Shown here one piece after another: positions 1 to 64,000 of a stretch of DNA of 64,000 nt. Positions within the stretch are counted from its first letter, which is position 1. The number at the start of each line of letters is the position of its first letter. A program made the position numbers and the translations under genes. The stretch is from sequence record MK373792.1; one strand, 5' to 3'. This stretch comes from Escherichia phage vB_EcoS_VAH1. Under the pieces are notes generated by a model that saw nothing but the letters and a program-made list of their open reading frames with translations, did no database searches and was not told where the DNA came from.

Positions 1-820
1 TAGGTTTGAGGAGAAGTTGAGAGAGCGAGAAAAATTTGGGGAGCTAGAAGGATGTGGGGCAGGATTGGTGCGAAGCACCTGATTTGCGGGGATTTTGGGG
101 AAGAGTTGAGATAATTTGGGGAAATTTGAGATAGGTGCAGAAAAAAGTAAAATTTTATTAGCAAAATGGGGCAAAATAGCTTGACAAGTGAAAATTCTTG
201 TGGCTCTAAAAACTCAGGCAATCATGGGCCTTCGGCCCGAAAAATGCTGCTATTTTCAGGAGAGTAAGAGTTCCTAAAAACTTAGGCGTTTGTGCAAATC
301 CGACCATAAATTTCTAGAAATGCAGTGTGCAAATCCGACAGTAATTTCTGGAAATGTGTTTTCAAAAAATGTCTCCTAGAAATAACCGCCCTCCCTATAA
401 CCGCCCTGTATTAAACCGCCTAGTATATGTAACGTTGGAGAGAAACTGCCCTAGAATATGTGCAAATCCGATGATATTTTGTGCTTATCAATTTAGAATA
501 TGTGCAAATCCGATGAATATTTTTGTGTGATCTCTAGAATTTGTGCTTATCAATTTCCTAGAAACTTAGGAGTCTAGAAGAAAGTGTTGTGCCATCCTAG
601 CAGATGAGCGGCAACCGGTGTATCATCTTGAACACAGATATTGCCTTTAAATATTATAAGGTAAATTAAAAGTAAAGTAGCCCCCATTACATGTGTGCTT
701 ACTCGTGGGGCGCGTGATTAATTACGTAAGTCCTCGACTGTCATACCCCTGTTTGCTCGGTCGCAAAGAGTTAACGAAGTCTCGTGTAATAATCATCGCC
801 CCTAGAGTTCAAAACAAGAG
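1..820. repeat. Repeat-rich non-coding region: GTGCAAATCCGA x4, TTGTGCTTATCAATTT x2, AACCGCC x3, YTAGAAW x8, purine-rich GGGG/GAG repeats, GGGCC-TTCG-GGCCC hairpin near 230
   Basis: Direct reading; no ORF above 60 aa on the gene strand. Confidence 0.6.
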
Positions 821-887
821 TTGTTTTTAATCTATGTGATTATTATAACATGTGCCGCAATGAGTTGTCAAAAGATTTTGTTAACTT

Positions 888-1268
888 TTATTCCTCCTCT
901 TCGAGATTGGTATTGGGATCGTAAATTTTCTTGGCTCCTGTATTTAGGAATCGCTCTGCAAGTTGTGGGTGAATATCAAAGAACTCTGTGCATCCTTCGA
1001 ATCCCTTTAAATTACAGCGGTATTTCTTAAAGTAGATATGAGCAGCGGCTTCTAGATCTCTAGGATTATGGGTTTCATAAATCCCATACACGTATAAATC
1101 GTCAAAACCTCGATAGACTATCTTATCTAAGTTTAGTGTTTGAATCCTATTATGTGGATTCATACTGATACCGATCTTTGTTCTTTTAGGGATCTTCGTC
1201 AGATCCCTATTTGCAAGAATATATACTTTATATAGTGACATTCTTTCTAGCCTTGAGTTTGATACCAA
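888..1268 (-). CDS. T5orf172 (GIY-YIG-like) domain protein
   Basis: YKVYILANRD...KIGIS...GCTEFFDI pattern, shared with 14690..15301 and 46060..46731 C-termini. Confidence 0.5.
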   Translation of the reverse strand: MVSNSRLERMSLYKVYILANRDLTKIPKRTKIGISMNPHNRIQTLNLDKIVYRGFDDLYVYGIYETHNPRDLEAAAHIYFKKYRCNLKGFEGCTEFFDIHPQLAERFLNTGAKKIYDPNTNLEEEE

Positions 1269-1340
1269 GAGATGCGAAGTAGATATAAGTTGCTAAATAG
1301 GACATAGCAGATCCTGTCTCTTCGTAAGAGAGAGTTCCTT

Positions 1341-1946
1341 TCACGTACCTCTCTTATATTCTGGCTCTAGATTAATAATCGTAGTACTTGGCAATCCTAG
1401 CGAATTACATAATGATTTGAATGTTTCTTTATCTCTATGAATCGCATAGTGAATGGCTTTCTCCATTGGAGTTAACTCTAGATCTTTGGTAATGGCTACA
1501 TGCAAACTCGCTATAGTCATGCCAATCCCACGATACGTTTCTTCTTTATTAAGGGAAGGTCTCTGTTTTTCTAGCTCAGGAAGATGTGCAAATTCTCCCT
1601 TCTTTCTAGGAATCTTATCATCACTAAGTAATGCTGTTAAGAAATCTGTTTCTTCATAGGCTGGGAGCACTTCATCAATTAATACTAGAATAGAGCTAGC
1701 ATTGATACCTTTCGCACTAGGATCTAAAGATTTTAATGCTTTATTAGTTTCAACGTAGGAGCCTGCTAACACAACTTTTGAGCTATTCCGATCATATTTA
1801 ATTTTATTCGCTTCCCAACGCGCAGGACGATAATCAGATAGAAACATTACCGCATACTTTTGTTCATCTGTTAGCTCGGAGAAACATTTCTGGTTTGATT
1901 CTTTTGCTAGCGCAATAAGGTGCTTTAGTTTTTCTGCTTTATTCAT
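1341..1946 (-). CDS. hypothetical protein
   Basis: 201-aa ORF, balanced composition, in minus-strand gene string. Confidence 0.45.
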   Translation of the reverse strand: MNKAEKLKHLIALAKESNQKCFSELTDEQKYAVMFLSDYRPARWEANKIKYDRNSSKVVLAGSYVETNKALKSLDPSAKGINASSILVLIDEVLPAYEETDFLTALLSDDKIPRKKGEFAHLPELEKQRPSLNKEETYRGIGMTIASLHVAITKDLELTPMEKAIHYAIHRDKETFKSLCNSLGLPSTTIINLEPEYKRGT

Positions 1947-1948
1947 TG

Positions 1949-2338
1949 TTAGACCTCCTGAGCTTTATCTTCTGTATAGAAATCTTCGGTAGCTTGATAA
2001 TGTAATGTAAAGAATTCAAAAGACAGGCAATCTGATGCTGTATTTTGAATGTATCTTAATTCATTAATAAAGGATTCTTTGAAGATCTTACGGTTAGGTT
2101 TTAGTTCTATCAGTTGGTTAATAAGCTCATCGATTAATTCTATTGCATCATCTATATACTCATCCATAAATACTGGGGATTCATAGATTATTTCTTCAAC
2201 TCCGTTAGTAACTAAAGCGACTACAATTACCTCTCCCGTAGTTTCTTCAGGGTAAAGATAACCTGAATCTACTTTACGAACAGTAACGCGAGTTTGGCTA
2301 GTAATTTGACGATTTATAGCAATAATATAATGTAACAT
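1949..2338 (-). CDS. hypothetical acidic protein
   Basis: 129-aa ORF abutting the upstream gene. Confidence 0.45.
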   Translation of the reverse strand: MLHYIIAINRQITSQTRVTVRKVDSGYLYPEETTGEVIVVALVTNGVEEIIYESPVFMDEYIDDAIELIDELINQLIELKPNRKIFKESFINELRYIQNTASDCLSFEFFTLHYQATEDFYTEDKAQEV

Positions 2339-2412
2339 AAATTCTCCTAATATGCCTCTCCTATTAAAAGGTCTGGAGAGGCGTAGACCTATAAATTAGT
2401 TAACGATCTTTA

Positions 2413-3006
2413 TTAATCCTTTTTACTTTCGTTAATAACAGCTCCCAGTGCTTCCATAATTGTATCTTCTAGACTTCCATGTTTATCAGGATTGCTTAAG
2501 TGAATAGTATATGAGTTCCTAGAAACTCCAGAGTCCACAGGTGCTACGCTTTTCATGTCAGATTCAAAAGCTTCTTGAGTATGTTTCAACTGTGCAGAAG
2601 GTCCATAATCTTCACCAAACTTATATGACTGCGTACTACTTACCACACCCCCACAAGGAACATTGTGCAAATCCGATGATTTATTTAGCATTGAGATTGT
2701 CCCTGACTGCCACGGATCTCTAATAGTCACAGGAGTACTAGGACGGTTCACCTCAGTCTTCACGAGTTTATAGCCAGCATCTATTAATGCGTTAATAAGG
2801 TTATCAGCTGGAATGCGAGCCTTGCCAAAAATCTCACGAGCGTTGTTGAGCCTACCTTCAAAACCTTTACATGCTCTAATATTAGTGTGTGCAAAGGTTA
2901 GCTTCATAGATTTGAATTGTACAGTAGCAGTTAAATCTTTAAAGCTATAATCCCATGTGTTCAGTTCATGGTCTGGTACTACTTGAATAGGTTGTTGTGT
3001 AAACAT
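2413..3006 (-). CDS. hypothetical protein
   Basis: 197-aa ORF. Confidence 0.45.
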   Translation of the reverse strand: MFTQQPIQVVPDHELNTWDYSFKDLTATVQFKSMKLTFAHTNIRACKGFEGRLNNAREIFGKARIPADNLINALIDAGYKLVKTEVNRPSTPVTIRDPWQSGTISMLNKSSDLHNVPCGGVVSSTQSYKFGEDYGPSAQLKHTQEAFESDMKSVAPVDSGVSRNSYTIHLSNPDKHGSLEDTIMEALGAVINESKKD

Positions 3007-3191
3007 TATTTATTCTCCAGTTTGTCTAACAGTTTATGGGCTGCTAGATTATATTGTTTGAGTTCACGATTAAGGATTTGGTTCTCACACTTTAGTTCTA
3101 TGTTCTCCTTATTAAGAATACTACAGATTAATAGGAGTGCTAATATAACTACTAACGAACCTACGAGCATTAAAAGAAAAAGAGTTTCCAT
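3006..3191 (-). CDS. small membrane protein
   Basis: Single hydrophobic helix, start overlaps upstream stop. Confidence 0.35.
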   Translation of the reverse strand: METLFLLMLVGSLVVILALLLICSILNKENIELKCENQILNRELKQYNLAAHKLLDKLENK

Positions 3192-3424
3192 TATTTAATT
3201 CCCATATAGCGTTTGAGATACGTGATGAAGTCTTCCGCTGTATGCGCTACGCTACCTTGAGCTACAAATACTTTTAAGGTCGCTCGCTGTAGTTTAAGGG
3301 TAGCCAACTCACCACGTAATTTTGTTATATCTTCAGCTAGTTCTCTAGCTCTGCGCATAATAGCAAATGATACAAATGTTACAATAAATAACATAACTGC
3401 TAAAATAATTACTATGATCTCCAT
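3191..3424 (-). CDS. small membrane/coiled-coil protein
   Basis: N-terminal TM helix. Confidence 0.35.
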   Translation of the reverse strand: MEIIVIILAVMLFIVTFVSFAIMRRARELAEDITKLRGELATLKLQRATLKVFVAQGSVAHTAEDFITYLKRYMGIK

Positions 3425-3702
3425 ATTAACATCCAGCTCTTATCGTATATTTGGGCATGTTCTACTAATTCATTTATCGATGTAGAATTATCGTAGATAC
3501 CCTCTAGTAAACGTTTTCTGTCAAATTTATCAACCAAGTACTCTGTGCCATTTATCACTACCCTATACAGCTCTGGAACTAAGGGGTGTTTGTTTGGTAT
3601 TGGACGACTACCTAAGTCTATTTCATTATACCCCCACGTTGTTTTAAATAGTTTATTACTAAGTGCTGCTAGTGGGTTTGACCATACAATATAGCTACTC
3701 AC
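3412..3702 (-). CDS. hypothetical protein
   Basis: 96-aa ORF. Confidence 0.4.
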   Translation of the reverse strand: MSSYIVWSNPLAALSNKLFKTTWGYNEIDLGSRPIPNKHPLVPELYRVVINGTEYLVDKFDRKRLLEGIYDNSTSINELVEHAQIYDKSWMLIWRS

Positions 3703-4243
3703 TACTTATCTCCATTCTTAACTTTGAAAACTTATTATACCAAACTATGTGATTATCGTCAATTACAAATTTATGGTAACATGCTGGTACGGTATAAGTT
3801 CCATAATCCGTGACACGCTGCACAACCTTGTGTGCACACAGTCGACACCCATGCCCTTCTAAATGAGATCTAGCAGTTTGCCAGTAATAACCATCATGAT
3901 CTGGACAATAGATCTCGACTTGCTGTTGCATTGTCTTATAATTTACACGCTCATACCCGAAGAAAGCTCCATGAGCTGCAATGGCTTTCTTGATAAATAT
4001 AAGGTTTAGTGCTTCTTGTTGAAAGTCGGGGTGTAGTTGCTTAATCTTAGTTCTATTAATAGACCCATCCGATTTGATGAACCTATTTATTGGGAAGTTG
4101 TTAGCTTCCTCGATTAATAATTCATTTACTTTCTCTCTCATATTATATACTCTCACAACTAAGGTGGAAACATTCGTAAGCATCCCCAGTAAACTCTTTA
4201 TCTTGTAATAAGCACTTAGCCTGGTCTTCCGGTACTCCAGCAT
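3695..4243 (-). CDS. hypothetical Cys/His-rich protein
   Basis: CPDHDGYYW...GHGCRLCAHK possible metal-binding cluster. Confidence 0.4.
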   Translation of the reverse strand: MLEYRKTRLSAYYKIKSLLGMLTNVSTLVVRVYNMREKVNELLIEEANNFPINRFIKSDGSINRTKIKQLHPDFQQEALNLIFIKKAIAAHGAFFGYERVNYKTMQQQVEIYCPDHDGYYWQTARSHLEGHGCRLCAHKVVQRVTDYGTYTVPACYHKFVIDDNHIVWYNKFSKLRMEISSE

Positions 4244-4402
4244 CTAATAATTGTTGTTTACTTGGCTTTTCAGCGAATACTTTTACAAAGTACTCACCAT
4301 CTTGATTATACTCATTTATATCTCTAGTAAGGACATATACTTGCATTTGAAGTTCCTTAAAAACATAAAAGGCCAGAACAACTAAGTCCTGGCCTCCTAA
4401 AA

Positions 4403-4840
4403 TTAATGAAGCTGTTTACCACTTCTTAACATAGTGGCCGTTTCCATAAGACCTAGCGTAGCATCACGCTTATTGATCTGTTTACCAAGTTCATCAGTAC
4501 GTTTACTGATGTAAGCATTAATAGCCATATTCATAGCTGTAGCGAGATCTTCTTTGGTTATCTCTTCATCGTCTAAAGCTAATTTAGCCAAAGAATCAAA
4601 TGTGCTAGAGAGTCCTATAAGATCTGAGGTTTCTCCCGCCAAAATAAGATTAATATTATCTACTGTTACTTCTAGCATGGAGTTGACAATATCTTCACCG
4701 TCTATTAGACCAGTTTCAATATTACTCTCCCACTCCTTCATCTGCTCCAATAATGGATTTTTCTTTTCTGTCATGGTAGAGGTTTCCTGTGTCAGTCGGT
4801 AAGAATGATGATTGCGTTTTAGGTGGGTGTTGTTTAGCAA
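4403..4840 (-). CDS. hypothetical acidic protein (true start probably internal)
   Basis: Track ORF overlaps 4722..5183; internal Met likely. Confidence 0.35.
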   Translation of the reverse strand: MLNNTHLKRNHHSYRLTQETSTMTEKKNPLLEQMKEWESNIETGLIDGEDIVNSMLEVTVDNINLILAGETSDLIGLSSTFDSLAKLALDDEEITKEDLATAMNMAINAYISKRTDELGKQINKRDATLGLMETATMLRSGKQLH

Positions 4841-5183
4841 TCCAGTTAAGAATCAGCACGCGACTAGGAACAATATCGGTATTATACCAAAAATCGTGAA
4901 CCCATTGACGAGCATCTTCAAACTTACCAAATTTATATGCTTTCTTAAACAATTCAAATCCAAAACAATCTGGTGTAAAATCTACTTCGCGATATTGAAT
5001 TACTTTAGAACCAGTTAGGTCTTGTATCGCTGCATTAATTTCTGTATGTGAGAATTTTGTTTCATGAAACTTATTAAAGAATCGGTAGTTGAAGCGTCCG
5101 TTCGTTTCGACAAACAACTGGATGAAAAGATCGTTAAATTGGTTATCAAACCAGTAATTCTGTAGTTGTTGTAGTGCTGTCAT
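4722..5183 (-). CDS. hypothetical protein
   Basis: 153-aa ORF. Confidence 0.45.
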   Translation of the reverse strand: MTALQQLQNYWFDNQFNDLFIQLFVETNGRFNYRFFNKFHETKFSHTEINAAIQDLTGSKVIQYREVDFTPDCFGFELFKKAYKFGKFEDARQWVHDFWYNTDIVPSRVLILNWIAKQHPPKTQSSFLPTDTGNLYHDRKEKSIIGADEGVGE

Positions 5184-5380
5184 TTACGAACCCCGTTAAT
5201 CGCCATAATGATGCCTTCATACATAAAAGGAAGTAACCCAGAAGTATAGAATATATTTTCTGTTATTCCTAGATGTCGAAAAAGTATATTAAATAATGCT
5301 GTTAGAAATACAATCTGAGGCAGTAATACAAAATACTCAGTTACAATCTTTGGTGCCTGATAAACAAGACGTTTTACCAT
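5180..5380 (-). CDS. small membrane protein
   Basis: Two hydrophobic segments. Confidence 0.35.
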   Translation of the reverse strand: MVKRLVYQAPKIVTEYFVLLPQIVFLTALFNILFRHLGITENIFYTSGLLPFMYEGIIMAINGVRK

Positions 5381-5479
5381 TGTTTTTAAGTCTCCTTATT
5401 ACTTTGGCCTGCTCCACAATAATGAAAACTGCGAGCACTAATAGTGCTATTAGCCCCGCAGTAATTGGTACTAAATCAA

Positions 5480-5806
5480 TCATGGGAGACGCCATACATA
5501 ATTAGCTGTCTGTAGAACCTTAGGTGTGTCATCATGGTACATTACTACAGACTTTGGTGAATAACTATCAGCTAGTTCTTTACGAATCATCTTACATTCT
5601 TCACCAGTATCGATATTTTTAACTATCACTTTCATATTAAGAGGTGTTAATACAGAAAGCGGTTTCCAGGAGTCCTCAATCTCAATTCCTACCTTTTTCT
5701 CGATTACCGTGAGAACTTCTAGTGTATCATCTGGAATACTAATATTATTATTCACAAACTGTAATATCTCATGTAAGGTATTTAATTCATTAAAATTAAG
5801 CTTCAT
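5480..5806 (-). CDS. hypothetical protein
   Basis: 108-aa ORF. Confidence 0.4.
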   Translation of the reverse strand: MKLNFNELNTLHEILQFVNNNISIPDDTLEVLTVIEKKVGIEIEDSWKPLSVLTPLNMKVIVKNIDTGEECKMIRKELADSYSPKSVVMYHDDTPKVLQTANYVWRLP

Positions 5807-6041
5807 CTTTAAGAATATCCTCTACCATATCACAGGACTGTTGCAATTCGTCAGCAATACGTTTAATATCGGTTTTTGTTACTTTACCAACTAACATCAC
5901 CAGTAACATAGAAAAGATAATAAGTGGAACTGGAATAACAAATAAAGCTACCTTAACAACATTCTTTGGCGTCCATGTGTGGTACTTGGTAACCAGTACA
6001 CCAACCACAATCAAATAAAACGCTAGAATAAACATCATCAT
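5796..6041 (-). CDS. small membrane protein
   Basis: Two TM helices. Confidence 0.4.
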   Translation of the reverse strand: MMMFILAFYLIVVGVLVTKYHTWTPKNVVKVALFVIPVPLIIFSMLLVMLVGKVTKTDIKRIADELQQSCDMVEDILKDEA

Positions 6042-6319
6042 TTTTTAATCTCCGTAATTATCTGAGCACGCATCACTTTATTAGGTAATTTTGTATTCCC
6101 AGCTATTGCTTCAATATTGTTTAGTTTTTCTTTTAGAATATCTGAGCGTCTCTGTGCTAGTTCAATATCTTGTTCTTGTTCTATTAAGCGGCAGTGAAGT
6201 CCATCATTAGTAATAAGCATACTTTCCATGTTTTTTCGTGCGTTTACAATCCCAATAACTCCACCAATCGCTACTAGTGTAGTAAGAACTAGTAACCCAA
6301 TAAGAATTTCTGTAATCAT
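6038..6319 (-). CDS. membrane-anchored coiled-coil protein
   Basis: N-terminal TM then heptad-like region. Confidence 0.4.
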   Translation of the reverse strand: MITEILIGLLVLTTLVAIGGVIGIVNARKNMESMLITNDGLHCRLIEQEQDIELAQRRSDILKEKLNNIEAIAGNTKLPNKVMRAQIITEIKK

Positions 6320-6852
6320 TTATTTAATTCCTCTAAAGTAGGTAAGGGTTTTGTATGATCAAAAGTTTCTATAACAGCGTTAGGCCCATGTAGTTCTAAA
6401 CGTAGTTCATTAGCTCTTTGAACTGCCAACTCTAAATCTAGATACCTAAAGTAGCCTCCGTGTACTGTAATGCTTTCGGCGCTTCTGGCCTGGACTCTCC
6501 ATTGTTGTCGATCTTTTTTCCAGGTAACTCCTAAGTATCCCGAATTAGATTGAGCGATTCTGCTACGATTATTCTCTTGGGACGTACAATCTTTTAAATT
6601 ACACCATCTATTATCTTTTCTTATATTATTTAAGTGGTGTACTAGATTTGGAATATACCCCTCCATGTACAAAAAAGCTAACCTATGGGCTGCATATCTT
6701 TTTCTATTTATTCCAATAAATATATAACCATCCTTATCAGGACTACCAGCAATACTACCTGCTTTACCTCGCCCTCTACTGACTTTCCTTATAAATTCGC
6801 CCGTTTCCGGGCGGTATTCAAATAGCTCTTTTAATCTTTCTTGTGTTATCAT
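6316..6852 (-). CDS. HNH homing endonuclease (HNH_3/AP2-type)
   Basis: MITQERLKEL N-terminus, HRLAFLYMEGYIP...VHHLNN...N..NL motif; paralog of 10167..10706 and 62736..63269. Confidence 0.75.
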   Translation of the reverse strand: MITQERLKELFEYRPETGEFIRKVSRGRGKAGSIAGSPDKDGYIFIGINRKRYAAHRLAFLYMEGYIPNLVHHLNNIRKDNRWCNLKDCTSQENNRSRIAQSNSGYLGVTWKKDRQQWRVQARSAESITVHGGYFRYLDLELAVQRANELRLELHGPNAVIETFDHTKPLPTLEELNK

Positions 6853-7115
6853 TTTTTCTTTAATTGCTTAACTTCACGCTCAAAGCTAGCCGCTCGTCGT
6901 TCTGCCACTGCTTGATGCTCCTTAGCAAAGCGTGCCTCTTGTTTTGCTAAGTTAAAGGCCATAGCGTTCTTGTTAAGAGAATCGTACATCTTCTTCATCG
7001 CCGGAATAGACATTTTCATCAGTTGCCCCTCAAATCCTTGCATATCGAGGAGAATTGCCAGAACGTTAGCCATTTCATTTTTAGTCATGTTTTCCATTAG
7101 AATTTCCTCTCTCAT
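6849..7115 (-). CDS. hypothetical protein
   Basis: 88-aa ORF. Confidence 0.4.
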   Translation of the reverse strand: MREEILMENMTKNEMANVLAILLDMQGFEGQLMKMSIPAMKKMYDSLNKNAMAFNLAKQEARFAKEHQAVAERRAASFEREVKQLKKK

Positions 7116-7175
7116 TAATTTATGAACTTATTATACAGAATTTTAAGGCTTAAAGCAACTGAATTTTTTAATTAC

Positions 7176-7607
7176 TTACCAATCGTTAACAACACCAGAG
7201 AACTCAGAAGCAAAAACTTTTTCAAATTTTTCTGCAATTTCAGGATGATCTTTGCAGATCAGCTCAATGCATGCTTCTGGAGTCATTCCTTCATCTTCAG
7301 GATCACCATAGTATTTATCCCAAAGATCATCGGGAATGATATGCTCTGCCAAATCTTGGAAAGAGATTAACTGATAACGTTCTGCCTCCTCAGCGATAAG
7401 AATTTCGCACAGATCTTTATCTATATCGCTACGATAATCCGCAATTAATAAGGCATTGCAAGCATGACATTCCCAGACCATCAAACGTTCAGAGATAGGA
7501 TTAGACTTATCCTGAACGTAAGACTGGAACAAGGTTCGGAAAGTTGCCTTAACTTGTTCAAACTTATCTGCTGCTGCGAAAACTAGAGCTTTATCAACTT
7601 TGTTCAT
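7176..7607 (-). CDS. hypothetical acidic protein
   Basis: 143-aa ORF downstream of promoter cassette at ~7620-7680. Confidence 0.45.
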   Translation of the reverse strand: MNKVDKALVFAAADKFEQVKATFRTLFQSYVQDKSNPISERLMVWECHACNALLIADYRSDIDKDLCEILIAEEAERYQLISFQDLAEHIIPDDLWDKYYGDPEDEGMTPEACIELICKDHPEIAEKFEKVFASEFSGVVNDW

Positions 7608-7774
7608 TTTGATTCCTTCTCATCAATTTATAAAGTAATTATACAGAAACTTAAGCATTTTAGCAAATAAAACTTTCAATTAAAATGCCTAATCCTGTGC
7701 CAATAGCAATACAAATGATTATAAGTATTGCTATCGCTTGTATGCTTCGTTTAATAATAGCCTCAGCTATATAC

Positions 7775-8368
7775 TTAGACATTTATATCGCCACGTAATA
7801 CAGCAGCTACATCTTCCCCTATTTGTAATACTTCGCCAGTAGTACAATTAACTACTCTATCATAGCTAGTAAACTTACCAGACACAATATCCTCTAGTGG
7901 AATTGGAGTTTTACTCATTTCAAATGAGACATTAATATAACGTGGATCACGTAAAGAAGTAGTATGTACATGTCCGTGAATATTTAGTTTGCCACGAAGT
8001 TCATTAGGGTGCAAAGGGCAGTGAGATAGCCAAAACTTTTTGCCACCTCCAGTCTGTTTGCCTAGAGCTTGAATATCGTCATAAACTTCCGCTAAGTCCC
8101 TAATACTCAGTCCTTGACGCTCCGCATCATGATTACCCATAATGAGTTGATTAGGGACATTGTGGATAACCGACTTTAATTTGGCCAGACCTTCACGACC
8201 TACTGCAATATCTCCTAGCAAAATAAGTTTTGTTCGTTTACCAATATGCTTGGATAAAGTATCTAGAATATACTCATCGTGCTCTTTCATGTTCTTAAAC
8301 CACGGACGGAAACGTAGTGCTCCGGGGTGGTCTAAGTGCAAGTCTGACCAGAATTTAACCTTCATCAC
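7775..8368 (-). CDS. calcineurin-like metallophosphoesterase
   Basis: DLHLDHP, GDIAVGR, GNHD, GHVH motifs. Confidence 0.65.
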   Translation of the reverse strand: MMKVKFWSDLHLDHPGALRFRPWFKNMKEHDEYILDTLSKHIGKRTKLILLGDIAVGREGLAKLKSVIHNVPNQLIMGNHDAERQGLSIRDLAEVYDDIQALGKQTGGGKKFWLSHCPLHPNELRGKLNIHGHVHTTSLRDPRYINVSFEMSKTPIPLEDIVSGKFTSYDRVVNCTTGEVLQIGEDVAAVLRGDINV

Positions 8369-8653
8369 TTACTCCTTTTTTTGTATTAAATTATCAACCC
8401 AGGTAGTTAATACTCTAGTTTTAAACTCCTCGGGAGTCTCTCCTTCCTTAAGGTCTACCTCATTAAGGTAGGTAGTAAGCCTTGTTTCTATCTCTATTTC
8501 AGCAGGAGAATTAAAACAAAAATTGACTGCTATTCCAGAATATATTACTCCGGTATCTCCTTTGACGAAAGCATTAACTAATGCTCTCCAACGAAGGGCA
8601 TCAATACGCATTGCTCGTAATTCTTCTTGTACTTCTTTCATTCTATCATTCAT
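8369..8653 (-). CDS. hypothetical protein
   Basis: 94-aa ORF. Confidence 0.4.
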   Translation of the reverse strand: MNDRMKEVQEELRAMRIDALRWRALVNAFVKGDTGVIYSGIAVNFCFNSPAEIEIETRLTTYLNEVDLKEGETPEEFKTRVLTTWVDNLIQKKE

Positions 8654-9480
8654 TAAAGAATCCTCTGTACACCACAGCTATCTTCTCGAAGCGTGGTAAA
8701 TGTTGTGATTTTCCCAGTTTCATCATTAACTTGCGCAACCGTCAACTGCCCGTTGAAAACACCGCCAGTATCAAGATAAACACGGTTCTGGTATAAAATC
8801 GGGTAAGGTACTCCAGTATGCCCGTGAAACACGAAATCTACCCCTTTAACTTCTGGCACTTCTACCATGTATTTCTCTTTAAACCCTGCATAACGCTGGA
8901 AATATGAGTGTTCTTCACCATTTTTAGATAAGTGAAAACCTATTTCTTGGATTACATCTCGATCCCATAAGTATGGTTCAACATGGTATCCAGGATGGTC
9001 ATGTGGGTCTTCCTTAGATGCTTCTACTTGTGCAATAAGGTTATCCCATACTGGGGTTTCTACTTCGTTACCACATTCTTTGTACGTAAAAGGTACACCA
9101 CCATGAACAACACCATACTTTTTACCACGATGCAATACAGTCAGAAATACTGGCATTTTTTCAGCCATGTCTTCAGCAATATTTTTAATGGTATCTGCAT
9201 CTAGTTCATTCATAGCCCACATACCACCATTATACATCCAGTTAGCCCAATCTCCCACAATCATAAATTGGTCATGATTACCTCGGACACTGATAAAGCG
9301 TGGATTATACAGGAATTTGGCTAAAACTTGTAGGTTCTGCGTGCCTCGATCAATTAAATCTCCCACGCATACAACACAATCTTTCTTGCCGTTATAGCCA
9401 GCTAATTGTAGTGCATCTTCTAGTAAATCGTTACATCCATGAATATCACCAACGAAAAACAAGTTGGCGTCATCCGGCAC
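8653..9480 (-). CDS. serine/threonine protein phosphatase (PPP family, lambda-PPase-like)
   Basis: GDIHG, GDLIDRG, RGNHD, GH motifs; GTG start. Confidence 0.8.
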   Translation of the reverse strand: MPDDANLFFVGDIHGCNDLLEDALQLAGYNGKKDCVVCVGDLIDRGTQNLQVLAKFLYNPRFISVRGNHDQFMIVGDWANWMYNGGMWAMNELDADTIKNIAEDMAEKMPVFLTVLHRGKKYGVVHGGVPFTYKECGNEVETPVWDNLIAQVEASKEDPHDHPGYHVEPYLWDRDVIQEIGFHLSKNGEEHSYFQRYAGFKEKYMVEVPEVKGVDFVFHGHTGVPYPILYQNRVYLDTGGVFNGQLTVAQVNDETGKITTFTTLREDSCGVQRIL

Positions 9481-9519
9481 TACTAGAGTTTTATGTACAT
9501 TAAATTCTTTTTTTCATAA

Positions 9520-9765
9520 TTATTCCCAAATAACAGTTAAAATAGTTGTGCCATAATCATTAGATAGCTGGAGAGTATAACCCTCTTTATAGAGGGCTTT
9601 TATAGCTTCATAACTAATTTCATCACGATTAAACTGTACAAAAGAACCCCCAATCTCCACAGAAGAAACTATTCTCTTTTTAACATACTTATATGGTTTC
9701 TTTCTGCTCTTGAGAAGAGCAGCTCTATTAACTCTAGCTAAATGTTTTGCTTGCTCTGCTAACAT
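9520..9765 (-). CDS. hypothetical protein
   Basis: 81-aa ORF. Confidence 0.4.
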   Translation of the reverse strand: MLAEQAKHLARVNRAALLKSRKKPYKYVKKRIVSSVEIGGSFVQFNRDEISYEAIKALYKEGYTLQLSNDYGTTILTVIWE

Positions 9766-9862
9766 TTAATCCTCCTATCAATCTATATAAATAGTATACC
9801 AAAATTTTTAGCAAAAAGCAAGTAAAATAAAAGCCTGATCCGCTAAGATCAGGCTTGGTTTA

Positions 9863-10159
9863 TTAATCCTCTGGATTATCGTCTAGGAAATTTTTAATAG
9901 CTTCGTGCATAGTTTCTTTACGAAGCTGACGTCCAACCAAAATATGATTAGCTTCTACTCGACCATTAGGTAAGCGATCCGCTAGAACTACTACAGGAAC
10001 AGCTCTTACTCCGAACTTCTGCATTAATTCTGTATTATCAGTCTCTTTGTGGACTTCCAAATTATAGTCATTGACTACTTTATCAAATACTGGCTCGAAA
10101 AGAGCACAAGGACGACACGTGGAACCTTTTAATAAATAAATAACTTTGCTCATATACAC
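9863..10159 (-). CDS. thioredoxin/glutaredoxin-like protein
   Basis: CRPC (CxxC) near N-terminus, ~98 aa. Confidence 0.5.
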   Translation of the reverse strand: MYMSKVIYLLKGSTCRPCALFEPVFDKVVNDYNLEVHKETDNTELMQKFGVRAVPVVVLADRLPNGRVEANHILVGRQLRKETMHEAIKNFLDDNPED

Positions 10160-10166
10160 TCCTATT

Positions 10167-10706
10167 TTACTTGTTAAGCTCTTCTAAATCTGGTATATAT
10201 CCAAGAAACTCCTCAATTAAAGCGTACTCCCCAGCAATCTCCTGTCTAGACTTATTCGCTAAGTCTACTGCCAGAGCTAAGTCTTCATAATTGAAGATTC
10301 CTTTCATACGTTTTCGGCCTGTTTCATCCGTAATTTGAACTCTCCATTTCTGCCTATCTTTAGCCCACATAACATTTGCATATCCGGATTTGGACTTTTT
10401 ATGCTTTTTATTACGACAATTTTGTGGTTTAGATGCAGAACGTAAATTTTTCCATCGGTTATTTTGTGGATTTCTATCTATGTGATCCACAAATTCAGGT
10501 ATATATCCTTCCATATATAGGAAGGCCCATCTATGGGCTCCCTGCCTCTCCCCTTCCACCATTATCATTATGTAATCATTGTTGTACAGGGTTCCAGCTT
10601 CCATTCCCCTCTTTACATACTGATTATTACCATCTATCTTCCAGGTAAACACACCCGTTTCCGGGTTATAATCTAGTAATTCCTTTAATCTTTCTTGTGT
10701 TATCAC
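10167..10706 (-). CDS. HNH homing endonuclease (HNH_3/AP2-type)
   Basis: Paralog of 6316..6852; GTG start. Confidence 0.75.
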   Translation of the reverse strand: MITQERLKELLDYNPETGVFTWKIDGNNQYVKRGMEAGTLYNNDYIMIMVEGERQGAHRWAFLYMEGYIPEFVDHIDRNPQNNRWKNLRSASKPQNCRNKKHKKSKSGYANVMWAKDRQKWRVQITDETGRKRMKGIFNYEDLALAVDLANKSRQEIAGEYALIEEFLGYIPDLEELNK

Positions 10707-11107
10707 AATTTATTAATGGCCTCCAAGAAGTTTTTCATGCACCTAACAGTTGCAGTGCTGAGATCTAGAGTAGTTCCTAAACATTCTGTTAATGCTGCCT
10801 GGTAAGGCGCTTTTAAACGCCCTTCAGGGACTTCTACCTTTTTGTAGGTTTTATTCTTTACTTTATCCAACATAGCTTCAAGAACATTGAGAGGCAATTT
10901 CGCACCCTCAATATTCACACCAAGCATTTCGGTCAGCATGTTATTAAGATCAATACGAGTAAGTTTCTTGCCTTTAGACATAGTAGTTCCTGCCCTCTTC
11001 TCAAGTTTTTTACGCTCTGGTGAATCGAGGTCACGTAATGCGATGTTCAACTCATATGGAGCCATGTTATAATGTTCCGCCATTTGAGTGTAGAAACGAT
11101 CAGACAT
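10703..11107 (-). CDS. hypothetical protein
   Basis: 134-aa ORF. Confidence 0.4.
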   Translation of the reverse strand: MSDRFYTQMAEHYNMAPYELNIALRDLDSPERKKLEKRAGTTMSKGKKLTRIDLNNMLTEMLGVNIEGAKLPLNVLEAMLDKVKNKTYKKVEVPEGRLKAPYQAALTECLGTTLDLSTATVRCMKNFLEAINKL

Positions 11108-11182
11108 AATATATACCTCTCTTAACTAATTTATGTATATATTATATAATAACTAGGGCTAAAAGTCAACTACTTTTTTATC

Positions 11183-11599
11183 TTAATCTACTACATGTAT
11201 AAATCTTTTTCTAACTAGATACATAGTTATTGGGTAAATTGAGTACATAAGTATCGGGGAGAAAAGGGTGAAATACGCTGTAACTCCCCCAGCTAACATC
11301 AAAGGTATTAATGCTAGAGTAAGGGCCATAAGAATCATACCGAATGAAACAGCCAAAGCTATGGATATAGGATTCTCTAGTTCCATCCATAACCAACAAT
11401 ATTTCGTATCTCTATGGCAATTGCATTTACAAACGCCGAATGAACCCATAATTATATACTCTAGTCCGTGAATAACCTTTATTAATAAGCTATTTCGGGT
11501 AGTTAATGCAATGATAGTAAAGACTATCATTAAAACGAATACTACTAGACTTATTTTCCAGATACCTAGCAGCATCATAGTGAATAGTTCTGCAAACAT
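11183..11599 (-). CDS. multi-pass membrane protein (holin candidate)
   Basis: 3-4 hydrophobic helices, immediately downstream of endolysin. Confidence 0.4.
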   Translation of the reverse strand: MFAELFTMMLLGIWKISLVVFVLMIVFTIIALTTRNSLLIKVIHGLEYIIMGSFGVCKCNCHRDTKYCWLWMELENPISIALAVSFGMILMALTLALIPLMLAGGVTAYFTLFSPILMYSIYPITMYLVRKRFIHVVD

Positions 11600-11676
11600 G
11601 GCTTTCTCCTATCTTCAAAAATTATTAAAGCCCCCTTTGCCTAAAAAGGCGGGAATATTCCCGCCTAAGTTATTAA

Positions 11677-12090
11677 TTAAACTAGTTCGACATGACCGCC
11701 ATCATAGGTACCACGTTTTATTTCATCGTGATAGTCTCCCGAAGCATTCCAATCAGCACCAAAACGAAGTTTAATGCCTAGCTCTTTACCAGCTTGTTCA
11801 AAAGCCTTTTTAACTGCCCAAAATGCTTCTAAGTCATTCCAGTCAATTTTGCCATTAATATATGGAGCAAAATCGATAGCATCCCCAGTAATATGTTTGC
11901 TTTTACTAGGATCTTTTAGAAATGAAGTACCATTAGCAATGTTCTGGGCACTTTGTGCTACTGTACGAATACCTTGCACGATTGTGAAATCGTACGGAGA
12001 TAATTCTAAAGCCCTACGAGCTACTTTTTGTAGCTCGGGCTTAACGGTAGCTAATTGTTTTTCGCTATTTTTACCAAATTTAAAACTCAT
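11677..12090 (-). CDS. lys: endolysin, zinc L-alanyl-D-glutamate peptidase (M15 family)
   Basis: 137 aa; HITGDAIDF and DGGHVE zinc-ligand motifs as in T5-type endolysin. Confidence 0.8.
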   Translation of the reverse strand: MSFKFGKNSEKQLATVKPELQKVARRALELSPYDFTIVQGIRTVAQSAQNIANGTSFLKDPSKSKHITGDAIDFAPYINGKIDWNDLEAFWAVKKAFEQAGKELGIKLRFGADWNASGDYHDEIKRGTYDGGHVELV

Positions 12091-12392
12091 ATTGACCTAC
12101 CTAAAGATCTCTGTTGTGGGGAACAGAGCTTTGCTAAATATTCCTTGAACTGTTCAGAATCGGCTGTATCTACCGGATTATCTTTCCAAGCAATACCAAT
12201 GTACCCAGCATAGATATTTTTTAGATTGAAGTATGGACAAGTGTATATGTAATTAAAAGTAACGTTTTTAAACGCAGGTATATTTAACCCCATATATTTA
12301 TTTACTCTTACACTTAAATCCGATGCGTAGTTAAAGCCCTCTAAATGACGTCTGTATAATTCAGACGTTTTATTTACCGCTTTATCGGCCAA
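12087..12392 (-). CDS. hypothetical protein
   Basis: 101-aa ORF overlapping lys start. Confidence 0.4.
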   Translation of the reverse strand: MADKAVNKTSELYRRHLEGFNYASDLSVRVNKYMGLNIPAFKNVTFNYIYTCPYFNLKNIYAGYIGIAWKDNPVDTADSEQFKEYLAKLCSPQQRSLGRSI

Positions 12393-12472
12393 GTCAGCCC
12401 TATCTAATTGCGCATTACTTTCCCATGCAATAATATTGGAATAATCATTGATAGCATCTGGTTTATACTTGA

Positions 12473-12796
12473 CTACAAAACAGCATCTGCACCCGTCTGA
12501 GAGAAGAGAACCATGCTCTTTTCCCTCGCCACATTAGGGAAGTTATCTATCCTCTGGGTTTGTAAATCCTGTAAAACTGCAGACGTGGAAAAAGTCTTTA
12601 AGAATGACATCACTTCACTAGTATTACTAACAAATAAGAAAATAATGACAGCAACTAAGATAGTTAGCAGACGTTTAAGAAGCGATGCTGGGTCTTTCGC
12701 TTCTTGGAGCAGTACTGTTAATAATTGTAAGAACTTTTCCAATTTGTAACCTCCTCTAACCAGTACCATTATACTAATTTTGGAGGAAAATTTCAA
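12473..12796 (-). CDS. membrane protein (holin candidate)
   Basis: Single TM LLTILVAVIIFLFV, upstream of endolysin. Confidence 0.35.
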   Translation of the reverse strand: MKFSSKISIMVLVRGGYKLEKFLQLLTVLLQEAKDPASLLKRLLTILVAVIIFLFVSNTSEVMSFLKTFSTSAVLQDLQTQRIDNFPNVAREKSMVLFSQTGADAVL

Positions 12797-12898
12797 TGGG
12801 TTTTTAAATGTTACACTTGGAGCACAAAATTATGTCGTTGTCAAGAAGAATTTTAGATAAAAGAAAAGCCAGGGTACTTAACCCTGGCTTAAAATTAC

Positions 12899-13497
12899 TT
12901 ACTCTTCGTTGTGCTCCTCGGATTGAGGTAACTGCGTTTTATTATATTGCTCAGATCGATATTTTGCCAAGATTTCAATACGTTTATGGATTTCCTTGCT
13001 ATCTAGATAGATATTTTTGTTGTCTTTTACCATCTCGTCGATTTCATCTATTGAGAAGAACGGATAGTAGACATCTAGCATCATATCTTCTACGAACTTG
13101 TTGTAAGATTCATAGGCTTTCTTGATTTCTTGACCTTTCTCACAGAACCCACCAGAGAACGTATGTCCCATTAGCGTAGCATGTGGATGTACTACCCATC
13201 CATGACAAGATAGGAAAATTGTGCAGTAAGCAGAAGCACTAGGACCAATCAGGTGTCCTATAACTGTTCCACGGCAATTAGCAATTAAGTTAGATAACTG
13301 TGCAGCGGTATCAACATAGCCACCAGGGCCATTAATCATCAGATTAATTTCGTCGTCCTCATTTGCCTGCATAAGTACCATTGATAAATCACGGTATTCA
13401 TCCGGCGGACCAAGTTCTTCATCAAAGAAAAAGGTATACTCGTTAGATTGGCGAATGGAGTGAAACAGGTTAGTCTTTTCTTTTTTTTATTAGTCAT
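12899..13497 (-). CDS. ClpP-like serine peptidase (S14), reading frame interrupted at an A8 run
   Basis: INGPGGYVD, GPSASAYC, HPHATLMGHTFSGG resemble ClpP; ATG with AAGGA RBS at 13495-13497 is in a different frame from the domain (from 13486 down). Confidence 0.6.
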
Positions 13498-13509
13498 AGC
13501 GATCCTTGA

Positions 13510-14261
13510 TTATCCAACTAGTGGTTCTAGCTCTAAGTCACAGAAGTTATACACTTCTAGTTTAAGGTTATTGATACCATCGAATTTATTAACTAATTCG
13601 TGAGTAATATATTTTGCAGGAATACCACTTTCAGATGGATGATCTGATTTAATAGTGAACTTCTGCTCAGCGGGCACTACATTTACTAGTAAAGAATCCA
13701 TATCTAAATGGTTCGTTTCTCTGAGTAACTCTCCTTCATTGGGGAATCTCACATCTGTTATTACGGCGACATCTGGGTCGTCTTTAGCGATGGATTGCTC
13801 CAGAATTATGAGCCAAATGCGTTCATGTACCAGCTGCCTTCCTAGCTCTGTTCCTACGAGCTGTAACATTTTTCTCGGAGAAATAAATAAACTATAGAGT
13901 CCGTCTTCTTTATTCTCTGAGATAAGTTGTTGAGGATTAAGATATTTTTCCTCAAAAATCGGCCAAACGTACGAGAAGTCTTCAAACTTATCGATACCGT
14001 ATTTAAACCATACGTCTCTAGCTCGCTCCAATTGAGATTGTGTGACCGTAAACCATTGGTCAATCTCTTTCCCCTGCGCTCTCCTAGAAACTCTGGAGTT
14101 ACACCGAGGATTACGGATGCAAGTTCATAAACGGGCTTAGCAAAACTGTAACGACGGGGTAAACGCGTTGGATACGTGTCATTACACCAATCGATAATTA
14201 ATTTTGCAACAGTGTCTTTTCCAGAACCAGCCTCACCATGCAGACCTACTAATACTGACAT
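13510..14261 (-). CDS. deoxynucleoside monophosphate kinase, split into two overlapping frames
   Basis: N-part (track 13854..14261) has Walker A GEAGSGKDT; C-part (track 13510..14031) has ITDVRFPNE and SDHPSESGIP as in T4 gp1. Confidence 0.6.
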
Positions 14262-14614
14262 TAATCTTTCCTATTGTTAATGGGTGGATAGTAAACTAAG
14301 CAACGTTTTTCTTGTAAATCTTGGCGATAGAAGCAAACCATACTAGTCAGTCGTGAGATATATGAATATTCTGCCTCGCGGCATTTTGCTAACATATTCC
14401 AATCTTTATATGGTACAACAACTACTACGCCATCTTCGCCATTTGTAGCTAATTTCTTTTCGAATTTGAAATCAAAGCTACAAGGCTGAAGTCCTTTAGG
14501 CCAATCCACATGGGCTGTTGGTAGCTCATGTGTAGGTTCTGGCTTTATTTCTTGTGCACAGCCTGTGATTGTGATTGTGGCTGCGAGCAGTATTCCAAGT
14601 TTTATTTTGTGCAT
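14261..14614 (-). CDS. lipoprotein (lipobox ITGC), Pro-rich after the Cys
   Basis: MHKIKLGILLAATITITGC signal; possible o-spanin or exclusion lipoprotein. Confidence 0.55.
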   Translation of the reverse strand: MHKIKLGILLAATITITGCAQEIKPEPTHELPTAHVDWPKGLQPCSFDFKFEKKLATNGEDGVVVVVPYKDWNMLAKCREAEYSYISRLTSMVCFYRQDLQEKRCLVYYPPINNRKD

Positions 14615-14689
14615 CTACGCACCTCATAATGTGTTTCTATGTATTGTTCCACTTCTACTGGAGAAACATTGAAAAACTCTGTACTTCCA

Positions 14690-15301
14690 CTAAAACCCCA
14701 CATAACTGCATCTTTTATTTTTATAGATACTATGTAGGTCAGCTTCGATCTTAGCTGTTTCTTCCTTAGAACCCTTGCCACAAATATAGTAAGATGATAC
14801 TCTCAGGTCTTTAAAACCACTACAAGACTTAACTTCTAGAAGTCTTTTCTGCACATTCTTACTTATACCTATTTTTATGCCCTTATCGGAAACAAATATG
14901 TATAAAAATCCTTGTGTATCCCAAGCTGTTTTGGCACAATTTGGGCACCCACTATGGTGTAAAACGTGGTTAGTGGTTGTTTCCCACTGATGGGAACATG
15001 TATTACATAAAAACTTTAGCTTAGAAGTAGAATTAGTATATTCACTTAGTAATACGATTTTTCTAGGACTGAGGAGTGAGTTAATCCTGTCTTTGGTTAA
15101 CTTTTCATTGCCTGCACATTTTGGGCATCCTCTACCTTTATTTCTGACATTTGTAGGGGCTGTTAACCATGTATTAGAGCATATAAGACACTTAAATTGT
15201 GTCTTTGTCTTATTATGTTCATATTCCCCAACTAATCTTACTGTCCTACCTTGAGCTTCTAAGTCTTTATTAAAGATTTCTTTATTTATTTTTACGCTCA
15301 T
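14690..15301 (-). CDS. zinc-ribbon repeat + T5orf172 (GIY-YIG-like) protein
   Basis: Two CxxC...GCPxC ribbons then YIFVSDKGIKIGIS; same architecture as 46060..46731. Confidence 0.6.
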   Translation of the reverse strand: MSVKINKEIFNKDLEAQGRTVRLVGEYEHNKTKTQFKCLICSNTWLTAPTNVRNKGRGCPKCAGNEKLTKDRINSLLSPRKIVLLSEYTNSTSKLKFLCNTCSHQWETTTNHVLHHSGCPNCAKTAWDTQGFLYIFVSDKGIKIGISKNVQKRLLEVKSCSGFKDLRVSSYYICGKGSKEETAKIEADLHSIYKNKRCSYVGF

Positions 15302-15707
15302 CCCTACAGTACTCCAAGCTACCAGAAAGACATGCTAATCTTTCCTCGAACTCCTTACTCTGCTTTTTAGCAATTAATGTAACCAATCCAGGCTTTGCAG
15401 CTATAATATCTTGACGACTAAGTGCTTTATCAAGCTGGGAGATCTTCTTATCAAGATCTTGTTGAGAAATATTATGGAAAGTGAAATATTGATTCATACG
15501 TGTTTCACGTTGTTCACTTTCAACTTTAATCTTGTTTAAGGAGGTTTCTAGAGTAGAGATCTTATTAGTTGCTGCCGCGAGATCCCCTGCTAAAGTTTCC
15601 ACCTTATTTACTAGGTGATAAGCACCGAATCCGATGCCTATCGCCAAACCAGCTCCCAGGATATACCATTTACCTTGCCATAGAGAACTAATAAAGTTTT
15701 TTATCAT
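15282..15707 (-). CDS. N-terminal TM + coiled-coil protein (i-spanin-like)
   Basis: TM WYILGAGLAIGIGFGAY then heptad-rich region. Confidence 0.4.
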   Translation of the reverse strand: MIKNFISSLWQGKWYILGAGLAIGIGFGAYHLVNKVETLAGDLAAATNKISTLETSLNKIKVESEQRETRMNQYFTFHNISQQDLDKKISQLDKALSRQDIIAAKPGLVTLIAKKQSKEFEERLACLSGSLEYCRDERKNK

Positions 15708-16384
15708 CTTTTCATATTCCTGAATGACGTAACCGTATCAAATCCATGTGCTGCTAGGCGGTCTTTATCTGATACAGTAATCATATCAGGCTCACCAGTT
15801 CCTAGTACACCGAAGATATACTGTTCGAGAACTTGGTGCAAACGGTATAAGTTACTTTCAATTTCCTGCCACGGAATACCTGATAGGTGTAGACGCGGAT
15901 TAATTATAACCTTGAAGTATTTATTGTTATCTTTATCATTTGGAACTAATGAATCTAGAACTGCTAACGGTACTCTTAGCTCAGATAAGGCTTCTTTAGC
16001 CTTCGGGGTAACTTCTTCTTGCCACGATAAGATAGACTCTTTTGGCTTCCCTCTATTTATGTCTAGCAAAGAAAACCCTGTTGACCACCCATTCTCCTCT
16101 AAAATTTCTAACGCCTCGTCCAGGCTGAAGGTTTTTACTTGGGTATCTAGCACGTCAATGTGGTATAACCAGTAAATCTCTCCGGCTAGGAAGAAAGGCA
16201 AAATTTTAAAGTAGCCAATCTTTCCCTCGATACGAGCAATCCTACGTTCTTGCATGATCATATAGTTGCCATCATCTGGGGCTTTTATTGTTAGCTCTTC
16301 AGTTTTACGTTCCCAAACATGATCTGCATCGAATAAACTGTTCTGCAAATCATACACATCTGCAAATTTAGAAATGATTCTCAT
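15704..16384 (-). CDS. hypothetical protein
   Basis: 226-aa ORF. Confidence 0.45.
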   Translation of the reverse strand: MRIISKFADVYDLQNSLFDADHVWERKTEELTIKAPDDGNYMIMQERRIARIEGKIGYFKILPFFLAGEIYWLYHIDVLDTQVKTFSLDEALEILEENGWSTGFSLLDINRGKPKESILSWQEEVTPKAKEALSELRVPLAVLDSLVPNDKDNNKYFKVIINPRLHLSGIPWQEIESNLYRLHQVLEQYIFGVLGTGEPDMITVSDKDRLAAHGFDTVTSFRNMKR

Positions 16385-16538
16385 ATTTAATCCTCTTGCC
16401 TCAATCTATGAATATATTATACAAAAGTTTGGGCATCTATGCAACTAAAATTTTATTACAAAAATAGCCCAGTCGCAAAAGTGCAGGCTGGGCTTTGTCA
16501 TTATTTGCTTTTGCTAGTAAGTTGACTTAGTGTCAATC

Positions 16539-16919
16539 TTATGTAATATTAGTTTCTCTAGCTTTGCGTAGTACCCCTGCATTTCTCCATAACTTAATAT
16601 CGTCTACTGTTTCTTTATAAGGAGCTATGGTAAAACCTAGTGGGCCAGCACTAAATAATCCTAAGAATCCTATTGCACGCATATAGAATAAACATTCTTC
16701 GCCTGTCATTTCTTCAACTGCTTTTCTTTGTTTTTCGTTTTCAAACTCGTGATCCTTGTTGTCTATACGAAGGTGTTTAATGAACCATTCAGCAGAATAT
16801 TCATCTAAGTGTCTAAGTATGGCTACTGCATACCCAGCACCAATTAAAAACCAAGTGGTAACAAGAATTAATACTATAGTCATATCATCTCCAGTTAAGG
16901 TCAGCGACCAACTCACCAC
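16539..16919 (-). CDS. membrane protein
   Basis: Two TM helices. Confidence 0.4.
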   Translation of the reverse strand: MVSWSLTLTGDDMTIVLILVTTWFLIGAGYAVAILRHLDEYSAEWFIKHLRIDNKDHEFENEKQRKAVEEMTGEECLFYMRAIGFLGLFSAGPLGFTIAPYKETVDDIKLWRNAGVLRKARETNIT

Positions 16920-16993
16920 TTACCGCACTAAGGGGCACGACTCCCTTATCCGTAACAGTTGCAGGTGACGCAACTCGGTCCTACGCGAGTTCT

Positions 16994-17278
16994 TTAATTA
17001 TTCTGCATTTCTGCTTTAAATTTTTTCATATTACGGGTTTTTCGGTAATAGAAAAATACAGATGTTGGGCCTAAAAGAATGTCTATAATAAATATTGCAG
17101 ATCTAGCACACCTGAGCAACGTTTTATCATCAAGAGGTGCTAGGTCTGATGGACGTGTTTTATGTACAACATATAAGATCACATCTTTATTCTTGGAGAT
17201 GAATAAATCATCTATTAGACTATAAATAGCAACCACAGAGCCGATGACGAACCAAAGAGCAAATGGAGAAACAATCAT
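16994..17278 (-). CDS. membrane protein
   Basis: TM helices. Confidence 0.4.
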   Translation of the reverse strand: MIVSPFALWFVIGSVVAIYSLIDDLFISKNKDVILYVVHKTRPSDLAPLDDKTLLRCARSAIFIIDILLGPTSVFFYYRKTRNMKKFKAEMQNN

Positions 17279-17571
17279 TTCAGATCCTTTTCATTAATTA
17301 GAATATTAGTAAACAGAGGGGCAAATCCTAAACTCATAGTAGGTCCAAATGTTTTCATGGCTATCCATAACTGCATAGTAATCATGCCATCTTTAATTTC
17401 TGGATCTTTGTATTCCCCAATACGGGTTTTGGCGAAAGCCACTATATCTGGATTATTTTTATTTTCCTGAATATAGTCATGCCAAAATTGTGTATTCTCA
17501 CTACGTAGGAATGTTAAAATATCCTTAGTTGCTGGAATCTGCACTGTGCTATTGATGTTTAGCTTTTTCAC
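17275..17571 (-). CDS. hypothetical protein
   Basis: 98-aa ORF. Confidence 0.4.
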   Translation of the reverse strand: MKKLNINSTVQIPATKDILTFLRSENTQFWHDYIQENKNNPDIVAFAKTRIGEYKDPEIKDGMITMQLWIAMKTFGPTMSLGFAPLFTNILINEKDLK

Positions 17572-17968
17572 GTTCTTCTCTCCTACGTTTGCATTCTTTC
17601 ATCATATGGGCTGCTACAACTTCATGGTAGTAGTCATTAATGTTATCTTCTGGCAAGAAATGCTTAATAGTCTCTAGCTGACAAATAACTCGATGAAGAT
17701 GGTTATTTGGTAGGCATAATTTCATACCCGCAACAAACCCAGAGAAGCCTGGAATACTGAACATGGGTTGGGCTTCTACTCTACCTTCAGAGTTGATATT
17801 AAGCTCAATTGAGATACCCATTTTCATGTTATAAAGCTGGCAGTATTCCCCGTTACCGGACCTTGACCAAACAGTGAAGTCCTCATCAATTTGATCTTGG
17901 ATTTCTGTAATTGCAAATTTAATTCTAGGATCTAAATTATTCATCTTCACCTTCAAAGTCGCAATCAT
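17549..17968 (-). CDS. hypothetical protein
   Basis: 139-aa ORF. Confidence 0.4.
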   Translation of the reverse strand: MIATLKVKMNNLDPRIKFAITEIQDQIDEDFTVWSRSGNGEYCQLYNMKMGISIELNINSEGRVEAQPMFSIPGFSGFVAGMKLCLPNNHLHRVICQLETIKHFLPEDNINDYYHEVVAAHMMKECKRRREEREKAKHQ

Positions 17969-18347
17969 AACGACAAGTAAAAGAACTAGAGCTATTAGTA
18001 CGTTGAGTAGTTATCTCACCACGTTTGCTAACAGTAACAGCCGGAGTAGAGAAGTTTTTATTAGTATATATTTCTACTTTGCCGTTACGTTCCTTAACAT
18101 CACGCACTTTACCATATTCAGTAATGATGCCATTTTGTTGGACTTTAACATTCCCGTTTTTCATAAAAACTTTAGTAGATGCTAGAGAACTGAAACTAAC
18201 TGCCGAAACCATCAGTGCAATAATAAACTTATTCATCAGTATCTTCCTCACTACAGTCACGGCATACATCATAATCATTGAAGGAATGTTCATGAGCTTC
18301 ACACCACCAAGAACAAGAATCACAGAGGAATATTTCGGTTTTCTCAA
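17937..18347 (-). CDS. secreted protein (signal peptide; start probably internal MNKFIIAL)
   Basis: Hydrophobic signal-like segment ending ...SLAS. Confidence 0.4.
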   Translation of the reverse strand: MRKPKYSSVILVLGGVKLMNIPSMIMMYAVTVVRKILMNKFIIALMVSAVSFSSLASTKVFMKNGNVKVQQNGIITEYGKVRDVKERNGKVEIYTNKNFSTPAVTVSKRGEITTQRTNSSSSFTCRYDCDFEGEDE

Positions 18348-18510
18348 GTGCTTGGCCTAAAAGATCATCAGCTTCCTCAGCAGTAATCTTCAACCCACAT
18401 ACATCTGCCACACGTTCTTTAATTAAGCGACCTGCCTCATGATAAGACATACAGGTTCCAACAACACTATGCTCGACAACGTGAATAGCACAGTCTAGAC
18501 GAGTTTTCAT
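18229..18510 (-). CDS. Cys-rich hypothetical protein
   Basis: CDSCSWWC...CRDC; preceded by promoter cassette and GAGAGAGG RBS. Confidence 0.45.
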   Translation of the reverse strand: MKTRLDCAIHVVEHSVVGTCMSYHEAGRLIKERVADVCGLKITAEEADDLLGQALEKTEIFLCDSCSWWCEAHEHSFNDYDVCRDCSEEDTDE

Positions 18511-18540
18511 TTCAAACCTCTCTCATCAATTTATAAATAT

Positions 18541-18569
18541 ATTATAACAAGAAAAGAGAGGTTTAGCAA
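18541..18569 (-). promoter_or_regulatory. T5-type early promoter (one of ~20 minus-strand cassette copies)
   Basis: Minus strand TTGCTA - 17 nt - TATAAT, leader AUAAAUUGAUGAGAGAGG then ATG of 18229..18510. Confidence 0.6.
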
Positions 18570-18586
18570 ATGAATTATTTCAGAAA

Positions 18587-18934
18587 TTAGTCGTAGCACC
18601 ACCATAACCCACGCTTACGCATGTCATGATCGCGATTATAGTCGTAATTTTCTGGATCTTTCATCACGCGGTGGAGTTCTTGACGATTTCCTTGACGAAC
18701 CATTTTATTAGAGTGCCACTTAACATTCTTACTAACAGAATTCCAGCTATAACCATCCTTTTTCTCATTACGAATGGTTGCTTCTTCCATTTCCTGTTCT
18801 ACCTCATCCCAGGATTTAGCATAAGTAACACGAATGTAGTAGCCACTTGCTTTGAGGAAAGTATATCCCTGGGTGTAATTAGCTTTAGACTTCCACCACT
18901 GATCACCAGATTGTTTACGATAAGTACGGCTCAT
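18587..18934 (-). CDS. hypothetical basic/aromatic protein
   Basis: 115-aa ORF. Confidence 0.4.
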   Translation of the reverse strand: MSRTYRKQSGDQWWKSKANYTQGYTFLKASGYYIRVTYAKSWDEVEQEMEEATIRNEKKDGYSWNSVSKNVKWHSNKMVRQGNRQELHRVMKDPENYDYNRDHDMRKRGLWWCYD

Positions 18935-19055
18935 ATTACCTCCATTAAGTCTTTTGAATTAACCTAATGTGGGTGAATTTTATTATACATAAATTATTTA
19001 CCTGTATATAGAAAAACCCCAGACTACTTATTCAATAGCTGGGGTTTGTTATTAA

Positions 19056-19370
19056 TTACAGATCGGGGCGTTCATCTTCGAAACAGCCTGAGCTAATATC
19101 TTCTCCGAATCCTACGAAGCCATCAAATTCATCATTTGAAATACCCATAATCATTGCTTCCATTTTTCTAATCTCCGAAATTTTCATGCCTGCTTTACTA
19201 TTCTTAAAGTGTTTGCGAGGATTCCCGCACATCCAACAAGAACAGATACAAGGAGTAGTAGTGATAATACCTAACCGTTTAGGGCTTTCTTCATGTGGGA
19301 AGACTGTCCAGTATTTCTTGCGGTTGTTCTTCACACGTTGCCGGTGATGACGTCTTAATGCTCGATCCAC
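19056..19370 (-). CDS. Cys-rich hypothetical protein
   Basis: TPCICSCWMCGNP cluster. Confidence 0.4.
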   Translation of the reverse strand: MDRALRRHHRQRVKNNRKKYWTVFPHEESPKRLGIITTTPCICSCWMCGNPRKHFKNSKAGMKISEIRKMEAMIMGISNDEFDGFVGFGEDISSGCFEDERPDL

Positions 19371-19451
19371 ACATTTCTCCTAAAACTTGGGAGATAAATG
19401 GAGTTTGCTCGACTACCTCATGTAGTTCGGAGAAATCGTACCCAAACCCCA

Positions 19452-19821
19452 TTACATCGCCTGAGTAAATGTACGACTAATAACGTCGTTCTGTTGTTCA
19501 CGCGTCAGTGCGTTAAAACGTACAGCGTACCCTGAAACACGAATGGTTAACTGAGGGTATTTTTCAGGATGTTTCTGTGCATCCAAAAGCTGATCACGAC
19601 TTAACACATTGACATTTAGGTGTTGACCGCCTTCAATTTGAGGGGCGACTTCCACCTTGACTTCACGAAAGGATTCGGGGTCAAAATGGGGTGTAATACC
19701 TTCTAGATCTTCAACTAGAACTTTTTGTTTAAGTTCACCATCTTTAGAATATAATTGGATAATCTGATTATTATGAACAATATTAATTACGCCAGATTTA
19801 AGATTTTGGTACGCTTTCATT
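19452..19821 (-). CDS. autonomous glycyl radical cofactor (GrcA/YfiD-like)
   Basis: [11 protein letters not shown]...[21 protein letters not shown] matches E. coli GrcA including RVSGY; start moved to ATG ~19821 (AGGAG RBS) because track start overlaps a tRNA. Confidence 0.8.
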
Positions 19822-19834
19822 AGATCTCCTGTTT

Positions 19835-19910
19835 GGTAGTTAGTAGTGGATTTGAACCACTGTAGTCGCTCCGTATGAAGGAGGTGCATAACCACTCTGC
19901 CAACTAACTA
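19835..19910 (-). tRNA. tRNA-Met type (anticodon CAT)
   Basis: Acceptor AGTTAGT/ACTAACT, T-arm AGTGG-TTCAAAT-CCACT, loop TTCATAC, encoded CCA. Confidence 0.6.
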
Positions 19911-20005
19911 TTATGTTTTACTAGGCTAAGTAAGTATTCTTTATACTCTTTAGACCAACTAGCTTTTTTAAACTTTCCTGGACGCATAGTCTTAATTCCT
20001 AGATT

Positions 20006-20082
20006 TGGTGCTCCGGGAGGGATTTAAACCCCCGATCTCTCGGTTATCAGCCGAGTGCTTTAGATCGCTAAGCTACCGAAGC
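20006..20082 (-). tRNA. tRNA-Ile (anticodon GAT)
   Basis: Anticodon arm CTCGG-CTGATAA-CCGAG; T-loop TTTAAAT; CCA encoded. Confidence 0.6.
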
Positions 20083-20097
20083 ATTAAAATATTTACA

Positions 20098-20388
20098 TCA
20101 CATACTGTCTAGGTAAGAAGTATAATGGAATTTAGTTTCTCCAGTCTTATCTACTTCTACCTCAGTTCGTGGTACTTGACGAACCACACCATGAATTATC
20201 TTATAACGGATGCCTTTAGCTGGTTCATGATCTTTTGGAAATACTTGTTTAACCGTCACTACTTTATATTCTTCACGCGGTGTTAACACTACTACTTGAT
20301 CACCTTCTTTGATTTTCCAAGAAGATGGAAATTCATAGGTATACCTTTGGCCACCAGTTTGGAATACTACAGAAAGATAACGTTTCAT
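20098..20388 (-). CDS. hypothetical protein
   Basis: 96-aa ORF with promoter cassette at ~20395-20460. Confidence 0.4.
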   Translation of the reverse strand: MKRYLSVVFQTGGQRYTYEFPSSWKIKEGDQVVVLTPREEYKVVTVKQVFPKDHEPAKGIRYKIIHGVVRQVPRTEVEVDKTGETKFHYTSYLDSM

Positions 20389-20418
20389 TTGGTTTCCCTC
20401 TCATTAATTTATATAAAT

Positions 20419-20447
20419 ATTATAACAAGAAATAAGAGAGAATGCAA
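20419..20447 (-). promoter_or_regulatory. T5-type early promoter
   Basis: Minus strand TTGCAT - 17 nt - TATAAT before 20098..20388. Confidence 0.55.
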
Positions 20448-20463
20448 ATGAATTTTTAAATTT

Positions 20464-20537
20464 GGTGCTCCCACCAGGAATCGAACCCGGTTCAGATGCT
20501 TACAAGGCAACTGCATCGCCAGCAATGCTTTAGGAGC
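20464..20537 (-). tRNA. tRNA-Thr (anticodon TGT)
   Basis: Acceptor GCTCCTA/TGGGAGC, T-arm CCGGG-TTCGATT-CCTGG, loop CTTGTAA. Confidence 0.55.
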
Positions 20538-20704
20538 GATAATCCCGTTATTTCAACGGGATTTCTTTTTCAATAACAGGAGACTTATCAGTCATAACTG
20601 TCATAGCCAACTGCTGAAGAAACTCGAAAGTTAGCTTTAAGCGTTCTTCGCCTAATTCAACCTCAACGTATTTCTTTTGTTTGTCAACCCTTAATTTTAG
20701 GTTA

Positions 20705-20926
20705 TCAGCCATCTTCGGATTCTCGTTGCTCGGCTACTGCTAGCCAGTCTGGTAAAAGAAACTTAGTACGAAACTCTTCATACGTTTCTTCTGGATAAAA
20801 GCTAAAACCCCCTTTCTCATCATTCAAGATAACAGAGCCGTCAGTTTGTTCATATGCTCGATAGGTTTCCCCAATAACAATAACTCGTTTATCGGTACTT
20901 TTATTACGAAACTCAAAAACGTGCAT
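20705..20926 (-). CDS. hypothetical protein
   Basis: 73-aa ORF between tRNAs. Confidence 0.35.
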   Translation of the reverse strand: MHVFEFRNKSTDKRVIVIGETYRAYEQTDGSVILNDEKGGFSFYPEETYEEFRTKFLLPDWLAVAEQRESEDG

Positions 20927-20942
20927 AACGTTTCCTTAAAGT

Positions 20943-21018
20943 TGGAGCGGCTAGAGGGAATCGAACCCTACTCAGCGAGGCTTGGAAGGCCTGCGACACA
21001 ACCCGTGTGCTTAACCGC
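20943..21018 (-). tRNA. tRNA-Gly (anticodon TCC), tentative
   Basis: Acceptor GCGGTTA/TAGCCGC, T-loop TTCGATT, loop CTTCCAA. Confidence 0.5.
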
Positions 21019-21026
21019 TTATTGTT

Positions 21027-21104
21027 TGGCAGGGGATATTGGATTTGAACCAATGATCTCGACTTCAAAGGCCGAAGCTTTAGGCCAAGCTAAGCTAATC
21101 CCCA
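21027..21104 (-). tRNA. tRNA-Gln (anticodon TTG), tentative
   Basis: Anticodon arm TCGGC-CTTTGAA-GTCGA; T-loop TTCAAAT; 1-72 mismatch. Confidence 0.5.
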
Positions 21105-21110
21105 ATTGTT

Positions 21111-21186
21111 TGGCAGAAGGTAGTGGATTCGAACCACTGATCAGGATTTCAGAGACCCCAGCCTTAACCGACTTGGCTAACCTTCT
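21111..21186 (-). tRNA. tRNA-Gln (anticodon CTG), tentative
   Basis: Acceptor AGAAGGT/ACCTTCT, T-arm GTGG-TTCGAAT-CCAC, loop CTCTGAA. Confidence 0.45.
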
Positions 21187-21745
21187 TCTTAATACTTTTT
21201 GGATCTTTACCTGTTAAGGATTTATAGCGTTTACGTAGTCCGTTATCGGATAATCCTAACTCTTTTGATGCTTTAACCCATGAATAGTTTATTACCCAAT
21301 ATTCTATTTGCTCTGCTGTAATATCAGGGCTACTCTTTGGTTTACAATCAAAACAAGTTTTAGATGAAGAATTTATTTGTTTATTACAATTAGGGCATTT
21401 ATTACCGCCTATTGTATGCCCTCTTTCAACTGTAGTTTTTATTCTATGATCTTGCTTGGTCATGACTACTAGATTATCTAAGGAAAAATTCAATTTATTC
21501 CTATCTTTGTGATCCACTTCTAGCTCAGACTCTAGCGAAGGTAGATCTTTAAATACTCTAGCTAGTAATCTATGTAATACAATAGAGACATTCTTTCCCT
21601 GCTCATAGAATGTTACAAAAGGATACCCTGCACTACCTAAATGATGCGTAAGTAATTTATTACTCTTGGTAGAGTAAACTTCTCCATATGGAGAGATTAA
21701 GTATTCAGGGTATTCCGGAATTGCTTTGAAATTCTCTAATTTCAC
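21164..21745 (-). CDS. HNH homing endonuclease with C-terminal module shared with 28692..29375
   Basis: HRLLARVF...EVDHKDRNKLNFSLDNL HNH core; C-terminal ~45 aa near-identical to the 28692 ORF. Confidence 0.7.
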   Translation of the reverse strand: MKLENFKAIPEYPEYLISPYGEVYSTKSNKLLTHHLGSAGYPFVTFYEQGKNVSIVLHRLLARVFKDLPSLESELEVDHKDRNKLNFSLDNLVVMTKQDHRIKTTVERGHTIGGNKCPNCNKQINSSSKTCFDCKPKSSPDITAEQIEYWVINYSWVKASKELGLSDNGLRKRYKSLTGKDPKSIKKKVSQVG

Positions 21746-21746
21746 C

Positions 21747-21986
21747 TTAGTCTACAGCGTCTGGTTCTGCTGGCTGAGATACAGCAGGCTGTTCTAGTGT
21801 ATCTGGTGCTGATACAGAGAAAAGAGCTTGTAATGCTGCAATATCACGCTCGTAAGTATCAATACGAGTAGTAAGAGTATCTACCATCTGTTTATGATAG
21901 GCTAAGTTATTCTGAGATTCATCTCGAAGAGTTTGCAGTTCTGCAAGACGTGTTAACATAATTTCACTAATTAAAGCATTACTCAT
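21747..21986 (-). CDS. small coiled-coil protein
   Basis: 79-aa ORF. Confidence 0.35.
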   Translation of the reverse strand: MSNALISEIMLTRLAELQTLRDESQNNLAYHKQMVDTLTTRIDTYERDIAALQALFSVSAPDTLEQPAVSQPAEPDAVD

Positions 21987-22176
21987 TTGTTTCTCCTAAA
22001 TTTTCCGGTTCTTCTAAACGTTTGCCTTCATGATCTACTCGAATAACTCCGCATCCTTCGCAAATCACAACTGCACCATAACCTTCTTTGACTTCGGCTT
22101 CTGTAATCAAACCAGAAAGATCACCAGTATCTTTACCCCACATATCAATGGAGCATTGTTTGCAGAAATCAGCCAT
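21979..22176 (-). CDS. small zinc-ribbon-like protein
   Basis: CKQC...CEGC pairs. Confidence 0.35.
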   Translation of the reverse strand: MADFCKQCSIDMWGKDTGDLSGLITEAEVKEGYGAVVICEGCGVIRVDHEGKRLEEPENLGETNE

Positions 22177-22201
22177 ATTTTATTTCCTATTTAAGTTAAT
22201 T

Positions 22202-22278
22202 TGGGGTGGCTAGTGGAATTCGAATCCACATAGGCCTGATTCACAATCAGGATCATTAACCAATTATGATATAGCCAC
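22202..22278 (-). tRNA. tRNA-His (anticodon GTG)
   Basis: Acceptor GTGGCTA/TAGCCAC, T-arm GTGGA-TTCGAAT-TCCAC, arm CCTGA-TTGTGAA-TCAGG. Confidence 0.6.
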
Positions 22279-22515
22279 AATTGAAAACTCGCAGGGTTAG
22301 CGAAACCATCCTCAATTAGCATGTTCTATAATACTAATCAAGTTATCTCCTATTGCACGCAGCTCAAGACGAGTACGAATTTTCAATTGTGGCGGCTCTC
22401 AGAAACTCTTCTATTCTAGCCTCAGAAGCTTACCCCCGAACGCATGTCGGGAAAGTCTTTCCAAGCGCATCAAATAGCACCGTTACACTTTGAGCCATTG
22501 ATGTATCAAGGAATA

Positions 22516-22638
22516 GAAGGACTTGAACCTTCATGAGTTAGACCATATAACTCAACCGCTTTTAAGGTATATTTCTAGGAGTGAATGTTCCTAGTAAACC
22601 TATTCGGCAGTCCCGTCTACCAATTCCGGCATACTCCA
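22516..22638 (-). other. tRNA-Leu-like D-arm (GGAATTGGTAGAC) and T-arm (GAAGG-TTCAAGT-CCTTC) about 45 nt too far apart; disrupted or insert-containing tRNA
   Basis: Both motifs match E. coli tRNA-Leu but no acceptor pairing or normal anticodon arm could be built. Confidence 0.3.
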
Positions 22639-22645
22639 AGAATTT

Positions 22646-22819
22646 TTATAAACCAGCAGAAGCCTCATTTAAAGCATCAACAATAGCCTCACGCTGGGTC
22701 ATTCCATACCCGGTGGAGTCTAGGTGAGGCAAATAGGCTGCCCATCCATTATCTGTTTCATGAAGACATGCTTTAAATTTTTTACCATCCTTCATTGTTA
22801 CAGTAACTGTTTTGCTCAT
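22646..22819 (-). CDS. small protein (57 aa), possibly HicB/UPF0150-like; not in ORF track
   Basis: ATG with AAGGAAG RBS; MSKTVTVTMKDGKKFKACLHETDNGWAAYLPHLDSTGYGMTQREAIVDALNEASAGL. Confidence 0.35.
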   Translation of the reverse strand: MSKTVTVTMKDGKKFKACLHETDNGWAAYLPHLDSTGYGMTQREAIVDALNEASAGL

Positions 22820-22839
22820 AAGACTTCCTTATAGTTAAT

Positions 22840-22929
22840 TGGCAGAAGATAATGGAGTCGAACCATCACCGTATCACTACAGCGGGCTGGTTTTCAAGAC
22901 CAGTTACGTACCACTACGTCCTATCTTCT
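22840..22929 (-). tRNA. tRNA-Ser (anticodon TGA), type II
   Basis: Acceptor AGAAGAT/ATCTTCT, arm CTGGT-CTTGAAA-ACCAG, long variable arm, T-loop TTCGACT. Confidence 0.6.
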
Positions 22930-22942
22930 AGTATTTATTATA

Positions 22943-23290
22943 CTAATAGTCACTCGTACTAGTGAAATCTTCTACTTTTCCACAAATTTTACAAGTCCTA
23001 CGATGATAGTAGGTAATTTTTACTTTAGACCAGCCATCGTGATCATTACCTAGGTTTTCTGTTGCTCCCCAAGTATGGGAACACTCATTTTCAATTTGCT
23101 TAGTAAGAGCGTTATAGCGAGTATAAAACTCCTCCTGGGCAATAGCAAACTCTTTCTGTAGTTTATCACGAGCAATAATAGCACGTTCCAGATATGTTAA
23201 ATCGGGCATTCCAGCTTTTTCAGCAGCATCTATAATCTTATCTTCATCTAAAGATGCTAAAAACTCTAGAGCTTTATCTTTTGCTAACAT
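22943..23290 (-). CDS. hypothetical protein with C-terminal Cys pairs
   Basis: 115-aa ORF. Confidence 0.4.
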   Translation of the reverse strand: MLAKDKALEFLASLDEDKIIDAAEKAGMPDLTYLERAIIARDKLQKEFAIAQEEFYTRYNALTKQIENECSHTWGATENLGNDHDGWSKVKITYYHRRTCKICGKVEDFTSTSDY

Positions 23291-23310
23291 TATTATTACC
23301 TCAAGTGTTT

Positions 23311-23400
23311 GGCGGAAGAGGAGAGATTTGAACTCTCAAGCCGTTTTACCAGTCAGCCACTTTCCAAGCGGTTTTCGTCGCCAATTCGATTTGCTCTTCC
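23311..23400 (-). tRNA. tRNA-Ser (anticodon GGA), type II, tentative
   Basis: Acceptor GGAAGAG/CTCTTCC, T-loop TTCAAAT, loop TTGGAAA. Confidence 0.45.
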
Positions 23401-23434
23401 AATAATAAGATGATGCCTCTATCACACCAGGCAG

Positions 23435-23512
23435 TTACGCCTCACTGGGATTCGAACCCATTAAAACAGCTCAACCGAGATAGTAGGTTTAATTTACTCT
23501 GACCATCAAATT
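23435..23512 (-). tRNA. tRNA-like element, identity unresolved
   Basis: Canonical T-arm GGG-TTCGAAT-CCC at ~23446-23462, but acceptor pairing and CCA not found. Confidence 0.3.
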
Positions 23513-23589
23513 TGGTGCGTGACAAGGGATTCGAACCCTCAAAACCCGACTTCTAAGGACGGTATGTATGCCAATTCCATCAATCACGC
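23513..23589 (-). tRNA. tRNA, anticodon loop CTTAGAA (TAG) in a type-I frame; identity uncertain
   Basis: Acceptor GCGTGAT/GTCACGC, T-arm GAGGG-TTCGAAT-CCCTT, CCA encoded. Confidence 0.45.
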
Positions 23590-23594
23590 GTATT

Positions 23595-23668
23595 TGGTGG
23601 AGAAAGAGGGAGTTGAACCTTCGTCTTCTGCGTGCAAAGCAGATGTTCTACCATTAAACTATATCTCC
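23595..23668 (-). tRNA. tRNA-Ala (anticodon TGC)
   Basis: Arm TCTGC-TTTGCAC-GCAGA perfect; T-loop TTCAACT. Confidence 0.6.
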
Positions 23669-23960
23669 AAATTCTTTAGTTTACTAAGGCTATTAGCTCG
23701 GCGTAACTATAGCACCTTCGCTTCGAGCGGAAGGAACTACGTCATCTCGCAAACCCAATACACTATTCAGTTGCCGCTGAATCTAGTGGACTAATCTAGA
23801 ACCTCTCCTAAATAGTAGGGATCGTGCTTTTTGGCAGCCAGTCCTAGGTCGAGCTAATACCTTAGTGAACTATGATGAGGATTTCTCCTCATCAATTTAT
23901 ATAAATATTATAACAAGAAATTAAGCATTAAGCAACTGCGTTTTTGAAATTTCTTGGACT

Positions 23961-24034
23961 TGGTACTCGGTGATAGAATCTAACTATCGCAACCGCCGTG
24001 TAAAGACTGGGTTCTCCCATTAAACTAACCGAGC
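23961..24034 (-). tRNA. tRNA-like element with non-canonical T-loop (TTAGATT); possible pseudo-tRNA
   Basis: Good acceptor GCTCGGT/ACCGAGT and T-stem GATAG/CTATC, poor anticodon stem. Confidence 0.3.
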
Positions 24035-24041
24035 AAAAATT

Positions 24042-24119
24042 TGGTGGATTGCCTGGGATTCGAACCCAGAACTGACGGATTAAAGGTCCGCTACTCTTAT
24101 CCAGTTGAGCTAGCAATCC
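24042..24119 (-). tRNA. tRNA-Lys (anticodon TTT), tentative
   Basis: Perfect acceptor GGATTGC/GCAATCC, T-arm CTGGG-TTCGAAT-CCCAG, loop CCTTTAA. Confidence 0.5.
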
Positions 24120-24583
24120 AAATTCTCTACTAATAGTTTGAAAGCGTCTAACAGAGGTACTTCAAACCATTCTCCTGATACTTTGTAGTCTTTCAGAAGA
24201 TTATGTAATGCTTTTTCAGTTCTTCTCTTGTCCGAGGAGAATCTAAAATGGTATAACTTGTAATCACGATAGGGCGAATATGTTTGATAACTAGACAGTC
24301 TTTCATTTACGTCTACTGTCATACCTATCTTATAGAGTCCAGGCCATGCTGGGTTACCTATTACATATACAAACCCTTCTGTTATAGGGATTTTATGCTC
24401 CCTTTTATACTTCAGCAGGTTTAACGCTGCCATTCTATAACAGAACTTAAACTCTGAGGATTTTAGTTTACCTTCTTTACCAGATATTTCGTTATACTTC
24501 TCCATATACCTACGTATTAAGGAGTCAGTAATAGTAAAGTGCTTTGGAAGATCCAGGGCTTGAAGTACACTGTTAATAAGCAT
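24110..24583 (-). CDS. GIY-YIG-like (T5orf172/MUG113-type) domain protein
   Basis: GFVYVIGNPAWPGLYKIGMT...ERLSSYQTYSP...EWF; paralog of 26337..26855. Confidence 0.55.
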   Translation of the reverse strand: MLINSVLQALDLPKHFTITDSLIRRYMEKYNEISGKEGKLKSSEFKFCYRMAALNLLKYKREHKIPITEGFVYVIGNPAWPGLYKIGMTVDVNERLSSYQTYSPYRDYKLYHFRFSSDKRRTEKALHNLLKDYKVSGEWFEVPLLDAFKLLVENLDC

Positions 24584-24757
24584 AAACTTCCTTAATAGAA
24601 TGGACTTTTAAGTAAGAATGATTAATCCCAAACTCCGCCATTACTTCTTTTTCATCTTTTCCATAATGAGCAATTGATGATTTTGGGGTATTCTTACCTA
24701 AACGTTTGTCACTTACTACTAATCGAAATACTTTCATTTCGAAATCCTCTATTAAAA

Positions 24758-24835
24758 TGGAAGCGGGTGCAGGAATCGAACCTACCTCTTTCTAGCTTAT
24801 GAGACTAGCGATCTCTACCAGAGATCTAACCCGCA
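24758..24835 (-). tRNA. tRNA-Met type (anticodon CAT), 1-72 mismatch
   Basis: Arm CTAGT-CTCATAA-GCTAG, T-loop TTCGATT, CCA encoded. Confidence 0.55.
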
Positions 24836-24841
24836 ATTGTT

Positions 24842-24919
24842 TGGTCTCCGTGGGAGGATTTGAACCCCCGACCCTATCGCCCCAAACGAAACGCTCTGGC
24901 CAAACTGAGCTACACGGAG
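24842..24919 (-). tRNA. tRNA-Pro (anticodon TGG)
   Basis: Perfect acceptor CTCCGTG/CACGGAG, T-arm GGGGG-TTCAAAT-CCTCC, loop TTTGGGG. Confidence 0.55.
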
Positions 24920-25285
24920 AATATTATTTCTTCAACCACAACAAAGATAAGCCCAGCATACTAAAGCCGCTAACTAATCCGATACATTTTTCTTCTATAG
25001 TAAAAGTATCTAGATTAAATGCTGTTATAGCTACGGGCATACACCATAATGCCATAAAAACTTGAGCTATCTTATGTTTCATTTTGCTTTCCTTCTCTTC
25101 ACTTTATAAAATATATTATACAGATAATAAAGCAGAATAGCAAATGAATTTTTAATAAATTTACTTATTGTGTAGGCCACCTGGAGGCTACCAACCCCAC
25201 GGCTGACAAAGACGTTTGCGAGACCTCTCTTAAATGCCAGAATAAACCCGCCGATCTATCGGAACCTACATAATAAGTAAACTTT

Positions 25286-25415
25286 ATAGTGTCATTCTAG
25301 ACAGGACTCGAACCTGCTATCACTTGTGCGGACTTACGAGAACCATTCTTTCACTCGAATCGAACGAGCTTCTGCCCTCGCCAAGCTGGTTTCCCCATCA
25401 ACCACGCTAGAATGT
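25286..25415 (-). other. ~125-nt tRNA-like element with two T-loop-like motifs
   Basis: Terminal 7-bp pairing ATTCTAG/CTAGAAT; T-arm AGCAGG-TTCGAGT-CCTGT; second TTCGATT motif; D-like stem TGGT/ACCA. Confidence 0.3.
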
Positions 25416-25535
25416 TTGATTGTTTTCAGTGCAAGAGTCCGAGTCTTGGACACGACCGCTTCGCAAGTACATAGGCAGCTTATCATGAGTCAGCACTTCC
25501 GAATTGCTAGCTCCGTGTTCTGCACTGAAATTTTA

Positions 25536-25883
25536 TTAGTTTAACCGTAAAGTACTATCTACTTCACCATTAATTGTTCGGCATTCCTCTGGAATTGCTG
25601 GTGTGGCCTTGTATTCCCACCACTCAGCACCATCATATTCCCCACGTTCTAGCCAAGTTCCATCGGCAAACCATACATTACCATAAAGTAATTGTCCACC
25701 ATATCCAGAGTCATATTTAAAGTCTAGGTTATTAAGAAAATCCTCAATATCTTCTTCTGTGTAACCTAAAGGCAATACCCAAACTTTTTTATCTCCATAA
25801 TACCCGAATTCTATTTTAATACATTTAACTTCAGAATTAGTATTTTTTAAGGCAAGTAACAGCTCTTCTTTGGCATTACGCAT
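25536..25883 (-). CDS. hypothetical protein
   Basis: 115-aa ORF. Confidence 0.4.
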   Translation of the reverse strand: MRNAKEELLLALKNTNSEVKCIKIEFGYYGDKKVWVLPLGYTEEDIEDFLNNLDFKYDSGYGGQLLYGNVWFADGTWLERGEYDGAEWWEYKATPAIPEECRTINGEVDSTLRLN

Positions 25884-25908
25884 AGTATATTCTCATACTA
25901 AATTAATT

Positions 25909-25985
25909 TGGCGCGACCGATGGGATTTGAACCCACATTCCCTCCCGTGACAGGGGAGTACCATTACCAAGCCAGCCCCGGTCGC
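25909..25985 (-). tRNA. tRNA-Asp (anticodon GTC)
   Basis: Perfect acceptor GCGACCG/CGGTCGC, arm CTCCC-CTGTCAC-GGGAG, T-loop TTCAAAT. Confidence 0.65.
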
Positions 25986-25994
25986 ATAATTCAT

Positions 25995-26180
25995 TTACTC
26001 AGCTTTGAGTTTTTCAATAGCTGCATTAAGTTCTTTAAGAAACTCTTTTCGTACATTAAGACGATTGAGACTTACTAGTATATCGTGTTTAAGTTCTTCG
26101 ATGTATTTCTTTTCAACTTCAATATTGTTGATAGTGCTATCACGATGAACTTCTAGCTGCGCAATTACATTCTTGGACAT
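25995..26180 (-). CDS. small coiled-coil protein
   Basis: 61-aa ORF. Confidence 0.3.
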   Translation of the reverse strand: MSKNVIAQLEVHRDSTINNIEVEKKYIEELKHDILVSLNRLNVRKEFLKELNAAIEKLKAE

Positions 26181-26282
26181 GCTTGTTTCCTCAGTTATTA
26201 ATGAAAATGGTATCTGTGGCTGAATTCGATGTCAGCAATGATAGCTGGTTGGCTACCGGTTTACTTAACTCTACACAGAATT

Positions 26283-26360
26283 TGGCGGTTCCTGCTGGAT
26301 TTGAACCAGCAACCCTCAACTTAACAAGATGCCGCTCTAACCAATTAGAGCTAAGGAACC
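26283..26360 (-). tRNA. tRNA-Asn (anticodon GTT), tentative
   Basis: Perfect acceptor GGTTCCT/AGGAACC, D-arm GCTC...GAGC, loop TTGTTAA, weak anticodon stem. Confidence 0.5.
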
Positions 26361-26855
26361 ATATAAGTCAGAACTAGAGTTAATACGTTCTAGATATTTA
26401 CTAAGATCTCTAGAATTTATACTAAACCACTCATGCTCTTTTAAATCTTTGAAATACTGGTGAATTAGTTTTTCACCTTTTCGTTTGTCAAACCAAAAAG
26501 ACCAGTGCTCTAACTTATAATCCCTATAAGGGGAATAAGTCTGATATTGAGCTAATCTCTCTTTTGGATTTTGACTCATACCTATTTTATACTGATTTTT
26601 CCATGCAGGATTACTAATACAGTATACAAAACCTTCAGAAATAGGAAGTTTATTTTCCTGCTTAAACTTTATAAAGGAAAGTGCAGCAAGTTTTCTCGAA
26701 TACATAGTATTTGTATTCTTTTTGGTATTACCATTGGTTCCTGAAAGACTTATATATTCTTCCATAAATCTTTGGATTAGTTCTGCGGTTATATAGAAGG
26801 GCTCATTAGTAACAACGCCTTTCTTTACCAAACTATCAAAAACTTTTGTATGCAC
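26337..26855 (-). CDS. GIY-YIG-like (T5orf172/MUG113-type) domain protein
   Basis: GFVYCISNPAWKNQYKIGMS...ERLAQYQTYSP...EWF. Confidence 0.55.
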   Translation of the reverse strand: MHTKVFDSLVKKGVVTNEPFYITAELIQRFMEEYISLSGTNGNTKKNTNTMYSRKLAALSFIKFKQENKLPISEGFVYCISNPAWKNQYKIGMSQNPKERLAQYQTYSPYRDYKLEHWSFWFDKRKGEKLIHQYFKDLKEHEWFSINSRDLSKYLERINSSSDLYGSLALIG

Positions 26856-26876
26856 TACTTCTTTCCTTTAGTAATT

Positions 26877-26952
26877 TGGACGACCGCATGAGATTTGAAC
26901 TCACATAAAAAGGATTTGCAATCCTTCGCCTAAGCCATTCAGCCAACGGTCG
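26877..26952 (-). tRNA. tRNA-Cys (anticodon GCA)
   Basis: Arm AAGGA-TTGCAAA-TCCTT perfect; T-loop TTCAAAT; CCA encoded. Confidence 0.65.
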
Positions 26953-27130
26953 ATTTATCTTGTTTTTCGAGATCTTCAAATTCTAAATCATTGAAGTTCC
27001 CTAGAGTACGGGAGTAGAGCCCGTCTCCTGCGTCATAGCCTGATTTGCCACAATCACACATTTTAAGTTCACGAAGATGTGTAAAAACATGTTCAGAACC
27101 ACAACACTTAAATCTAACTAATCGTTTCAT
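26939..27130 (-). CDS. small Cys-rich protein
   Basis: FKCCGSEH...CDCGKSG. Confidence 0.3.
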   Translation of the reverse strand: MKRLVRFKCCGSEHVFTHLRELKMCDCGKSGYDAGDGLYSRTLGNFNDLEFEDLEKQDKSTVG

Positions 27131-27179
27131 TAGCTTCTCCAGTTCAATTTATGTAATTATTATATAGAACTTTTGGAAA

Positions 27180-27467
27180 CTAAGCAACTACATTTTTTAA
27201 GAATTTGATGCCTTTCTTTTTCTTCTTATATTTCCATGTTAATGGATTCTGTCGGTTATGAACGCTTGAGATCCTTGTCTCGTCAAAGTTCTTCAATATC
27301 ATGTAATCACAGGATAATTGTTCTAGTGGAATGTGATCACCGTCAAAAGCGTATACATAAGGCTGTTGACTAGCACGATAATGATAGACTTTGTTAATTC
27401 TACGTTTCAGCGACTTATCCGTGCAGTAAATAAAGAAGTTTTCAGGATGCATCAGCATCTCCTTCAA
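27180..27467 (-). CDS. hypothetical protein
   Basis: 95-aa ORF. Confidence 0.35.
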   Translation of the reverse strand: MKEMLMHPENFFIYCTDKSLKRRINKVYHYRASQQPYVYAFDGDHIPLEQLSCDYMILKNFDETRISSVHNRQNPLTWKYKKKKKGIKFLKNVVA

Positions 27468-27469
27468 TT

Positions 27470-27544
27470 TGGTGCACCCTGTTCGAATTGAACGAACCTC
27501 TCAAGCTCTTCAGGCAAGCGCTAATCCATCTCAGCTAAAGGTGC
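27470..27544 (-). tRNA. tRNA-Phe (anticodon GAA), tentative
   Basis: Acceptor GCACCTT/AGGGTGC, T-arm GTTCG-TTCAATT-CGAAC, loop CTGAAGA. Confidence 0.45.
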
Positions 27545-27550
27545 AAATTT

Positions 27551-27621
27551 TGGCAGGGGTAAAGGTATTCGAAACCTTTTCATGGGTTTTGGAGGCCCAT
27601 TTGCAACCTATGCGTACCCCA
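27551..27621 (-). tRNA. short tRNA-like element (~71 nt), identity unresolved
   Basis: T-arm AAGGT-TTCGAAT-ACCTT and CCA present; D and anticodon arms atypical. Confidence 0.3.
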
Positions 27622-27630
27622 ATTGTTAGT

Positions 27631-27704
27631 TGGCACACCCACGGAGAATTGAACTCCGATTCTCAGATTGAAATCCTGATGTCCTAGCCATTAGACGATA
27701 GGTG
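27631..27704 (-). tRNA. tRNA-Glu (anticodon TTC)
   Basis: Arm TCAGG-ATTTCAA-TCTGA, T-arm CGGAG-TTCAATT-CTCCG. Confidence 0.55.
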
Positions 27705-27713
27705 CATTAAATT

Positions 27714-27801
27714 TGGTGGGCGTTAATGGAGTCGAACCACTCGAGTCGCAATGACCAGGGATTTACAATCCCCTCCGCTACCACTTACGGAATAAACGCC
27801 C
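27714..27801 (-). tRNA. tRNA-Tyr (anticodon GTA), type II
   Basis: Perfect acceptor GGGCGTT/AACGCCC, arm GGGGA-TTGTAAA-TCCCT, long variable arm, T-loop TTCGACT. Confidence 0.6.
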
Positions 27802-27929
27802 ATATTTAGAAGCATTCAAATACTTGTTTAAACACTTTTAAATATGTTTCCAAATTAGATAACTATTATACCAGGTTTTAATGCACTGAGCAAGTCAAAT
27901 TTTGAAGAACTTGCTCAGTGCTGTATTAG

Positions 27930-28205
27930 TTAGTCGAACTTAGGAGTGACAGTTAAGGAGAACGGAAGTTCGAAAACTTCTTCGCCCTCATTACTAACGG
28001 TAACTACACGACCTTTAAGTTCAGACATTAAAATATCAATATCAGCTCTTGCATCTGGAGCCATGCCAGCTTCAATACATTTAGCTTTAACTTCCGGTAA
28101 AAGCTCTACGTTATAGAGATAGAGCCACTCAATCTCACCTTCCCAGTCTTCCCAGGATTTGCAGATTGCACTTTCAATACCAGTTGCTACAACACGATTT
28201 TGCAT
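27930..28205 (-). CDS. hypothetical acidic protein
   Basis: 91-aa ORF. Confidence 0.4.
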   Translation of the reverse strand: MQNRVVATGIESAICKSWEDWEGEIEWLYLYNVELLPEVKAKCIEAGMAPDARADIDILMSELKGRVVTVSNEGEEVFELPFSLTVTPKFD

Positions 28206-28295
28206 TAGTTAATTCCTTCATCAATTTATATAACTATTATATCAGAAATTTAAAGTAAAAGGCAAGTACATTTTTAAAAATTCTGTTTGGAGGAG

Positions 28296-28502
28296 CTAAA
28301 CTCCGGATTCTTCGGCCAAGTCTAGACTAATAAGAGTTATAGCCATAATTGCTGCACCGTGTTCTTTTTCTCCGGTGTTTTTAGCCGAGTCTATAATACC
28401 CTTAATCTGTTCGTAATAACTTTTTACTTCTTGTTCAATGCCTGCCTCAGCTATCATGCCTTTAGCCATGAATCGTTGCATGGTAATTTCAGGATTAGCC
28501 AT
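28296..28502 (-). CDS. hypothetical small protein
   Basis: 68-aa ORF. Confidence 0.35.
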   Translation of the reverse strand: MANPEITMQRFMAKGMIAEAGIEQEVKSYYEQIKGIIDSAKNTGEKEHGAAIMAITLISLDLAEESGV

Positions 28503-28691
28503 GTTGTTTCTCCAGTTTCATTTTTAATAGTTTACAGATGAAATCAACGTCTTCATCTGTGCCTAAGTCTCTATCCTCAAGAGTCGCCTTGAAGTTTTTC
28601 GTCAATTCCATGAGGATGACTTCCCTAGAACGACGTGTTGGCGGAGGTGGATGTCTATACATCTTATTTCCTTAATTTGGTAGGGATTATA

Positions 28692-29375
28692 TCATCTACT
28701 TTTCTTAATACTTTTAGGATCTTTCCCTGTTAGGGACTTATACCTTTTCCTTAATCCAGTATCAGATAATCCTAGTTCTTTGGAGGCACGAATCCAGGAA
28801 TATTTAGATACCCAGTACTCTATTTGCTCCACAGTAATATCTGGATTTATAGTTATCTCTTTAGGAGTACATGATTTACAGTGTGTTGCTCTTGAACTAA
28901 TTTCGCAGTGACAAATAGCACACGTATTTACAGCTCTTTCTGTATACCTGCCAATATTTTTGCCTGCATGAGTAGGTGTTAGTGCATGGCAATTTGGACA
29001 TAGGAGGGCTAAGTTATCCCATTCATTATTATAGTGATTTCCATCCTTGTGTTCGAGTTCTAAAGGAATTGGTTTGTCTAACCAACTTTCTAAGCCACAA
29101 CTCTCACACTTATGTGGTTTTAGCCCCTCGTTAAGAATTTTATTCTTTAGTTTATAGGAAGAAATAGGGCTGCCGTTATATAAATACTCTGTTGCAGACT
29201 TATATTTATTATCATACTGCCTATTCGCAGGAATAACTACTATTCCTAGTTTTCCTAAATATGCTTCCAAAGTGTTCGAGGAGCAGGATAGCATTCTTGC
29301 TATCTCTGCTTTAGATTTTCCCTGAGCTATCCACTGAGCTATTTCTTCCTTTCTATCTAGTATATCAGTTCTCAT
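28692..29375 (-). CDS. HNH homing endonuclease with N-terminal HTH and shared C-terminal module
   Basis: HKCESCG...LELEHKDGNHYNNEWDNLALLCPNCH; C-terminus near-identical to 21164..21745. Confidence 0.7.
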   Translation of the reverse strand: MRTDILDRKEEIAQWIAQGKSKAEIARMLSCSSNTLEAYLGKLGIVVIPANRQYDNKYKSATEYLYNGSPISSYKLKNKILNEGLKPHKCESCGLESWLDKPIPLELEHKDGNHYNNEWDNLALLCPNCHALTPTHAGKNIGRYTERAVNTCAICHCEISSRATHCKSCTPKEITINPDITVEQIEYWVSKYSWIRASKELGLSDTGLRKRYKSLTGKDPKSIKKSR

Positions 29376-29398
29376 AGTTTATGACTTTCTAATTAAGC

Positions 29399-29476
29399 TG
29401 GTGGCTCCCCGAGGATTCGAACCTACGTACCTTCCAGTTATGAGCTGGGTGCTCATACCATATGAGCTTGAGAACC
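29399..29476 (-). tRNA. tRNA-Met type (anticodon CAT); third CAT tRNA, could be the Ile2 (lysidine) species
   Basis: D-arm GCTC...GAGC, arm CCCAG-CTCATAA-CTGG, T-arm GTAGG-TTCGAAT-CCTCG. Confidence 0.55.
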
Positions 29477-29482
29477 AGAATT

Positions 29483-29571
29483 TGGCGGAAGAAGTGGGAA
29501 TCGAACCCACAAGGCTATATTTCAAACCGACAGATTAGCAATCTGCTGCAATACCGTTATGCTATTCTTCC
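29483..29571 (-). tRNA. tRNA-Ser (anticodon GCT), type II
   Basis: Perfect acceptor GGAAGAA/TTCTTCC, arm GCAGA-TTGCTAA-TCTGT, long variable arm. Confidence 0.6.
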
Positions 29572-29592
29572 GAATTTATAAGATATATTATA

Positions 29593-30162
29593 TTAGAAAT
29601 TTAGCTTCATGGCAAGAAAATTTTTCAAGTTTTCGGTAGACATCTCATCCACATCTATAGGAGAAACAAACCCATTTAATTGTCTAGCAAACTTTTCACC
29701 AGCAGGATCATTATCCCCAACAGCTACCAATTTAAAAGGTAGTAATTTCAATTGCTTTAACAATGCTTTTCCGGGGGAAGAACCCAACATTGCCAGGGCT
29801 GGATAACCAGCGTTATGTAACGCAACTGCCTTAAATACAGATTCAGCAATCAATACTACTTTTTCATCTCCATTGAGAGTTTCTAGTCCCCATACACACT
29901 GTGTAGTAGAATAAGTAAAATATCTAGCTTCAAGGGGGCACTTACCATGACCTTTTGGAGCAGAAGGATTATAAGTCTGATAGCCTCTCAACATCCCAGA
30001 GAAGTCATACAATGGGACTGTTAGCCATCCTTCCGGGCTTAACCAGCAATGATATTTATCTGTATCAAACCCTCTAGATAAGAGATGTTCTGTTAGTTCA
30101 TCAACAGTCATACTAGATTCCTCTCTCAAATTTATAAATATATTATACAGAGAATTTAGCAT
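29593..30162 (-). CDS. stand-alone Toprim-domain protein
   Basis: VVLIAESVFKAVALHNAGYPALAMLGS...KLVAVGDNDPAGEKFA matches DnaG-type Toprim; no zinc finger or helicase part. Confidence 0.5.
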   Translation of the reverse strand: MLNSLYNIFINLREESSMTVDELTEHLLSRGFDTDKYHCWLSPEGWLTVPLYDFSGMLRGYQTYNPSAPKGHGKCPLEARYFTYSTTQCVWGLETLNGDEKVVLIAESVFKAVALHNAGYPALAMLGSSPGKALLKQLKLLPFKLVAVGDNDPAGEKFARQLNGFVSPIDVDEMSTENLKNFLAMKLNF

Positions 30163-30280
30163 TCAAGCAATTGAATTTTTTAACTTTTTAGAGGAAAATC
30201 ACAGGATGCTTAAGGGTAGCAGGTAAGTGGTCAGGACCGAAATTTGTGACCCCACTAAAAATCTGGGGGCAATTTTTAAA

Positions 30281-30320
30281 GACCCCTTGACATTTTCGCT
30301 GGGGTAGTGTAAAGTATATG
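30281..30320 (+). promoter_or_regulatory. sigma70-like promoter for the plus-strand island
   Basis: TTGACA at ~30281, ~17-18 nt spacer, TGn + TAAAGT; AGGAGG RBS before ATG at 30368. Confidence 0.5.
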
Positions 30321-30367
30321 TTATGGATGAGTGATCAAAGAGACACACATTTTCTATATACTAGGAG

Positions 30368-31360
30368 GTGTCAAAAATGACAGAAGAAGTAGCTAAGAGT
30401 CCTGAGACCGTCGCTAGCGTTGCAGCAGAACTGCACCGTCACGAGGAATCAGATAAGAAAAAGTGGGAGAAGGTCAGAGCCTACGAAGAAAAACATCGTG
30501 AACACGATGATGAAGAAGATGACGATGAGCATTGTCATAAATATGGAAAACATAAAATGCAAGAACCAGTAAACGTATTTACTAGTGGCTTCCCTGGCCT
30601 ACTTGGTGGTTACCCAGCAAACGCAAGTGCTTTCGGTGGCGAAGGTATGGGACTATTCGGAGCTATCCTAATCGGTGCTCTATTAACAGGCGGGTTCGGT
30701 GGTTTCGGTGGATTCGGTGGACGTGGTGTAGTTGGTGATGGTACCGCAGTTGATGCAGTACTTCAGAACCAAGATACCGCTAGTATTCTAGCAGCTATTA
30801 ACACTACTCGTACAGAAGCTAACCAGGGTACTGGAGCTGTTTTAAGCGCAGTTAACAATGGTTTTAGCCAGACATCCCAAAACCAGAGCCGTGATACTCA
30901 GTCTGTACTAACTACGATCTATGGTACAGGTGCTAATCTGTCTAATCAGATCTGCCAGGAAACTCGCAACGTTATTCAGGGTCAGTTCGATCTTTCTCGC
31001 CAGATTGATCAATCTTTCGCAGCTAACCAGATAGCTCGTGCACAAGATAAGTTTGATTCTGCACAGATCGCTTTCCAGCAGACTTTACAAACTAATAACC
31101 AGTTTGCCGCTGTTCAGGCTCAGATGTGTGCTAACCAGAACTCTCTGGAACGTCAGATCGCTGAATGTTGCTGTGAACTTCAGACTGCGATCGCTGGTGT
31201 AACTACTGCGCGTATTCAGGATGAGTTAGATGCATGTCGCCTACGTGAAGCAATCGCTGCGGGTAACGGTGCTAACGGTCAGGTAATTAATCAAATCGCT
31301 GTAAGTCTTGGTGCTATCACTCAGACTCTGGCTGGTCTGCAGGCTAAACTGCCGGCTTAA
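30368..31360 (+). CDS. acidic/His-rich N-domain + glycine-zipper TM segment + Gln/Asn/Ala-rich helical C-domain protein; function unknown
   Basis: DDEEDDDEH; GLFGAILIGALLTGGFGGFGGFGG; Q/N/T-rich tail with CCC cluster; codon usage unlike neighbours. Confidence 0.55.
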   Translation: MSKMTEEVAKSPETVASVAAELHRHEESDKKKWEKVRAYEEKHREHDDEEDDDEHCHKYGKHKMQEPVNVFTSGFPGLLGGYPANASAFGGEGMGLFGAILIGALLTGGFGGFGGFGGRGVVGDGTAVDAVLQNQDTASILAAINTTRTEANQGTGAVLSAVNNGFSQTSQNQSRDTQSVLTTIYGTGANLSNQICQETRNVIQGQFDLSRQIDQSFAANQIARAQDKFDSAQIAFQQTLQTNNQFAAVQAQMCANQNSLERQIAECCCELQTAIAGVTTARIQDELDACRLREAIAAGNGANGQVINQIAVSLGAITQTLAGLQAKLPA

Positions 31361-31381
31361 TATTAAGGGGAGGAGCCCATT

Positions 31382-31798
31382 ATGAGTAAATATGGTTTTG
31401 TAAATAACGGACTTAATCAAAGTATGGGCTCCCAGCAGCCCATTCCGGGTCTGGATAACCCCTACTTACAACAATTGCAACAGCGTTTAGCAGAAGCGCA
31501 ACAGATGCAGCAACAACTCCAGCAAAACCCTGGAAGTGTGAGTCCTATGCAAATGATGCAGCAAATGAGCGGGCAGTCGCAAATGCCTCAACAAATGCAG
31601 CAACAGGTGCCGCAGCAGCAAGCTCAGCAGCAAACCCAACAACCGCAGGTTTCTGCGGAAGGACAGGCAGTACTAGCCCTTTTCGAAGACTTCGCAAAGA
31701 CAGAGGATGGTAAGCAGCTTGTATCACTTATGGGTAAGTTTAATAGCTTCTGCCAAAGCCAGGTTGCAAAAGCTCAAAATAGTGGTAATAACTCCTAA
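31382..31798 (+). CDS. Gln/Met-rich low-complexity (prion-like) protein
   Basis: QQLQQRLAEAQQMQQQLQQNP...MQMMQQMSGQSQMPQQMQQQVPQQQAQQQTQQ; GGAGG RBS. Confidence 0.5.
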   Translation: MSKYGFVNNGLNQSMGSQQPIPGLDNPYLQQLQQRLAEAQQMQQQLQQNPGSVSPMQMMQQMSGQSQMPQQMQQQVPQQQAQQQTQQPQVSAEGQAVLALFEDFAKTEDGKQLVSLMGKFNSFCQSQVAKAQNSGNNS

Positions 31799-31807
31799 GG
31801 AGGAATT

Positions 31808-32002
31808 ATGTGTTGCAGAAAATCTGTTTCGTGCTGCCCAATGCCTGTAGCACGTTGTTGCTCTCCAGCAATGTTTACGCAAATACCGGCGTTCAATCCG
31901 TTTGCCTTTAAGCCTACTCTTATCCTGCCCCCTAGAGTAGATTTTCAGTCAAGATTGGCCTCCCGTATGGGTGGTTGCTGTAATAAGAGTATATGGTTCT
32001 GA
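31808..32002 (+). CDS. small Cys-rich protein (CC pairs)
   Basis: MCCRKSVSCCPMPVARCCSP...GGCCNK; AGGAGG RBS. Confidence 0.35.
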   Translation: MCCRKSVSCCPMPVARCCSPAMFTQIPAFNPFAFKPTLILPPRVDFQSRLASRMGGCCNKSIWF

Positions 32003-32018
32003 AGAACCAAACAATAAA

Positions 32019-32053
32019 GCCCCTAAGTCTTTCGACTAGGGGCTTTTCTTTTA
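32019..32053 (+). terminator. rho-independent terminator closing the plus-strand island
   Basis: GCCCCTAAGTC...GACTAGGGGC hairpin followed by TTTTCTTTT. Confidence 0.6.
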
Positions 32054-32060
32054 TCTTAAA

Positions 32061-32097
32061 TACAGAAAAGCCCTGCGCTCTCCAGGAAACGCAGGGC
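32061..32097 (-). terminator. rho-independent terminator for the SPFH gene (convergent)
   Basis: GCCCTGCG...CGCAGGGC 8-bp stem with T-run on the minus strand. Confidence 0.6.
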
Positions 32098-32122
32098 TTA
32101 TTTCAGATGTTACATGCGGGTA

Positions 32123-33070
32123 TTATTTATTACGCATATCCATAATCATTTGGCCATCATAGCCAGTGCCAACCACAGTCTGCGGTACACCACCTTGGTA
32201 TTTCTGAGCACGAATCATTTCAACTTCCAGTTGCTTCCAGCGAATCATCTCAGGAGTAATGGTACGTTGCAACGCGGCGTTAGCTTCAGCTTCTTTCTTA
32301 GCTGCGTACAGTTTGGCATCTGCGTCACGCTCATTGGCAATAGCTTGGTTATTACGAGCTTCGCGATCTGCTTCTGCTTGTTTAACCTTCTGCTGTGCTT
32401 CTTGTTCAACACGAGCCAGTTCAGCTTTCGCAGCATTAACTTGCTCTTCACGAACTTTGGTATTCTGTACCTGTTCCATGATTACCGGTGGCAAAGTAAT
32501 ATCCTGAAGGAATACCTGCTTAACTGTATAACCATATGGGCGTGCATACTCTTCAACTTCCTGTTGAATTGCAGTTTGCAATTGAGCCTGAATTTTAGCA
32601 TCAAACAAATCTTGTGCTTTAGGTACAGACTTACCAAACTCACGAATAGTAGACAGTAATTTTTCAGTTACATATTTATCTAGTGCTTGATCCTGGGTGC
32701 CTGCGTTAATACGGTTAATCGGTGCCTTAGAACCATCAAATTGTAACATAACAGTCAGGTCAACAGTGGATTTAAACTTATCTTGGCTAGGAACCTGAAG
32801 TTTATCTAATTTTACAGCAATATCTTTTGTACTAAAAGTATCGAAAGATGCAAATGGGTTTACAAGATGGAAACCAGGTAATACTGGGTTAGGATCTACT
32901 TTACCTAGAAATGTTTGGGTTTTAACCGTACCATCAGAAACAATAGTATATGAATTAAAAGCTAGGATTAAACCTGCTAAACCAACTACAGCACCAATAC
33001 CCCAACGTTTAATAGTGCGAATTACTTTTTGCTCAGAAGTCAGTTCTTTCATATTTTTAGTATTAAACAT
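32123..33070 (-). CDS. SPFH/Band-7 (prohibitin/stomatin/HflKC-like) membrane protein
   Basis: N-terminal TM (WGIGAVVGLAGLILAF), SPFH-like core, long Ala/Glu/Gln coiled-coil tail. Confidence 0.7.
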   Translation of the reverse strand: MFNTKNMKELTSEQKVIRTIKRWGIGAVVGLAGLILAFNSYTIVSDGTVKTQTFLGKVDPNPVLPGFHLVNPFASFDTFSTKDIAVKLDKLQVPSQDKFKSTVDLTVMLQFDGSKAPINRINAGTQDQALDKYVTEKLLSTIREFGKSVPKAQDLFDAKIQAQLQTAIQQEVEEYARPYGYTVKQVFLQDITLPPVIMEQVQNTKVREEQVNAAKAELARVEQEAQQKVKQAEADREARNNQAIANERDADAKLYAAKKEAEANAALQRTITPEMIRWKQLEVEMIRAQKYQGGVPQTVVGTGYDGQMIMDMRNK

Positions 33071-33104
33071 ATATTTCCTTTGTTTTAGTTACAGTTAATA
33101 AAAT

Positions 33105-33179
33105 TGGCCGAGGTGACAGGATTCGAACCTGCATAAAGGAATTTAGAAGACTCCTGCCTCTCCCTTAGACTACACCCCG
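33105..33179 (-). tRNA. tRNA-Arg (anticodon TCT)
   Basis: Acceptor CGGGGTG/CACCTCG, arm GGAGT-CTTCTAA-ATTCC, T-arm GCAGG-TTCGAAT-CCTGT. Confidence 0.55.
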
Positions 33180-33669
33180 TTTAAGTATTTTTAAGAACTC
33201 TCGTAAAAACTCTTAAAAATACAGACGATACCGGGAGAGTCATAAGTCTCACTCATTAAGTATTTCAAGACAAAATACAGTAACGTCTATTATTTTCCAG
33301 TTTAAGTCAGGGTGACTTAGTGGTTATGTCCTGCGGTATATTGAGGACTCGGTTAGGCTTTGGGGTCATGACTTCCCGCCTTTTGCTGCTACTCAACAGG
33401 AGTTATCGCGAATTACCTGTGCTATTGTGCACCATTAGTGACATCTCTCATGTCAGCATTTCCCACTTTGTGGATAGCTTGAAAAACTACTCCGATATGG
33501 AGAAAGAACTTCACTATCCTAGAATACCTTCTAAAGTTCTTCTTTAGCCTGGACATAGTTAAATCGTAATAAAACTATTCAGCAGACTGGTTGGTTAGTC
33601 TGGAACCAACTACCGCGTGGTTTAGGCAGTGCGCAACTAACCTCGGAAGCTTTTACGTTAAAAGCATCA

Positions 33670-33745
33670 GTTATCCAGTTCTTACCGACCGTAGGATTCG
33701 AACCTACATCTTCCACCAGTTACGGCTTGATAATACCAATTATAC
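33670..33745 (-). tRNA. tRNA-like element, identity unresolved
   Basis: T-arm GTAGG-TTCGAAT-CCTAC; acceptor GCCGTCC/GGTCGGT with one mismatch; no clean anticodon arm; no CCA. Confidence 0.3.
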
Positions 33746-34029
33746 TAGGACGGCAGTGTTACTACATAAGTGATTTCCACACCCCACTATCAGTAAATTA
33801 GAGAAGAGTTTAGGGGAGAGGTTTCAGACGCCTCATTTTACACGTTCTAGCCACTAACCGGGATTGCCGCCCCCTGTGTACTAGTTTTACAACTAACCCA
33901 CCGACTCTATTCAACGAATCTTAGTGCTCGACGCATCTTACATTAAGACAAGTTCAGCGTAATCGGCTCGCTGTTCCCTAATTTATGAATATATTATACA
34001 GAATTTAAAGGCATTTAGCAAATAAATTT

Positions 34030-34473
34030 TTAATTAAATTCGCCAGCAATCTGAGCAGCAGTACCACCATCATAACGCCCAGGAAATTCTTCCTTAATCG
34101 CTTTCATCAGCATACCTTTTGTAATTCCAGGGTTTAGCTTAACTAATTCTGCAAAGTATTTACGAATCTCAGTATCAGATAACTGAGGAGGCAGATACTC
34201 CTGCAACCACTTATTTAGAATGTATTCATACTGAGCGGACTGCAAGCTATAACTATCAAGATCTTGACCATGAAGTTTAGCTTTCATCTGGTTAATGCTT
34301 TTTAGTTGAGCTTTGAGATAAGACACAAATTGTTCAGAAGTGATGAAATCTTTATCAATACGCTGAAGATCCCCGATTATGGTCTGATAGCTTTTAGCGA
34401 CTTCTTTATCAGAACCATTAAACTTAGAATCCTGCAAAGCTCTACGCAAAACATCTAAAATATTCTCTTCCAT
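34030..34473 (-). CDS. GatB/YqeY-domain protein
   Basis: LRRALQDSKFNG...ILNKWLQEYLPPQLSDTEIRKYFAELV...GITKGMLMKAIKEEFPGRYDG follows YqeY pattern. Confidence 0.55.
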   Translation of the reverse strand: MEENILDVLRRALQDSKFNGSDKEVAKSYQTIIGDLQRIDKDFITSEQFVSYLKAQLKSINQMKAKLHGQDLDSYSLQSAQYEYILNKWLQEYLPPQLSDTEIRKYFAELVKLNPGITKGMLMKAIKEEFPGRYDGGTAAQIAGEFN

Positions 34474-34711
34474 TATTTCATTCCTAACGCTTGGTTAAAA
34501 GATTGTTCCGTCATAACTGCTGAGACTTTGGCGAAATCAAACTTTTTAGGGTTCGTAGTGATCTCAGCAACGTTAGAAGTTTTAACAGTTTTCGTAGTAC
34601 GAATACCGCGAGTGTTAACACCAATAATTACAACTGATTTCATATTTCGCTTCCTCTCATTAATTTATGGAAGTATTATACGGAAATTTAAGTATTTAAG
34701 CAAGTAAATTT

Positions 34712-35179
34712 TTAAGTTTTAGTGACAACAGGTTTATAAAACGTATGTCCCTTAATCTTAGTTGTTTTCTTAAACTTCTTTGTCCAGTAAGGTTTATCTT
34801 TACCACTATGGAAGTATAGTGCTCCATATGTAGGATCTTGTGGTAAATCAACGTAGTATATCACTCTAGCTAAATTCTTAGCGGTTTGCCAAGCCTCATC
34901 AGTTTTATCAACTTTTGGTCTCTTAGATACCCAAGAGAACTGGTTAGACTGATATACTACTTTACAGTAGGAATCTGGGAATTTACCGGAGTTTACACGG
35001 TTTTTAGTAACGTGTGCAATCGCCGTCATTCCCTTTATGCCCTCACCACGACTTTCGAAATAGATATTTTTAGCAATGCAATCTATTTCTTTTGCATCGT
35101 GCGATGCCTGACTACTAAAGCTGAAGGTAAGGGCAGCTACTAAAAGCAAAGCTGCCTTCATTCTTTTTACTCCTGCCAA
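34712..35179 (-). CDS. secreted cell-wall hydrolase (SleB/Hydrolase_2-like)
   Basis: Signal peptide; IAKNIYFESRGEG...AIAHVTKNRVNSGKFPDSYCKVVYQSNQFSW. Confidence 0.6.
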   Translation of the reverse strand: MAGVKRMKAALLLVAALTFSFSSQASHDAKEIDCIAKNIYFESRGEGIKGMTAIAHVTKNRVNSGKFPDSYCKVVYQSNQFSWVSKRPKVDKTDEAWQTAKNLARVIYYVDLPQDPTYGALYFHSGKDKPYWTKKFKKTTKIKGHTFYKPVVTKT

Positions 35180-35484
35180 TCATATTCAACACGATTGGGA
35201 TTTTCTTTATACCCTAAGTCAAGCAAATCATTACGCATATTTTGCTTAGCTACTGGGTTCGAGGTTACTAGTACCACTTTCTTTGGTCTCTGCCCAAATT
35301 CTAAGAGTAAGCGAAGAATTTGATAACCTTCCATACCATCTACAGCCAAGTCATTATCCATATAAACGAAATGGCCTGTGGTATCAGTTTTATTCAGAAA
35401 CTCTACAGCGGCTTCTGGGGTTCGAATGATAATGTCCATTCCGTGAAGATTACGCACATCATCAATCAAAATATGAAAAGTCAT
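35167..35484 (-). CDS. hypothetical protein with receiver (CheY-like) fold features
   Basis: ILIDDV, YMDNDL...GMEGYQILRLL, VVLVTS pattern; weak. Confidence 0.3.
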   Translation of the reverse strand: MTFHILIDDVRNLHGMDIIIRTPEAAVEFLNKTDTTGHFVYMDNDLAVDGMEGYQILRLLLEFGQRPKKVVLVTSNPVAKQNMRNDLLDLGYKENPNRVEYDWQE

Positions 35485-35926
35485 AATAGCCTCGTTTCAT
35501 CAATTTAAAAATATATTATACAGATAACTTAGTAAATTAGCAAATACATTTTTAAATTGTGAAACTAGTAAACCGATAAACAGCCTAGAGGCGCCACAGG
35601 CCATATCTTACGAGCCATGTACCTTTGATCTAGGGTTTGAATCATCAACGAATACTTTGCATCTTTTAGCTTTAGAAGTTTAGAAGTTTGAGTTCTTTAA
35701 ACTTTTCAGCTTTCATACTTAAATGTTGATCTTTGAAGTTGTGTCGGTAATATCAACGACGCTTTGTTTTTACGTGTCAGATTAAGTGTCTGATGTAATA
35801 AACATAATCTCCAATAGATTATACTTTATAGTATGGTCAGCGGTCTTATTTAACCTCGTATTTCAACCGCTGCTGCGAGGTAAGATGCTTGGGCTTTCGT
35901 CTACCGATTTACTAGCTTTTAAATTA

Positions 35927-36565
35927 TTACTCTACTTCAATGAAGGTAGAGGCGTTAGACTCGGACAGAACAAAGTCAACATTTGTTGCAAAGTCCTGGT
36001 ATTCCTCGTCATGCTGCTTAATCAGCTTTTCCAGTTCCAGCGGATCAATCAAGAATGGAGTATTCTTGAGTTCCAGCAGGTTGAGCTGCATTTTAACTTC
36101 ATCTTCGGAAGTTTTCTTATCGCGGGTAGCCATGCTATCCTGCAAACGCTCATATTTAGCATCAAACTGTGCTTTCTGCGTATTAAACTTAACCGTAGCG
36201 GCATGGAACTGCTTACGCATGTTAGCCAGCAGTTGGGCTTTAAGTTCCATAGAACGCTTAGCTTCAATTGCTTCCGCAACAGTCATCTTACGAGAGCCAA
36301 TCTCAACGATTGTTTCAGCATTGCTTTTAATCAGAGCAGCTTTGATACGATCACGCTGGGACATCATATCCAGGAGAGATTGGAAATCTGCCTTAATACG
36401 AGCGGACAGATCGTCTACTTCGATTGCAGCGCCAACTACAACCTTATTTTTATCCTTACCTTCACCAACAGCGATCAGAAGCTGTTGTTCAGTAGCTTTA
36501 CGGATTTTAGCTTCCAGAGATTTGATAGTTGCCAGAGCGCGAGTTTTAGAAATACGAGTAGTCAT
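35927..36565 (-). CDS. hypothetical Lys/Glu-rich helical protein
   Basis: 212-aa ORF; antisense plus-strand ORFs here are low-complexity. Confidence 0.45.
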   Translation of the reverse strand: MTTRISKTRALATIKSLEAKIRKATEQQLLIAVGEGKDKNKVVVGAAIEVDDLSARIKADFQSLLDMMSQRDRIKAALIKSNAETIVEIGSRKMTVAEAIEAKRSMELKAQLLANMRKQFHAATVKFNTQKAQFDAKYERLQDSMATRDKKTSEDEVKMQLNLLELKNTPFLIDPLELEKLIKQHDEEYQDFATNVDFVLSESNASTFIEVE

Positions 36566-36618
36566 TATTTGCTTCCTTATATGAAGTTTGAGATTTGAAT
36601 TTGTTTAAACTTGGTTTA

Positions 36619-36801
36619 TTACAGACCAATTGCCAGCAGAGTGCGCAGAACAGTATCGTTACTGTTATCAATTTTAGGATTAGCACGATTTAGCAGATCA
36701 AAGATTTTCTGGACACCTGATTGACGTTCAGCCATACGACGGATACCCAGATTACGAGTAGCTTTCTTACCATTTTTACGAACATTTTTAGATACTGGCA
36801 T
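36619..36801 (-). CDS. small basic protein
   Basis: 60-aa ORF. Confidence 0.3.
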   Translation of the reverse strand: MPVSKNVRKNGKKATRNLGIRRMAERQSGVQKIFDLLNRANPKIDNSNDTVLRTLLAIGL

Positions 36802-36871
36802 ATTTGTTTTCCTTTTATTGTTTTCTCAAATTTATGAATATATTATACAGAATTTTGGGGCCGGAAGCAAA

Positions 36872-37573
36872 TCAAATTTTCATTTTTTCGATCATAGCTG
36901 CAACACAATAGCTTTCAACTAAGGCATCAAATGCAGGATCATGCTTAACCGGATAGATCCCATAACGAATAGTGTCCATCTTCTCCATTTTAGCTATTGC
37001 CCAGCTAATACCTTCGGTCTCTAGAGCCTTATAACTGTATCCAGCTTGCATCCAGAGATTACGAAGAGATCGAACATTACCCAAATTCCAGAATTTCCAC
37101 GGAACTACCTCTTCATTGGTTCCAGCATGGAACGTGTTTGCAGAGTAGATAGTCATATCAAACTCTGGACCATTGCCATAATACAAAGCATTTTCGCCTA
37201 GAGCCAACTCCATAATATTTTGAGCCATAGAGAAGGCAGCATAGTTAGAGCCGAGCTTATTAGTACAGTGATGTTTACCGTCTTGAAAAGCAATCAGCTT
37301 TGGATTGCATTCCCTCATAGCTTCCATAATATGTAGAGCTGATGGACTATTTTTAGCTTGATCCATCCAGAATGCTAGAGTAGATGCCGTAACTTTAGCT
37401 CCAGAATTAAGCTGATCTTGTACATCCAAAATAACAAACACTAGACCAGGATCTTTATCAATTCCGTGCATAGCCACAAAAGCGAAAGAAGGCATTACGA
37501 TATGAGTAGTACCACAATCTCCTGGAGTTCCTAAAGATTCAATATCTAGCATACCAAATGGTTTTACTTTCAT
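36872..37573 (-). CDS. DEDDh-family 3'-5' exonuclease (DnaQ/DexA-like)
   Basis: MLDIESLG (D-x-E) near N-terminus and YPVKHDPAFDAL (H-x4-D) near C-terminus. Confidence 0.55.
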   Translation of the reverse strand: MKVKPFGMLDIESLGTPGDCGTTHIVMPSFAFVAMHGIDKDPGLVFVILDVQDQLNSGAKVTASTLAFWMDQAKNSPSALHIMEAMRECNPKLIAFQDGKHHCTNKLGSNYAAFSMAQNIMELALGENALYYGNGPEFDMTIYSANTFHAGTNEEVVPWKFWNLGNVRSLRNLWMQAGYSYKALETEGISWAIAKMEKMDTIRYGIYPVKHDPAFDALVESYCVAAMIEKMKI

Positions 37574-37601
37574 AACTTATCCTTTATTGCGTAGAAAACT
37601 A

Positions 37602-37838
37602 TTAAAGAGCTGTCTCTTTAATAGACTCCCACTTCTTGGGGTCTTTAAAACCAGGAAGCATATCCTCACTGACATCCCAGTTCTCTTCCATAGAGAAGTC
37701 AGGCCATTCATTCCAGCTACCTTCCAATTCTTCATAACAGGTATCCATTACCTCATGACTAGAAAGTCGTGTATAATCTCTAGCGGACTTATGAGTGCTA
37801 GCACGGTTAAAATCATTCTTTGCTACAAAATTACGCAT
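37602..37838 (-). CDS. small acidic Trp-rich protein
   Basis: 78-aa ORF. Confidence 0.35.
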   Translation of the reverse strand: MRNFVAKNDFNRASTHKSARDYTRLSSHEVMDTCYEELEGSWNEWPDFSMEENWDVSEDMLPGFKDPKKWESIKETAL

Positions 37839-37879
37839 AGTTTCTCCAAACTAAGAGGGGCTTTCGCCCCTCTTATCTA

Positions 37880-38395
37880 TTACTTCGCTTTACATTTACG
37901 AGCTGGTTTAGCAGATTTATGAGCAGAATCGCCCGTGAATTTAATCCCTACACCGTAGCACAGAGCACGAACGTTATCTTTGCTATACTCTACACCGAAG
38001 ATATTTGGCTTAACAGAACCAAACTGTCCACGAGCATCACGCAGTACATCTGCCGTTGGTTTACGCTTCTGGTTAACTGCTTTCTCATAATCTTTCATGG
38101 CCATGCCATTACGAGAGAACAATTCAGCTCCAGCATTGAAACTCAGTGTTACTGGAACAGATTTGTGACCATAACCCTGTACATAGGTCACAAGGCGGGC
38201 TACAGAACGAGTAGCATTCTTAGCCTTCGGCTTTTGACGAATCGGAGCCGGACGATTCAGTGCCTGTGCAGCTTGAGCATCAGTAGGATGCTTGCGCAGG
38301 TGGCGTTCCAGACGAGCTTTGCGGTTAGCCTCAGTCTGCGGGAAAGTTTTAACTGTAGTAGCTGCTTGAGTTTTTGCGTTTTTCTGCTTAGCCAT
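37880..38395 (-). CDS. basic protein, possible nucleic-acid binding
   Basis: Lys/Arg/Ala-rich N-half. Confidence 0.4.
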   Translation of the reverse strand: MAKQKNAKTQAATTVKTFPQTEANRKARLERHLRKHPTDAQAAQALNRPAPIRQKPKAKNATRSVARLVTYVQGYGHKSVPVTLSFNAGAELFSRNGMAMKDYEKAVNQKRKPTADVLRDARGQFGSVKPNIFGVEYSKDNVRALCYGVGIKFTGDSAHKSAKPARKCKAK

Positions 38396-38478
38396 TATTT
38401 GTTTTCCTTTTTGTTTATCAATTTATGAAGTATATTATACGAGAATTTGAAGCGTTTAGCAAATGAATTTTTTAAAAA

Positions 38479-38757
38479 TTATCTGCCGACCATCTTAGCT
38501 TGTTCTTCATCAGAAACGTATTGATATGCACCCTTGTTATACGCCGGAGCAGTGCACATCTTCTTACGCTCAATCTCTTCTTGAGCTTTTCTTTCGCGTT
38601 CAGCTAATTCTTCGTCCAGATAAACTAAACGTTGTTCTGGAGGGGGTGGAAGACGTGTTTCTGGCTCACCAATATTAGCCTTTCTTATTTGACGGGGTGA
38701 TTGTGCACGTTTTCTCAACGGTTTAAATCCTAATGAATTTGAGTTATAAATTCGCAT
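38479..38757 (-). CDS. hypothetical protein
   Basis: 92-aa ORF. Confidence 0.35.
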   Translation of the reverse strand: MRIYNSNSLGFKPLRKRAQSPRQIRKANIGEPETRLPPPPEQRLVYLDEELAERERKAQEEIERKKMCTAPAYNKGAYQYVSDEEQAKMVGR

Positions 38758-38833
38758 AAAGCCCTCCTCACTTTCAATACGAATATTATACTAAATTAGG
38801 GGGCTTTAAGCAAGAAGATTTTTAATTTATTTA

Positions 38834-39322
38834 TTACATCTCAGCCATTTCAGCTTCAGTAATAACTGTGTTACACAATGCATCTACAGCTTCATTACCA
38901 CTAATACCAGAATGTCCTTTAACCTTAATAAAGGTAGGATTAGTATTGTGAAAGTTGATATACTGCTGTGTTAATTTAAATGCTTCCTGCCAAAGTTCTA
39001 GATTAAGAGGGACTTCACCATCTGCTTTCTTCCAGCCTTTCCTTTGCCAAGAAAACATCCAACTTTCCATACCATTTTTGCAATAAGCAGAGTCAGTATA
39101 GATAGCAATTGGTCTATTATCTTTTTTAACAGACCAACGTAGGGCTTCTACGATAGCTGTGAGTTCCATCTCATTATTTGTAGTTTTAGGATTATAACCA
39201 GATTTAGAACCTAAACGATCGTCGTTATCATCATAGACAATAAAACCCCAAGCACCTGGACCTGGATTAGACTTACAAGCACCATCTGTGTAAATGTGGA
39301 AAACCGACATTATACCTCCCAA
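38834..39322 (-). CDS. ribonuclease H
   Basis: IYTDGAC..NPGPGAWG, TNNEMELTA, YTDSAY, VKGHSGISGNEAVDALC. Confidence 0.8.
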   Translation of the reverse strand: MGGIMSVFHIYTDGACKSNPGPGAWGFIVYDDNDDRLGSKSGYNPKTTNNEMELTAIVEALRWSVKKDNRPIAIYTDSAYCKNGMESWMFSWQRKGWKKADGEVPLNLELWQEAFKLTQQYINFHNTNPTFIKVKGHSGISGNEAVDALCNTVITEAEMAEM

Positions 39323-39591
39323 CTAATTTTAAGACCCATGTCTACAAAGGCGGCTTCTCGGTAGTATTGTGAGAGATGATACCCCTTATCCGATAAGGTT
39401 TTTAGTACCGATTTAGCTGCTCCTGGCATTTCTCTAGGATTATATAGCCACCTAGCGTAAGGATTATCTCGAATAATTACTTCTGTATTTCCAGACTTAG
39501 CAGCTTCTACAATCTTTTCTTCTATAAACTTTAGAAATGCGGGTACTTCTGTTAATCCTGCAAGTTCTTGGGCTTCTTTGGCTGAAATCAT
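39310..39591 (-). CDS. hypothetical protein
   Basis: 93-aa ORF. Confidence 0.4.
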   Translation of the reverse strand: MISAKEAQELAGLTEVPAFLKFIEEKIVEAAKSGNTEVIIRDNPYARWLYNPREMPGAAKSVLKTLSDKGYHLSQYYREAAFVDMGLKISWEV

Positions 39592-39684
39592 TGTATACCT
39601 CCAATTTATAAAATATATTATAGTTAAATTTCACTAAATAAGCAAATGAAATTTAAATATAATAGCCCCGAAGGGCTATTTAAG

Positions 39685-40524
39685 TTAAGAGGACATTTTA
39701 GCTTTAAGAGCCGGATGCGGATCATATCCTTCAAGCTGGAAGGACCAAGCTGCCGTATTATTTTCTAATAAATCGTAAAGATCTACAAACTCTGGCATTA
39801 CTAGAGTTGGTAAAGAGCGAGGTTTACGTTTTACCTGTTCTTCTACCTGTTCCATATGGTCATTATAGATATGAGTGTCACCACCACTAAAGATAAGATA
39901 GCGAGGTTTTAATCCTGTCAGTTTTGCTAATATATGCGTTAATAAAGCATAACTAGCGATATTGAAAGGTAAACCGAGGAAACAATCTACAGAACGTTGT
40001 GTCCATTTAAGATCTAGGTATCCATCGTTACTTACATAGCACTGGAAGCCGTAGTGACAGGGTGGTAATGCCATCTTATCCAGTTCAGCAACGTTCCATG
40101 CAGATACTAGATGTCTGCGGCCATGGGGGTTATTCTTGAGTCCTTCAATAAGTTCTAGAATCTGATCTCGTCCACCAAAGTTACGCCACTGTTTACCATA
40201 TACTGGTCCTAGATTACCCTTATCATACCCCATACTTATAGCTTGGTCTTCATAATTTGGAGTCCAGATGGTCCACTGTCCTTCGTCACGACCAAATGTG
40301 AATACACGTAGATCATGAAGATTTGTGGAACCAGACAAGAACCATAAAAGTTCTCCTACTACTGATTTCCAGGCTAGGCGTTTAGTAGTTACAGCCGGGA
40401 ACCCTTCACGTAGATCGAATTTAGCATAGGAATCAAAAATTGAAACTGTGCCTGTTCCTGTACGGTCATTACGGGGTTCACCTAGTAAAATTACATCTGT
40501 CAAAATTTTTAAGTATTGTTGCAT
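39685..40524 (-). CDS. thyA: thymidylate synthase
   Basis: NDRTGTGT, LGPVYGKQWR, SAWNVAELDKMALPPCH, FLGLPFNIASYALL, GGDTHIY, EGYDPHP. Confidence 0.92.
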   Translation of the reverse strand: MQQYLKILTDVILLGEPRNDRTGTGTVSIFDSYAKFDLREGFPAVTTKRLAWKSVVGELLWFLSGSTNLHDLRVFTFGRDEGQWTIWTPNYEDQAISMGYDKGNLGPVYGKQWRNFGGRDQILELIEGLKNNPHGRRHLVSAWNVAELDKMALPPCHYGFQCYVSNDGYLDLKWTQRSVDCFLGLPFNIASYALLTHILAKLTGLKPRYLIFSGGDTHIYNDHMEQVEEQVKRKPRSLPTLVMPEFVDLYDLLENNTAAWSFQLEGYDPHPALKAKMSS

Positions 40525-41057
40525 TAATAAGTAACCAATTCCTGTACAAATCGCAGGCTGTTATCACTGTTTGCGCCAACTGCATAGACTAATCGAGTGG
40601 ATTCATAGTTATAATCCAGTATTATACTATCTAGGTGTATATCTGCCTCTAGCTTCTGTTCGCTAAAGATTGTAGATACAAAAGCACTTTCTATATGCCC
40701 ATGTTGGTACATTTCTAGAAGAAGATTAGCTCCGCCTAGAACTACTGTTTGCTGATCTTTTAGAAAGGTAGGTAATGTATCACCTATCATTGATATGGGA
40801 GTGTAAATATCATGTGTAATATCGTCTGGTAGTGGACGATCAGCACGAATAAATAGGTCAGAAGCTCCAATCATACGTTCCCTAACGGCATATGGAAGAG
40901 CTAAATAAGTACCTGCCCCAATAATAATATTATCAGGATTTAGTACATCTAATTGTGAATAAAAAGCATCTAGTTCTTCTTTAAAAGAACCCCAGGGAAG
41001 CTTACCTCGGAGGCCGAACTCCCCATTCGGCCCAACTGCATACATTGCTGTAATCAT
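40524..41057 (-). CDS. frd: dihydrofolate reductase
   Basis: FGLRGKLPW N-terminal motif, ~177 aa, directly upstream of thyA. Confidence 0.8.
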   Translation of the reverse strand: MITAMYAVGPNGEFGLRGKLPWGSFKEELDAFYSQLDVLNPDNIIIGAGTYLALPYAVRERMIGASDLFIRADRPLPDDITHDIYTPISMIGDTLPTFLKDQQTVVLGGANLLLEMYQHGHIESAFVSTIFSEQKLEADIHLDSIILDYNYESTRLVYAVGANSDNSLRFVQELVTY

Positions 41058-42199
41058 AGGAAATCTCCAAATTCATTGCCCAGATCTTTTAGAGTATCAG
41101 TAGAGGTCTCAGTTACCTGACCTACACGGTAGGCTGCACCAATCTGGATTTCTTGTGGAGCAGGCTGTAGAGAGGTAGTATCCAACCAGTTCATGATCCA
41201 CGGAATAGGGTTTTTAGTGATTACTGGTAAGTGACTAGGCCATTCTACGCCAATGTGCATAAACGCGTTGCGTCCCACAAAGTACAAGTATTCTTCTAGA
41301 AGTTCTGCATTCAAACCAATCAGACTACGACCTTTGAAGATGAAATGACCCCATTCAATTTCAGTTTTCAGAGTTTTCAGGAGCTGTGCTGGTGCTTTAG
41401 CCACTGCTTCATCTACCAGATCTTTGTCAAACTGCTGGAACATAATCTGGATGATTGTTTTAGACATCTGAGTATGTAGGGCTTCATCTTTAGCAATCAA
41501 TTGCAGATTTTTAGCAATACCTTGCAGAATATCGTTCTCTGCTAACGCAAAGGTACATGCAAAGGATGCGTAGAACTGCATTGCTTCCAGACCGTAGATT
41601 GCAAAATAAGCGTCTAATAACTTAGCCTGAGTTTCACGTTTAACTTCAGGAAACTCTGTTTCTGGGTAAGTATTATCACCACGATGATCGCGTACTGCGA
41701 TGAAATACTGACCTAACTGGTACAATTCATCGAACAGTTCAACAGAATCAGCGATACGTGCGAATGCTTCTTGGTTTTTAGTTACAGAATCAATAAATTC
41801 TGCCGGATCAGTCAGCACATTACGGATAATATTGCTATACGCACGACTATGCAGGTCTTCAAAATAGCTCCACTGCTTGAGCATACCTTCCAATTCTGGA
41901 CGACTTACAAGCGGCATAATAGCTGCTTCCGGGGCACGACTGATAAAGGAATCAGTTTGAGTCTGCCATGCTAAGTTCAGGAGTGTAATTTCCTGAATTT
42001 CACGTGGGAGATTAGGCCATTGTTTCTTATCTGCTTCCAGACTGATTTCAGTTTCAGTCCAAAATTGAGAGCGTTGCAGAAGTGCCAGACGTTCTAGTTC
42101 TGGATGTGCTACACGTACATAATCTGCGATACCGAGAGAATCTCCCAGGAAAAGGTCAGCGTTAGTATGATCCCAATTCAGGTTTAGTAAAGTAGTCAT
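41054..42199 (-). CDS. nrdB: ribonucleotide reductase class Ia small subunit
   Basis: Colinear with E. coli NrdB incl. RDEALH iron-ligand motif, SNPIPW, C-terminal tail. Confidence 0.9.
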   Translation of the reverse strand: MTTLLNLNWDHTNADLFLGDSLGIADYVRVAHPELERLALLQRSQFWTETEISLEADKKQWPNLPREIQEITLLNLAWQTQTDSFISRAPEAAIMPLVSRPELEGMLKQWSYFEDLHSRAYSNIIRNVLTDPAEFIDSVTKNQEAFARIADSVELFDELYQLGQYFIAVRDHRGDNTYPETEFPEVKRETQAKLLDAYFAIYGLEAMQFYASFACTFALAENDILQGIAKNLQLIAKDEALHTQMSKTIIQIMFQQFDKDLVDEAVAKAPAQLLKTLKTEIEWGHFIFKGRSLIGLNAELLEEYLYFVGRNAFMHIGVEWPSHLPVITKNPIPWIMNWLDTTSLQPAPQEIQIGAAYRVGQVTETSTDTLKDLGNEFGDFL

Positions 42200-42305
42200 T
42201 GATTTTCCTCTTTCTCACTATTTCAGGAATATTATAGCAAATCTGGTAGCGATTAGCAAGTAAAATTTCAAAGAAAAAGGAGACCCGAAGATCTCCTTGT
42301 TTTTA

Positions 42306-44636
42306 TTAAATAGTACAACCACCGGATGCACAACCGGCTGCTTCTTCTCCAGCACCTCCACCATTTGCGGTATTGAAGTTAGCATAATACCAAGTTTTCC
42401 ACCCATACTTAACAGCAGTCATGAAATCACGAACTACTACTGGGCCAGGAATTATTTCATTCTCAAACTTGGTGTAGTCATAGTACATATTCGTACTGAT
42501 AGACTGACTGAAGAATTTCTGCATAGTTGCTACCCACTTGATCCACTCGATACGATCTACATCATAAGCCAGTTTATAGCTCATTAACGTTTCCCAATCG
42601 GTTGCACCCGGAGCAATTGCAATTACTTTATTAACTGCACTACCCTTGATAGATACAATCTTACGAGGTGGTTCGATAGAGTTAGTAACGCCTAGCAGAA
42701 CAGAAGAGCTTTCTCCTGGCATCTGAGCAGTCAGAACAGAGTTCCGCATACCATATTTCAGAATATCTGCACGCAGAGACTCCCAATCCATTTCTAGACC
42801 TACGGATACCAGTTCATCAACAGTTTTCTTGTACGTGTCGATTACCAGAATTCCTTTAGATGGTTTAGTACGATCAAACCACTCACATGCACCCTGTTCT
42901 CTAGCTAGGCGTACAGAGGCTTTATGCAGGAAGTAGGACAGTTTTTCAGCCTCACGGTGAATCCAGTTACGGGCTTCAATACCTTCGTAAGCCAGACCTT
43001 CTGCTGCCATTGCACCTGCTGCGTTCATTAGGCCAATACCAACATTACGACGTTTCTTAGCTGTGTATTCCATAGTTGGGAACGGATAATCCTGAATTTC
43101 AATGATGGTATCAACGAATTTCAGAAGAATATAGCAAGTCTTTTCCCACTCAGCTAGAGATTCCATGCGTCCAAGTACAACACCACCTAAGTTACACAGA
43201 GATACTTCACCAATATCCTCCGGCTTCATTTGATCAAGCTGCTCTTTTGTCTTATACAGCTCTGTGATATGATGGAACGGGCGTGTAGGCTGAGTAATTT
43301 CAACACAAAGGTTTGTCATACGGATCGGATCAAGGAAATTACCATGACGATTAGATTCCCCAATGTGATGAGCATACATACGTCCTGTTTCCATTCGGAT
43401 ACGTAGCCAAGTATCTAGGATTTCTTTTGCAGAGACTTTAGGAGCTGCTGGAACTGTTTTTCCTTCGTGGTCGATCTTTGTAAGAGATGCCACACGTTTC
43501 TCCGCTGCCACATAGATTTCTTCAAATTTAGCCTCGTCATCACTATAAAACGCTTCATGAACTTCTGGAGCATAGAAGTATGACATTAGCGTAATATCTT
43601 CATTTTTCAGATAACGTTTTAACAAAAGATTGTTGAAGCTCAGAGAATAATCCATCTTATCGATTTTATTCTCATCTGTAGCACGTTGTTGCTTAACCTG
43701 CATCAATTGAATGATTTCAGGGTCAAAGTATGGATAAGACACTGTAGCAGAACCACCACGAGTTTGCTGAGTATTGGCCTTTACTGAGCGGTCAATGTGT
43801 CGATAATATGGCAGTTTTCCGGAATGCGGGAATGCCCCATTTCGCACCGGATCAGCAATTGATCTGCTTTCAAGATGATACCCGATTCCCGCTCTGGCTG
43901 CGACCATTTTGAAGACGATGTGCTCGGCGGTGTCGATTGAATCCAACGTGTCAGTGGAATCCACGAGGCAGCAACTAGCAAATCCACGGTCACTAGAGCG
44001 CAGGCCAACCAGTGGCGGCGTAGGAACGTTGATTTTGTGGAGTGACATTGCGTTGTAGAGGTCGATTGCATCTAGAATTGTCCAGTTAGGTTGAGATAGC
44101 ATCGCCATTGCCATACCCATGTAGGCAAACTGCGGAGTTTCATAAATTTCACCAGTGGCTATGTTACGCCGGGAATACTTATCAAAGAACTGCTTCAGTC
44201 CACCACTAGTAAAAAGACGGTCACGATCATGGTCGATAACCTGATTCAGAGCTTCAAATTGCTCATCGGTAATCCATGCACTCATGTCTTCCCATGCACC
44301 TACGCTAACCATATGGTCGTGGAAGAAGCGCAGAGAAGGCGGTTCGAAAGAGTCATAAAGGCGTTTACGCATTTGCGCAAGACGTAATTCCTTTGCTGGC
44401 ACATCGTATGCTGGGTTATCTTTGATAAGACTTTCAGCAGCTTTAATTAATGCGTCCATCAGAGTGTCGGAATCTACAACCCCTTTAGGTAGAGTTTTTT
44501 GAGCAGCCATAGTAATGGCTGACCAACTTACATCAACTGTTTTGCAACCATACTCTGCCCAACCATTGAGTTTTTCAGGAGCAAAGTCTTCTACAGTACC
44601 GTCACGTTTAATTACTTTTTCAATGCGATGGCTCAT
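42306..44636 (-). CDS. nrdA: ribonucleotide reductase class Ia large subunit (start trimmed to MSHRIEKV; track ORF extends to 44741)
   Basis: ATP-cone N-terminus; FEPPSLRFF, SSCCLVD, NLCVEI, C-terminal Cys pair; colinear with E. coli NrdA. Confidence 0.9.
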   Translation of the reverse strand: MSHRIEKVIKRDGTVEDFAPEKLNGWAEYGCKTVDVSWSAITMAAQKTLPKGVVDSDTLMDALIKAAESLIKDNPAYDVPAKELRLAQMRKRLYDSFEPPSLRFFHDHMVSVGAWEDMSAWITDEQFEALNQVIDHDRDRLFTSGGLKQFFDKYSRRNIATGEIYETPQFAYMGMAMAMLSQPNWTILDAIDLYNAMSLHKINVPTPPLVGLRSSDRGFASCCLVDSTDTLDSIDTAEHIVFKMVAARAGIGYHLESRSIADPVRNGAFPHSGKLPYYRHIDRSVKANTQQTRGGSATVSYPYFDPEIIQLMQVKQQRATDENKIDKMDYSLSFNNLLLKRYLKNEDITLMSYFYAPEVHEAFYSDDEAKFEEIYVAAEKRVASLTKIDHEGKTVPAAPKVSAKEILDTWLRIRMETGRMYAHHIGESNRHGNFLDPIRMTNLCVEITQPTRPFHHITELYKTKEQLDQMKPEDIGEVSLCNLGGVVLGRMESLAEWEKTCYILLKFVDTIIEIQDYPFPTMEYTAKKRRNVGIGLMNAAGAMAAEGLAYEGIEARNWIHREAEKLSYFLHKASVRLAREQGACEWFDRTKPSKGILVIDTYKKTVDELVSVGLEMDWESLRADILKYGMRNSVLTAQMPGESSSVLLGVTNSIEPPRKIVSIKGSAVNKVIAIAPGATDWETLMSYKLAYDVDRIEWIKWVATMQKFFSQSISTNMYYDYTKFENEIIPGPVVVRDFMTAVKYGWKTWYYANFNTANGGGAGEEAAGCASGGCTI

Positions 44637-44780
44637 TTGGCTTTCCTTTTTATAGTTATCAGGATTTAAGGAATATTCTACTTTATTATTGGTCATTAGG
44701 CAAATAAAATTTTCTGATAGAAAAGGCCCGAGTATTTTCATACCCAGGCCCTGTATATTACCAGTCTAGTTTTTGGCCAC

Positions 44781-44978
44781 TTAAGTTCTCAGCAGAATAT
44801 CTATTGAGGTACTTAGTTCATTATAATTGAAGGGCCGATTTGGATTTGAGGTTACAATTTTCCACGCTAGGGTAGTCTTAGGACTTTCTTCCCCTTCCTT
44901 ACGTGTAATCATATTAGCAGCACTCAGTGAAGTACGATGTATTTTAGTTTTACGGTGTAGATGTACGACGTTTCCCAT
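44781..44978 (-). CDS. small basic protein (start trimmed to MGNVVHL)
   Basis: GGAAGG RBS then ATG just after phoH stop. Confidence 0.3.
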   Translation of the reverse strand: MGNVVHLHRKTKIHRTSLSAANMITRKEGEESPKTTLAWKIVTSNPNRPFNYNELSTSIDILLRT

Positions 44979-44979
44979 A

Positions 44980-45741
44980 TTACACCTTCCCCATGTCTTT
45001 AAAAATATCGTAGAATGCTTTAGACTCAGCAGAACGAACGTTATCAATCAATTCGATCATTGAGAATGGAGCATTTTCATATTTCTCATAAACTTCCATA
45101 AGAAGTGCTAGACCTGAGTCACCTTTAATGTCTTTCTGAGCTATATCTCCGCAGATAATTAAACGGCAGTCTTGTCCTACACGAGTTAGGAGACAAACCA
45201 TTGCCTCAACGGAAATATTCTGAGCTTCATCGACAATTACATAGGAGTTGTTGAAAGTTCTGCCACGAGCATGTTCTATAGCCAAAAATTTAATTTTCTG
45301 ACGTTCGACATATCCCTTATATGCATGATCACCGATGGCCCATTTCATACCATCAGCTATTGGCTCTAACCAAGGCTCTAGCTTTTCTGCTAGATCACCA
45401 GGAAGCATACCAAGAGACTTACCTAGAGGTTCATTAGGACGTACGAGAATTACTTGCTCAATATCTGAGTGAATGTCTACGAGTTCCTGAGCTGCAAGAA
45501 CAGACGGGATAAAGGTTTTACCAGTACCTGGCTCTCCGATACCCACAGTCACTGTGTTGTTCTTGATCATATTGATATATGATTTTTGCTCGCGGTTTTT
45601 ACCTACTAGGGATTTAGCAACTGGATTAGCGTAATCATTAGAAAAATCAGCCTGAATTACGTTATTCTCATATTTGTTGCCACGCTTTCTTGAACCATTG
45701 CGGTTCTCTCTTTTTTGACGTGCTTTTCCCATAAATAACAC
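44980..45741 (-). CDS. phoH: PhoH-like ATPase
   Basis: Walker A GEPGTGKTF, Walker B VIVDEAQN, typical PhoH core. Confidence 0.85.
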   Translation of the reverse strand: MLFMGKARQKRENRNGSRKRGNKYENNVIQADFSNDYANPVAKSLVGKNREQKSYINMIKNNTVTVGIGEPGTGKTFIPSVLAAQELVDIHSDIEQVILVRPNEPLGKSLGMLPGDLAEKLEPWLEPIADGMKWAIGDHAYKGYVERQKIKFLAIEHARGRTFNNSYVIVDEAQNISVEAMVCLLTRVGQDCRLIICGDIAQKDIKGDSGLALLMEVYEKYENAPFSMIELIDNVRSAESKAFYDIFKDMGKV

Positions 45742-45945
45742 TCCTATAGTGTACTTCGCTTCTAACAGAGGATCAACAAAGAGATCTTGTTTATCAACTT
45801 ACAAATATATTATAACAAGGTTTACAGCAAAAAGCAAGTATAATTTTAAATAAACCTATGATATTGCTTTTAAGTAAAAAATTTACTTGCTTATAAAGGT
45901 AGAAATATGATACTAGATAATCATTTATTTATATGTAAAAATACT

Positions 45946-45959
45946 ATGCTGTATAGCAT
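45946..45959. promoter_or_regulatory. perfect 14-bp palindrome ATGCTGTATAGCAT in the divergent control region
   Basis: Self-complementary; lies between leftward and rightward promoters. Confidence 0.4.
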
Positions 45960-46009
45960 CAATAAAAATTGATAAAAATCAAAAGTCAAATAGTATTAGA
46001 AAAATGTAG

Positions 46010-46038
46010 TTGACGTATGGGGTGGAATTATGTATAAT
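46010..46038 (+). promoter_or_regulatory. sigma70 promoter for the rightward gene block
   Basis: TTGACG - 17 nt - TATAAT; GGGAG RBS before ATG at 46060. Confidence 0.55.
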
Positions 46039-46059
46039 ATGTGAATTAGGGAGAATTTA

Positions 46060-46731
46060 ATGGTAAGAAAGAAAATAACTACAGAAGATGTGAACTTAGC
46101 ACTTGCTCCCAGAGGAATAATTATGCTAAGCACGTATATATCAGCTAAATCCAATGCTATATTTAAGTGCTCTAATGGGCATAGTTGGGAGGCTAGAGTA
46201 GATAATGTAAAAGGTGGGAGAGGTTGCCCTTATTGTGCTAGTCGTACTTTAGATCTTAAAGAGGTAAATGAATCCTTAGCTGCTCGTGGAATAAAGATGG
46301 AAGGTAAATACATCAATTCTAAGAGTAAAATTATGTTCAGCTGTGAGAATAATCATAGGTGGGAGTCTACACTTGATAGTGTTAGAAACCATAGTTCTGG
46401 TTGTCCTATATGTTTATTAGAGAAGGATAATTATCCTACTAACGTATATATTTTAATAAGTAATGTGGGAACCAAAATAGGAGTGTCTAGCAGAACTAAA
46501 GATAGACTCAGAGATATTAAAACTTCTTCTAACATACATGATTTAAAAATATTTAAGGAATATAGCTTTTCAGATAGATCAAAAGCTATACGTATTGAAA
46601 GAGAGGTCCATTTACAGTTTAAGGAATATAATTGTCAGTACAAAGATTTTGATGGTGCTACAGAATTTTTTAATATTGAGCCAGAAGTAGTAGCAAGGTT
46701 TATTGAGGAAATAATTAATGACAGAGAATGA
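46060..46731 (+). CDS. zinc-ribbon repeat + T5orf172 (GIY-YIG-like) protein
   Basis: CSNGHSWE...GCPYCA and CENNHRWE...GCPIC ribbons; C-terminus matches 888..1268 and 14690..15301. Confidence 0.6.
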   Translation: MVRKKITTEDVNLALAPRGIIMLSTYISAKSNAIFKCSNGHSWEARVDNVKGGRGCPYCASRTLDLKEVNESLAARGIKMEGKYINSKSKIMFSCENNHRWESTLDSVRNHSSGCPICLLEKDNYPTNVYILISNVGTKIGVSSRTKDRLRDIKTSSNIHDLKIFKEYSFSDRSKAIRIEREVHLQFKEYNCQYKDFDGATEFFNIEPEVVARFIEEIINDRE

Positions 46732-48544
46732 ATTAATTGAGAATTGCAAAGGTCTGCTCACTCTAACTGCGGATAAGGACTTACAGCATAATAATGCTAA
46801 TAAGCCTAGTGAGATGTTCCATACTCAAAGAGACTTATTAGCTGGGGAAATTAACAAGTATTTAGTATCGCAAGAATTACCTAAACACCTGTTAGACGCA
46901 CATAATCTAGGTAAAATACACATTCATGACATGGACTACAGAGCACAAGGGTACACCAACTGTTGCTTAGTAGATCTAGGCGGTATGCTGAAAAATGGCA
47001 CTAAAATTGGTAACGCAAATATTGAAACTCCTAAATCCATAACTACTGCATGCGCGATTACTGCTCAGATTATTGCTCAAGTATCGGGTGCTCAGTATGG
47101 TGGCACTTCTATTGATCGTATCGATGAGGTTTTAGCCCCCTATGTCAGAAAGTCTTATGATAAGCACCTGGGTCGTGGTCTACGTTGGCTCAAGGATGAA
47201 AGGAAAGCTGCTGTATATGCTACTGAACTTACTGAAAAAGAGTGTTATGATGCATTCCAAGCCCTAGAGTATGAAACTAATTCATTATTTAACTCTAACG
47301 GACAGACTCCTTTTGTTACGCTTGGCTTTGGGCTAGGACAGGGGTGGGAGGAAAGGATGATTCAGAAAGCCATCCTCCAAAACCGTATTAAAGGTTTAGG
47401 TGCTGCTGAGTCAACCCCTATCTTCCCTAAACTAGTATTCTCAGTTAAAGAAGGGTTAAATAAAAATCCAGGCGATCCTAACTATGATATAAAACAGCTA
47501 GCACTTGAGTGTTCTGCTACCCGTATGTACCCGGACTATTTAAGTTACGAGAAAGTTGTAGCTGTTACTGGTGATTTTAAAGCACCTATGGGTTGTCGTA
47601 GTTTTTTATCCGCTATTCCTTCTGGGGAAACTGCCGGCCGTAATAATCTGGGTGTAGTGTCTATTAATCTACCTATGGTTGCTGCTGAGGCAGATGGGGT
47701 TTTTGAAGATTTCTGGGATATTCTGGACAAATATGTGGATGAGGCTTTTGAAGCTCATGATTTTTTCTTGGATAGACTTAAGAAAGTGAAGGCTAAACAA
47801 GCCCCTATTCTTTATATGCACGGTGGTTTTGGTGTGCGTTTAGATGGGGAAGAGTATGTATGGCCAATTTTTGAGGGTAGATCTTCTGTATCTCTTGGGT
47901 ATATTGGGGTCTATGAGATGTGCCAAATAATGTTTAGTTTACCGCAGACTCATAGGGACTGTATTGAATTTACAGAGGAAGTTCTTACTCACCTAAAAAA
48001 TCGTTGCGAAGTTAAAGCTAATGAGACTAATCTTGGGTTTAGCTTGTATGCTACTCCTAGTGAGTCTCTATGTAATCGCTTTAATAAACTACTGGAACGT
48101 AGGTTCCCTGAGTATTCTTGGCTAACAGATAAAGGCTATCTCACTAATAGTCATCATTTGGACGTAAGGGAGAAGGTAGCTCCGGATACTAAATTTGAGT
48201 ATGAAGCTCATTTCACCAAAATAGCTAATGGTGGTAATATATCGTTTGTGGAACTACCACAAATGAAAAAGTTCCATAAAGCTCTTGAATACGTAGTAGA
48301 TAAGGGATTAGAATGTAGCCATTATATTGGTGTTAATATACCAATTGATGAGTGCTTCAACTGTGGGTATATGGGTGAATCTGTTGCCTCTGAACGTGGG
48401 TTTGTATGTCCAAGTTGTGGGTCTGAAGAAATAGAGGTTACACGTAGGGTTTGCGGGTACCTGGGATCCCCGGGCAGTAGGCCTTTCAATTCTGGGAAAC
48501 AAAAAGAAGTGCTTGGTAGAGTAAAACACTTAAATCTTAAGTAA
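46718..48544 (+). CDS. nrdD: anaerobic ribonucleoside-triphosphate reductase (class III)
   Basis: C-terminal CFNCGY...CPSCGS zinc ribbon and RVCGY glycyl-radical motif. Confidence 0.88.
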   Translation: MTENELIENCKGLLTLTADKDLQHNNANKPSEMFHTQRDLLAGEINKYLVSQELPKHLLDAHNLGKIHIHDMDYRAQGYTNCCLVDLGGMLKNGTKIGNANIETPKSITTACAITAQIIAQVSGAQYGGTSIDRIDEVLAPYVRKSYDKHLGRGLRWLKDERKAAVYATELTEKECYDAFQALEYETNSLFNSNGQTPFVTLGFGLGQGWEERMIQKAILQNRIKGLGAAESTPIFPKLVFSVKEGLNKNPGDPNYDIKQLALECSATRMYPDYLSYEKVVAVTGDFKAPMGCRSFLSAIPSGETAGRNNLGVVSINLPMVAAEADGVFEDFWDILDKYVDEAFEAHDFFLDRLKKVKAKQAPILYMHGGFGVRLDGEEYVWPIFEGRSSVSLGYIGVYEMCQIMFSLPQTHRDCIEFTEEVLTHLKNRCEVKANETNLGFSLYATPSESLCNRFNKLLERRFPEYSWLTDKGYLTNSHHLDVREKVAPDTKFEYEAHFTKIANGGNISFVELPQMKKFHKALEYVVDKGLECSHYIGVNIPIDECFNCGYMGESVASERGFVCPSCGSEEIEVTRRVCGYLGSPGSRPFNSGKQKEVLGRVKHLNLK

Positions 48545-48550
48545 GCTAAT

Positions 48551-48590
48551 CAGCCGGGTTGCTAGTCGACCTGGCTTTTATTTTATTTGC
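48551..48590 (+). terminator. rho-independent terminator after nrdD
   Basis: AGCCGGG...CCTGGCT hairpin followed by TTTTATTTTATTT. Confidence 0.5.
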
Positions 48591-48615
48591 TTTCAGCCAA
48601 AAATTTATATATAAT
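48587..48615 (+). promoter_or_regulatory. T5-type early promoter (P_N25-like)
   Basis: TTGCTT - 17 nt - TATAAT, leader ...ATAAATTTGAGAGGAG before ATG 48644. Confidence 0.6.
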
Positions 48616-48643
48616 AGATTTATAAATTTGAGAGGAGAAAGCT

Positions 48644-48925
48644 ATGAGCGAATTGCTTCCTAAAGTAGATGTCTCCCATCTTGGGGAGCCTAGTGAAGAA
48701 CGTAAGGCTCTAGATTGGTTGGGCGGATTTGATTATCGTCGTGTTGTTGCAACATGGAATGATAAGAAAGTTAAGAAGTTTCGGGTACATTATGTAGGTA
48801 AAGACAAGTGGCTCTGGATTGATTATGAAGAATCGAAGGGGTCTACTAAGGCTGTGAAAATTTATCGTATGTATGGGTATTATTATGCTCACTGTGATAA
48901 GAATGAATTTACAGTACAGAACTAA
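48644..48925 (+). CDS. hypothetical protein
   Basis: 93-aa ORF behind promoter. Confidence 0.45.
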   Translation: MSELLPKVDVSHLGEPSEERKALDWLGGFDYRRVVATWNDKKVKKFRVHYVGKDKWLWIDYEESKGSTKAVKIYRMYGYYYAHCDKNEFTVQN

Positions 48926-48934
48926 GGAACAAGA

Positions 48935-49138
48935 ATGAAAAACGTAAAACATCTTAAATATCGCTTAATTTACAACGGACGTATGGAAACAGAAGATCTG
49001 GCCCAGTTAGCTATTAATTCTAATGAGGTTACAGTGCGTGCGCTGGCAATTGAAAAGTTGCGTGCCTCTTATGAAAATCGTGTTATGGAACTAGAGGAGA
49101 AACTTTATGGCATTCTCGAAGCCGATGCTACCAGATAA
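48935..49138 (+). CDS. hypothetical small protein
   Basis: 67-aa ORF. Confidence 0.35.
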   Translation: MKNVKHLKYRLIYNGRMETEDLAQLAINSNEVTVRALAIEKLRASYENRVMELEEKLYGILEADATR

Positions 49139-49328
49139 GGGTTTAAACGCCGCTTTGGAAAACGCATTAATGCAGCACTGGGAAACTGGCTATAAGGATG
49201 GTGTTGAATCCTGCGCTACTATGCTAGAAGTTATTGCTAATACCTTAATGGAGAAAGGCAATAAAGAATTAGCTGAGCTATTAGACAGTATTGGGCAAAA
49301 CTTCAGAGAACAGGTGAAAAATGCGTAG
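49107..49328 (+). CDS. hypothetical small protein
   Basis: 73-aa ORF. Confidence 0.35.
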   Translation: MAFSKPMLPDKGLNAALENALMQHWETGYKDGVESCATMLEVIANTLMEKGNKELAELLDSIGQNFREQVKNA

Positions 49329-50136
49329 ATTAATTGTTATTAGCGGTGCAGGTTTGAGTGTTGAAAGTGGTGTACGAGCTTTTCGTACTGATACTGCTAG
49401 TGGTAAAGCATTGTGGGATGATTATGACTTAGAAGAGGTATGTAATATTCATGCCTTTCGTGGTAATTTTTATCATAAAACCCACACGTTTTACAACAAA
49501 CGTCGTGAAGAGTTAGAAACTGTTGAACCCAATCTTGCACACTTGCGTATTGGTGAATGGTATAAGAAATATCCAGGTCAAGTAGTAAACTTGACTACCA
49601 ACGTTGATGACCTTATTGAGCGTGCTGGCGTTCCACATAGTGACATTCTGCACATTCATGGGTATTTAAAAGAGGTTGTTGTAGCTGATAGCTACAATAG
49701 TAGTAATAAACGAATTATTGATGTTGGGTATAGCTCTATTGACCCAGATGATTATAAATGGGTTAAACCTAATGTAATCTTCTTCGGGGAACATGCTCCA
49801 GCATATGCAGAAATGTACAATGTTTTTGATGGTATTACCAGTCAAGATATGATCATTGTGGTTGGTTGCTCTAACCAAGTAATTAACTTCTACTGGGAAT
49901 TATTTCCTGTTCTTAATCTGACTGCTGCAAAACTTATGGTAGTTAACTACTATGATAGTGCTCTAGCGGTGGAACCAGGCTATCAAGGTATGACTCGTAG
50001 TGAGATGTACCAGCTGGAAGAACGTGGTATCCCTTACTGGAGTAAAGGTGCGATAGATGCTTTCAATGATCCTGATTTTATTGCTCGTGTAGAAGCTCAT
50101 TTAGAGGGTAGACCTTATGTGTCGGGAAATAAGTAA
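49321..50136 (+). CDS. Sir2-family (sirtuin-like) NAD-dependent protein lacking the zinc-ribbon cysteines
   Basis: GAGLSVESGVRAFR, TTNVDDLIERAG, LHIHGYL, PNVIFFGE, IIVVGCSNQV in sirtuin order. Confidence 0.65.
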   Translation: MRRLIVISGAGLSVESGVRAFRTDTASGKALWDDYDLEEVCNIHAFRGNFYHKTHTFYNKRREELETVEPNLAHLRIGEWYKKYPGQVVNLTTNVDDLIERAGVPHSDILHIHGYLKEVVVADSYNSSNKRIIDVGYSSIDPDDYKWVKPNVIFFGEHAPAYAEMYNVFDGITSQDMIIVVGCSNQVINFYWELFPVLNLTAAKLMVVNYYDSALAVEPGYQGMTRSEMYQLEERGIPYWSKGAIDAFNDPDFIARVEAHLEGRPYVSGNK

Positions 50137-50629
50137 TACTCCAATTATTTTTCTAGATATTGATGGGGTGCTCAATTCGAGCATCTCCCACCATCATGCG
50201 CCTGATGATGAAAAGATTTTCTTTGGAAGTGACTGGGTTTTCAAACCGCTTCTCAAGGCTTTTCAGGACTTTATTCGTCCTTCTCCAATAATGATTGTTG
50301 GGGTATCTTCATGGTTCTCTGTCAGGAATGAGATGGAGAACGTTCAGATTATGACCGGATTAGATCTTATCGATCGTTTTCTAGGTACAACGGATTTTAC
50401 TGGTGGTGGGCTATCTAGGGGTAATTCTGTTCTTCGCTTCGTTGAAAAGCATAAGCTCAAACATTGGTGTGTGCTGGATGACGCTGGTGCTATGATGTAT
50501 CAGTATCCAACGGTTATAGTCAACGGTAGAACTGGAATAAATCTTCAAGATTTAAGAGCTGTTAGCTATATGTTAGAATTTAGTCCAGATCTTGAAATGT
50601 GTAAAGCCCTACAACAATTTAAGGTATAA
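50117..50629 (+). CDS. HAD-superfamily phosphatase-like protein
   Basis: IIFLDIDGVLN (DxDG motif I) near N-terminus. Confidence 0.5.
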   Translation: MCREISNTPIIFLDIDGVLNSSISHHHAPDDEKIFFGSDWVFKPLLKAFQDFIRPSPIMIVGVSSWFSVRNEMENVQIMTGLDLIDRFLGTTDFTGGGLSRGNSVLRFVEKHKLKHWCVLDDAGAMMYQYPTVIVNGRTGINLQDLRAVSYMLEFSPDLEMCKALQQFKV

Positions 50630-50631
50630 AT

Positions 50632-51060
50632 ATGTTCAATAATGTATTCTCTAAAGAAGCTAACCCAATATTGGTTAATTTTTGGCGTACTCTTCCAGCC
50701 AACCTGTACAATGAGGCTATTAATGCTCTGAAAATATGGTGTGAGAATAATGAAATCTCCTTTGCTTTTAAGGGTGAGATTGAAGAAGCTCCCTGTATTG
50801 GTTTAATTGTGCAGGTAGAGGATGGTCTGGAAGAGATTGTCGGCTGGAAAGAGTTGGATGAAATGGGGTTGGTTTTTGCATTAAACTATAAGCTATTTAT
50901 GCCCAATAAACACCGTATTGTTGTTAATTATAAAACCAGTGAATCTCCGGGCTTTCAAGTTAATGAACATTACGGTTGGTCTTACTCACCGGAAGAAGTA
51001 AATGATGGTATCCAGAAACTTCGTCGTTTTGGTTATCAAATTCCTGGTTTAACCGCCTAA
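50632..51060 (+). CDS. hypothetical protein, tandem paralog A
   Basis: Shares EEAPCIG...W.EL.EMGL..ALN..LF.P pattern with 51070..51462. Confidence 0.45.
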   Translation: MFNNVFSKEANPILVNFWRTLPANLYNEAINALKIWCENNEISFAFKGEIEEAPCIGLIVQVEDGLEEIVGWKELDEMGLVFALNYKLFMPNKHRIVVNYKTSESPGFQVNEHYGWSYSPEEVNDGIQKLRRFGYQIPGLTA

Positions 51061-51069
51061 GGGGGCACA

Positions 51070-51462
51070 ATGGAACAAGTATATTGGCGTCAGATTGATC
51101 CTAGTTTGGTGAAGCGTGCGGAGAAGCTGCTACAACGTTGGTTGGGGGTAAGACAAGCTTCCTTCACTTTTCCGGAGCAGCAAATAGACGATCCCTGTAT
51201 TGGTGTTTTCCTATCAGGCTACGCTAGGGAATGGGAACTGGATTGGAATGAATTGTCTGCTATGGGTTTAATTGTTGCACTAAATTTCTCTTTGTTCCAT
51301 CCACGTGGTTTTGCCATATGTTGTGTGCCTGATGATGGTTGTTCGCCCCATCTTTTACAGGTGGAAGATGATATTTGGGAGTACACTCCAGATATTCTCA
51401 AAGAAGCTAAAGAACAATTAAATCGTGTTGGGATTTATGTTCCAGGCCTGAATGATGAATGA
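51070..51462 (+). CDS. hypothetical protein, tandem paralog B
   Basis: DDPCIG...WNELSAMGLIVALNFSLFHP; paralog of previous gene. Confidence 0.45.
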   Translation: MEQVYWRQIDPSLVKRAEKLLQRWLGVRQASFTFPEQQIDDPCIGVFLSGYAREWELDWNELSAMGLIVALNFSLFHPRGFAICCVPDDGCSPHLLQVEDDIWEYTPDILKEAKEQLNRVGIYVPGLNDE

Positions 51463-51547
51463 TTTTTATTAGCTGAAGTTTGTAATCCGGGCTATTAGTG
51501 CTCGGATTATTACATAATCTTTCTAGTCGATTGACAGTCAAAATAAA

Positions 51548-52054
51548 TTGTCGTTGACAATTTGGATGGATTATGTAATAATATATGTATTGGAGGTGAG
51601 GATGTCATTCACACAGCAAGAACTTTTAGATAACTTCCGATATGAAGATGGTAAGTTATTTAGAACTACAGGAAGAAATGCAGGGAAAGAATGTTGTGTC
51701 TCTACTGGTAACGGATATTATCGTATATCTCTAGGGAATAGGACTATGCTTCGGCATAGAGCAATATTTTTAATGCATCATGGATACTTACCTGATTTAG
51801 TAGATCATGTGAATACTGTAAAAGGTGATGATCGTATTGAAAATCTTAGAGAGCAGACAGTATCCGGTAATCTAAGAAATATCAAATATAAGAAAGGAAT
51901 GCATGTTTACCCTTCTGGTAGTAATAACTGGCAAGTAGTATTTACTATTAACCGTAAACGTATAGTTAAAGGAACATATGACAACTATGAGGTTGCATGT
52001 TCTATGGCCAAGATGTTTAGAGGTCAACTATACGGTAGGGAATCAATCCAGTAA
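51548..52054 (+). CDS. HNH homing endonuclease (HNH_3/AP2-type)
   Basis: LRHRAIFLMHHGYLPDLVDHVN...N..NL; own promoter with two TTGACA elements. Confidence 0.7.
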   Translation: MSLTIWMDYVIIYVLEVRMSFTQQELLDNFRYEDGKLFRTTGRNAGKECCVSTGNGYYRISLGNRTMLRHRAIFLMHHGYLPDLVDHVNTVKGDDRIENLREQTVSGNLRNIKYKKGMHVYPSGSNNWQVVFTINRKRIVKGTYDNYEVACSMAKMFRGQLYGRESIQ

Positions 52055-52511
52055 AATTTCATTTGCAAGGGAGTATTATTTTATAGTATAATATTCCCAT
52101 AAATGAGAGACATTAGTAAAAATTGATTTTGCTAATTTTTCTTGTTTACAATCCGCGATACGGAACAGTTAGGCTGCCCCATTAAGGGTTGTTTTAACTG
52201 TTACGTGTTAGTTTTTAAACAAATAGTTAATAGAATACTTAGCGATCTGCGTCCCGTAGGAACCCTGGTAAGGCCTCGAAGCAACCTAGATAGAGGTGGT
52301 TGTGAAGTGAGACGGGAGGAGTGAAAAACTCCGAGACGTGATTCTGTAAGTTATATTGCATCTAGTATGAGCTAGTATATGAAGCATTAGGTGAGCAAAT
52401 CTGGCTTAGCGGCCATCCTCAAGGATTTGTGCGGTATAGCAAAGCAGCAGCGCAGCGTGAGAGTGGAAGTTGCCACCCCACTTCAGTATTTGAGATTAAT
52501 TTGTTGAGAAA

Positions 52512-55379
52512 TTGACAGTAACAGTTGTTCTATTCTTTCTGAATAGTCCTAAAGAAAACTTATTTCATTTCCAACACAGGAGTATTGTTGTGTTTTCAAT
52601 CCTACAAGGTCATGCAGGATTTCATCGCGATTTAGCCACGGGCAATTGGCGAGAAGTTAAAGCAGAAGACTATCTTTTTGCTAAAAGATTTTCCTCAAAG
52701 CATCCTGAAGGTAAACCAGCTTCAATGCCCTTCAAGTTTGATGTAATTGATGAAGTTGATCCTCAAACCCTAGTAGAAATGCTTCCTCTTATGAGACGTT
52801 TAACGTCTGACCCTCATATCGTTGCGGTACGAGGTCGATGTCTTGCACCTAAAAATAATGTGCGACGTAAGAAGGGCAACTTTAATGTATCTAACCCAAG
52901 TCATATAATTGCAATGGACGTGGATGGTATTGTAGATACAGGTGGTTGTAACAAGTTTGATCTTGTTGGCATGGCTCGACACATTATTAGAATGTTAAAT
53001 AGTATTAGTGAGGATATGTTTCCTCTTGATGCAGGGTTTATCGCTCATGCATCGTCTTCGGCTGGGCTAAAACCAGGTATCCGAATGCACTTAATACTAG
53101 AATCTAATGTTAAAGTAACTCAGGGTCAAATCAAGTTCTTATTTACATCTATCAATGAAAGTAGTAGACAAAAGTATGGCTTTGATATTGCCGACTTAGC
53201 TTATTACTCTTCCGTACAGCTCCATTACTTTGCAGATCCTTTATTTATTGATGGTATAGTCGATCCGTTTAAAGCGGAGGGTGCTTCACGTCTGGTATTT
53301 GTTAAAGGCTCAAAAGTAAATTTACCTAATAATCTAGTTGACTATGAAACAACTAGAGGAGAGTTTAAAGAGGAATTCTACTCTTTACTCGATCAAATTA
53401 AAGGTAAAAAAGCTGCCTCTGATAAAGTAGAAGAAACTATCAGCGAACTAGAAGAAGCTGAGGATGGAGTGTATCTACGTATTATTCCTAAACTCTATCA
53501 CAGGGCTTTAGAGGATGGTGTTGATTTTGCATGGCTAGAAAAAGAAATCCGTCCAGCCTTATCAGAATATATTGCAACTAAAGATAATAGTCGTAATATT
53601 CAAGACTACTTTAATAACGGTCGTAAACAGGCTCTAAAAGCGTTTGTTAATAATTCTAAGCGTGAGATCCCTGAAGTATTAAAAGGTATCCCCCTTAAAA
53701 AGCTAGAAACTAATTCACTAGAGACCGACAACTTCTTGAAATTAAATACTGTACCACCAGAAGGCTATATGACTTTTGTAAAAGCAAGTCTAGGCACAGG
53801 TAAAACCACGGCGGTTGTGCGTTGGTTAGATTCAGGGGTTATTAAAGGTAATTTCTTAGCAATTACCAATACTAGAGCACTGGTATCTTCAAATGCTAAG
53901 AAATTTAGTGCAGGACAATATGATAAGTCTGTAGATATGCTTAATTTTAAGCGTGGTGCTATTGACCGTATGTCCACAACTATTCACTCTTTGCATAAAT
54001 TCAAGAGTTTTATTGGTCAAATTGATGCAATCTTTATCGATGAATGTGATGCAGTAATGAATGACCTATTATTCGCCCCGGTTGTTAAGCAACGTCGTGA
54101 ATGTATTCAGGTTCTTCGGGATATTCTTGCAACTGCAAAAATCATTATATTATCTGATGGTGATATTAGTGCAGAAACAATTGAAGCATATGGTTCTTTG
54201 ATTGAGTTTGATAAACCGGTCGCATTTTATAATCATCATCGTAAGATGTTGTCAAAAGCTCATGCTTATGAGTTCCCTGATGAATCTAGTATTTGGGTTG
54301 CACTTCAAACATCACTAGAGATGGGTGAGAAATCTATTCTAGTATCTGATTGCGGCCCAGATGAGCTGAATGAGAAAGGTATGGCATTACGTCGTAATAC
54401 GGGTGCATTAGTTAAAGAAATCCATTCAAACTCTACATCTGATGTGGATATTAGACGTATTCTGGATTACACAACTAATGAGCTAATTGATCAACAAATT
54501 GATTGCTTATTATGTAGTCCATCCGTAACGAGTGGTGTTGACTTCAACTATTTTGATAACGTATTCGTTATTACTAGAACCAGTAACCAGGCGCCGAACA
54601 TGCGTTTTCAAGCAATCAGGCGCGACCGTGGTGCTCAGAATATCTATTATTTTATTGATAAATCCACTAGTGGATTCTCCGCAGGTTCTGAGCAATATAA
54701 CATTGATGAAGGTTGGCTCGAATTAGCACAGCAGTTATATGCACGTCGTAGGGAATTAGAGTCTAGGAACTATACTAGTACCTTACGCTATTACTTGCTT
54801 GATCAGGGAGCAACTATTGATATTTTCAGTGAAAGCTGGGGAACTATTGAAGGTGCTGGTAAAGAGTACACAGAAGAGCGAATCAAAGCTATTCTGCACT
54901 CAACTCCTGATTATTGTGCTCCACGTCATGCGGATGCGTATGAAGCTAAACTACTTCTTGTTCGCTATTATCATCTTGAGTCTATTAAAGATGTAACAGT
55001 TGAGCATGTTGAACAATATATCAAAGATAAGCCGAATGATCGAGCTGCATTCTTCCATAAGATGCACGAGATGTTCTGGGAAGATATTAAGAAGTGTTCA
55101 AATGTGACCATTAAACCATTCATAGAAGCTCTGAAAGGTAAGAAGAAGGACTTCTTCCTTAAAACAGGTCAGAGTGCTAACCCAAAATATGCTAGAATGT
55201 ATCTTGGTATGATGGGTATTGGTAAAGATATGAACACGGAGAATATCGTAGACTGGTACAGAACCTATTGTAAAATCGAATGTATGCCAATTCCTTTCAA
55301 ATTTATGACAGAGGAAGAGAAGGCTATGGCAGAAGAAGCAATGTCAGAGCTAGGTGCTAGAAATGACAGTGAAGAATAA
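52512..55379 (+). CDS. replication origin-binding-protein-like SF2 helicase (probable true start GTG ~52589 after AGGAG)
   Basis: Walker A ASLGTGKTT, Walker B IFIDECD, helicase motifs in C-half. Confidence 0.55.
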   Translation: MTVTVVLFFLNSPKENLFHFQHRSIVVFSILQGHAGFHRDLATGNWREVKAEDYLFAKRFSSKHPEGKPASMPFKFDVIDEVDPQTLVEMLPLMRRLTSDPHIVAVRGRCLAPKNNVRRKKGNFNVSNPSHIIAMDVDGIVDTGGCNKFDLVGMARHIIRMLNSISEDMFPLDAGFIAHASSSAGLKPGIRMHLILESNVKVTQGQIKFLFTSINESSRQKYGFDIADLAYYSSVQLHYFADPLFIDGIVDPFKAEGASRLVFVKGSKVNLPNNLVDYETTRGEFKEEFYSLLDQIKGKKAASDKVEETISELEEAEDGVYLRIIPKLYHRALEDGVDFAWLEKEIRPALSEYIATKDNSRNIQDYFNNGRKQALKAFVNNSKREIPEVLKGIPLKKLETNSLETDNFLKLNTVPPEGYMTFVKASLGTGKTTAVVRWLDSGVIKGNFLAITNTRALVSSNAKKFSAGQYDKSVDMLNFKRGAIDRMSTTIHSLHKFKSFIGQIDAIFIDECDAVMNDLLFAPVVKQRRECIQVLRDILATAKIIILSDGDISAETIEAYGSLIEFDKPVAFYNHHRKMLSKAHAYEFPDESSIWVALQTSLEMGEKSILVSDCGPDELNEKGMALRRNTGALVKEIHSNSTSDVDIRRILDYTTNELIDQQIDCLLCSPSVTSGVDFNYFDNVFVITRTSNQAPNMRFQAIRRDRGAQNIYYFIDKSTSGFSAGSEQYNIDEGWLELAQQLYARRRELESRNYTSTLRYYLLDQGATIDIFSESWGTIEGAGKEYTEERIKAILHSTPDYCAPRHADAYEAKLLLVRYYHLESIKDVTVEHVEQYIKDKPNDRAAFFHKMHEMFWEDIKKCSNVTIKPFIEALKGKKKDFFLKTGQSANPKYARMYLGMMGIGKDMNTENIVDWYRTYCKIECMPIPFKFMTEEEKAMAEEAMSELGARNDSEE

Positions 55380-55596
55380 AAAATGGGAAACAAGGAAGTT
55401 TCCAGTAAAAGAACGTAAAGTTCCTATTTATGATACTTCGGAAAAGCTATGTAGGGTGGTACCATCTAGATTAGCTGGCATCCCTAACATATCCGAGTGG
55501 TTACTTAAACAACGGAGGACTAGCGTATCCCTTCGCATAGGGTTTGAGTTAGATAAAGTATATGCTGAACTTTCTTCTTTGCTCAAGGAACAATAA
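55354..55596 (+). CDS. hypothetical small protein
   Basis: 80-aa ORF. Confidence 0.3.
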   Translation: MLEMTVKNKKWETRKFPVKERKVPIYDTSEKLCRVVPSRLAGIPNISEWLLKQRRTSVSLRIGFELDKVYAELSSLLKEQ

Positions 55597-56168
55597 TGTT
55601 TATAAGAATTCCCGAATTTCCTGACTATGCAGTGAATGAAAATGGAGAGGTGTACTCTTTTCTCTCCTACAAGTTTCTTACTCCAGGTCAAAATACTGCT
55701 GGGTACTTACAAGTTAATTTAATGAAGGACGGCACCCCTATAAATGTGAGGGTGCATAGGTTAGTAGCTTATTGTTTTGGGCTACTTCCTGGGTTAGAAT
55801 CAGAATTGGTAGTAGACCATATAAACGATGATAAGTTAGATCCTAGACTATCTAACTTGCAGGTATTAACCTACAGAGCTAATGCAATAAAATTTCATAA
55901 TAAAAATTGGAGAGAACATCCAGATTTCCTAGTAGAAATTAAGAAATTAGAAAGTATGGGCATAACTAAAGCAGCTGCATCTTATAGGCGCAGGGCTATG
56001 TTTAAATATATTGTGGCTGTTCCCTCTAGTGATACTCTAACCTTAGAATTAATAGAATCTACATATCAGAAAACCAATTCTTGGGGAAAAACTGCTAGGG
56101 CTCTAGGCTTTAACAGTGCTCCTGCTATTAGATACAGGTATAATAAGCTGAAAGCAGCTTCTTTATAA
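55596..56168 (+). CDS. HNH homing endonuclease (NUMOD4/HNH_3-type)
   Basis: IPEFPDYAVNENGEVYS...GYLQVNL...HRLVAYCF...VDHINDDKLD..SNLQVL. Confidence 0.7.
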   Translation: MFIRIPEFPDYAVNENGEVYSFLSYKFLTPGQNTAGYLQVNLMKDGTPINVRVHRLVAYCFGLLPGLESELVVDHINDDKLDPRLSNLQVLTYRANAIKFHNKNWREHPDFLVEIKKLESMGITKAAASYRRRAMFKYIVAVPSSDTLTLELIESTYQKTNSWGKTARALGFNSAPAIRYRYNKLKAASL

Positions 56169-56174
56169 ATTTTC

Positions 56175-56234
56175 TTGCTTTACGATGAATTTTTCTGTAT
56201 AATAGATTCATAAATTTGAGAGAGGAGTTTAAAT
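56175..56234 (+). promoter_or_regulatory. T5 P_N25-like early promoter and leader
   Basis: TTGCTT(56175-56180) - 17 nt - TATAAT(56198-56203), leader ATAAATTTGAGAGAGGAGTTTAAAT then ATG; matches the classic T5 N25 promoter as recalled. Confidence 0.8.
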
Positions 56235-56939
56235 ATGGCTGGTTCTCGCAGAAAGAAACATATCCATGAAATCCCGGATGAAGTCTTTAAAAAAGTTATA
56301 GAGCATCTGGAGAACGGTGGTACTAAGAAAGCAGCATGTGAAATGCTCGGCGTATCATCCAACCCAACTATGGAAAGGATGATAGAAGAGTGGCAAGACC
56401 GCCAGATCCAAGTTGCCGAGATGAAGAAAAAGAAACGTGGTACACTCATTGAAGGTATTGAGTTGGCCAACGTTATTGAACAGTATCTATCTGGTGATTC
56501 TTTTGAAGAGATTGCCGATCGTAATTACCGCTCTGTAGCAATGGTTAAATCTGTTCTGGAACGCTATGGTGCTCTGCTTCGTTTGAACGATATTGTAGAT
56601 CCATTGAATCCACCAATTATTCCTGATGATGCTGTAGCAGAAGAATTTGAGGTAGGTGAGCTTGTTTGGGTTCCTGGATACCAGTGTATCGGTGAAATCA
56701 AAAAAGCAATGGATAACCCTGTTGGTTGTTACCGTGTATGGCTTCTATCAGAAGGCAAACAACAGAATGTTCATTATATGAATTATGAATTAGCTTCTGT
56801 AAAGCATTTGGAAAAGCTAGGGGTAGACGTAAAATCTCTGGGGTATAAATGGTCCCGGGAAGAAGTTATCACACTGATTAACGAAGCTGTTAAGGCCGCC
56901 TTGAAACTTGATAAAGAAAAAGGAAAACGCCGTGAGTAG
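56235..56939 (+). CDS. early protein with HTH-like N-terminal region
   Basis: KKAACEMLGVSSNPTMERMIEEW helix-turn-helix-like; directly behind P_N25-like promoter. Confidence 0.5.
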   Translation: MAGSRRKKHIHEIPDEVFKKVIEHLENGGTKKAACEMLGVSSNPTMERMIEEWQDRQIQVAEMKKKKRGTLIEGIELANVIEQYLSGDSFEEIADRNYRSVAMVKSVLERYGALLRLNDIVDPLNPPIIPDDAVAEEFEVGELVWVPGYQCIGEIKKAMDNPVGCYRVWLLSEGKQQNVHYMNYELASVKHLEKLGVDVKSLGYKWSREEVITLINEAVKAALKLDKEKGKRRE

Positions 56940-57183
56940 ACTAACTGATTTACTTAAAGATGGGGAAGTAAAAACACTATATCGTAGAAGCTGGGATAAC
57001 GATAATAACGGCTTAGTGTTACTAACTTTAGATGCTGACTCAGATGTAGCTACTCAGCATACCTGGGTAGCCGGTAACTATCCATATAGCGAGGTTGTTT
57101 CATTAACAGTATGCGAAGCTATTGCAGACGATTGGGAGGTTGCCAGCATCGATGATATGCTTGCTGTTGGCCTGGTGGAGTAA
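56908..57183 (+). CDS. hypothetical protein
   Basis: 91-aa ORF. Confidence 0.4.
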   Translation: MIKKKENAVSRLTDLLKDGEVKTLYRRSWDNDNNGLVLLTLDADSDVATQHTWVAGNYPYSEVVSLTVCEAIADDWEVASIDDMLAVGLVE

Positions 57184-57286
57184 CTACTTAAAAATTTCAG
57201 TTGCTTAATCCTACAATTCTTGATATAATATTCTCATAGTTTGAAAGAACTATTCTGTTTAATTCTTAATTAAGGAAATATAAAAT

Positions 57287-57697
57287 ATGACTACTCCAAC
57301 TCAGTGGACTGATGAACTATTCGAAAAAATGTCTTCCGAATACGTTGCTCGTATGGAGCAATTCCCAGAGGATGAACGTCCGAATGTTAGCATGGAAATT
57401 GTTAGCGAAATTGCCCAGGAAAATGGTGTAACTCCGAACGGTTTTCGTATGAAGCTGACTAAAGCAGGTTTGTATATCAAGAAAGCTGCTGGCTCTGCTT
57501 CTAAATCTAGCGCATCTACTGGAGAAAAAGCTTCCGGTGGTTCTCGTACCTCCAAAGCTCAAGCCCATGCCGACCTTCGTTCAGCTTTCTCTGATGCTGG
57601 CTTAGCACCAGATTTTCTGGATGATGCAATTATCGACAAACTGACCGGTAAAGCGGCTGCTCATCTGGCAGAAGCAATCCGAGCTATCACTAAGTAA
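57287..57697 (+). CDS. hypothetical protein
   Basis: 136-aa ORF behind TTGCTT-17-TATAAT promoter at ~57203-57240. Confidence 0.45.
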   Translation: MTTPTQWTDELFEKMSSEYVARMEQFPEDERPNVSMEIVSEIAQENGVTPNGFRMKLTKAGLYIKKAAGSASKSSASTGEKASGGSRTSKAQAHADLRSAFSDAGLAPDFLDDAIIDKLTGKAAAHLAEAIRAITK

Positions 57698-57734
57698 TAT
57701 TTAGATAAATCCACCAACAAAAGGAACTATAGCT

Positions 57735-58031
57735 ATGACTAAAGCTGAAATTATTGCACAGTGCGAAAAATTTGGTGAGTTTTATCTTCATTACGAGAAA
57801 CTTCGTCAGAAAGGAACCACGTACCTTCAGGGTACAATGGAATTTGATCCGGCCCAAGATAAATATCTGGCTGAGCGTATTAAACGTGAACGTATTCGTA
57901 AAGCGAAAGATGATGAAATCCTTGTCTTCTCTCGTACTAATGATAGCTTCCGTTTTATTCCTGTCGAGAAAGTTCGTCGTGTGACTAGCCTCCAATCAGA
58001 GTTAGATCGTGCTTCTCCAGTAGGCCGATAA
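57735..58031 (+). CDS. hypothetical protein
   Basis: 98-aa ORF. Confidence 0.4.
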   Translation: MTKAEIIAQCEKFGEFYLHYEKLRQKGTTYLQGTMEFDPAQDKYLAERIKRERIRKAKDDEILVFSRTNDSFRFIPVEKVRRVTSLQSELDRASPVGR

Positions 58032-58042
58032 GAAAACAATTA

Positions 58043-58066
58043 GCCCCTATATGGGGCTTTTTGTGT
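58043..58066 (+). terminator. rho-independent terminator
   Basis: GCCCC-TATAT-GGGGC hairpin + TTTTTGTG. Confidence 0.6.
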
Positions 58067-58081
58067 ATTTGGGATATGTAA

Positions 58082-58390
58082 ATGAGCGAACAGGTAAATC
58101 AAAACTATGAAGGACACGTTGATGACCAGTCCATCATACTTTGGGAGAAGGAGGGAGAACAAGTAAGATTAACAGTATCTGAATTTCGTGGGAATCTATA
58201 CATGGGTATTCGTTACTGGCTTCTTGATATTAATGATGAATGGTTTCCAACGAAATCTGGCTTCTCTTTTCCTTACACCCTAGAAACAACATCACAGCTT
58301 TTCTATGCGTTTACACAGATTCTTAGCGAATCTGAGGTTTTACATGAAGTACAGAAACGAGCTGAAGAACTCAAAGCCAAGAATGCCTAG
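58082..58390 (+). CDS. hypothetical acidic protein
   Basis: 102-aa ORF. Confidence 0.4.
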   Translation: MSEQVNQNYEGHVDDQSIILWEKEGEQVRLTVSEFRGNLYMGIRYWLLDINDEWFPTKSGFSFPYTLETTSQLFYAFTQILSESEVLHEVQKRAEELKAKNA

Positions 58391-58477
58391 TTCTTGGCTT
58401 TTTCTTTATAAATGTATTTGCTTTCAACTCAGTTTTGTTATATAATATTTATATAAATTAATGAGAGATATAAATAA

Positions 58478-59303
58478 ATGACCAATGTAAAAGAATTTAT
58501 TAAACGCTGTCAAGAAGCATATTATCAAGGTATGTCTTTAATCTCTGATGAGGAATATGATTGCCTAGTAAAACGCTTCCCGTTAGAGGAAGAGATCGGG
58601 CCTAAGGGTGATATTCCACATCTGTATCGTATGTATTCTTTACAGAAAGTTTACTATAACCGTGGAGATAAACCACCATTCAATCCTTTAGGTCAGGTGG
58701 AAACCGATAAGTTAGATGGTTGTGCAATTTCTCTGCTATATATTTAATGGCGAATTTGTTCAAGCACTAACTCGTGGTAATGGTATTCTGGGGAATGATG
58801 TCACAAGCAACGTAAGATTGCTGAACATCCCTAAAAAGATTTCCCAAAAAGTACCTACTCAAATCACTGGTGAAGTTCTAATTACAAAAGAAGTAGAAAA
58901 TAAACGTAACTTTGCCTCTGGTGCTATTAACCTCAAAGATAGTGATGCTTTTGTACAACGTATCGGGGAAGGTGGTTTAATCTTCGTTGCATACGGTATC
59001 CAGTGTTCTGCTGAATCTGTAGGTATTACAGAAGCGTATTTAAAAGATATGCTTTGGCTAGAGAATGAGAACTTCTTAACAGTTGTTATGTGCGTTCCTC
59101 CTTTAAAATGGATTCCGACGGACGGTAAAGTTGTTCGTATTAATGACAACAACAAATTCTTCCGGGAAGGCTGGACTAATAAATTCCCTCGTGGGGCATT
59201 CGCTATTAAAGAGGATGAAGAAGGCGAGATTACAACTCTTACTAAAGTTGAATGGCAGGTAGGGGCTTCTGGTAAAGTTCCAGTTGGTTATTTCGAACCG
59301 TAA
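58478..59303 (+). CDS. lig: NAD-dependent DNA ligase, adenylation part, internally frameshifted (track ORFs 58478..58747 and 58716..59303)
   Basis: KLDG adenylation lysine in first ORF; TRGNGILGNDVTSN and onward in second ORF; junction at CTATATATTTAATGG. Confidence 0.75.
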
Positions 59304-59309
59304 TAATTG

Positions 59310-59453
59310 ATTGATGCCACAATTGTTAAAGCGACTCTTAATAACGTTGATTATATTAACTCTCTCGATCTAGAGATCGGTTGCCAGATTCGAGTGATTC
59401 GTGCTGGTGGTGTAATCCCGTGCATAGTAGAGCGAGTATACGATTATACATAA
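59310..59453 (+). pseudogene. ligase OB-fold remnant, in frame after tandem TAA TAA stops
   Basis: [44 protein letters not shown] matches the LigA OB domain (ATLHN...RAGDVIP) but has no conventional start. Confidence 0.5.
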
Positions 59454-59641
59454 CCCTTTGCTACCCATCTACCGTATCGGAATTATGGTTATTGACATTT
59501 CGCCGCTTAGGTATATATACTATTATCATTCAGTTGAGGGATAGAAAGTTATGGCGAGGGTAAGCAAAGTTAGTTAAAATTGTAGTTGCTAAATGCTTAA
59601 ATACTTGCTATAATATTTATATAAATTGATAAGGAAGAAAT

Positions 59642-60424
59642 TTGATGAAAATCGAAATTCCAACACAATGTCCCTCTTGTGGTTCTAAGCTAGATCTTGT
59701 CAACGGACAATTATTCTGTCGTAATAAGTCCAACTGTCCAGCGCAATCAAGTAAGTTAATTGAGAACTTCTGTACAAAAATGAAGTTAAAGGGCTTTGGC
59801 CCGAAAACTATTGAGAAGCTGGAGCTGACGAAGATTTCAGAACTATTTTACCTAACCGAAGAAGATTTGGTTAGAGCAGTGGGTAGCAAGGTTGCCGCTA
59901 AATTAATTAGCGAATTAAATACTAAAGTTCGCGGAGACATTGACTTTGGTTCAGTTCTCGGTTCTTTAGGAATCCCTCTAATTGGAGAGGTTGCAGCAAA
60001 GAAATTATCCCAAAATTGCACTAGCTTCCACGATGTGAAGGCTGACGGCAAGGCTGGAGAAAACTATAAAGCCTGGCTAAATTCCCCACAAGGCAAGGAT
60101 GTTATCGAATTACCGTGGAAATTCACAACTGGTGTTAAAGGTGCTAAAGCTGAGGTCATCATTACTGATGGTCTAGTAGCCCAACCAAACGGAATAACGG
60201 TATGTATTACCGGATCTTTGCAAGATTTTGCAAATAGAACGGATGCAACAAACTATCTAGAAGGTCTAGGGTATACTGTTAAAAAATCAGTTACCAAAGA
60301 CGTTAAATACCTAATCTGTGAGGATGAATCTAAGCGTTCTTCCTCATCTTATAAGAAAGCCGAAACGAATGGGATAGAAATCCTGTCGATTAAAGAACTA
60401 TTGGAGAAAAATAATAATGTCTAA
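59642..60424 (+). CDS. lig: NAD-dependent DNA ligase, C-terminal part (Zn finger-HhH-BRCT) as a separate ORF
   Basis: CPSCGS...C zinc finger then HhH and BRCT-like regions; own TTGCTA-TATAAT promoter at ~59605-59630. Confidence 0.75.
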   Translation: MMKIEIPTQCPSCGSKLDLVNGQLFCRNKSNCPAQSSKLIENFCTKMKLKGFGPKTIEKLELTKISELFYLTEEDLVRAVGSKVAAKLISELNTKVRGDIDFGSVLGSLGIPLIGEVAAKKLSQNCTSFHDVKADGKAGENYKAWLNSPQGKDVIELPWKFTTGVKGAKAEVIITDGLVAQPNGITVCITGSLQDFANRTDATNYLEGLGYTVKKSVTKDVKYLICEDESKRSSSSYKKAETNGIEILSIKELLEKNNNV

Positions 60425-61184
60425 ACTGAACTGGAACGTAGAAGGTGTAACCGAGTCTCTGAAAGCAAAAGCCACTGCTCTGGGTGTTGCTGTAATCTCT
60501 CAAGAACAAGTAGCTGCTATCGCTGCTGAACTGGCTGCTGAGACTGGCAAAGACGTTACCGCTCGCTCTGTTGGCTCTAAGCTGCGTAAAGAAGGTTTCG
60601 AAGTACAGAAAGCTAACGAAGTACAGAAATCTCCGTGGACTCCTGAGCAGGAAGCTGAACTGGTTGATTTCCTGAACGCTCATGCTGGTCAGTATACCTA
60701 TGCTGAAATCGCTGCTGCTGTAGCTGGTGGTCAGTTCGGTGCTAAACAGGTACAGGGTAAGATCCTGAGTCTGGAAATGACCGCTTCTGTTAAACCAACC
60801 GAAAAAGCTGCTGCTGTTCGTTCCTTCACTCCGGATGAAGAAACTGATTTTGTTAATCAGGTTGTTGCTGGGGCTACTATTGAAGCTATCGCTGCTCACT
60901 TCGGTCGTAATATCAAACAGATCCGTGGTAAAGCTCTGAGTCTGCTTCGTGAAGGTCGTATCGCTGCTATGCCGGTACAGGAAACTTCAAGTGCTAAAAC
61001 TCGTGAAGATCTGCTAGAAGGTCTGGATCTGGTTAACATGACCGTTGCTGAGATCGCTGAGAAAACTGGTAAATCTGAGCGCGGTGTTAAATCTATGCTG
61101 TCTCGTCGTGGTCTGGTTGCTAAGGACTATGATGGTGCCGCTAAGCGTGCTAAACTGGATGCAAAAGCTGCGGCTGCTGAATAA
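60417..61184 (+). CDS. Ala-rich internally repeated protein with strong codon bias, possible abundant DNA-binding protein
   Basis: Internal repeats, high-expression-type codon usage, terminator immediately downstream. Confidence 0.45.
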   Translation: MSKLNWNVEGVTESLKAKATALGVAVISQEQVAAIAAELAAETGKDVTARSVGSKLRKEGFEVQKANEVQKSPWTPEQEAELVDFLNAHAGQYTYAEIAAAVAGGQFGAKQVQGKILSLEMTASVKPTEKAAAVRSFTPDEETDFVNQVVAGATIEAIAAHFGRNIKQIRGKALSLLREGRIAAMPVQETSSAKTREDLLEGLDLVNMTVAEIAEKTGKSERGVKSMLSRRGLVAKDYDGAAKRAKLDAKAAAAE

Positions 61185-61202
61185 TCTGGTAAATTAAACC
61201 TA

Positions 61203-61236
61203 AGGGGAGGGGGCTATGCTCCTTCCCCTTTTTGCA
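61203..61236 (+). terminator. rho-independent terminator
   Basis: GGGGAGGGGG...CCTTCCCCT hairpin + TTTTTG. Confidence 0.6.
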
Positions 61237-62739
61237 TTTAGAAGGCACGAAAGCGTGCAAAGGAGAATGACCTTGTTTAACGTGCAAGCTGTAGTGTTGA
61301 AGATGCTTCTAGCTTCCGAACAGAAGCAAATAGCATTGGAAACATTCTCAAAACTGCATAAAGATCATTTTAATGACGCTTTCTCCTCAATTTACCAAGC
61401 CGTCCAGAATTATTATAAAAAATATAACACAATGCCGTCCATTGACGCACTTATGCTTGAAGCTAATAGGAACGCCCGCCTTTCTCAAGCTCTAGTCGTC
61501 TTAGCTAACACTCAAATTCCAGAAGTGAGCATGGAACAGGCACTTGAAGTCCTAGAGGCCGAATATACACAGGATTTATTCCTGAAGCTTCTAGAAACAG
61601 ACGTGCTTCAAGATTTAACAATGCTGGATCAGGGAGAAATTCTCAACCGAGTTGCCTCCCTTCACTTAAAATTAGAAGAGAAAGTAACGAATACTGGAAA
61701 AGTATTCAACGCAGATAACATGCGTATTTTCCAGAGAGAAGAAGATACCAAACTGAACTTAATCGCTCTTGGTATTTGTAATGAGTTCGACGCTCAAATC
61801 GGTTTAGCTCGCACAGAAACGTTACTGCTTGGTGGTTGGCGTGGTACTGGTAAATCCATTATCTGTTCAAACATACAGGTTCAGCAATATTTGAATGGGG
61901 ATATTGCTCCATACTTCTCAATTGAGATGAAAGAACATGAAGTATTTAGACGTAATCTAGCCATGTTAGCTGGTGTATCAGCATTAGCAATGCGTAATAA
62001 TACTCTAGAAGGTGCAGCTCTGTTGAGATTAGCCAGAACTAGAGCTAGAATGTTTAATGGTGGTGAAGAGCTTTTCGACAACTTCGTTAAACAGTATACA
62101 ATGGCTAAGATGAGTGATTTCTACGATATGGAGAGTAAGCTAATAGAGGGATATGAACTACATACTCCTATGATTATCGTTTATGACCCTGAACTGTCCA
62201 TTACAACAGTTGACGTAGAATTAAATAAATTAGTTGCTAGATATGGTGATAAAGTTACAGTAGCTCTACTTGACTATATTAACCAAACCCGACTTCCAGA
62301 CTCTAAAACCATTGATATGTATGACTGGAAAGAACAGATGGTTGTTAGCTCGTCTTTCAAATCTATCTGCCAGAAACATAACGTGGCTGGTGTAGCTCCT
62401 TACCAGATCGATCAAGATGGTAGAACACGTATGTCAAAGGGTATTCTTGATTCCGCAGATATGGCTGCTAATCTTAATGCTGCAAAAGCTGATAATGGTC
62501 AAGGTGCTATTATGTTTGACTTCGTTAAGACTCGTTCTTCTGATAGCGTGAAGTTTATGCCTAAAATGAACTGGGAAACCTTGCGGATGGATAACACTAC
62601 CAACCTAGCAATGGAAGATATATCTCAAATGGAAGCTGAGTTCATTATCCCTATTGAGAAGGATAAGCCGGCTCAACCTAAACGTGCTAAGAAAGACAAA
62701 ACTGAAAATTCAACAGGTGAACAGGCCAGCGATATATGA
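61216..62739 (+). CDS. DnaB-like replicative helicase (true start probably downstream of the terminator)
   Basis: Walker A GGWRGTGKS, Walker B IIVYDPELS, RecA-like C-domain. Confidence 0.55.
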   Translation: MLLPLFAFRRHESVQRRMTLFNVQAVVLKMLLASEQKQIALETFSKLHKDHFNDAFSSIYQAVQNYYKKYNTMPSIDALMLEANRNARLSQALVVLANTQIPEVSMEQALEVLEAEYTQDLFLKLLETDVLQDLTMLDQGEILNRVASLHLKLEEKVTNTGKVFNADNMRIFQREEDTKLNLIALGICNEFDAQIGLARTETLLLGGWRGTGKSIICSNIQVQQYLNGDIAPYFSIEMKEHEVFRRNLAMLAGVSALAMRNNTLEGAALLRLARTRARMFNGGEELFDNFVKQYTMAKMSDFYDMESKLIEGYELHTPMIIVYDPELSITTVDVELNKLVARYGDKVTVALLDYINQTRLPDSKTIDMYDWKEQMVVSSSFKSICQKHNVAGVAPYQIDQDGRTRMSKGILDSADMAANLNAAKADNGQGAIMFDFVKTRSSDSVKFMPKMNWETLRMDNTTNLAMEDISQMEAEFIIPIEKDKPAQPKRAKKDKTENSTGEQASDI

Positions 62740-63269
62740 TAACACAGGAAAGGCTAAAAGAGTTATTTGATTACTCCCCAGGAACTGGGGAGTTTACTAG
62801 AAAAGTATCTAGAGGTAATCAGAAAGCTGGTAGTATAGCTGGTTCTTTAAGAAAAGATGATTATATATGTATATGGGTAGATGGAAAGCCTTACTATGCG
62901 CATCAACTAGCTTTTCTCTATATGGAAGGTTATTTACCTGAAGAAGTAGACCATATAAACCGTATACGAAGTGATAATCGTTGGGTTAACCTTAAAGATT
63001 CTTCTCACCAAGAGAATAGCAGGAATAAAGCAGCTAAAAGTAAATCAGGGTATATAGGAGTTAGTTGGAATAAACAAAGGCAAAAATGGCAAGTTCAACT
63101 AAGAGATACCAATAAAAAGAAAATATTCGGTGGATATTTTGAGTACCAGAATTTAGAATCAGCCGTAGATAAGATTAATAAGCTACGATTACAATTTCAT
63201 GGGGAAAATGCTATTCAAGAAATATTCGACCCGTCTAATTATCCTGCATTAGAGGAGATAAATTCATGA
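62736..63269 (+). CDS. HNH homing endonuclease (HNH_3/AP2-type)
   Basis: MITQERLKELFDY... paralog of 6316..6852 and 10167..10706. Confidence 0.75.
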   Translation: MITQERLKELFDYSPGTGEFTRKVSRGNQKAGSIAGSLRKDDYICIWVDGKPYYAHQLAFLYMEGYLPEEVDHINRIRSDNRWVNLKDSSHQENSRNKAAKSKSGYIGVSWNKQRQKWQVQLRDTNKKKIFGGYFEYQNLESAVDKINKLRLQFHGENAIQEIFDPSNYPALEEINS

Positions 63270-64000
63270 GTAGAATAACAGAATTACTTGATCTTAAGGG
63301 AATTGAGTATAAAGATACTGGTGGAGATATTTTAATCTGTTGCTTAAATCCAGATCATGATGATAAACACCCAAGTTTGCGTATTGATCCTGAAACCGGG
63401 ATTATGCACTGCTTGAGTTGCGGGTTTGGCAAAGGTATACCTAGTATTTATCATTATTTTAATGAGACTCAATATAGACAATCTCCAAGACTATCCCAAG
63501 TACGTAAAAAGATTTCAGAGATTAGAAATGGATCTACGAATCTTGCAATCCCAGAATCTGCCTGCCTTTTCGAAGGTGATTTCCGAGGTATCAGTTCTAA
63601 GACCTTGAAGAAATATTTTGCTTTCCAACATCAAGAGAACTGGGAAGGCAGAATTGTATTCCCAATCACAGATGCTGTTGGACGCAATATCCTATTTTTG
63701 GGTCGTTCTATAAACAGTTCTGCCCCTCCTAAATACTTAGTAAAACCAAAACAAGTTTCACCACCGATTTTCCCTGTACGATATAATACTCCAGTTCTTG
63801 TTCTAGTTGAAGGTATCTTTGATATGCTGAACCTAGAGGATAATGGTATAGACTATGCTTCTTGCTGCTTTGGTACACATCAGTTTACCTCGGATAACAT
63901 TGCAGATAAGTTCAGTCCGTATATTATTGCTGGTGTTAAAGTTGTTGTTATCTTACTAGATAATGATGCTTCTGGTAATAAAGCCGCACAAGCACTGGCT
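63266..64000 (+). CDS. DnaG-like DNA primase, 5' part (runs off window end; not in ORF track)
   Basis: CHC2 zinc finger CLNPDHDDKHPSLRIDPETGIMHCLSCG and Toprim VLVLVEGIFDM...VVVILLDNDASG; ATG overlaps upstream stop (ATGA). Confidence 0.7.
   Translation, partial: MSRITELLDLKGIEYKDTGGDILICCLNPDHDDKHPSLRIDPETGIMHCLSCGFGKGIPSIYHYFNETQYRQSPRLSQVRKKISEIRNGSTNLAIPESACLFEGDFRGISSKTLKKYFAFQHQENWEGRIVFPITDAVGRNILFLGRSINSSAPPKYLVKPKQVSPPIFPVRYNTPVLVLVEGIFDMLNLEDNGIDYASCCFGTHQFTSDNIADKFSPYIIAGVKVVVILLDNDASGNKAAQALA

What the first reader, a model, noticed from the sequence alone, without database searches (positions are those of the whole stretch)
1..820. Repeat array at the left edge
The first ~800 bp has no gene-strand ORF but carries GTGCAAATCCGA four times (~291, 327, 460, 512; a fifth copy lies inside the ORF at ~2670), TTGTGCTTATCAATTT twice, AACCGCC three times, YTAGAAW about eight times, and purine-rich GGGG/GAG repeats at 1-150. 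The layout is iteron-like and may be a protein-binding array (terminal-repeat boundary, injection-stop or replication/packaging signal).
Basis: seen in the sequence. Interest (0 to 1): 0.5.

Follow-up and report, generated by a model that had tools for sequence, protein, structure and literature searches.

The report
T5 terminal-repeat junction repeat array
The repeats are real, but they are the already described "direct repeat D/A" array at the right end of the left terminal repeat of T5-like phages; what they do is still unknown, and an unannotated small structured RNA gene sits next to them.

Summary
The window comes from a T5-like phage (Tequintavirus). By homology, bases 1-206 are the last 206 bp of the left terminal repeat. 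The genome-end cut site is at 206|207, the same position in T5, BF23 (mapped with PhageTerm), HdH2 and NBSal005.

GTGCAAATCCGA is the core of the 15-mer "direct repeat D" (TGTGCAAATCCGACA) annotated in T5 record AY587007. The window holds the equivalents of copies 7, 8, 9 and 10, plus one extra copy from a 42-bp local duplication. The purine-rich repeats include "direct repeat A" copies 2 and 3. Davison calls the region "Repeat Region 3", and part of it is annotated as the injection stop signal. So the array is already known; its function is not.

New here:
- The same-strand D-repeat array also occurs next to the repeat boundary in Klebsiella phages, Pectobacterium phage My1 and Vibrio phage Chester (A1 34% identical). 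Proteus phage PM135 lacks it.
- AACCGCC boxes lie at a fixed distance from the cut and recur about 35 bp inside the left genome end.
- A consensus promoter on the minus strand (871→842) drives a structured, sequence-hypervariable RNA of about 180 nt, with no Rfam match.

Best guess (about 0.4): a composite cis-acting junction signal, with D repeats controlling two-step DNA transfer and the other motifs marking the terminase cut.

The parts
1..206 (+). [quoted passage not shown] It ends at the position homologous to the physical right end of the T5 genome.
   Evidence: Window 3-206 aligns to the last 204 bases of T5 NC_005859. HdH2 and NBSal005 end at the same position. The PhageTerm-derived LTR end of BF23 (9743) maps to window 206|207.
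1..150 (+). Purine-rich short repeats (TTTGGGGA / TTGAGA). They include the equivalents of T5 'direct repeat A' copy 2 (92-110) and copy 3 (114-130).
   Evidence: AY587007 annotates DR-A copies 2 and 3 at 10026-10064. Purine-rich repeats also fill the last ~150 bp of the repeat in My1 and, as 8-bp units, in Vibrio phage Chester.
181..219 (+). Cut-site context TTGACAAGTGAAAATTCTTGTGGCTC|TAAAAACTCAGGC, with the terminal cut at 206|207. The first copy of the CTAAAAACTYAGGC family starts at the cut.
   Evidence: The same context, TTGACAAATGAAAA-N-|AAAAAC, is at the My1 boundary. The CTAAAAACT family lies at 206, 274 and 558.
226..238 (.). G+C-rich hairpin or palindrome GGGCCTTCGGCCC, 20 bp beyond the cut. 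It is fully conserved.
   Evidence: sequence; conservation profile. Chester has the palindrome GGACGTCC at a similar distance.
291..305 (+). Direct repeat D, equivalent of T5 copy 7 (TGTGCAAATCCGACC).
   Evidence: 99% column identity in 26 relatives.
326..340 (+). Direct repeat D, equivalent of T5 copy 8 (TGTGCAAATCCGACA), 35 bp after copy 7 as in T5.
310..321 (.). Perfect palindrome ATTTCTAGAAAT. It is one of seven CTAGAA motifs on the + strand of 1-820.
383..420 (+). Three WWACCGCC boxes (ATAACCGCCC, ATAACCGCCC, TAAACCGCC), 177-214 bp to the right of the cut.
   Evidence: A homologous block lies at +161 and +177 in My1. A T[AT]ACCGCC box also lies about 35 bp inside the left physical end of T5, HdH2, My1 and Chester.
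452..493 (+). 42-bp local duplication absent from all 26 relatives sampled. It creates the extra D-repeat copy (459-473) and the first TTGTGCTTATCAATTT (479-494).
   Evidence: These columns are gaps in every other sequence; repeat families D1 and D7.
501..515 (+). Direct repeat D, equivalent of T5 copy 9 (TGTGCAAATCCGATG). This block (494-554) is present in only about half of the relatives.
555..640 (.). Conserved non-coding block (91% column identity) of unknown role. It may be the 3' part of the leftward transcript.
842..871 (-). Consensus sigma-70 promoter TTGACA-18-TG-n-TATAAT, pointing left toward the array and the repeat boundary.
   Evidence: 12/12 match with an extended -10. TTGAC...TGTTAT[A/C]AT is conserved in 20 distinct relatives. 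It is also present in Klebsiella-type, Proteus PM135 and, as a variant, Vibrio Chester phages.
655..835 (-). Putative small structured RNA of about 180 nt: a 5' hairpin, a long imperfect hairpin, and a GGGGG-containing 3' hairpin with a U-rich tail. Both ends are approximate.
   Evidence: Folding z = -2.8 to -3.2 in the window and -4.5 to -6.9 in seven other Tequintavirus variants whose interiors are only about 50% identical. Hairpin 1 shows compensatory changes. No Rfam family, tRNA or conserved ORF.
2664..2678 (+). Direct repeat D, equivalent of T5 copy 10, inside the T5.019-like ORF (2413..3006, minus strand). It reads Ser-Asp-Leu-His in frame.
   Evidence: Codon conservation is only in the top 12% of 12-nt windows, so selection on the DNA motif cannot be separated from protein constraint.

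Best explanation
[quoted passage not shown] It is a composite cis-acting signal region, not a gene.

Shown:
- The repeat ends at 206|207.
- The GTGCAAATCCGA sites are T5's 'direct repeat D'. They are all on one strand and nearly invariant.
- An array of them lies beside this boundary in four lineages of the family.

Inferred mechanism:
- The co-oriented 15-bp D repeats are binding sites for one sequence-specific factor whose specificity has stayed fixed across the family.
- Bound sites form a polar nucleoprotein array at the border between first-step-transfer and second-step-transfer DNA.
- This array takes part in the pause and/or the A1/A2-dependent restart of DNA entry. It acts either as a roadblock or as a polar loading site.
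- The lineage-specific purine-rich repeats, the TTGACAARTGAAAA context and the ACCGCC boxes, which keep a fixed distance from the cut and recur at the left genome end, are the better candidates for the terminase cut-site signal.
- A small structured RNA is transcribed from the unique side toward the array. It would be the first element of the second-step DNA to enter the cell.

Confidence is about 0.95 for the identity and location. The 0.4 given below applies to the mechanism.
For: Identity:
- 444 phage records match, nearly all Salmonella or Escherichia phages; every record whose annotation was opened is a Tequintavirus.
- The positions map one-to-one onto AY587007 DR-D copies 7-10 and DR-A copies 2-3.
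- Davison describes the same 'Repeat Region 3' overrunning the LTR by 270 bp.

Boundary.

Selection:
- D repeats are 99% identical against 90% for neighbouring non-coding DNA and 88% for the adjacent gene.
- The same strand and the same order are seen in 26 of 26 relatives.

Deep conservation with fixed orientation relative to the boundary:
- Klebsiella phage: 8 copies.
- My1: 4 copies inside and 3 outside the repeat.
- Vibrio phage Chester: 8 copies, all on the unique side within 470 bp of the boundary, although A1 is only 34% and A2 only 40% identical.

Position: in T5 the array starts 4 bp after the 7.9% nick that marks the first-step-transfer end, between the last pre-early gene and the first early gene.

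Two repeat classes behave differently:
- Repeats nearest the cut differ between T5/My1 and Chester, as expected for a fast-evolving terminase recognition site. The D repeat does not change.
- D-repeat distances to the cut vary (+86 in T5, +248 in My1, +39 in Chester). The ACCGCC block stays at about +160-180 in T5 and My1 and has a counterpart about 35 bp from the left end in all lineages checked.
Against: - No experiment links any motif here to injection. Literature from 2020 to 2026 still calls the stop signal and the second-step-transfer mechanism unknown.
[quoted passage not shown] That is left of all D repeats, which may still be outside the cell during the pause.
- To my knowledge T5 ejects all its DNA in vitro without stopping at 8%, so a purely DNA-encoded stop is insufficient.
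- Proteus phage PM135 has A1 and A2 but no D repeats.
- A2 divergence does not track the presence of D repeats.
- The boundary always lies within or at the edge of the D-repeat array, which also fits a packaging role.
- Six of the nine non-coding T5 copies are duplicated in the right terminal repeat, where an injection role is pointless.
Confidence: 0.4

Rival explanations
1. The D-repeat array is itself the terminase (packaging) recognition platform for the cut that creates the right genome end. This would resemble the repeated boxes that flank the cut in P1 pac or SPP1 pacL/pacR.
For: - The cut at 206|207 lies in the gap between D-repeat copies in T5, BF23 and My1, and 39 bp from the array in Chester.
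- Unique-side copies are the common denominator in all lineages that have the motif.
- Repeats flank the cut on both sides in T5 and My1.
- By the last-in, first-out rule (my inference), packaging should start at this end.
Against: - The distance from the cut to the nearest copy is not conserved: 86, 248 and 39 bp.
- The array spans 430-740 bp plus a copy 2.4 kb away, which is large for a terminase site.
- The motif is invariant across subfamilies in which the cut-adjacent repeats have been replaced. That is unusual for sites read by small terminase subunits, which evolve fast.
- No D repeat lies near the left-end cut, whereas the ACCGCC box does.
Confidence: 0.25
2. The motif works at the RNA level. 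The leftward consensus promoter (871→842) gives a long non-coding transcript that reads through the array, so each site is a UCGGAUUUGCAC element. These could act as a protein sponge or as processing sites.
For: - Every copy, including the one inside the ORF, is in the sense orientation for leftward transcription.
- The first copy lies about 320 nt downstream of the predicted start in the window, and about 313 nt downstream in Chester.
- No canonical terminator is predicted in 1-1400.
Against: - Several relatives have a clear hairpin-plus-U terminator before the array (HdH2).
- In T5 and My1 four to six copies lie beyond the repeat boundary and a G+C hairpin.
- The GGA part of the motif is not conserved in Chester, which argues against CsrA-type binding.
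- There are no expression data.
Confidence: 0.1
3. The array is a set of iterons of a replication origin. The adjacent strong promoter would supply a primer or R-loop RNA.
For: Direct repeats, a promoter with no gene behind it pointing into them, and DnaA boxes further left in the repeat of T5 and Chester.
Against: - Spacing is irregular (35, 133 and 42 bp) and out of helical phase.
- There is no consensus DnaA box in 1-820. The reverse complement of the D repeat matches 8 of 9 positions, but that resemblance is lost in Chester, where the motif ends ...GCACC.
- No initiator gene lies nearby.
- Per Davison, T5 origins were mapped near the centre of the genome.
Confidence: 0.07
4. The repeats are neutral leftovers of local duplications in a gene-free spacer and have no function.
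For: The window carries a recent 42-bp duplication, and copy 9 is present in only about half of the relatives.
Against: The D-repeat 15-mers are 99% conserved. Strand and order are fixed in 26 relatives, and the same 12-mer array is kept in phages whose proteins are 34-66% identical.
Confidence: 0.02

Closest known systems
T5 'direct repeat D' and 'direct repeat A' (AY587007 annotation, Wang et al. 2005); 'Repeat Region 3' of Davison 2015/2020
   Same: Same 15-mer TGTGCAAATCCGACA, same strand, same order and spacing (35 bp between copies 7 and 8). It has the same position across the LTR boundary and the same extra copy in the T5.019 gene. DR-A copies 2 and 3 lie in the last 115 bp of the repeat.
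   Different: This phage has one additional copy from a 42-bp duplication. The window starts inside the array, so copies 1-6 are not in it.
T5 injection stop signal (iss), as annotated in NC_005859 (9140..10149) and AY692264
   Same: Window 1-~136 lies inside the annotated stretch, and the array begins at the 7.9% nick that marks the first-step-transfer end.
   Different: The annotation is positional, not functional. Davison's candidate core (IRD'-spacer-IRC' with paired DnaA boxes, 9332-9462) lies about 500 bp to the left of the window. The four copies in the window lie outside both the annotated signal and the repeat.
Packaging sites with repeated boxes on both sides of the cut (P1 pac, SPP1 pacL/pacC/pacR, lambda cosB). 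This comparison rests on my own knowledge.
   Same: Short repeated motifs flank a sequence-specific terminase cut.
   Different: The array is far longer, its distance to the cut is not conserved, and terminase binding has not been tested.
T7 concatemer junction: short repeat arrays flanking the terminal repeat, and the gene-less promoters phiOL/phiOR needed for processing. This comparison rests on my own knowledge.
   Same: A terminal repeat bordered by arrays of short direct repeats, with a strong promoter that has no protein gene behind it next to the repeat.
   Different: The promoter here is a host sigma-70 type, it points into the repeat from the other side, and it is followed by a discrete structured RNA.
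Plasmid or phage origin iterons
   Same: Several co-oriented direct repeats in a gene-free region.
   Different: Spacing is irregular, and there is no adjacent initiator gene, AT-rich unwinding element or consensus DnaA box in the interval.

Membership tests
T5 direct repeat D array (Repeat Region 3) | 15-mer consensus TGTGCAAATCCGACA in several copies on one strand | tested here: met
   Five copies with an exact 12-mer core, all on the + strand. The 15-mers match the AY587007 DR-D copies.
T5 direct repeat D array (Repeat Region 3) | [quoted passage not shown] | tested here: met
   Window 1-1000 aligns to T5 at about 10014-11000. The LTR end maps to window 206. Gene context.
T5 direct repeat D array (Repeat Region 3) | Order and spacing of copies 7-8-9, plus an intragenic copy 10 in the T5.019 homologue | tested here: met
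   Start-to-start spacings are 35 and then 133/175 in the window, against 35 and 137 in T5. The intragenic copy is at 2665.
T5 injection stop signal | Lies within the stretch annotated as iss in the T5 records | tested here: inconclusive
   Only window 1-~136 overlaps 9140..10149 of NC_005859. The four GTGCAAATCCGA copies lie outside it.
T5 injection stop signal | Paired DnaA boxes in inverted repeats IRD'/IRC' (Davison's candidate core) | tested here: not met
   There is no TTWTNCACA in 1-820. The only near matches are the reverse complements of the D repeats, at 8 of 9 positions. The IRD'/IRC' element lies to the left of the window.
T5 injection stop signal | Acts in cis to halt DNA entry at about 8% of the genome | not testable with these tools
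   This needs infection experiments with mutant phages.
Terminase recognition (pac/cos-type) site | Adjacent to the sequence-specific cut that makes a genome end | tested here: met
   The cut is at 206|207. The nearest D repeat is at +86 and the ACCGCC boxes at +177.
Terminase recognition (pac/cos-type) site | Fixed geometry relative to the cut in related phages | tested here: inconclusive
   Not met for the D repeats: +86 in T5, +248 in My1, +39 in Chester. Met for the ACCGCC block: about +160-180 in T5 and My1, with a related box about +35 from the left end.
Terminase recognition (pac/cos-type) site | Bound by the small terminase subunit | not testable with these tools
Replication-origin iterons | Regularly spaced repeats next to an initiator gene, DnaA boxes and an AT-rich unwinding element | tested here: not met
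   Spacing is irregular and there is no consensus DnaA box. Neighbouring ORFs are a T5orf172/MUG113-domain protein and proteins with no Pfam match.
Any Rfam RNA family (for the minus-strand RNA at 835→655) | Covariance-model match | tested here: not met
   No hit at E<=1 in window 1-1400. No relevant hit in the T5, Chester or PM135 loci. No tRNA or tmRNA.

The most novel reading that the evidence does not exclude
The junction holds a conserved three-part module found across the Demerecviridae lineages checked, and it has not been described as a unit. Its parts are:
1. A consensus sigma-70 promoter driving a small RNA of about 150-220 nt. The long hairpin of this RNA is hypervariable in sequence but constant in shape. 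No family or paper describing it was found.
2. The co-oriented D-repeat array, about 300-550 nt downstream of that promoter.
3. The terminal-repeat cut site, with ACCGCC boxes that also mark the left genome end.

On this reading the RNA is the first product of the second-step DNA. Together with the D-repeat array it would control either the switch from first-step to second-step transfer or the duplication and cutting of the terminal repeat.
Probability: 0.3. Interest if true: 0.65.

Novelty: already known. Interest (0 to 1): 0.35.

Why it matters
How T5 stops DNA entry at 8% and restarts it has been an open question since the 1960s. Papers from 2020 to 2026 still call the signal undefined.

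The array itself is not new. The comparison made here does narrow the candidates:
- The D repeat keeps its sequence and orientation from E. coli phages to Vibrio phages, and the unique-side copies are the shared core.
- The motifs nearest the cut change with lineage.
- The ACCGCC boxes link the two genome ends.

This gives concrete, separable targets for mutagenesis in T5 or Bas33. The unannotated structured RNA beside the array is a cheap thing to check in existing RNA-seq data.

Tried and rejected
1. Coding explanation. The 58-aa ORF 354..530 and all ORFs of 20 aa or more in 1-890 were examined. ORF 354..530 is not conserved in relatives; the shorter ORFs in 1-890 were only listed, not compared.
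2. DnaA-box reading of the D repeat. Its reverse complement ATTTGCACA matches 8 of 9 positions, but in Vibrio phage Chester the motif ends ...GCACC.
3. CsrA-type GGA sites at the RNA level. The GGA is absent from 5 of the 8 Chester copies.
4. Matching the 15-mer from memory to CRP, LexA, PurR, GalR, sigma-54 and MarA sites. None fits in spacing or half-sites. This rests on memory only and was not a database test.
5. Scan of IMG/VR for three ATTTGCAC cores within 7-37 bp of each other.
6. Shared cut-site sequence at the two T5 ends. No similarity was found at the cuts themselves.
7. DR-A copy 1 as a marker of the left end. It lies inside ORF011 at 6960.
8. A2 identity is 44% between T5 and PM135 and 40% between T5 and Chester, which does not track motif presence.
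9. Selection on the intragenic copy. Its conservation is not clearly above what the protein requires.
10. MAFFT/RNAalifold consensus for the RNA. The interior cannot be aligned. Only hairpin 1 and the closing stem are recovered.
11. Davison 2015 (PMC4743489) could not be read. A full-text search for the exact 12-mer found nothing.

Full report
**What the sequence is**

Window 1-1000 matches 444 phage records. Nearly all are Salmonella or Escherichia phages, and every record whose annotation was opened is a Tequintavirus. Identity is 88-95%.

The window aligns to T5 (NC_005859) from about 10,014 onward. In that record:
- the left terminal repeat (LTR) is 1..10219;
- an "injection stop signal" is annotated at 9140..10149;
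- a major nick lies at 9748/9749;
- the first early gene, T5.018, lies at 10936..11820 on the minus strand.

So the finding sits in the gene-free spacer between the rightward pre-early genes of the repeat and the leftward early genes.

**Check of the observation**

All the listed motifs are present.
- GTGCAAATCCGA is exact at 292, 327, 460 and 502, and again at 2665. All five copies are on the + strand. Chance expectation for an exact 12-mer is far below one.
- TTGTGCTTATCAATTT (479, 541), AACCGCC (384, 399, 414), CTAGAA (7 copies on the + strand) and TTTGGGG/GGGG are all enriched against the remaining 63 kb.
- No ORF explains the region. The 58-aa ORF at 354..530 varies from 8 to 100 aa in relatives and shows no codon-position bias.

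**The repeats are already annotated in T5**

GenBank record AY587007 (Wang et al.) lists "direct repeat D" copies 1-10.
- Copies 1-6 lie at 9672-9895, inside the LTR.
- Copies 7-9 lie at 10225-10409, just outside it.
- Copy 10 lies at 12073-12086, inside ORF019.
- "Direct repeat A" copies 2 and 3 lie at 10026-10064.

The annotated sequences are TGTGCAAATCCGACA and close variants. Their positions correspond one-to-one to the copies I located in T5, HdH2 and Kenya-K18. The window therefore holds the equivalents of copies 7, 8, 9 and 10 and of DR-A copies 2 and 3.

One extra D copy, and one of the two TTGTGCTTATCAATTT copies, come from a 42-bp duplication (452-493) that none of 26 relatives carries.

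Davison's preprint describes the same "Repeat Region 3" (9194-10409) as overrunning the repeat by 270 bp and as highly conserved. It assigns no function to the D repeats. Papers from 2026 still describe the stop signal only as a repeat-rich non-coding region of unknown mechanism.

**Where the terminal repeat ends**

- The last 204 bases of the T5 genome align to window 3-206, ending ...GTGGCTC.
- HdH2 and NBSal005 end at the same base.
- The BF23 repeat, determined with PhageTerm (9743 bp), also maps to 206|207.
- The annotated repeat ends of Kenya-K18 and chee24 lie about 100 and 220 bp further left. I treat these as differences in annotation.

Bases 1-206 are thus the end of the repeat.

**Conservation**

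I fetched 28 related loci through the T5.019-like protein. Twenty-six span the region, and all of them have the D-repeat array on the same strand and in the same order.

| Region | Column-majority identity |
|---|---|
| Non-coding 1-451 | 0.90 |
| Block 555-640 | 0.91 |
| Adjacent coding gene (T5.019-like) | 0.88 |
| The two D-repeat 15-mers | 0.99 |
| RNA body, 641-835 | 0.69 |

The intragenic copy is conserved, but not clearly beyond what the protein requires.

**Deeper comparison**

I used the pre-early protein A1 to reach distant members of the family.
- **Klebsiella phage** (A1 74% identical): 8 same-strand copies within about 550 bp.
- **Pectobacterium phage My1** (the name is my inference from the 122,024-bp contig length; A1 66%): 4 copies inside the repeat and 3 outside it.
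- **Vibrio phage Chester** (A1 34%, A2 40%): 8 copies of T[CA]G[GA]ATTTGCACC. All lie on the unique side within 470 bp of the boundary, in the same orientation relative to it. There are none elsewhere in 33 kb examined.
- **Proteus phage PM135** (A1 about 43-45% across): none.

So the unique-side copies, which are the ones in this window, form the shared core of the array.

The distance from the cut to the nearest copy varies: +86, +248 and +39 bp.

**Other motif classes behave differently**

- *Purine-rich repeats.* The last ~150 bp of the repeat is purine-rich short repeats in T5 and My1, and 14 tandem 8-bp units in Chester. The cut context TTGACAARTGAAAA-N-|AAAAAC is shared by T5 and My1 but not by Chester.
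- *ACCGCC block.* The block (...CTAGRRAATAACCGCCCTCCC...AACCGCCCTGT) sits at about +160-180 from the cut in both T5-like phages and My1.
- *Left-end box.* A related box T[AT]ACCGCC lies about 35 bp inside the left physical end of T5, HdH2, My1 and Chester. In the last three it is part of a conserved ATGAGAAYRAGTCTCATTACCGCCC element.

I infer that these lineage-variable or end-linked motifs are better candidates for the terminase cut signal than the invariant D repeat. This inference is post hoc.

**Mechanism**

What is shown: location, identity, co-orientation, strong purifying selection and the phyletic spread.

What is inferred: the D repeats bind one factor of fixed specificity and form a polar array at the border between first-step and second-step DNA. 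In T5 the array begins 4 bp after the 7.9% nick. I give about 0.4 to a role in the pause or the A1/A2-dependent restart of DNA entry.

Evidence against this role:
- PM135 has A1 and A2 but no D repeats.
- To my knowledge T5 shows no 8% stop in vitro.
- There are no experiments on these motifs.

Rivals:
- A packaging role for the D repeats themselves: 0.25.
- An RNA-level role in a leftward transcript: 0.1.
- Origin iterons: 0.07. Irregular spacing, no consensus DnaA box and no initiator gene all count against it.
- Neutral repeats are excluded by the conservation.

**A second element inside the interval**

The promoter scan found a perfect TTGACA-18-TATAAT promoter with an extended -10 on the minus strand at 871→842. 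It lies just after the stop codon of ORF 888..1268 and points toward the array.

- The promoter is conserved in all 20 distinct Tequintavirus sequences aligned.
- Downstream, each of eight sequence variants folds into the same layout: a 6-7-bp hairpin, a 100-130-nt imperfect hairpin, and a GGGGG-containing 3' hairpin with a U-rich tail. Their interiors are only about 50% identical.
- Dinucleotide-shuffle z-scores are -3.2 for the window and -4.5 to -6.9 for the others.
- Hairpin 1 shows compensatory changes.
- The same promoter-plus-hairpins layout is present in the Klebsiella-type phage, in PM135 (z = -5.6) and, more weakly, in Chester (z = -2.2).
- There is no Rfam match, no tRNA and no conserved ORF.
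- The T5 records do not annotate it. HdH2 annotates only a terminator there.
- My literature searches found no description, which is not proof of absence.

Expression is untested.

**Verdict**

The array is a known feature of the T5 family whose function is unresolved.

Three points add modest new value:
- the cross-subfamily conservation of the D repeat;
- the separation of the motifs into classes that behave differently;
- the neighbouring candidate RNA gene.

Noticed in passing
window 655-871, minus strand: A consensus sigma-70 promoter (871→842) is followed by a structured RNA of about 180 nt. The sequence of its long hairpin is hypervariable between otherwise ~90%-identical phages, but its shape is kept. 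There is no Rfam match, and the same layout occurs in the Klebsiella-type, Proteus PM135 and Vibrio Chester phages.
   Followed up: partly
window 383-420; T5 positions ~35-42 (L034/L035); L204; L044: The three AACCGCC boxes lie at a conserved distance (~+160-215) from the repeat cut in T5-like phages and My1. A related T[AT]ACCGCC box lies about 35 bp inside the left physical end of T5, HdH2, My1 and Chester. It is a possible recognition element shared by both genome ends.
   Followed up: partly
window 452-493: A 42-bp duplication is unique to this phage among the 27 sequences compared. It adds one D-repeat copy and one TTGTGCTTATCAATTT copy. Block 494-554 (copy 9) is present in only about half of the relatives, so copy number is tolerated to vary.
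   Followed up: yes
window 226-238: An invariant G+C hairpin, GGGCCTTCGGCCC, lies 20 bp beyond the genome-end cut. Chester has the palindrome GGACGTCC at a similar distance. Neither strand has a U-run after it, so it is not a canonical terminator.
   Followed up: no
window 555-640: An 86-bp non-coding block is 91% conserved and contains the stem GATGA...TCATC. It lies between the D-repeat array and the variable RNA hairpin. Its role is unknown, and it could be a conserved 3' domain of the leftward transcript.
   Followed up: no
window 888-1268, minus strand: This ORF carries a T5orf172/MUG113 domain; matching records annotate homing or GIY-YIG endonucleases here. DNA to the right of ~880 is poorly conserved among relatives, so the gene next to the RNA is a variable, possibly mobile insert.
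   Followed up: partly
L044 4546-4660 and 4740-4830 (Vibrio phage Chester, MN966732): The physical end of the repeat consists of 14 tandem 8-bp units (TCTAGACT / TCTATCCA). Consensus DnaA boxes GTTATCCACAAC (x2) and CTTATCCACC follow within 300 bp. This echoes Davison's DnaA boxes in the T5 stop-signal region.
   Followed up: no
L039 (Kenya-K18), L041 (chee24): The annotated terminal-repeat ends of these records map to window 104 and to ~13 bp left of window 1. T5, BF23, HdH2 and NBSal005 all map to 206. The cause is either differing annotation methods or truly different cut sites.
   Followed up: partly
window 2664-2678: The D-repeat copy inside the T5.019-like gene is kept with at most 1 mismatch in 27 of 28 relatives. 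About half carry the same single substitution, which changes Leu113. Selection on the DNA motif cannot be separated from protein constraint.
   Followed up: yes
L034 ~732-940 (T5 111,230-111,440, upstream of the left edge of the right terminal repeat): Purine-rich GCGGRAG-type repeats lie within gene T5.162, about 90-250 bp before the left-end cut. They loosely mirror the purine-rich repeats before the right-end cut. Not tested for significance.
   Followed up: no

Follow-up and report, generated by a model that had tools for sequence, protein, structure and literature searches.

Dispersed similar segments in the homing endonuclease genes of a T5-like phage read as conserved protein elements of old paralogs

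Introduction

The DNA considered here, 64,000 nucleotides of Escherichia phage vB_EcoS_VAH1 (MK373792.1; hereafter the window), carries twelve nuclease ORFs, some of which share similar segments at distant positions. A sequence-only reading had taken these segments, described in part as nearly identical, for recombination substrates that show domain shuffling between the nucleases; on this view they would currently serve ectopic homologous recombination within the genome and drive ongoing shuffling. The question raised by these genes is whether the segments are recombination tracts of this kind or protein elements conserved between old paralogs.

Judged by its sequence, the window represents the left arm, with the pre-early/early region, of a T5-like phage (Tequintavirus); genome comparison across the window showed about 94% identity to phage T5 and full synteny. 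T5 (record AY543070) is annotated with the homing endonuclease genes (HEGs) hegA to hegJ. Five of them (hegC, hegE, hegF, hegH and hegI) are missing from the window, and eight window HEGs are exact insertions or replacements relative to T5. Differences among T5-like genomes stem mainly from HEGs (PMC10644984), and HEG biology of the kind found in the window had been reported before in phages related to T5 (Barth et al. 2023; T5 hegA-J).

Results

Nuclease genes and their families

All twelve ORFs were recovered, one of them with a corrected start (51602 instead of 51548). They are named below by their left coordinate, 14690 and 51548 being the ORFs listed for the genes at 14602 and 51602. When analyzed with Pfam profiles, seven were HNH (His-Me finger) nucleases and five were T5orf172 nucleases:

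6316..6852, minus strand: HNH_3 HEG, paralog of T5 hegJ/hegE (HNH_3 5.6e-11)
10167..10706, minus strand: HNH_3 HEG (HNH_3 1e-13)
51602..52054, plus strand: distant HNH_3 paralog (HNH_3 3.1e-11; phrog_99 1.7e-41)
62736..63269, plus strand: HNH_3 HEG at the T5 hegJ locus (HNH_3 2.3e-13; AP2 0.002, sub-threshold)
21164..21745, minus strand: T5 hegD (F-TflII) ortholog with NUMOD4, HNH_3, Zn-ribbon and C-terminal three-helix module (Pfam)
28692..29375, minus strand: T5 hegA (F-TflIV) ortholog with LuxR-type HTH, HNH core with CxxC pairs, Zn-ribbon and C-terminal module
55596..56168, plus strand: HNH_3 HEG with NUMOD4-like N-terminus and diverged C-terminal helical module (HNH_3 3.8e-8)
888..1268, minus strand: stand-alone T5orf172 nuclease ORF (Pfam MUG113 3.4e-12, T5orf172 2.7e-8)
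14602..15301, minus strand: HEG combining a T5orf172 domain with two Zn-ribbons, DUF4379/CapR (Pfam)
46060..46731, plus strand: HEG combining a T5orf172 domain with two Zn-ribbons (DUF4379 3e-14, T5orf172 3.2e-11, CapR 1.9e-8)
24110..24583, minus strand: T5orf172 HEG with helical N-terminal region (MUG113 3.8e-19, T5orf172 1.6e-14)
26337..26855, minus strand: T5.069 ortholog, 172-aa T5orf172 protein (T5orf172 2.6e-12; GIY-YIG 0.091)

Domain matches and patchy loci agree in identifying these ORFs as homing-endonuclease-type genes of a T5-like genome, and the domain and similarity data bear out paralogous sets with modular architectures. The four families proposed earlier are really two nuclease superfamilies, HNH/His-Me and T5orf172. 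HNH_3 scored above the Pfam cutoff in 6316, 10167, 62736, 51548, 21164 and 55596. As T5orf172/MUG113 exceeded it in 888, 14690, 46060, 24110 and 26337, the zinc-ribbon and GIY-YIG-like groups form one nuclease family. T5orf172 is a GIY-YIG subfamily (PMC10448857); the GIY-YIG model itself is sub-threshold. In the T5orf172 set, two genes have tandem Zn-ribbon DNA-binding domains (DUF4379 and CapR were found in 14690 and 46060, as proposed, and were absent from 888), two have a helical domain at the N-terminus and the fifth carries neither.

Four HNH genes have an HNH_3 domain together with a beta-hairpin motif at the N-terminus and a tail that is AP2-like. Of their description as HNH/AP2, HNH_3 is above cutoff in all four, and AP2 is a sub-threshold match (18.8 of the required 33.3 bits) in 62736 alone. 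Two other genes are I-HmuI-like (NUMOD4-type N-terminus plus HNH_3) and one is of the F-TflIV type (LuxR HTH, HNH core, Zn-ribbon). As regards the NUMOD assignment of these three, NUMOD4 was above cutoff only in 21164 among the window nucleases, just below it in 55596 (20.5 vs 23.4 bits) and absent from 28692. In addition, PHROG families named 'homing endonuclease' or 'HNH endonuclease' match 888, 28692 and 51602.

The similarities could in principle be due to chance, or the ORFs be no real genes. Several starts are non-ATG (GTG at 10167, 21164 and 26337; TTG at 888 and 51548) and the AP2 and GIY-YIG assignments are sub-threshold, but Pfam E-values descend to 1e-19 and self-blastn E-values to 7e-28, and many phage genomes have annotated orthologs of 93-99% identity. 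Domain matches and conservation refute such an explanation, to which we give practically no credence.

Positions of the genes relative to T5

Gene 6316 replaces the small gene T5.031 (indel vs T5 at 6310-6848), overlaps each neighbouring gene by 4 nt and shares 60% aa identity with 62736. Gene 10167 cleanly separates T5.037, the thioredoxin gene, from T5.038 as an insertion of 556 bp, across which T5 coordinates 18937 and 18939 abut; in some phages another HEG occupies this site. Gene 51602, an insertion that separates T5.107 from the gene for the origin-binding protein, is 27-30% identical in aa sequence to 6316, 10167 and 62736. Its start is likely the ATG at 51602; the upstream TTG at 51548 adds 18 residues that cannot be aligned to the paralogs.

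The hegD ortholog 21164 differs from its T5 counterpart at 3 of 193 residues and overlaps tRNA-Gln(CTG) with its 3' end; residues 14-116 align to residues 12-110 of I-HmuI (1u3e; E = 2e-10). The hegA ortholog 28692 (4 of 227 residues differ) has a LuxR/GerE HTH at its N-terminus (GerE 9.4e-7). Its HNH_3 match is weak in Pfam (0.0053; HNH_3 0.0012 and HNH 0.0029 when the core was searched alone), and it matches phrog_14736 'HNH endonuclease' at 5e-80. Gene 55596, 34% identical in aa sequence to 21164 over its full length, follows the T5.110 homolog as a clean insertion of 571 bp, 240 bp downstream of the site of hegI.

Among the T5orf172 genes, 24110 and 26337 are paralogs (50% aa identity). 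The former is a clean insertion relative to T5 (24119-24582) which adjoins tRNA-Lys and overlaps it with its 3' end; the latter overlaps tRNA-Asn in the same way and differs from T5.069, probably the ORF behind the Pfam family name T5orf172, at 2 of 172 residues. Gene 46060, absent from T5, is inserted upstream of nrdD with a 14-nt overlap of the nrdD start, and this nrdD is a diverged allele, 68% identical to T5. HildyBeyeler covers 61% of the 46060-locus query in two pieces, with a record span about 500 bp shorter, and is read as having an nrdD 5' part of the same kind without the HEG.

The gene at 14602..15301, inserted between T5.044 and T5.045, is split over two frames by a single extra base near 14700 (GGGGTTTTAG), the domain carrying on in the +1 frame; the TEFF motif is missing from ORF 14690-15301 as listed. 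SHSML-45 has an intact 232-aa ortholog. A sequencing error is suggested by further 1-nt indels, which are present in conserved genes. Finally, 888 lies in a 1.8-kb segment replacing T5.018, likely starts at the ATG at 1241 and has a 119-aa ortholog in phage Kenya-K18. It matches phrog_18411 'homing endonuclease' only at profile positions 1-102 of 236. Domain profiles revealed no recognisable DNA-binding domain in it, and it may therefore not be an autonomous HEG.

DNA similarity between paralogs

Two groups of shared segments were examined by self-blastn:

6792..6851, minus strand: 5' conserved segment of 6316, first 20 codons (MITQERLKEL...)
10646-10705, minus strand: matching segment, 80% over 60 bp
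62737-62797, plus strand: matching segment, 75% over 61 bp
21186..21328, minus strand: part of 21164 that encodes the shared C-terminal module (PDIT...SIKK, 48 aa)
28702..28844, minus strand: part of 28692 that encodes this module

Comparison of the window with itself gave matches between 62736 and 6316 (65.6% over 544 bp, E = 7e-28), 28702-28844 and 21186-21328 (78.3% over 143 bp, E = 9e-27), 26511-26669 and 24254-24412 (69.4% over 160 bp, E = 2e-9), 10646-10705 and 6792-6851 (E = 9e-8), and 62737-62797 and 10705-10645 (E = 5e-4). The same blastn detected no DNA-level similarity for 14690/46060, 21164/55596, or 51548 against the others. As a separate observation, the strongest dispersed DNA repeats of the window lie outside the nuclease genes: they are the T5 early-promoter element, in about 20 intergenic copies of 60-80 bp each (self-blastn and T5 annotation).

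The matches are thus statistically real, and homology that is short and imperfect can suffice for the recombination systems of phages, as the idea of ectopic recombination would have it. However, identities are only 66-80% and exact runs reach at most 14-15 nt, so that 'near-identical at the DNA level' does not describe them. The first 20 codons of 6316, 10167 and 62736 show 72-79% nt identity; their motif is present in T5 hegE, hegJ and hegH too. Where residues are identical, the codons agree as well at 36-64% of positions in the N-terminal stretch and at 55% (22/40) in the C-terminal module, against an expectation of about 42% from codon usage (binomial p 0.06 to 0.83). Because codon choice is so close to this expectation, with no excess of shared codons, the DNA similarity of the paralogs reflects protein conservation. 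The nucleotide repeats, far beyond chance in blastn, are by codon statistics essentially a protein-only similarity, the outcome that the sequence-only reading had itself named as its refutation.

The C-terminal module gave the same picture. Genes 21164 and 28692 share 42/48 aa and 112/144 nt in it, with a longest exact run of 14 nt. It is predicted to be a three-helix bundle (pLDDT about 90), and no Pfam family matched it. The same pair is common to T5 hegD and hegA, with a diverged copy in hegC. Between window and T5, orthologs are identical at 140-142 of 144 nt (97-99%) and paralogs at 109-113 (76-78%). As the module is common to hegD and hegA in T5 as well, and clustering unites orthologs and not paralogs, there is no sign of exchange or homogenisation since the T5/window split, and the proposed role of dispersed paralogs as recombination substrates is not borne out. 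Nor could shuffling of the module between 21164 and 28692 be demonstrated: the two are homologous throughout the HNH-Zn-ribbon-HTH half (with the module left out, 35% identity and E = 4e-9), and synonymous divergence is equal in the two parts (same codon at 22/40 inside the module, 12/24 outside). Domain shuffling is supported at the level of architecture only, as different N-terminal or DNA-binding parts on homologous nuclease cores.

Recombination between alleles of the D6/primase locus

Gene 62736, a mosaic allele, is found at the T5 hegJ locus, with the genes for the D6 helicase and the primase on its two sides. From -34 to +103 the window does not differ from T5; identity then drops to 48-74% as far as nt ~500, and the last ~35 nt are conserved again; because this central part is replaced, the protein is only 65% identical to T5 hegJ. 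The window-type allele was found in 14 records, always at the D6/primase locus, where vB_Sen_I1 carries a hybrid allele and Shivani shows window-type patches of ~50 nt. In the other phage records, the window-type central segment was never found at another HEG locus. Within HEGs, recombination can be seen solely between alleles of this one locus in different phages.

The breakpoint at nt 103 coincides with the end of the conserved 5' segment, Shivani has short conversion patches, and HEG-HEG domain swaps are reported in vibriophages (Barth et al., PMC10448857); all three would fit ectopic recombination. Against it, the central segment stays at its own locus in other phages and allelic exchange alone explains all mosaics seen. 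We consider current ectopic recombination between the dispersed copies quite unlikely. On the sequence comparisons made here, the segments are conserved protein elements of old paralogs and neither recent duplications nor active ectopic recombination tracts.

Mobility and possible domestication

For occupancy, each locus with about 500 bp on each flank was used as query (888 region: window 100-2900). Occupied loci among matching phage records numbered 12/419 for 10167, 61/357 for 6316, 18/445 for 14690, 10/437 for 46060, 52/434 for 24110, 30/440 for 51602, 12/494 for 55596 and 52/463 for 26337, and the 888 region was held by 19/445. Each of the nine loci is thus occupied in 2-17% of records, as expected for mobile HEGs. 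Furthermore, HEGs overlap the adjacent genes by 1-20 nt at their start and stop codons. Within 500 bp of HEG-polymorphic sites, identity to T5 is 89.8% vs 94.1% elsewhere, a value equally low in 0.8% of random placements (p≈0.008); the flanks of the three T5-shared HEGs are 92-98% identical to T5. This divergence could come partly from generally variable regions and not from co-conversion.

Alternatively, some nucleases may be domesticated and serve the phage, with possible roles in exclusion of co-infecting relatives, T5 DNA nicking, tRNA-region processing or satellite defence; the C-terminal module would then mirror a shared selected target such as tRNA-gene DNA. The 48-aa module indeed keeps 88% aa identity between paralogs despite saturated synonymous sites, a conservation beyond the need of a purely selfish, decaying element, which could point to an additional selected function. 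It is confined to Demerecviridae HEGs (164 records, 195 places), its carriers in the tRNA cluster lie at or overlap tRNA genes, and domesticated T5orf172 nucleases are described in the ICP1/PLE system. However, each locus is filled in just 2-17% of related genomes, so no nuclease is required, and T5 and the window phage carry largely different HEG sets. Domestication appears improbable to us.

Discussion

The twelve ORFs are very probably free-standing selfish HEGs, old paralogs under protein-level constraint, with recombination between alleles of the same locus. According to this scheme, which is drawn from sequence and from known HEGs, they lie between conserved phage genes and are translationally coupled to them. 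In a mixed infection, each enzyme would nick or cut the HEG-less allele of a related phage, and recombinational repair of the cut genome would then bring in a copy of the HEG together with part of its flanks. Purifying selection would keep the N-terminal structural motif and the three-helix, HTH-like C-terminal module while synonymous sites are randomised.

The closest known systems are those of T5, of which F-TflI (hegC), F-TflII (hegD) and F-TflIV (hegA) are described as characterised site-specific endonucleases (Akulenko et al. 2004; PMC2330249, PMC10644984). Genes 21164, 28692 and 62736 occupy the hegD, hegA and hegJ loci, and 6316 and 10167 are paralogs of hegE/hegJ (48-60% aa identity), whereas the HNH genes 6316, 10167, 51602 and 55596 stand at four sites empty in T5.

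T5orf172 HEGs are abundant in T5-like phages and known in ICP1-like and other phages; CapR/DUF723/DUF4379 Zn-fingers are usual, and a location near nrd and replication genes as well as domain shuffling are reported (PMC10448857). The window resembles them in the nuclease with tandem CapR/DUF4379 Zn-fingers of 14690 and 46060, the HEG next to nrdD, the patchy distribution, the modular architectures and the flank divergence ('boundaries of genetic exchange'). It differs in the helical, non-Zn-finger N-terminal region of 24110 and 26337, in 888 without any DNA-binding domain, and in that neither intragenic repeats at the nucleotide level nor recent HEG-HEG swaps came to light.

I-HmuI (PDB 1u3e), from Bacillus phage SPO1, is an HNH homing endonuclease that nicks DNA in a strand-specific manner. 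The alignment with 21164 spans its N-terminal DNA-binding strands and HNH core, and the His-Me group 2/HNH_3 architecture with modular DNA-binding tails is shared (PMC5714182). I-HmuI is intron-encoded, whereas the window genes are free-standing and known here from sequence, and the C-terminal part of 21164 is a Zn-ribbon plus a lineage-specific three-helix module.

Compared with the Seg (GIY-YIG) and Mob (HNH) HEGs of T4, the window genes belong to another phage lineage and are of T5orf172, not canonical GIY-YIG, and of HNH_3, not Mob type. They share with them a free-standing position between conserved genes, in the tRNA cluster, where SegB is found in T4 (PMC2330249), and next to nrd genes. 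As in T4, window HEG ORFs overlap tRNA genes, an arrangement proposed to limit HEG expression (PMC2330249).

Domain content of the nuclease genes

All twelve nuclease ORFs, named here by their coordinate in the window, exist at the places reported, with the ATG at 51602 as the better start of the ORF at 51548. When the 12 nucleases were used as phmmer queries against all stop-to-stop ORFs, no further nuclease member was found. The domain scores that define the families are listed below.

Nuclease domains above the Pfam gathering score (bits)
HNH_3 / His-Me finger group 2 (PF13392; gathering score 24.8)
6316: 42.3
10167: 51.1
62736: 50.0
51548: 43.2
21164: 38.3
55596: 33.3
T5orf172 (PF10544; gathering score 20)
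888: 34.7
14690: 25.8
46060: 44.0
24110: 54.7
26337: 47.6

The sequence-only reading had distinguished four homing-endonuclease families. In its HNH/AP2 group (6316, 10167, 62736 and 51548), the HNH part was upheld by HNH_3 in every member, but AP2 (PF00847, gathering score 33.3 bits) was limited to a partial, sub-threshold match in 62736 (18.8 bits, E = 0.002). The Shivani ortholog of 62736 was annotated by its depositors as HNH + AP2/ERF, and a resemblance to AP2 is plausible.

For the group described as HNH/NUMOD-type, NUMOD4 (PF07463, gathering score 23.4 bits) was recovered in 21164 (28.9 bits), but 55596 stayed just below the cutoff (20.5 bits) and 28692 gave no match. The latter has a LuxR/GerE helix-turn-helix (HTH) at its N-terminus and a weak HNH signal: HNH_3 reaches 16.8 bits with the whole protein and 18.9 bits with the core alone, both under the gathering score. 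Residues 14-116 of 21164 match I-HmuI (1u3e, E = 2e-10), and the protein is predicted to be an I-HmuI-like enzyme. Since 62736 had no PDB match at E ≤ 1, this likeness is confined to the NUMOD4-type subgroup.

The remaining two groups, the T5orf172 proteins (14690, 46060 and 888) and the GIY-YIG-like proteins (24110 and 26337), form one nuclease family and had been wrongly separated: T5orf172 and MUG113 (PF13455, gathering score 22.3 bits; 32 to 69.5 bits) are above threshold in all five. A C-terminal Glu motif was read directly in 888 (CTEFF), 46060 (ATEFF), 24110 (GEWFE) and 26337 (HEWFS), and the STEFF of 14690 lies in the +1 frame, past a 1-nt insertion; the catalytic Glu of the TEFF/EWF motif has been inferred from GIY-YIG alignments (PMC10448857). 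The canonical GIY-YIG model (PF01541, gathering score 22.6 bits) remained sub-threshold, with a best score of 13.5 bits (26337, E = 0.091). The link to GIY-YIG comes from the literature, which places T5orf172 among the subfamilies of GIY-YIG (Barth, Dunham and Seed 2023, PMC10448857).

The division into zinc-ribbon and ribbon-less members was borne out. Tandem zinc fingers above threshold lie N-terminal to the nuclease in 14690 (CapR, PF21817, 49.3 bits, two stretches; DUF4379, PF14311, 43.5 bits, two stretches) and in 46060 (DUF4379, 53.4 bits, two stretches; CapR, 34.8 bits), and neither Pfam model matched 888, 24110 or 26337. The 26337 protein differs from T5.069 at 2 of 172 residues; judging from that length, the Pfam family presumably owes the 'orf172' of its name to T5.069. 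The corrected classification is therefore two nuclease superfamilies with six architectures.

Shared segments between paralogs

Comparison of the window with itself by blastn gave the following matches between nuclease genes.

Self-matches of nuclease genes (identity, length, E-value)
62736 / 6316: 65.6%, 544 bp, 7e-28
28692 / 21164, C-terminal module: 78.3%, 143 bp, 9e-27
26337 / 24110: 69.4%, 160 bp, 2e-9
10167 / 6316, 5' ends: 80%, 60 bp, 9e-8
62736 / 10167, 5' ends: 75%, 61 bp, 5e-4

Nucleotide similarity beyond chance is thus present, as had been claimed, but the near-identity reported with it is not reached. Most other self-matches are between copies of the early-promoter element known from T5.

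In a codon alignment, 6316, 62736 and 10167 share 72-79% nucleotide identity over their first 20 codons vs 52-63% over the rest of the genes. At identical degenerate residues of this stretch, the same codon was used in 7/15, 9/14 and 5/14 cases, and elsewhere in the genes in 43/87, 24/66 and 37/76. None of the three N-terminal values deviates from the sharing of about 0.42 expected from window codon usage (p = 0.55, 0.12 and 0.83). The motif MITQ[ED][ER]LK...Y.P..G.F also occurs in T5 hegE, hegJ and hegH; it is an element that this HNH subfamily conserves at the protein level.

The C-terminal module (PDIT...SIKK) of 21164 and 28692, which occupy the T5 hegD and hegA loci, is identical at 42/48 residues and 112/144 nucleotides, with a longest exact run of 14 nt; the codon is common to 22/40 identical residues (p = 0.06). 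T5 hegD and hegA carry the same pair, in which orthologs are identical at 140-142/144 nt and paralogs at 109-113/144. Orthologs are therefore closer than paralogs, and no homogenisation has taken place since the two phages diverged.

Outside the module, 21164 and 28692 retain 35% identity over 69 residues (E = 4e-9), covering the HNH motif and a CxxC...CxxC ribbon, and codon sharing there (12/24) is the same as in the module. Because of this equality, stronger constraint acting on the module and a later exchange account equally well for the jump from 35% to 88% amino acid identity. The clear difference between the two proteins lies in their N-terminal halves, a NUMOD4-type region vs the LuxR HTH with an extra CxxC pair.

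Two forms of exchange were considered. Recent gene conversion between paralogs was rejected, as no excess of shared codons was seen in the N-terminal stretch, the C-terminal module or the HNH/zinc-ribbon part. The hegD and hegA modules do not evolve in concert either, given the clustering of orthologs in the four-way comparison with T5. The proposal that the shared segments act as recombination substrates is thus not sustained; they are most probably conserved protein modules of old paralogs and not active repeats. They offer a worked case of nucleotide matches on a dot-plot for which protein conservation is a complete explanation.

No Pfam family matched the C-terminal module. AlphaFold predicted a confident three-helix bundle (pLDDT about 90), and Foldseek matches to HTH domains (AraC, Fis, DeoR, LysR) were all non-significant (E ≥ 0.8); the module may be HTH-like, to go by the predicted fold. 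By tblastn it was found at 195 places in 164 phage records, all T5-like, and diverged copies occur in T5 hegC and in 55596.

The strongest dispersed nucleotide-level repeats of the window, which outdo most nuclease repeats, belong to an intergenic family of about 20 copies (60-80 bp each, 75-96% identical), oriented with local transcription. Their positions match those of 75-bp 'promoter' features in the T5 record (P10a, P11, P13-P15, N25, N26, K28 and others).

Copies of the promoter-element repeat
7104-7174, 7606-7684, 9764-9835, 16393-16455, 18517-18589, 20382-20463, 23880-23954
25076-25167, 28205-28284, 30100-30188, 33971-34043, 34644-34720, 35473-35568, 36801-36884
38396-38481, 45785-45853, 48573-48644, 56188-56241, 57180-57238, 58405-58477, 59564-59641

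Recombination among alleles of the D6/primase locus

The nuclease gene 62736 occupies the T5 hegJ locus, between D6 and primase. Identity to hegJ is complete between position -34, counted from the ATG, and nt 103; it then drops to 48-74% up to about nt 500 and is again 90-100% from the last ~35 nt of the gene into the primase gene. The central part of the window type was found in 14 records at 97-99.8% identity, over or beside the primase gene in the twelve that are annotated; two are unannotated. The allele of vB_Sen_I1 is of the window type to about nt 300 and of a third type beyond, and that of Shivani is of the T5 type with window-type patches of ~50 nt (nt 200-249 at 94%, nt 450-499 at 82%).

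Homing endonuclease gene (HEG) alleles at the D6/primase locus
Shivani, 1003-1536 (L008)
vB_Sen_I1, 1394-1927 (L005)
SHSML-45, 1303-1836 (L009)

In other phages, the alleles of this locus are mosaics to which three or more sequence types have contributed, and the shortest conversion patches measure about 50 nt. It follows from the allele comparison that HEG alleles of one locus are patchwork recombinants, and the D6/primase HEG is a clear case of such recombination inside one HEG. No case of exchange between different HEG loci was found. Nor was there evidence of transfer of the diverged central part of 62736 between loci, as a megablast search with nt 108-534 matched the D6/primase locus only; an apparent second locus in vB_Sen_I1 proved to be a permuted record of the same one.

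Occupancy and flanks of the HEG sites

The window (3-63999) is collinear with T5 10016-70877 by blastn. It starts just past the left terminal repeat, takes in the tRNA cluster and the genes of nucleotide metabolism, and reaches the replication genes. A 12-kb slice was 94% identical to T5 and matched 626 phage records, mostly T5-like. The T5 record has ten annotated HNH genes, hegA to hegJ, and many 75-bp promoters. The first ~200 nt fall approximately where the left terminal repeat ends on its inner side: in T5 this repeat ends at 10219, roughly window 200, and in Kenya-K18 the direct terminal repeat ends at roughly window 100. Since the window starts there, the T5orf172 gene 888 lies in a variable segment just inside the repeat boundary.

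Relative to T5, 10167, 14690, 24110 and 55596 each sit as a clean insertion at a gene junction, 51602 and 46060 are spacer insertions, 6316 replaces the small gene T5.031, and 888 is within a replaced 1.8-kb segment. The four junctions are, in the same order, T5.037/T5.038, T5.044/T5.045, tRNA-Lys/T5.065 and T5.110/D2, and the spacer of 46060 is that of phoH and nrdD. Conversely, T5 hegF, hegH and hegI are precisely missing from the window, and hegE and hegC are swapped for other ORFs. The loci of 21164, 26337, 28692 and 62736 are filled in both phages. Occupancy was counted with queries made of the locus and about 500 bp of flank per side.

Records with an occupied locus among records matching the region
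888 region: 19 / 445
6316: 61 / 357
10167: 12 / 419
14690: 18 / 445
24110: 52 / 434
26337: 52 / 463
46060: 10 / 437
51602: 30 / 440
55596: 12 / 494

Over these nine loci, occupancy was 2-17% of 357-494 matching records. Together with the clean indels relative to T5, this establishes, for precise sites between conserved genes, the presence/absence polymorphism of free-standing HEGs; such a comparison across T5-like genomes had been suggested as a check. In some phages a different HEG is found at the same site, for example at the thioredoxin junction, where 10167 is inserted, and HEG ORFs overlap the stop or start codons of their neighbours.

Furthermore, identity to T5 within 500 bp of the HEG-polymorphic sites was 89.8% vs 94.1% elsewhere, a value as low being obtained in 0.8% of 5000 random placements. 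Flanks of HEGs shared with T5 are 92-98% identical, and the extreme flank is nrdD, beside 46060 (68% identity to T5). To judge from these alignments, the divergence of HEG flanks appears to be a co-conversion signature.

Single-base indels and the 14690 frameshift

The listed ORF of 14690 ends past ...SYVGF, and the T5orf172 domain, including STEFF, carries on in the +1 frame. The ortholog in SHSML-45 is intact (232 aa, single frame); relative to it, a G/T run of the window at ~14700 is longer by one base. A programmed +1 frameshift at UUU_UAG was considered, as the slippery context is plausible, and was rejected: the SHSML-45 ortholog is read in a single frame, and 1-nt indels occur elsewhere in the window too.

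Relative to T5, such indels are present in the T5.041 holin homolog (~12480), T5.042 (~13482), dnk (~14075) and ligA (58743, 59088 and 59105), several at or beside short base runs. Each of dnk, ligA and the 14690 HEG is read in two frames. Such a pattern points to errors made in sequencing or assembling this genome. Given these indels in conserved genes, a sequencing error in 14690 has the same likelihood as genuine decay, and its frameshift is unsafe evidence of HEG decay. Apparent pseudogenes of this assembly should not be over-interpreted.

Neighbouring genes and the tRNA cluster

In the tRNA cluster, the 3' ends of three HEGs overlap the 5' parts of tRNA genes.

tRNA-Gln(CTG), 21111-21186, overlapped by 21164 over 23 nt
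tRNA-Lys, 24042-24119, overlapped by 24110 over 10 nt
tRNA-Asn, 26283-26360, overlapped by 26337 over 24 nt

With this arrangement, tRNA processing would cut the HEG mRNAs. The same overlap has been noted for the tRNA-cluster HEGs of T5 and T4, and mRNA cutting by tRNA processing was proposed (PMC2330249).

A further reading, which we consider improbable, would connect the module with the tRNA cluster. The C-terminal module, with 88% amino acid identity between paralogs and saturated synonymous sites, would be a dedicated recognition module for a feature common to tRNA-gene DNA. The tRNA-cluster nucleases would be a cooperating set driving inheritance of the whole tRNA region, not independent selfish genes. 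In a related and likewise improbable reading, the conserved ends of the D6/primase HEG, ~100 nt on the 5' side and ~35 nt on the 3' side, would serve as fixed 'docking' ends for swapping a central catalytic and specificity cassette between alleles.

Other differences from T5 were observed. The nrdD gene (46718-48544), directly downstream of the T5orf172 HEG 46060, is a strongly diverged allele of 608 aa vs 574 aa. The arrangement recurs in phage ESCO40 at 98.8% identity; in HildyBeyeler, two pieces that together span less DNA matched 61% of the query, interpreted as the 5' part of the same nrdD with the HEG lacking. The T5 hegE and hegC sites are taken by unrelated ORFs at 17549-17968 (-), 139 aa, and 22943-23290 (-), 115 aa, without Pfam domain and matching the unknown-function families phrog_5486 and phrog_36910. 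Extra nucleases at these sites and among the other window-only ORFs were looked for and not found: there was no Pfam match, and PHROG matches were to families of unknown function only. The T5 tRNA-Ser(GGA), overlapped by the hegC ORF, belongs to the stretch that has been replaced, and no copy of it was detected in the window. Finally, rnh and thy are separated by an inserted 93-aa ORF at 39310-39591 (-) (phrog_5321, unknown function), and the T5.103/T5.104 segment, about 326 bp, is missing at ~50125-50138.

Comparison with known T5-like phages

Taken together, the initial observation was partly confirmed and its interpretation partly supported. By their sequences, the twelve ORFs are most probably unremarkable representatives of HEG families already described, in a lineage of phages known to be rich in such genes. 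T5-like phages are rich in T5orf172 HEGs, 87% of which carry CapR/DUF723/DUF4379 zinc fingers; these HEGs are located near nrd and replication genes, and their domains are shuffled (PMC10448857). Most differences among T5-like genomes are due to HEGs (BF23 genome paper, PMC10644984).

The HEG content of the window is thus already known biology of T5-like phages, and its significance beyond annotation is small. As published work already states, free-standing HEGs generate most gene-content differences and local mosaicism among these phages, and the window illustrates this in textbook fashion. The pattern of nuclease genes at the boundaries of genetic exchange, described by Barth et al. (PMC10448857), is found here with the same flank signature.

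Follow-up and report, generated by a model that had tools for sequence, protein, structure and literature searches.

A repeated promoter–leader unit resembling the early promoters of T5 in Escherichia phage vB_EcoS_VAH1

Number, orientation and enrichment of the units

The window analysed here, the whole 64,000-nt stretch of sequence record MK373792.1 (Escherichia phage vB_EcoS_VAH1), contains a promoter-like unit that recurs in front of protein-coding, tRNA and stable RNA genes (Table 1). The window shares 97% identity with T5 in the region near 55-60 kb, so that its initial annotation as T5-like is correct, and is referred to Tequintavirus. The repetition of a promoter/leader unit, proposed at the same time, is borne out by the enrichment of its core. 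Exact matches to TTGCTW-N17-TATAAT number 21 in the window, whereas dinucleotide-preserving shuffles gave an expectation of 0.06 and a largest value of 2. All 26 sites named earlier hold a copy (21 exact and 5 slightly deviant), and six further related or variant copies make a total of 32. Each of the 32 copies has the orientation of its downstream genes: the minus-strand copies all lie at or below position 45837 and the plus-strand copies all lie at or above position 46010, where the first plus-strand unit of a divergent pair is located (45998..46064).

Chance matches in AT-rich DNA were considered, as the G+C content of the window is 38.7% and loose sigma-70-like matches are no commoner than in shuffles (39 versus 55). 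The excess of the specific pattern, however, together with conservation that extends outside the hexamers, the agreement of strand with the genes and the matching positions in T5, refutes this explanation. The TTGCTT copies escape a generic sigma-70 consensus scan, as this hexamer agrees with TTGACA at only 3 of 6 positions. Contigs with several strict composite motifs each are almost solely those of 104-128 kb, which is the size of T5-like genomes.

Table 1. Promoter-like units of the window. T5.nnn denotes the counterpart of that T5 gene; positions in the last column are those of T5. Motif positions are given for deviant (d) and additional (a) copies.
Span	Strand	T5 name	Motif	Start codon and downstream feature	Match to T5
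7104..7170	-		-35 TTGCTT starts 7158, -10 ends 7130, +1 near 7123	ATG +27 (7097), T5.032	100% over 75 bp, 16245-16319
7612..7678	-	P-F30	+1 near 7631	ATG +25, T5.033	98.7% over 75 bp
9767..9833	-		d 9793-9821; -10 TATACT	ATG +22, T5.036	94.7%, 18550-18624
11115..11181	-		a 11141-11169; TTGACT, ATAAATT kept	ATG +28, T5.038	100%, 19368-19442
12742..12808	-		a 12768-12796; variant, -35 TTGAAA, no ATAAATT	TTG +20, holin-like T5.041	100%, 20998-21071
16390..16456	-		d 16416-16444; -35 TTGCAT, start block ATAGATT	ATG +26, T5.047	100%, 24443-24517
18515..18581	-			ATG +25, T5.053	96%, 26722-26796
20393..20459	-	P11	d 20419-20447; -35 TTGCAT	ATG +25, T5.058	93.3%
23881..23947	-	P13b		No ATG; stable RNA (T5 RNA2H) and tRNA-Ala/Leu	100%
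25089..25155	-	P13a		ATG +27, T5.066	89.3%
27133..27199	-	P14b		ATG +23, T5.070	100%
27839..27905	-	P14a	a 27865-27893; TTGCTC, no ATAAATT	tRNA-Tyr/Glu/Phe cluster	97.1%
28210..28277	-	P15c	d 28236-28265; TTGCCT, 18-nt spacer	ATG +25, T5.072	97.2%
29561..29627	-	P15b	d 29587-29615; -35 TTGCCA, ATAAATT kept	tRNA-Ser(GCU) from about +9	97.4%
30116..30182	-	P15a		ATG +25, T5.076	100%
33967..34033	-	P16-17		No ATG; stable RNA (T5 RNAX) and tRNA-Arg	94.5% over 55 bp
34649..34715	-	P-D/E33		ATG +26, T5.082	94.7%
35489..35555	-			ATG +25, T5.084	97.3%, 43067-43141
36816..36882	-			ATG +35, T5.086	94.5%, 44393-44467
38408..38474	-	P-H207		ATG +33, T5.089	100% over 75 bp
38759..38825	-		No ATAAATT	ATG +22, T5.090	98.7%, 46337-46411
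39591..39657	-			ATG +20, ORF 39310-39591	Weak match only, 46937-47011
42205..42271	-		No ATAAATT	ATG +26, nrdB	98%, upstream 51 bp only
44649..44715	-		a 44675-44703; weak promoter-like site, TTGCCT-N17-TAGAAT, after terminator-like hairpin	ATG +33 (44636)
45783..45849	-		Start block GTAAGTTGA	61-nt leader, GTG +62, phoH-like gene	90.1%, 53638-53712
45998..46064	+		a 46010-46038; variant, TTGACG, no ATAAATT	ATG +16, ORF 46060-46731
48575..48641	+			ATG +23, T5.100	95.5%, 55708-55782
52051..52118	+		a 52063-52092; TTGCAA, 18-nt spacer, start block ATAAATGAGAG	Leader of ~400 nt, origin-binding-protein gene at 52512
56163..56229	+	P-N25	+1 near 56210	ATG 56235 (+26), D2	Identical about -22 to +20
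57189..57255	+	P-N26	Start block ATAGTTTGA	ATG +52, D3	100%
58406..58472	+			ATG +26, ligA	100%, 65284-65358
59574..59640	+	P-K28a		ATG +25, ligB	100%

Anatomy of the unit and of its leader

Alignment of the 32 copies yielded an extended consensus from -47 to about +17, and the T5 promoter features yield the same one. The unit is ~65 nt long and consists of an A-tract (-45 to -37) resembling an UP element, the -35 hexamer TTGCTw, a 17-nt spacer with an AT-rich segment at -21 to -15, the -10 hexamer TATAAT, the discriminator ATATTy, and a transcript beginning with ATAAATTGA. Information peaks at -47 to -37, in the -35 hexamer, at -21 to -15, in the -10 hexamer, at -6 to -1, and at +1 to +13. 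By analogy with T5, the transcript would start at the A of ATAAATT(G/T/A)A, after which it continues purine-rich. The start had been placed about 7 nt after TATAAT, and an A at that spacing is +1 in the numbering of N25, where TATAATAGATTCAT spans -12 to +2 (Klimuk et al., PMC7472727). The same authors describe the discriminator ATATT as common to all early T5 promoters (PMC7472727). Allowing one mismatch, ATAAATT begins 6-7 nt past the -10 hexamer in 24 of the 32 copies; the window contains 50 ATAAATT heptamers, 21 of which follow a -10 hexamer at a distance of up to 16 nt. Since the block is absent from the remaining 8 copies and several copies have variant -35 or -10 hexamers, the promoter class is not uniform.

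The copies had been described as preceding genes with a leader and an ATG, which holds for 21 of the 26 sites listed earlier; over the whole set, a start codon lies at +16 to +35 in 25 of 32 copies (median +25). About a fifth of the earlier-listed sites have no start codon nearby. These precede stable RNA or tRNA genes (23907, 29587, and 33993) or have longer leaders (45809, +62; 57201, +52). Before protein genes, the Shine-Dalgarno (SD) core reads GAGG, GGAG, or AGGA, has its median position at +13, and is separated from the start codon by 5-10 nt. The leaders are less structured than random sense 45-mers (folding energy -3.0 versus -6.1 kcal/mol; p = 3e-6). Over +8 to +20, copies with a nearby ATG have a G content of 0.38 and those without one 0.22 (p = 0.002). 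In the latter copies, the purine content is 0.72 versus a background of 0.53, and ATAAATT also persists.

The SD core in 25 copies, the unusually unstructured leaders and the higher G content near an ATG would also agree with a conserved downstream sequence that serves translation initiation alone (SD plus enhancer), with no role in transcription. This reading is highly improbable and is contradicted by the copies in front of RNA genes. ATAAATT is kept in the P15b counterpart, where tRNA-Ser starts at about +9, and the P13b and P16-17 counterparts drive stable RNAs. The block lies 5' of the SD sequence at a spacing fixed to the -10 hexamer, while the position of the start codon varies between +16 and +62. 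Besides, the transcribed region of N25 affects how much RNA is made in vitro, where no translation takes place (PMC12464699). The leader is therefore composed of two separable layers: ATAAATT(G/T/A)A, which is assigned to the promoter because it is kept before RNA genes, and a G-rich part, which alone tracks translation. Of the fixed purine-rich translation-initiation leader claimed in the initial annotation, what stands is an SD leader in most copies, with the start codon ~25 nt downstream; the ATAAATT block belongs to the promoter layer. The transcript start of the P13b counterpart is a hairpin, TGATGAGGA-GAAA-TCCTCATCA.

Correspondence with T5 promoters and relationships among the copies

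Comparison with T5 revealed convincing alignments to 75-bp 'promoter' features in the T5 record (AY543070) for 28 of the 32 copies; 15 of these features are named promoters. Identity to the named promoters reaches 100% over 75 bp in seven cases, including P-H207, P-N26, P-K28a, P13b, P14b, and P15a. The copies at 39617, 46010, and 52063 have only a diverged positional counterpart; the weak site at 44675-44703 is degenerate in T5 (TAAACT) and carries no promoter annotation there. The T5 early promoters (P-N25, P-N26, P-K28a, P-H207, P-F30, P-D/E33, and P11-P16/17) were reportedly defined by Gentz and Bujard in 1985. They and the window copies are alike in genome positions, downstream genes and extended consensus, with small substitutions. 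The copy at 56175 had been recognized as T5 P_N25, and rightly so: the T5 record has 'promoter P-N 25' before D2. The upstream A-tract and the distal half of the spacer differ between the two phages because a homing endonuclease (HNH) gene is inserted beside the window copy, at about -40. The copy at 42231 lies directly before nrdB, whereas in T5 the homing endonuclease gene hegH, absent from the window, is located between the -10 hexamer and nrdB.

Judged from the sequence, the repeated unit almost certainly represents the strong early promoter family of phage T5 and its relatives, each member with a short ribosome-binding-site leader. The family is already known and is ordinary, since nearly all copies are annotated at the matching T5 genome positions. 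A total of 32 'T5-like promoters' were reported for AKFV33; in their consensus, TTGCTw and TATAATA are separated by 17-18 bp, the AT-rich -43 region reads AAAAATT, and the +1 region reads TAAATT (Niu et al., 2012; PMC3326045). AKFV33 is a different T5-like genome, but its published consensus is the one derived here for the window; unlike in our analysis, the promoter and translation layers of the leader were not separated (PMC3326045).

The view of one cassette being reused is valid insofar as the unit is repeated. Taken in the sense of copy-paste, it would imply that one ancestral promoter–leader was copied around the genome or homogenized by gene conversion. Such copying would resemble the modular shuffling of T4-type phages, for which Arbiol and colleagues are said to have proposed promoter/stem-loop cassettes as mediators in 2010. 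Several features of the window would fit such a process: 57 of 75 positions are the same in the P13b and P-K28a counterparts; pairwise identity over all columns varies more widely than in column shuffles (sd 6.1 versus 3.9); two sub-variants display linked changes (CTTGTTATAAT-ATTTAT versus TTCTGTATAAT-ATATTC); and gene-content differences from T5 adjoin promoters. The excess spread, however, arises because some copies depart far from the consensus while others stay close to it. Resemblance between copies is limited to the informative positions. For the 50 columns of low information (far upstream, mid-spacer, and +14 to +35), the maximum identity is 29 versus a shuffle mean of 27.5 (99th percentile 32), and the sd is 3.54 versus a shuffle 99th percentile of 3.60, so that neither exceeds the shuffles. 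This pairwise column-shuffle comparison gave no evidence for movement or recombination of the window units. A separate T5 counterpart exists at the position of each copy, and the set is therefore older than the divergence of the two phages. Also, only 2 of 10 T5 HNH genes are directly adjacent to promoters. Copying or gene conversion is thus quite improbable. The copies appear not to be recent duplicates and to have functional positions, not recent copy-paste ancestry, in common. Their mutual resemblance would result from each copy being held near one functional optimum and inherited from the matching promoter of the T5 lineage.

Transcription of the units and comparison with other systems

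The T5 literature suggests that these units act early in infection and would be read by the host sigma-70 RNA polymerase. The UP-like A-tract should help polymerase recruitment, and the transcribed block ATAAATT(G/T/A)A would act within the promoter as an initial transcribed sequence. In copies preceding protein genes, the minimal leader with its SD sequence would leave an mRNA leader that is almost only an unstructured ribosome-binding site. The anatomy of N25 and its escape-promoting transcribed region are well studied (Hsu and Han, PMC12464699). The rate-limiting step at N25 is promoter escape, which is accelerated by the native initial transcribed sequence; replacement of +3 to +20 in N25anti lowers the output ~10-fold (PMC12464699). 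Of the 19 T5 promoters that had been defined in vitro, only 11 yielded primer-extension products in infected cells, and the early-class product of P15A was barely visible (PMC7472727). The description 'very strong' need not, therefore, hold in vivo for every copy.

Beyond being a fast-escape device, the early-class block (ATATTy plus ATAAATTGA, linked to a TTGCT -35) might serve mainly as a class label. A phage factor (gpT5.026, D5, or another protein) acting at polymerase–discriminator contacts would then shut off early promoters at the early-to-late switch. The ATAAATT start block goes together with a TTGC -35 (23/29 versus 1/7; Fisher p = 0.003), and it is missing from the T5 late promoters P-G25 and P-J5, which carry TTGATA/TTGACA, although the late class comprises these two named promoters only. 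ATAAATT is also carried by P31A/B and the lpp promoter. According to Klimuk et al. (PMC7472727), the main difference between early and late T5 promoters lies in the discriminator; polymerase binds the -5/+2 non-template segment less strongly in the presence of gpT5.026, and when gpT5.026 is lost, early transcripts increase and late transcripts decrease. A counterpart of gpT5.026 is encoded in the window (4722-5183). A factor-independent escape effect, however, has already been demonstrated for the native N25 transcribed region (PMC12464699). A role mainly as a class label is rather unlikely, and it would add to the explanation of the units as early promoters of the T5 type, not replace it.

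With the E. coli sigma-70 consensus (TTGACA-17-TATAAT plus UP element), the window units have in common a perfect -10 hexamer, a spacer of the optimal length (17 nt) and, upstream, an A-rich tract. They differ in the -35 hexamer TTGCTw (3 of 6 positions) and in the additional conservation of the discriminator and of +1 to +13. T4-type early promoters are also many, near-identical, strong promoters of the host polymerase, which are conserved beyond the hexamers. They resemble the window units in the number of strong, conserved copies and in the terminator hairpins often located just upstream, but differ in the -35 and start-site consensus. In the window, terminator-like hairpins occur immediately upstream of unit 16390..16456 and upstream of unit 39591..39657. 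In units 9767..9833 and 48575..48641, the T-run of a terminator, located upstream in the former, takes the place of the A-tract.

Number, position and anatomy of the copies

The sequence marks the window as part of a T5-like phage of the genus Tequintavirus (Demerecviridae). For segment 55000-60000, 476 phage records gave matches; identity is 97% with T5, across 88% of the segment, and 93-95% with Salmonella phage SB9 and Escherichia phage DaisyDussoix. The window starts at the end of the left terminal repeat, crosses the tRNA region and the genes of nucleotide metabolism, and reaches into the replication genes.

Across the 64 kb there are 21 matches to the strict promoter pattern TTGCTW-N17-TATAAT, while dinucleotide-preserving shuffles of the window gave a mean of 0.06 and a maximum of 2 matches. 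A relaxed scan (TTGNNN, 16-18 nt, TANAAT), combined with inspection of the remaining coordinates, recovered all 26 sites listed in the initial annotation, five of them slightly off the strict pattern, and six related sites were added. A generic sigma-70 scan was uninformative as a detector (39 loose matches versus 55 in shuffles) and missed the TTGCTT copies under its 4-of-6 rule.

Coordinates of the variant promoter copies and of the additional related sites
Coordinates	Strand	Deviation	Origin
9793-9821	-	-10 TATACT	initial annotation
16416-16444	-	-35 TTGCAT	initial annotation
20419-20447	-	-35 TTGCAT	initial annotation
28236-28265	-	TTGCCT, 18-nt spacer	initial annotation
29587-29615	-	-35 TTGCCA	initial annotation
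11141-11169	-		related site beyond that list
12768-12796	-		related site beyond that list
27865-27893	-		related site beyond that list
44675-44703	-		related site beyond that list
46010-46038	+		related site beyond that list
52063-52092	+		related site beyond that list

The orientation of all 32 copies agrees with that of the downstream ORFs, tRNAs or stable RNAs. No minus-strand copy lies above 45837 and no plus-strand copy below 46010; all 32 are within the early region, from the terminal-repeat end to the replication genes.

Alignment of the 32 copies, anchored on the -10 hexamer, revealed high information content well outside both hexamers. An upstream tract TnAAAA(A)TTTA (-47 to -37), in which 27-30 of the 32 copies have A at each position from -45 to -42 and 28 have T at -40, is followed by TTGCTw (-35 to -30), a weak G/C preference (-26 to -24) and the AT-rich stretch AAATTTC (-21 to -15). 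Each position of TATAAT (-12 to -7) is conserved in 31-32 of 32 copies. The discriminator (-6 to -1) reads ATATTy, alternatively written A T (T/A) T T T; A directly follows the -10 hexamer in 30 of 32 copies. Transcribed sequence opens with ATAAATT(G/T/A)A, followed by a purine/G-rich stretch (+9 to +17). The spacer measures 17 nt in 30 copies and 18 nt in the other two. The ATAAATT start block, with at most one mismatch, begins 6-7 nt past the -10 hexamer in 24 of 32 copies and is absent in 8; the window has 50 ATAAATT heptamers, of which 21 follow a -10 hexamer at a distance of no more than 16 nt. The copies thus display the characters of T5-type early-class sigma-70 promoters, namely the -35/-10/spacer combination, the AT-rich -43 region (AAAAATT), the start block with its discriminator, the T5 position, and the early location and orientation. 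The tract upstream of -35 resembles an UP element and is a candidate site for the alpha C-terminal domain.

Two promoters, at 9793-9841 (-) and 48567-48615 (+), share the upstream sequence GGCTTTTATTTTAyTTGCTTT and possess a terminator T-run in place of the A-tract. Terminators are annotated in T5 over both counterparts, and these sites look like terminator-promoter composites.

Correspondence with T5 and origin of the similarity

In T5 (AY543070), 75-bp promoter features are annotated throughout the corresponding region; aligned together, they give the consensus TTAAAAATTTAnTTGCTT...GTATAATATnTTTATAAATTnAnGAGA. Comparison with these features showed convincing alignments for 28 of the 32 copies, including 15 with named counterparts: P-F30, P11, P13b, P13a, P14b, P14a, P15c, P15b, P15a, P16-17, P-D/E33, P-H207, P-N25, P-N26, and P-K28a. 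Seven named promoters are 100% identical across the full 75 bp. The copies at 39617, 46010, and 52063 have only a diverged positional counterpart in T5. None of the annotated T5 promoter features corresponds to copy 44675, and the site itself has no T5 match within 3 mismatches, its alignment yielding a degenerate counterpart.

The initial annotation had matched the copy at 56175 to T5 P-N25 and used this as its main argument for a T5-like window. This assignment is borne out, since the copy precedes gene D2, as does P-N25 in T5, and matches it exactly between about -22 and +20. The two differ in the upstream A-tract and in the distal spacer half, and the leader of the copy carries one extra T. 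A gene for a 190-aa HNH_3 + NUMOD4 homing endonuclease (55596-56168, +), an insertion relative to T5, separates the T5.110 counterpart from P-N25 (to about -40) and takes the place of that promoter's A-tract. The T5 gene hegI (T5 62322-62815) is absent from the window. Another T5 gene, hegH, located between the -10 hexamer and nrdB, is also missing (42199-42279, -), so that the promoter at this location drives nrdB directly; its alignment to the T5 feature is limited to the upstream 51 bp. Promoters were considered as favoured insertion points of homing endonucleases. Two to three cases abut promoters, but only 2 of 10 T5 HNH genes are promoter-adjacent, and no general pattern emerged.

The copies had been described as one cassette reused in front of many genes. 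The recurrent unit is real, but recent duplication or gene conversion is not needed to account for it. Pairwise identities were compared with 1000 within-column shuffles. Over all 75 columns their spread exceeded that of the shuffles (sd 6.1 versus 3.9) because closeness to the consensus varies, with some copies near it and others remote. In the 50 low-information columns, neither the maximum identity (29; shuffle mean 27.5, 99th percentile 32) nor the sd (3.54; 99th percentile 3.60) was unusual. Copy-paste was therefore rejected as the main cause of similarity, having left no excess in these columns. A mobile promoter cassette of the T4 promoter/stem-loop type is likewise not supported, as the copies show no extra identity outside functional positions. 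Given that the copies have their own positional counterparts in T5 and lack excess identity, their similarity is best explained by functional selection and vertical descent.

Promoter and translation layers of the leader

A start codon is located at +16 to +35 (median +25) in 25 copies; none was found nearby in the other seven. All 25 near-start copies contain a Shine-Dalgarno core (GAGG, GGAG, AGGA or longer; GAG only in one), which begins at a median of +13 and is separated from the start codon by 5-10 nt (median 7). Over their first 45 nt, the 25 corresponding transcripts are predicted to fold weakly, at -3.0 kcal/mol versus -6.1 kcal/mol for random sense-strand 45-mers (p = 3e-6). A search of Rfam at the leaders gave no RNA family, with tRNAs only among the results.

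The proposed coupling of a promoter to a purine-rich translation-initiation region is supported by these 25 copies, with their compact Shine-Dalgarno leader and little folding. The first 8 transcribed nucleotides are not a translation signal: their spacing is constant with respect to the -10 hexamer rather than the start codon. The start block is also retained in the absence of an ORF, as in P15b, where tRNA-Ser(GCU) starts from about +9, and in P13b and P16-17, upstream of stable RNAs and tRNAs. It is kept in copies with 52- to 62-nt leaders as well. Purine content at +8 to +20 is 0.80 with a nearby ATG and 0.72 without (background 0.53), while G content falls from 0.38 to 0.22 (p = 0.002). 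Accordingly, ATAAATT and the purines are assigned to the promoter and the G-rich core to translation. It is conceivable that TATAAA/TAAATT at -1 to +7 also works as a second -10-like element and induces a sigma-70-dependent promoter-proximal pause.

The transcript of the P13b counterpart (23870-23900, -) would start with a perfect 9-bp GAAA-capped hairpin, TGATGAGGA-GAAA-TCCTCATCA; it has no start codon and lies ahead of a region matching T5 stable RNA2H. Many transcripts have an ATG at +9 to +11 as part of the recurrent motif TKATGAGAG. In copy 7158 (7097-7123, -), this ATG shares the frame of the real start at +27, so that the longest-ORF call (7115) overshoots the start of T5.032 by five codons.

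The feature is confirmed as the textbook early promoters of T5-like phages with short leaders, already known, and its initial interpretation was essentially right. Work on the early promoters of T5 dates back to the 1980s; they provide the standard model of promoter escape (N25) and underlie commercial expression vectors. As a discovery the finding matters little, the consensus for T5-like phages having been published. In phage AKFV33, 32 promoters share TTGCTw, a 17-18 bp spacer, TATAATA, AAAAATT at -43 and TAAATT at +1 (Niu et al., 2012; PMC3326045), which is the same consensus as that of the window copies.

N25 itself comprises TTGctt, a 17-bp spacer and TATAAT, with an UP element, an AT-rich spacer element and a 6-bp discriminator (Hsu and Han, 2025; PMC12464699). 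It is escape-limited, and its native initial transcribed sequence evolved for faster escape; productive synthesis is about 10-fold lower in N25anti, in which +3 to +20 are changed, a result credited to Kammerer et al. (1986) (PMC12464699). In N25, TATAATAGATTCAT is numbered -12 to +2 (Klimuk et al., 2020; PMC7472727), which makes the A of ATAAATT position +1; the initially proposed start about 7 nt after TATAAT agrees with this numbering. The ATATT discriminator is common to all early T5 promoters, and primer extension in infected cells verified 11 of 19 T5 promoters defined in vitro (PMC7472727). P15A/Ppol was mapped by primer extension in T5 (PMC7472727), and N25 was studied in vitro (PMC12464699). 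The sequence anatomy, the statistics and the T5 correspondence are observations on the window itself; by analogy with T5, host sigma-70 holoenzyme would start transcription at the predicted +1 early in infection, and the start block would speed promoter escape, as in N25.

Early-class signature and other sites

The TTGC -35 element is tied to the ATAAATT block, which accompanies 23 of 29 such promoters versus 1 of 7 TTGA-type promoters (Fisher p = 0.003). This link and the clean separation of the start block from the Shine-Dalgarno layer are of modest added value. The two named late promoters of T5, P-G25 and P-J5 (n = 2 only), have TTGATA/TTGACA and lack ATAAATT, in agreement with the remark that the discriminator region is the main difference between early and late T5 promoters (Klimuk et al., 2020; PMC7472727). 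In the T5 late region, P31A, P31B and the lpp promoter carry the block. A second promoter flavour, with consensus -35, imperfect -10 and no ATAAATT block, is represented by the counterparts of P12 (30287-30315, +; TTGACA-N17-TAAAGT) and P-K28b (about 59491-59520, +; TTGACA with a TATACT-type -10).

It is conceivable, if rather unlikely, that the block from about -6 to +8 (ATATTy-ATAAATTGA) is a cis label by which a phage factor shuts off the early class at the early-to-late switch. The factor could be gpT5.026 or another polymerase-binding protein; the T5 gene 026 product binds host RNA polymerase and affects this switch (PMC7472727). An ORF of 153 aa (4722-5183, -) is the counterpart of T5 gene 026 by position and length. 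The roughly 24 copies with the start block and 8 without it could form a natural test set for the shut-off label.

The window contains 13 instances of the strict composite TTGCT-N18-TATAAT-N6-ATAAATT. Among the IMG/VR matches listed, several composites per contig are found almost only at contig sizes of 104-128 kb, which is T5-like genome size; listed contigs of other sizes mostly contain a single one.

For annotation, the promoter map fixes the operon structure of the early region and supports the choice of start codons, such as, for the gene at 7097, the ATG at +27 over the one in frame at +9. It also suggests that the nrdA start is over-extended. The longest nrdA ORF (region 44636-44745, -) encodes 811 aa from 44741, as annotated for T5.096, and spans both the weak promoter-like site 44675-44703 and a terminator-like hairpin, GGCCTGGG...ACTCGGGCC with a trailing TTTTCT. 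The ATG at 44636 has the Shine-Dalgarno sequence AAAGGAAAG and opens a protein beginning MSHRIEKVIKRDG; the annotated start probably lies 35 codons too far upstream.

At 842-871 (-), a perfect TTGACA-N18-TATAAT whose -10 is preceded by TGT points toward the terminal-repeat end and is followed by a small hairpin, AAAACAA-CTC-TTGTTTT. No ORF of at least 60 aa lies downstream, and T5 5000-40000 contains no match to this site within 3 mismatches. At about 12481 (-), a 1-nt T-run deletion relative to T5 (TTTT versus TTTTT) leaves the holin-like gene (T5.041, 218 aa) as two ORFs, 12087-12392 and 12473-12742; either a genuine frameshift or a sequencing error in the homopolymer could account for it. 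Finally, two tRNA-like elements were recognized by the Rfam tRNA model but not by ARAGORN, one (29402-29476, -) at the position of T5 tRNA-Ile2(CAU) and the other (33683-33754, -) inside the region matching the 719-nt 'RNAX' of T5.
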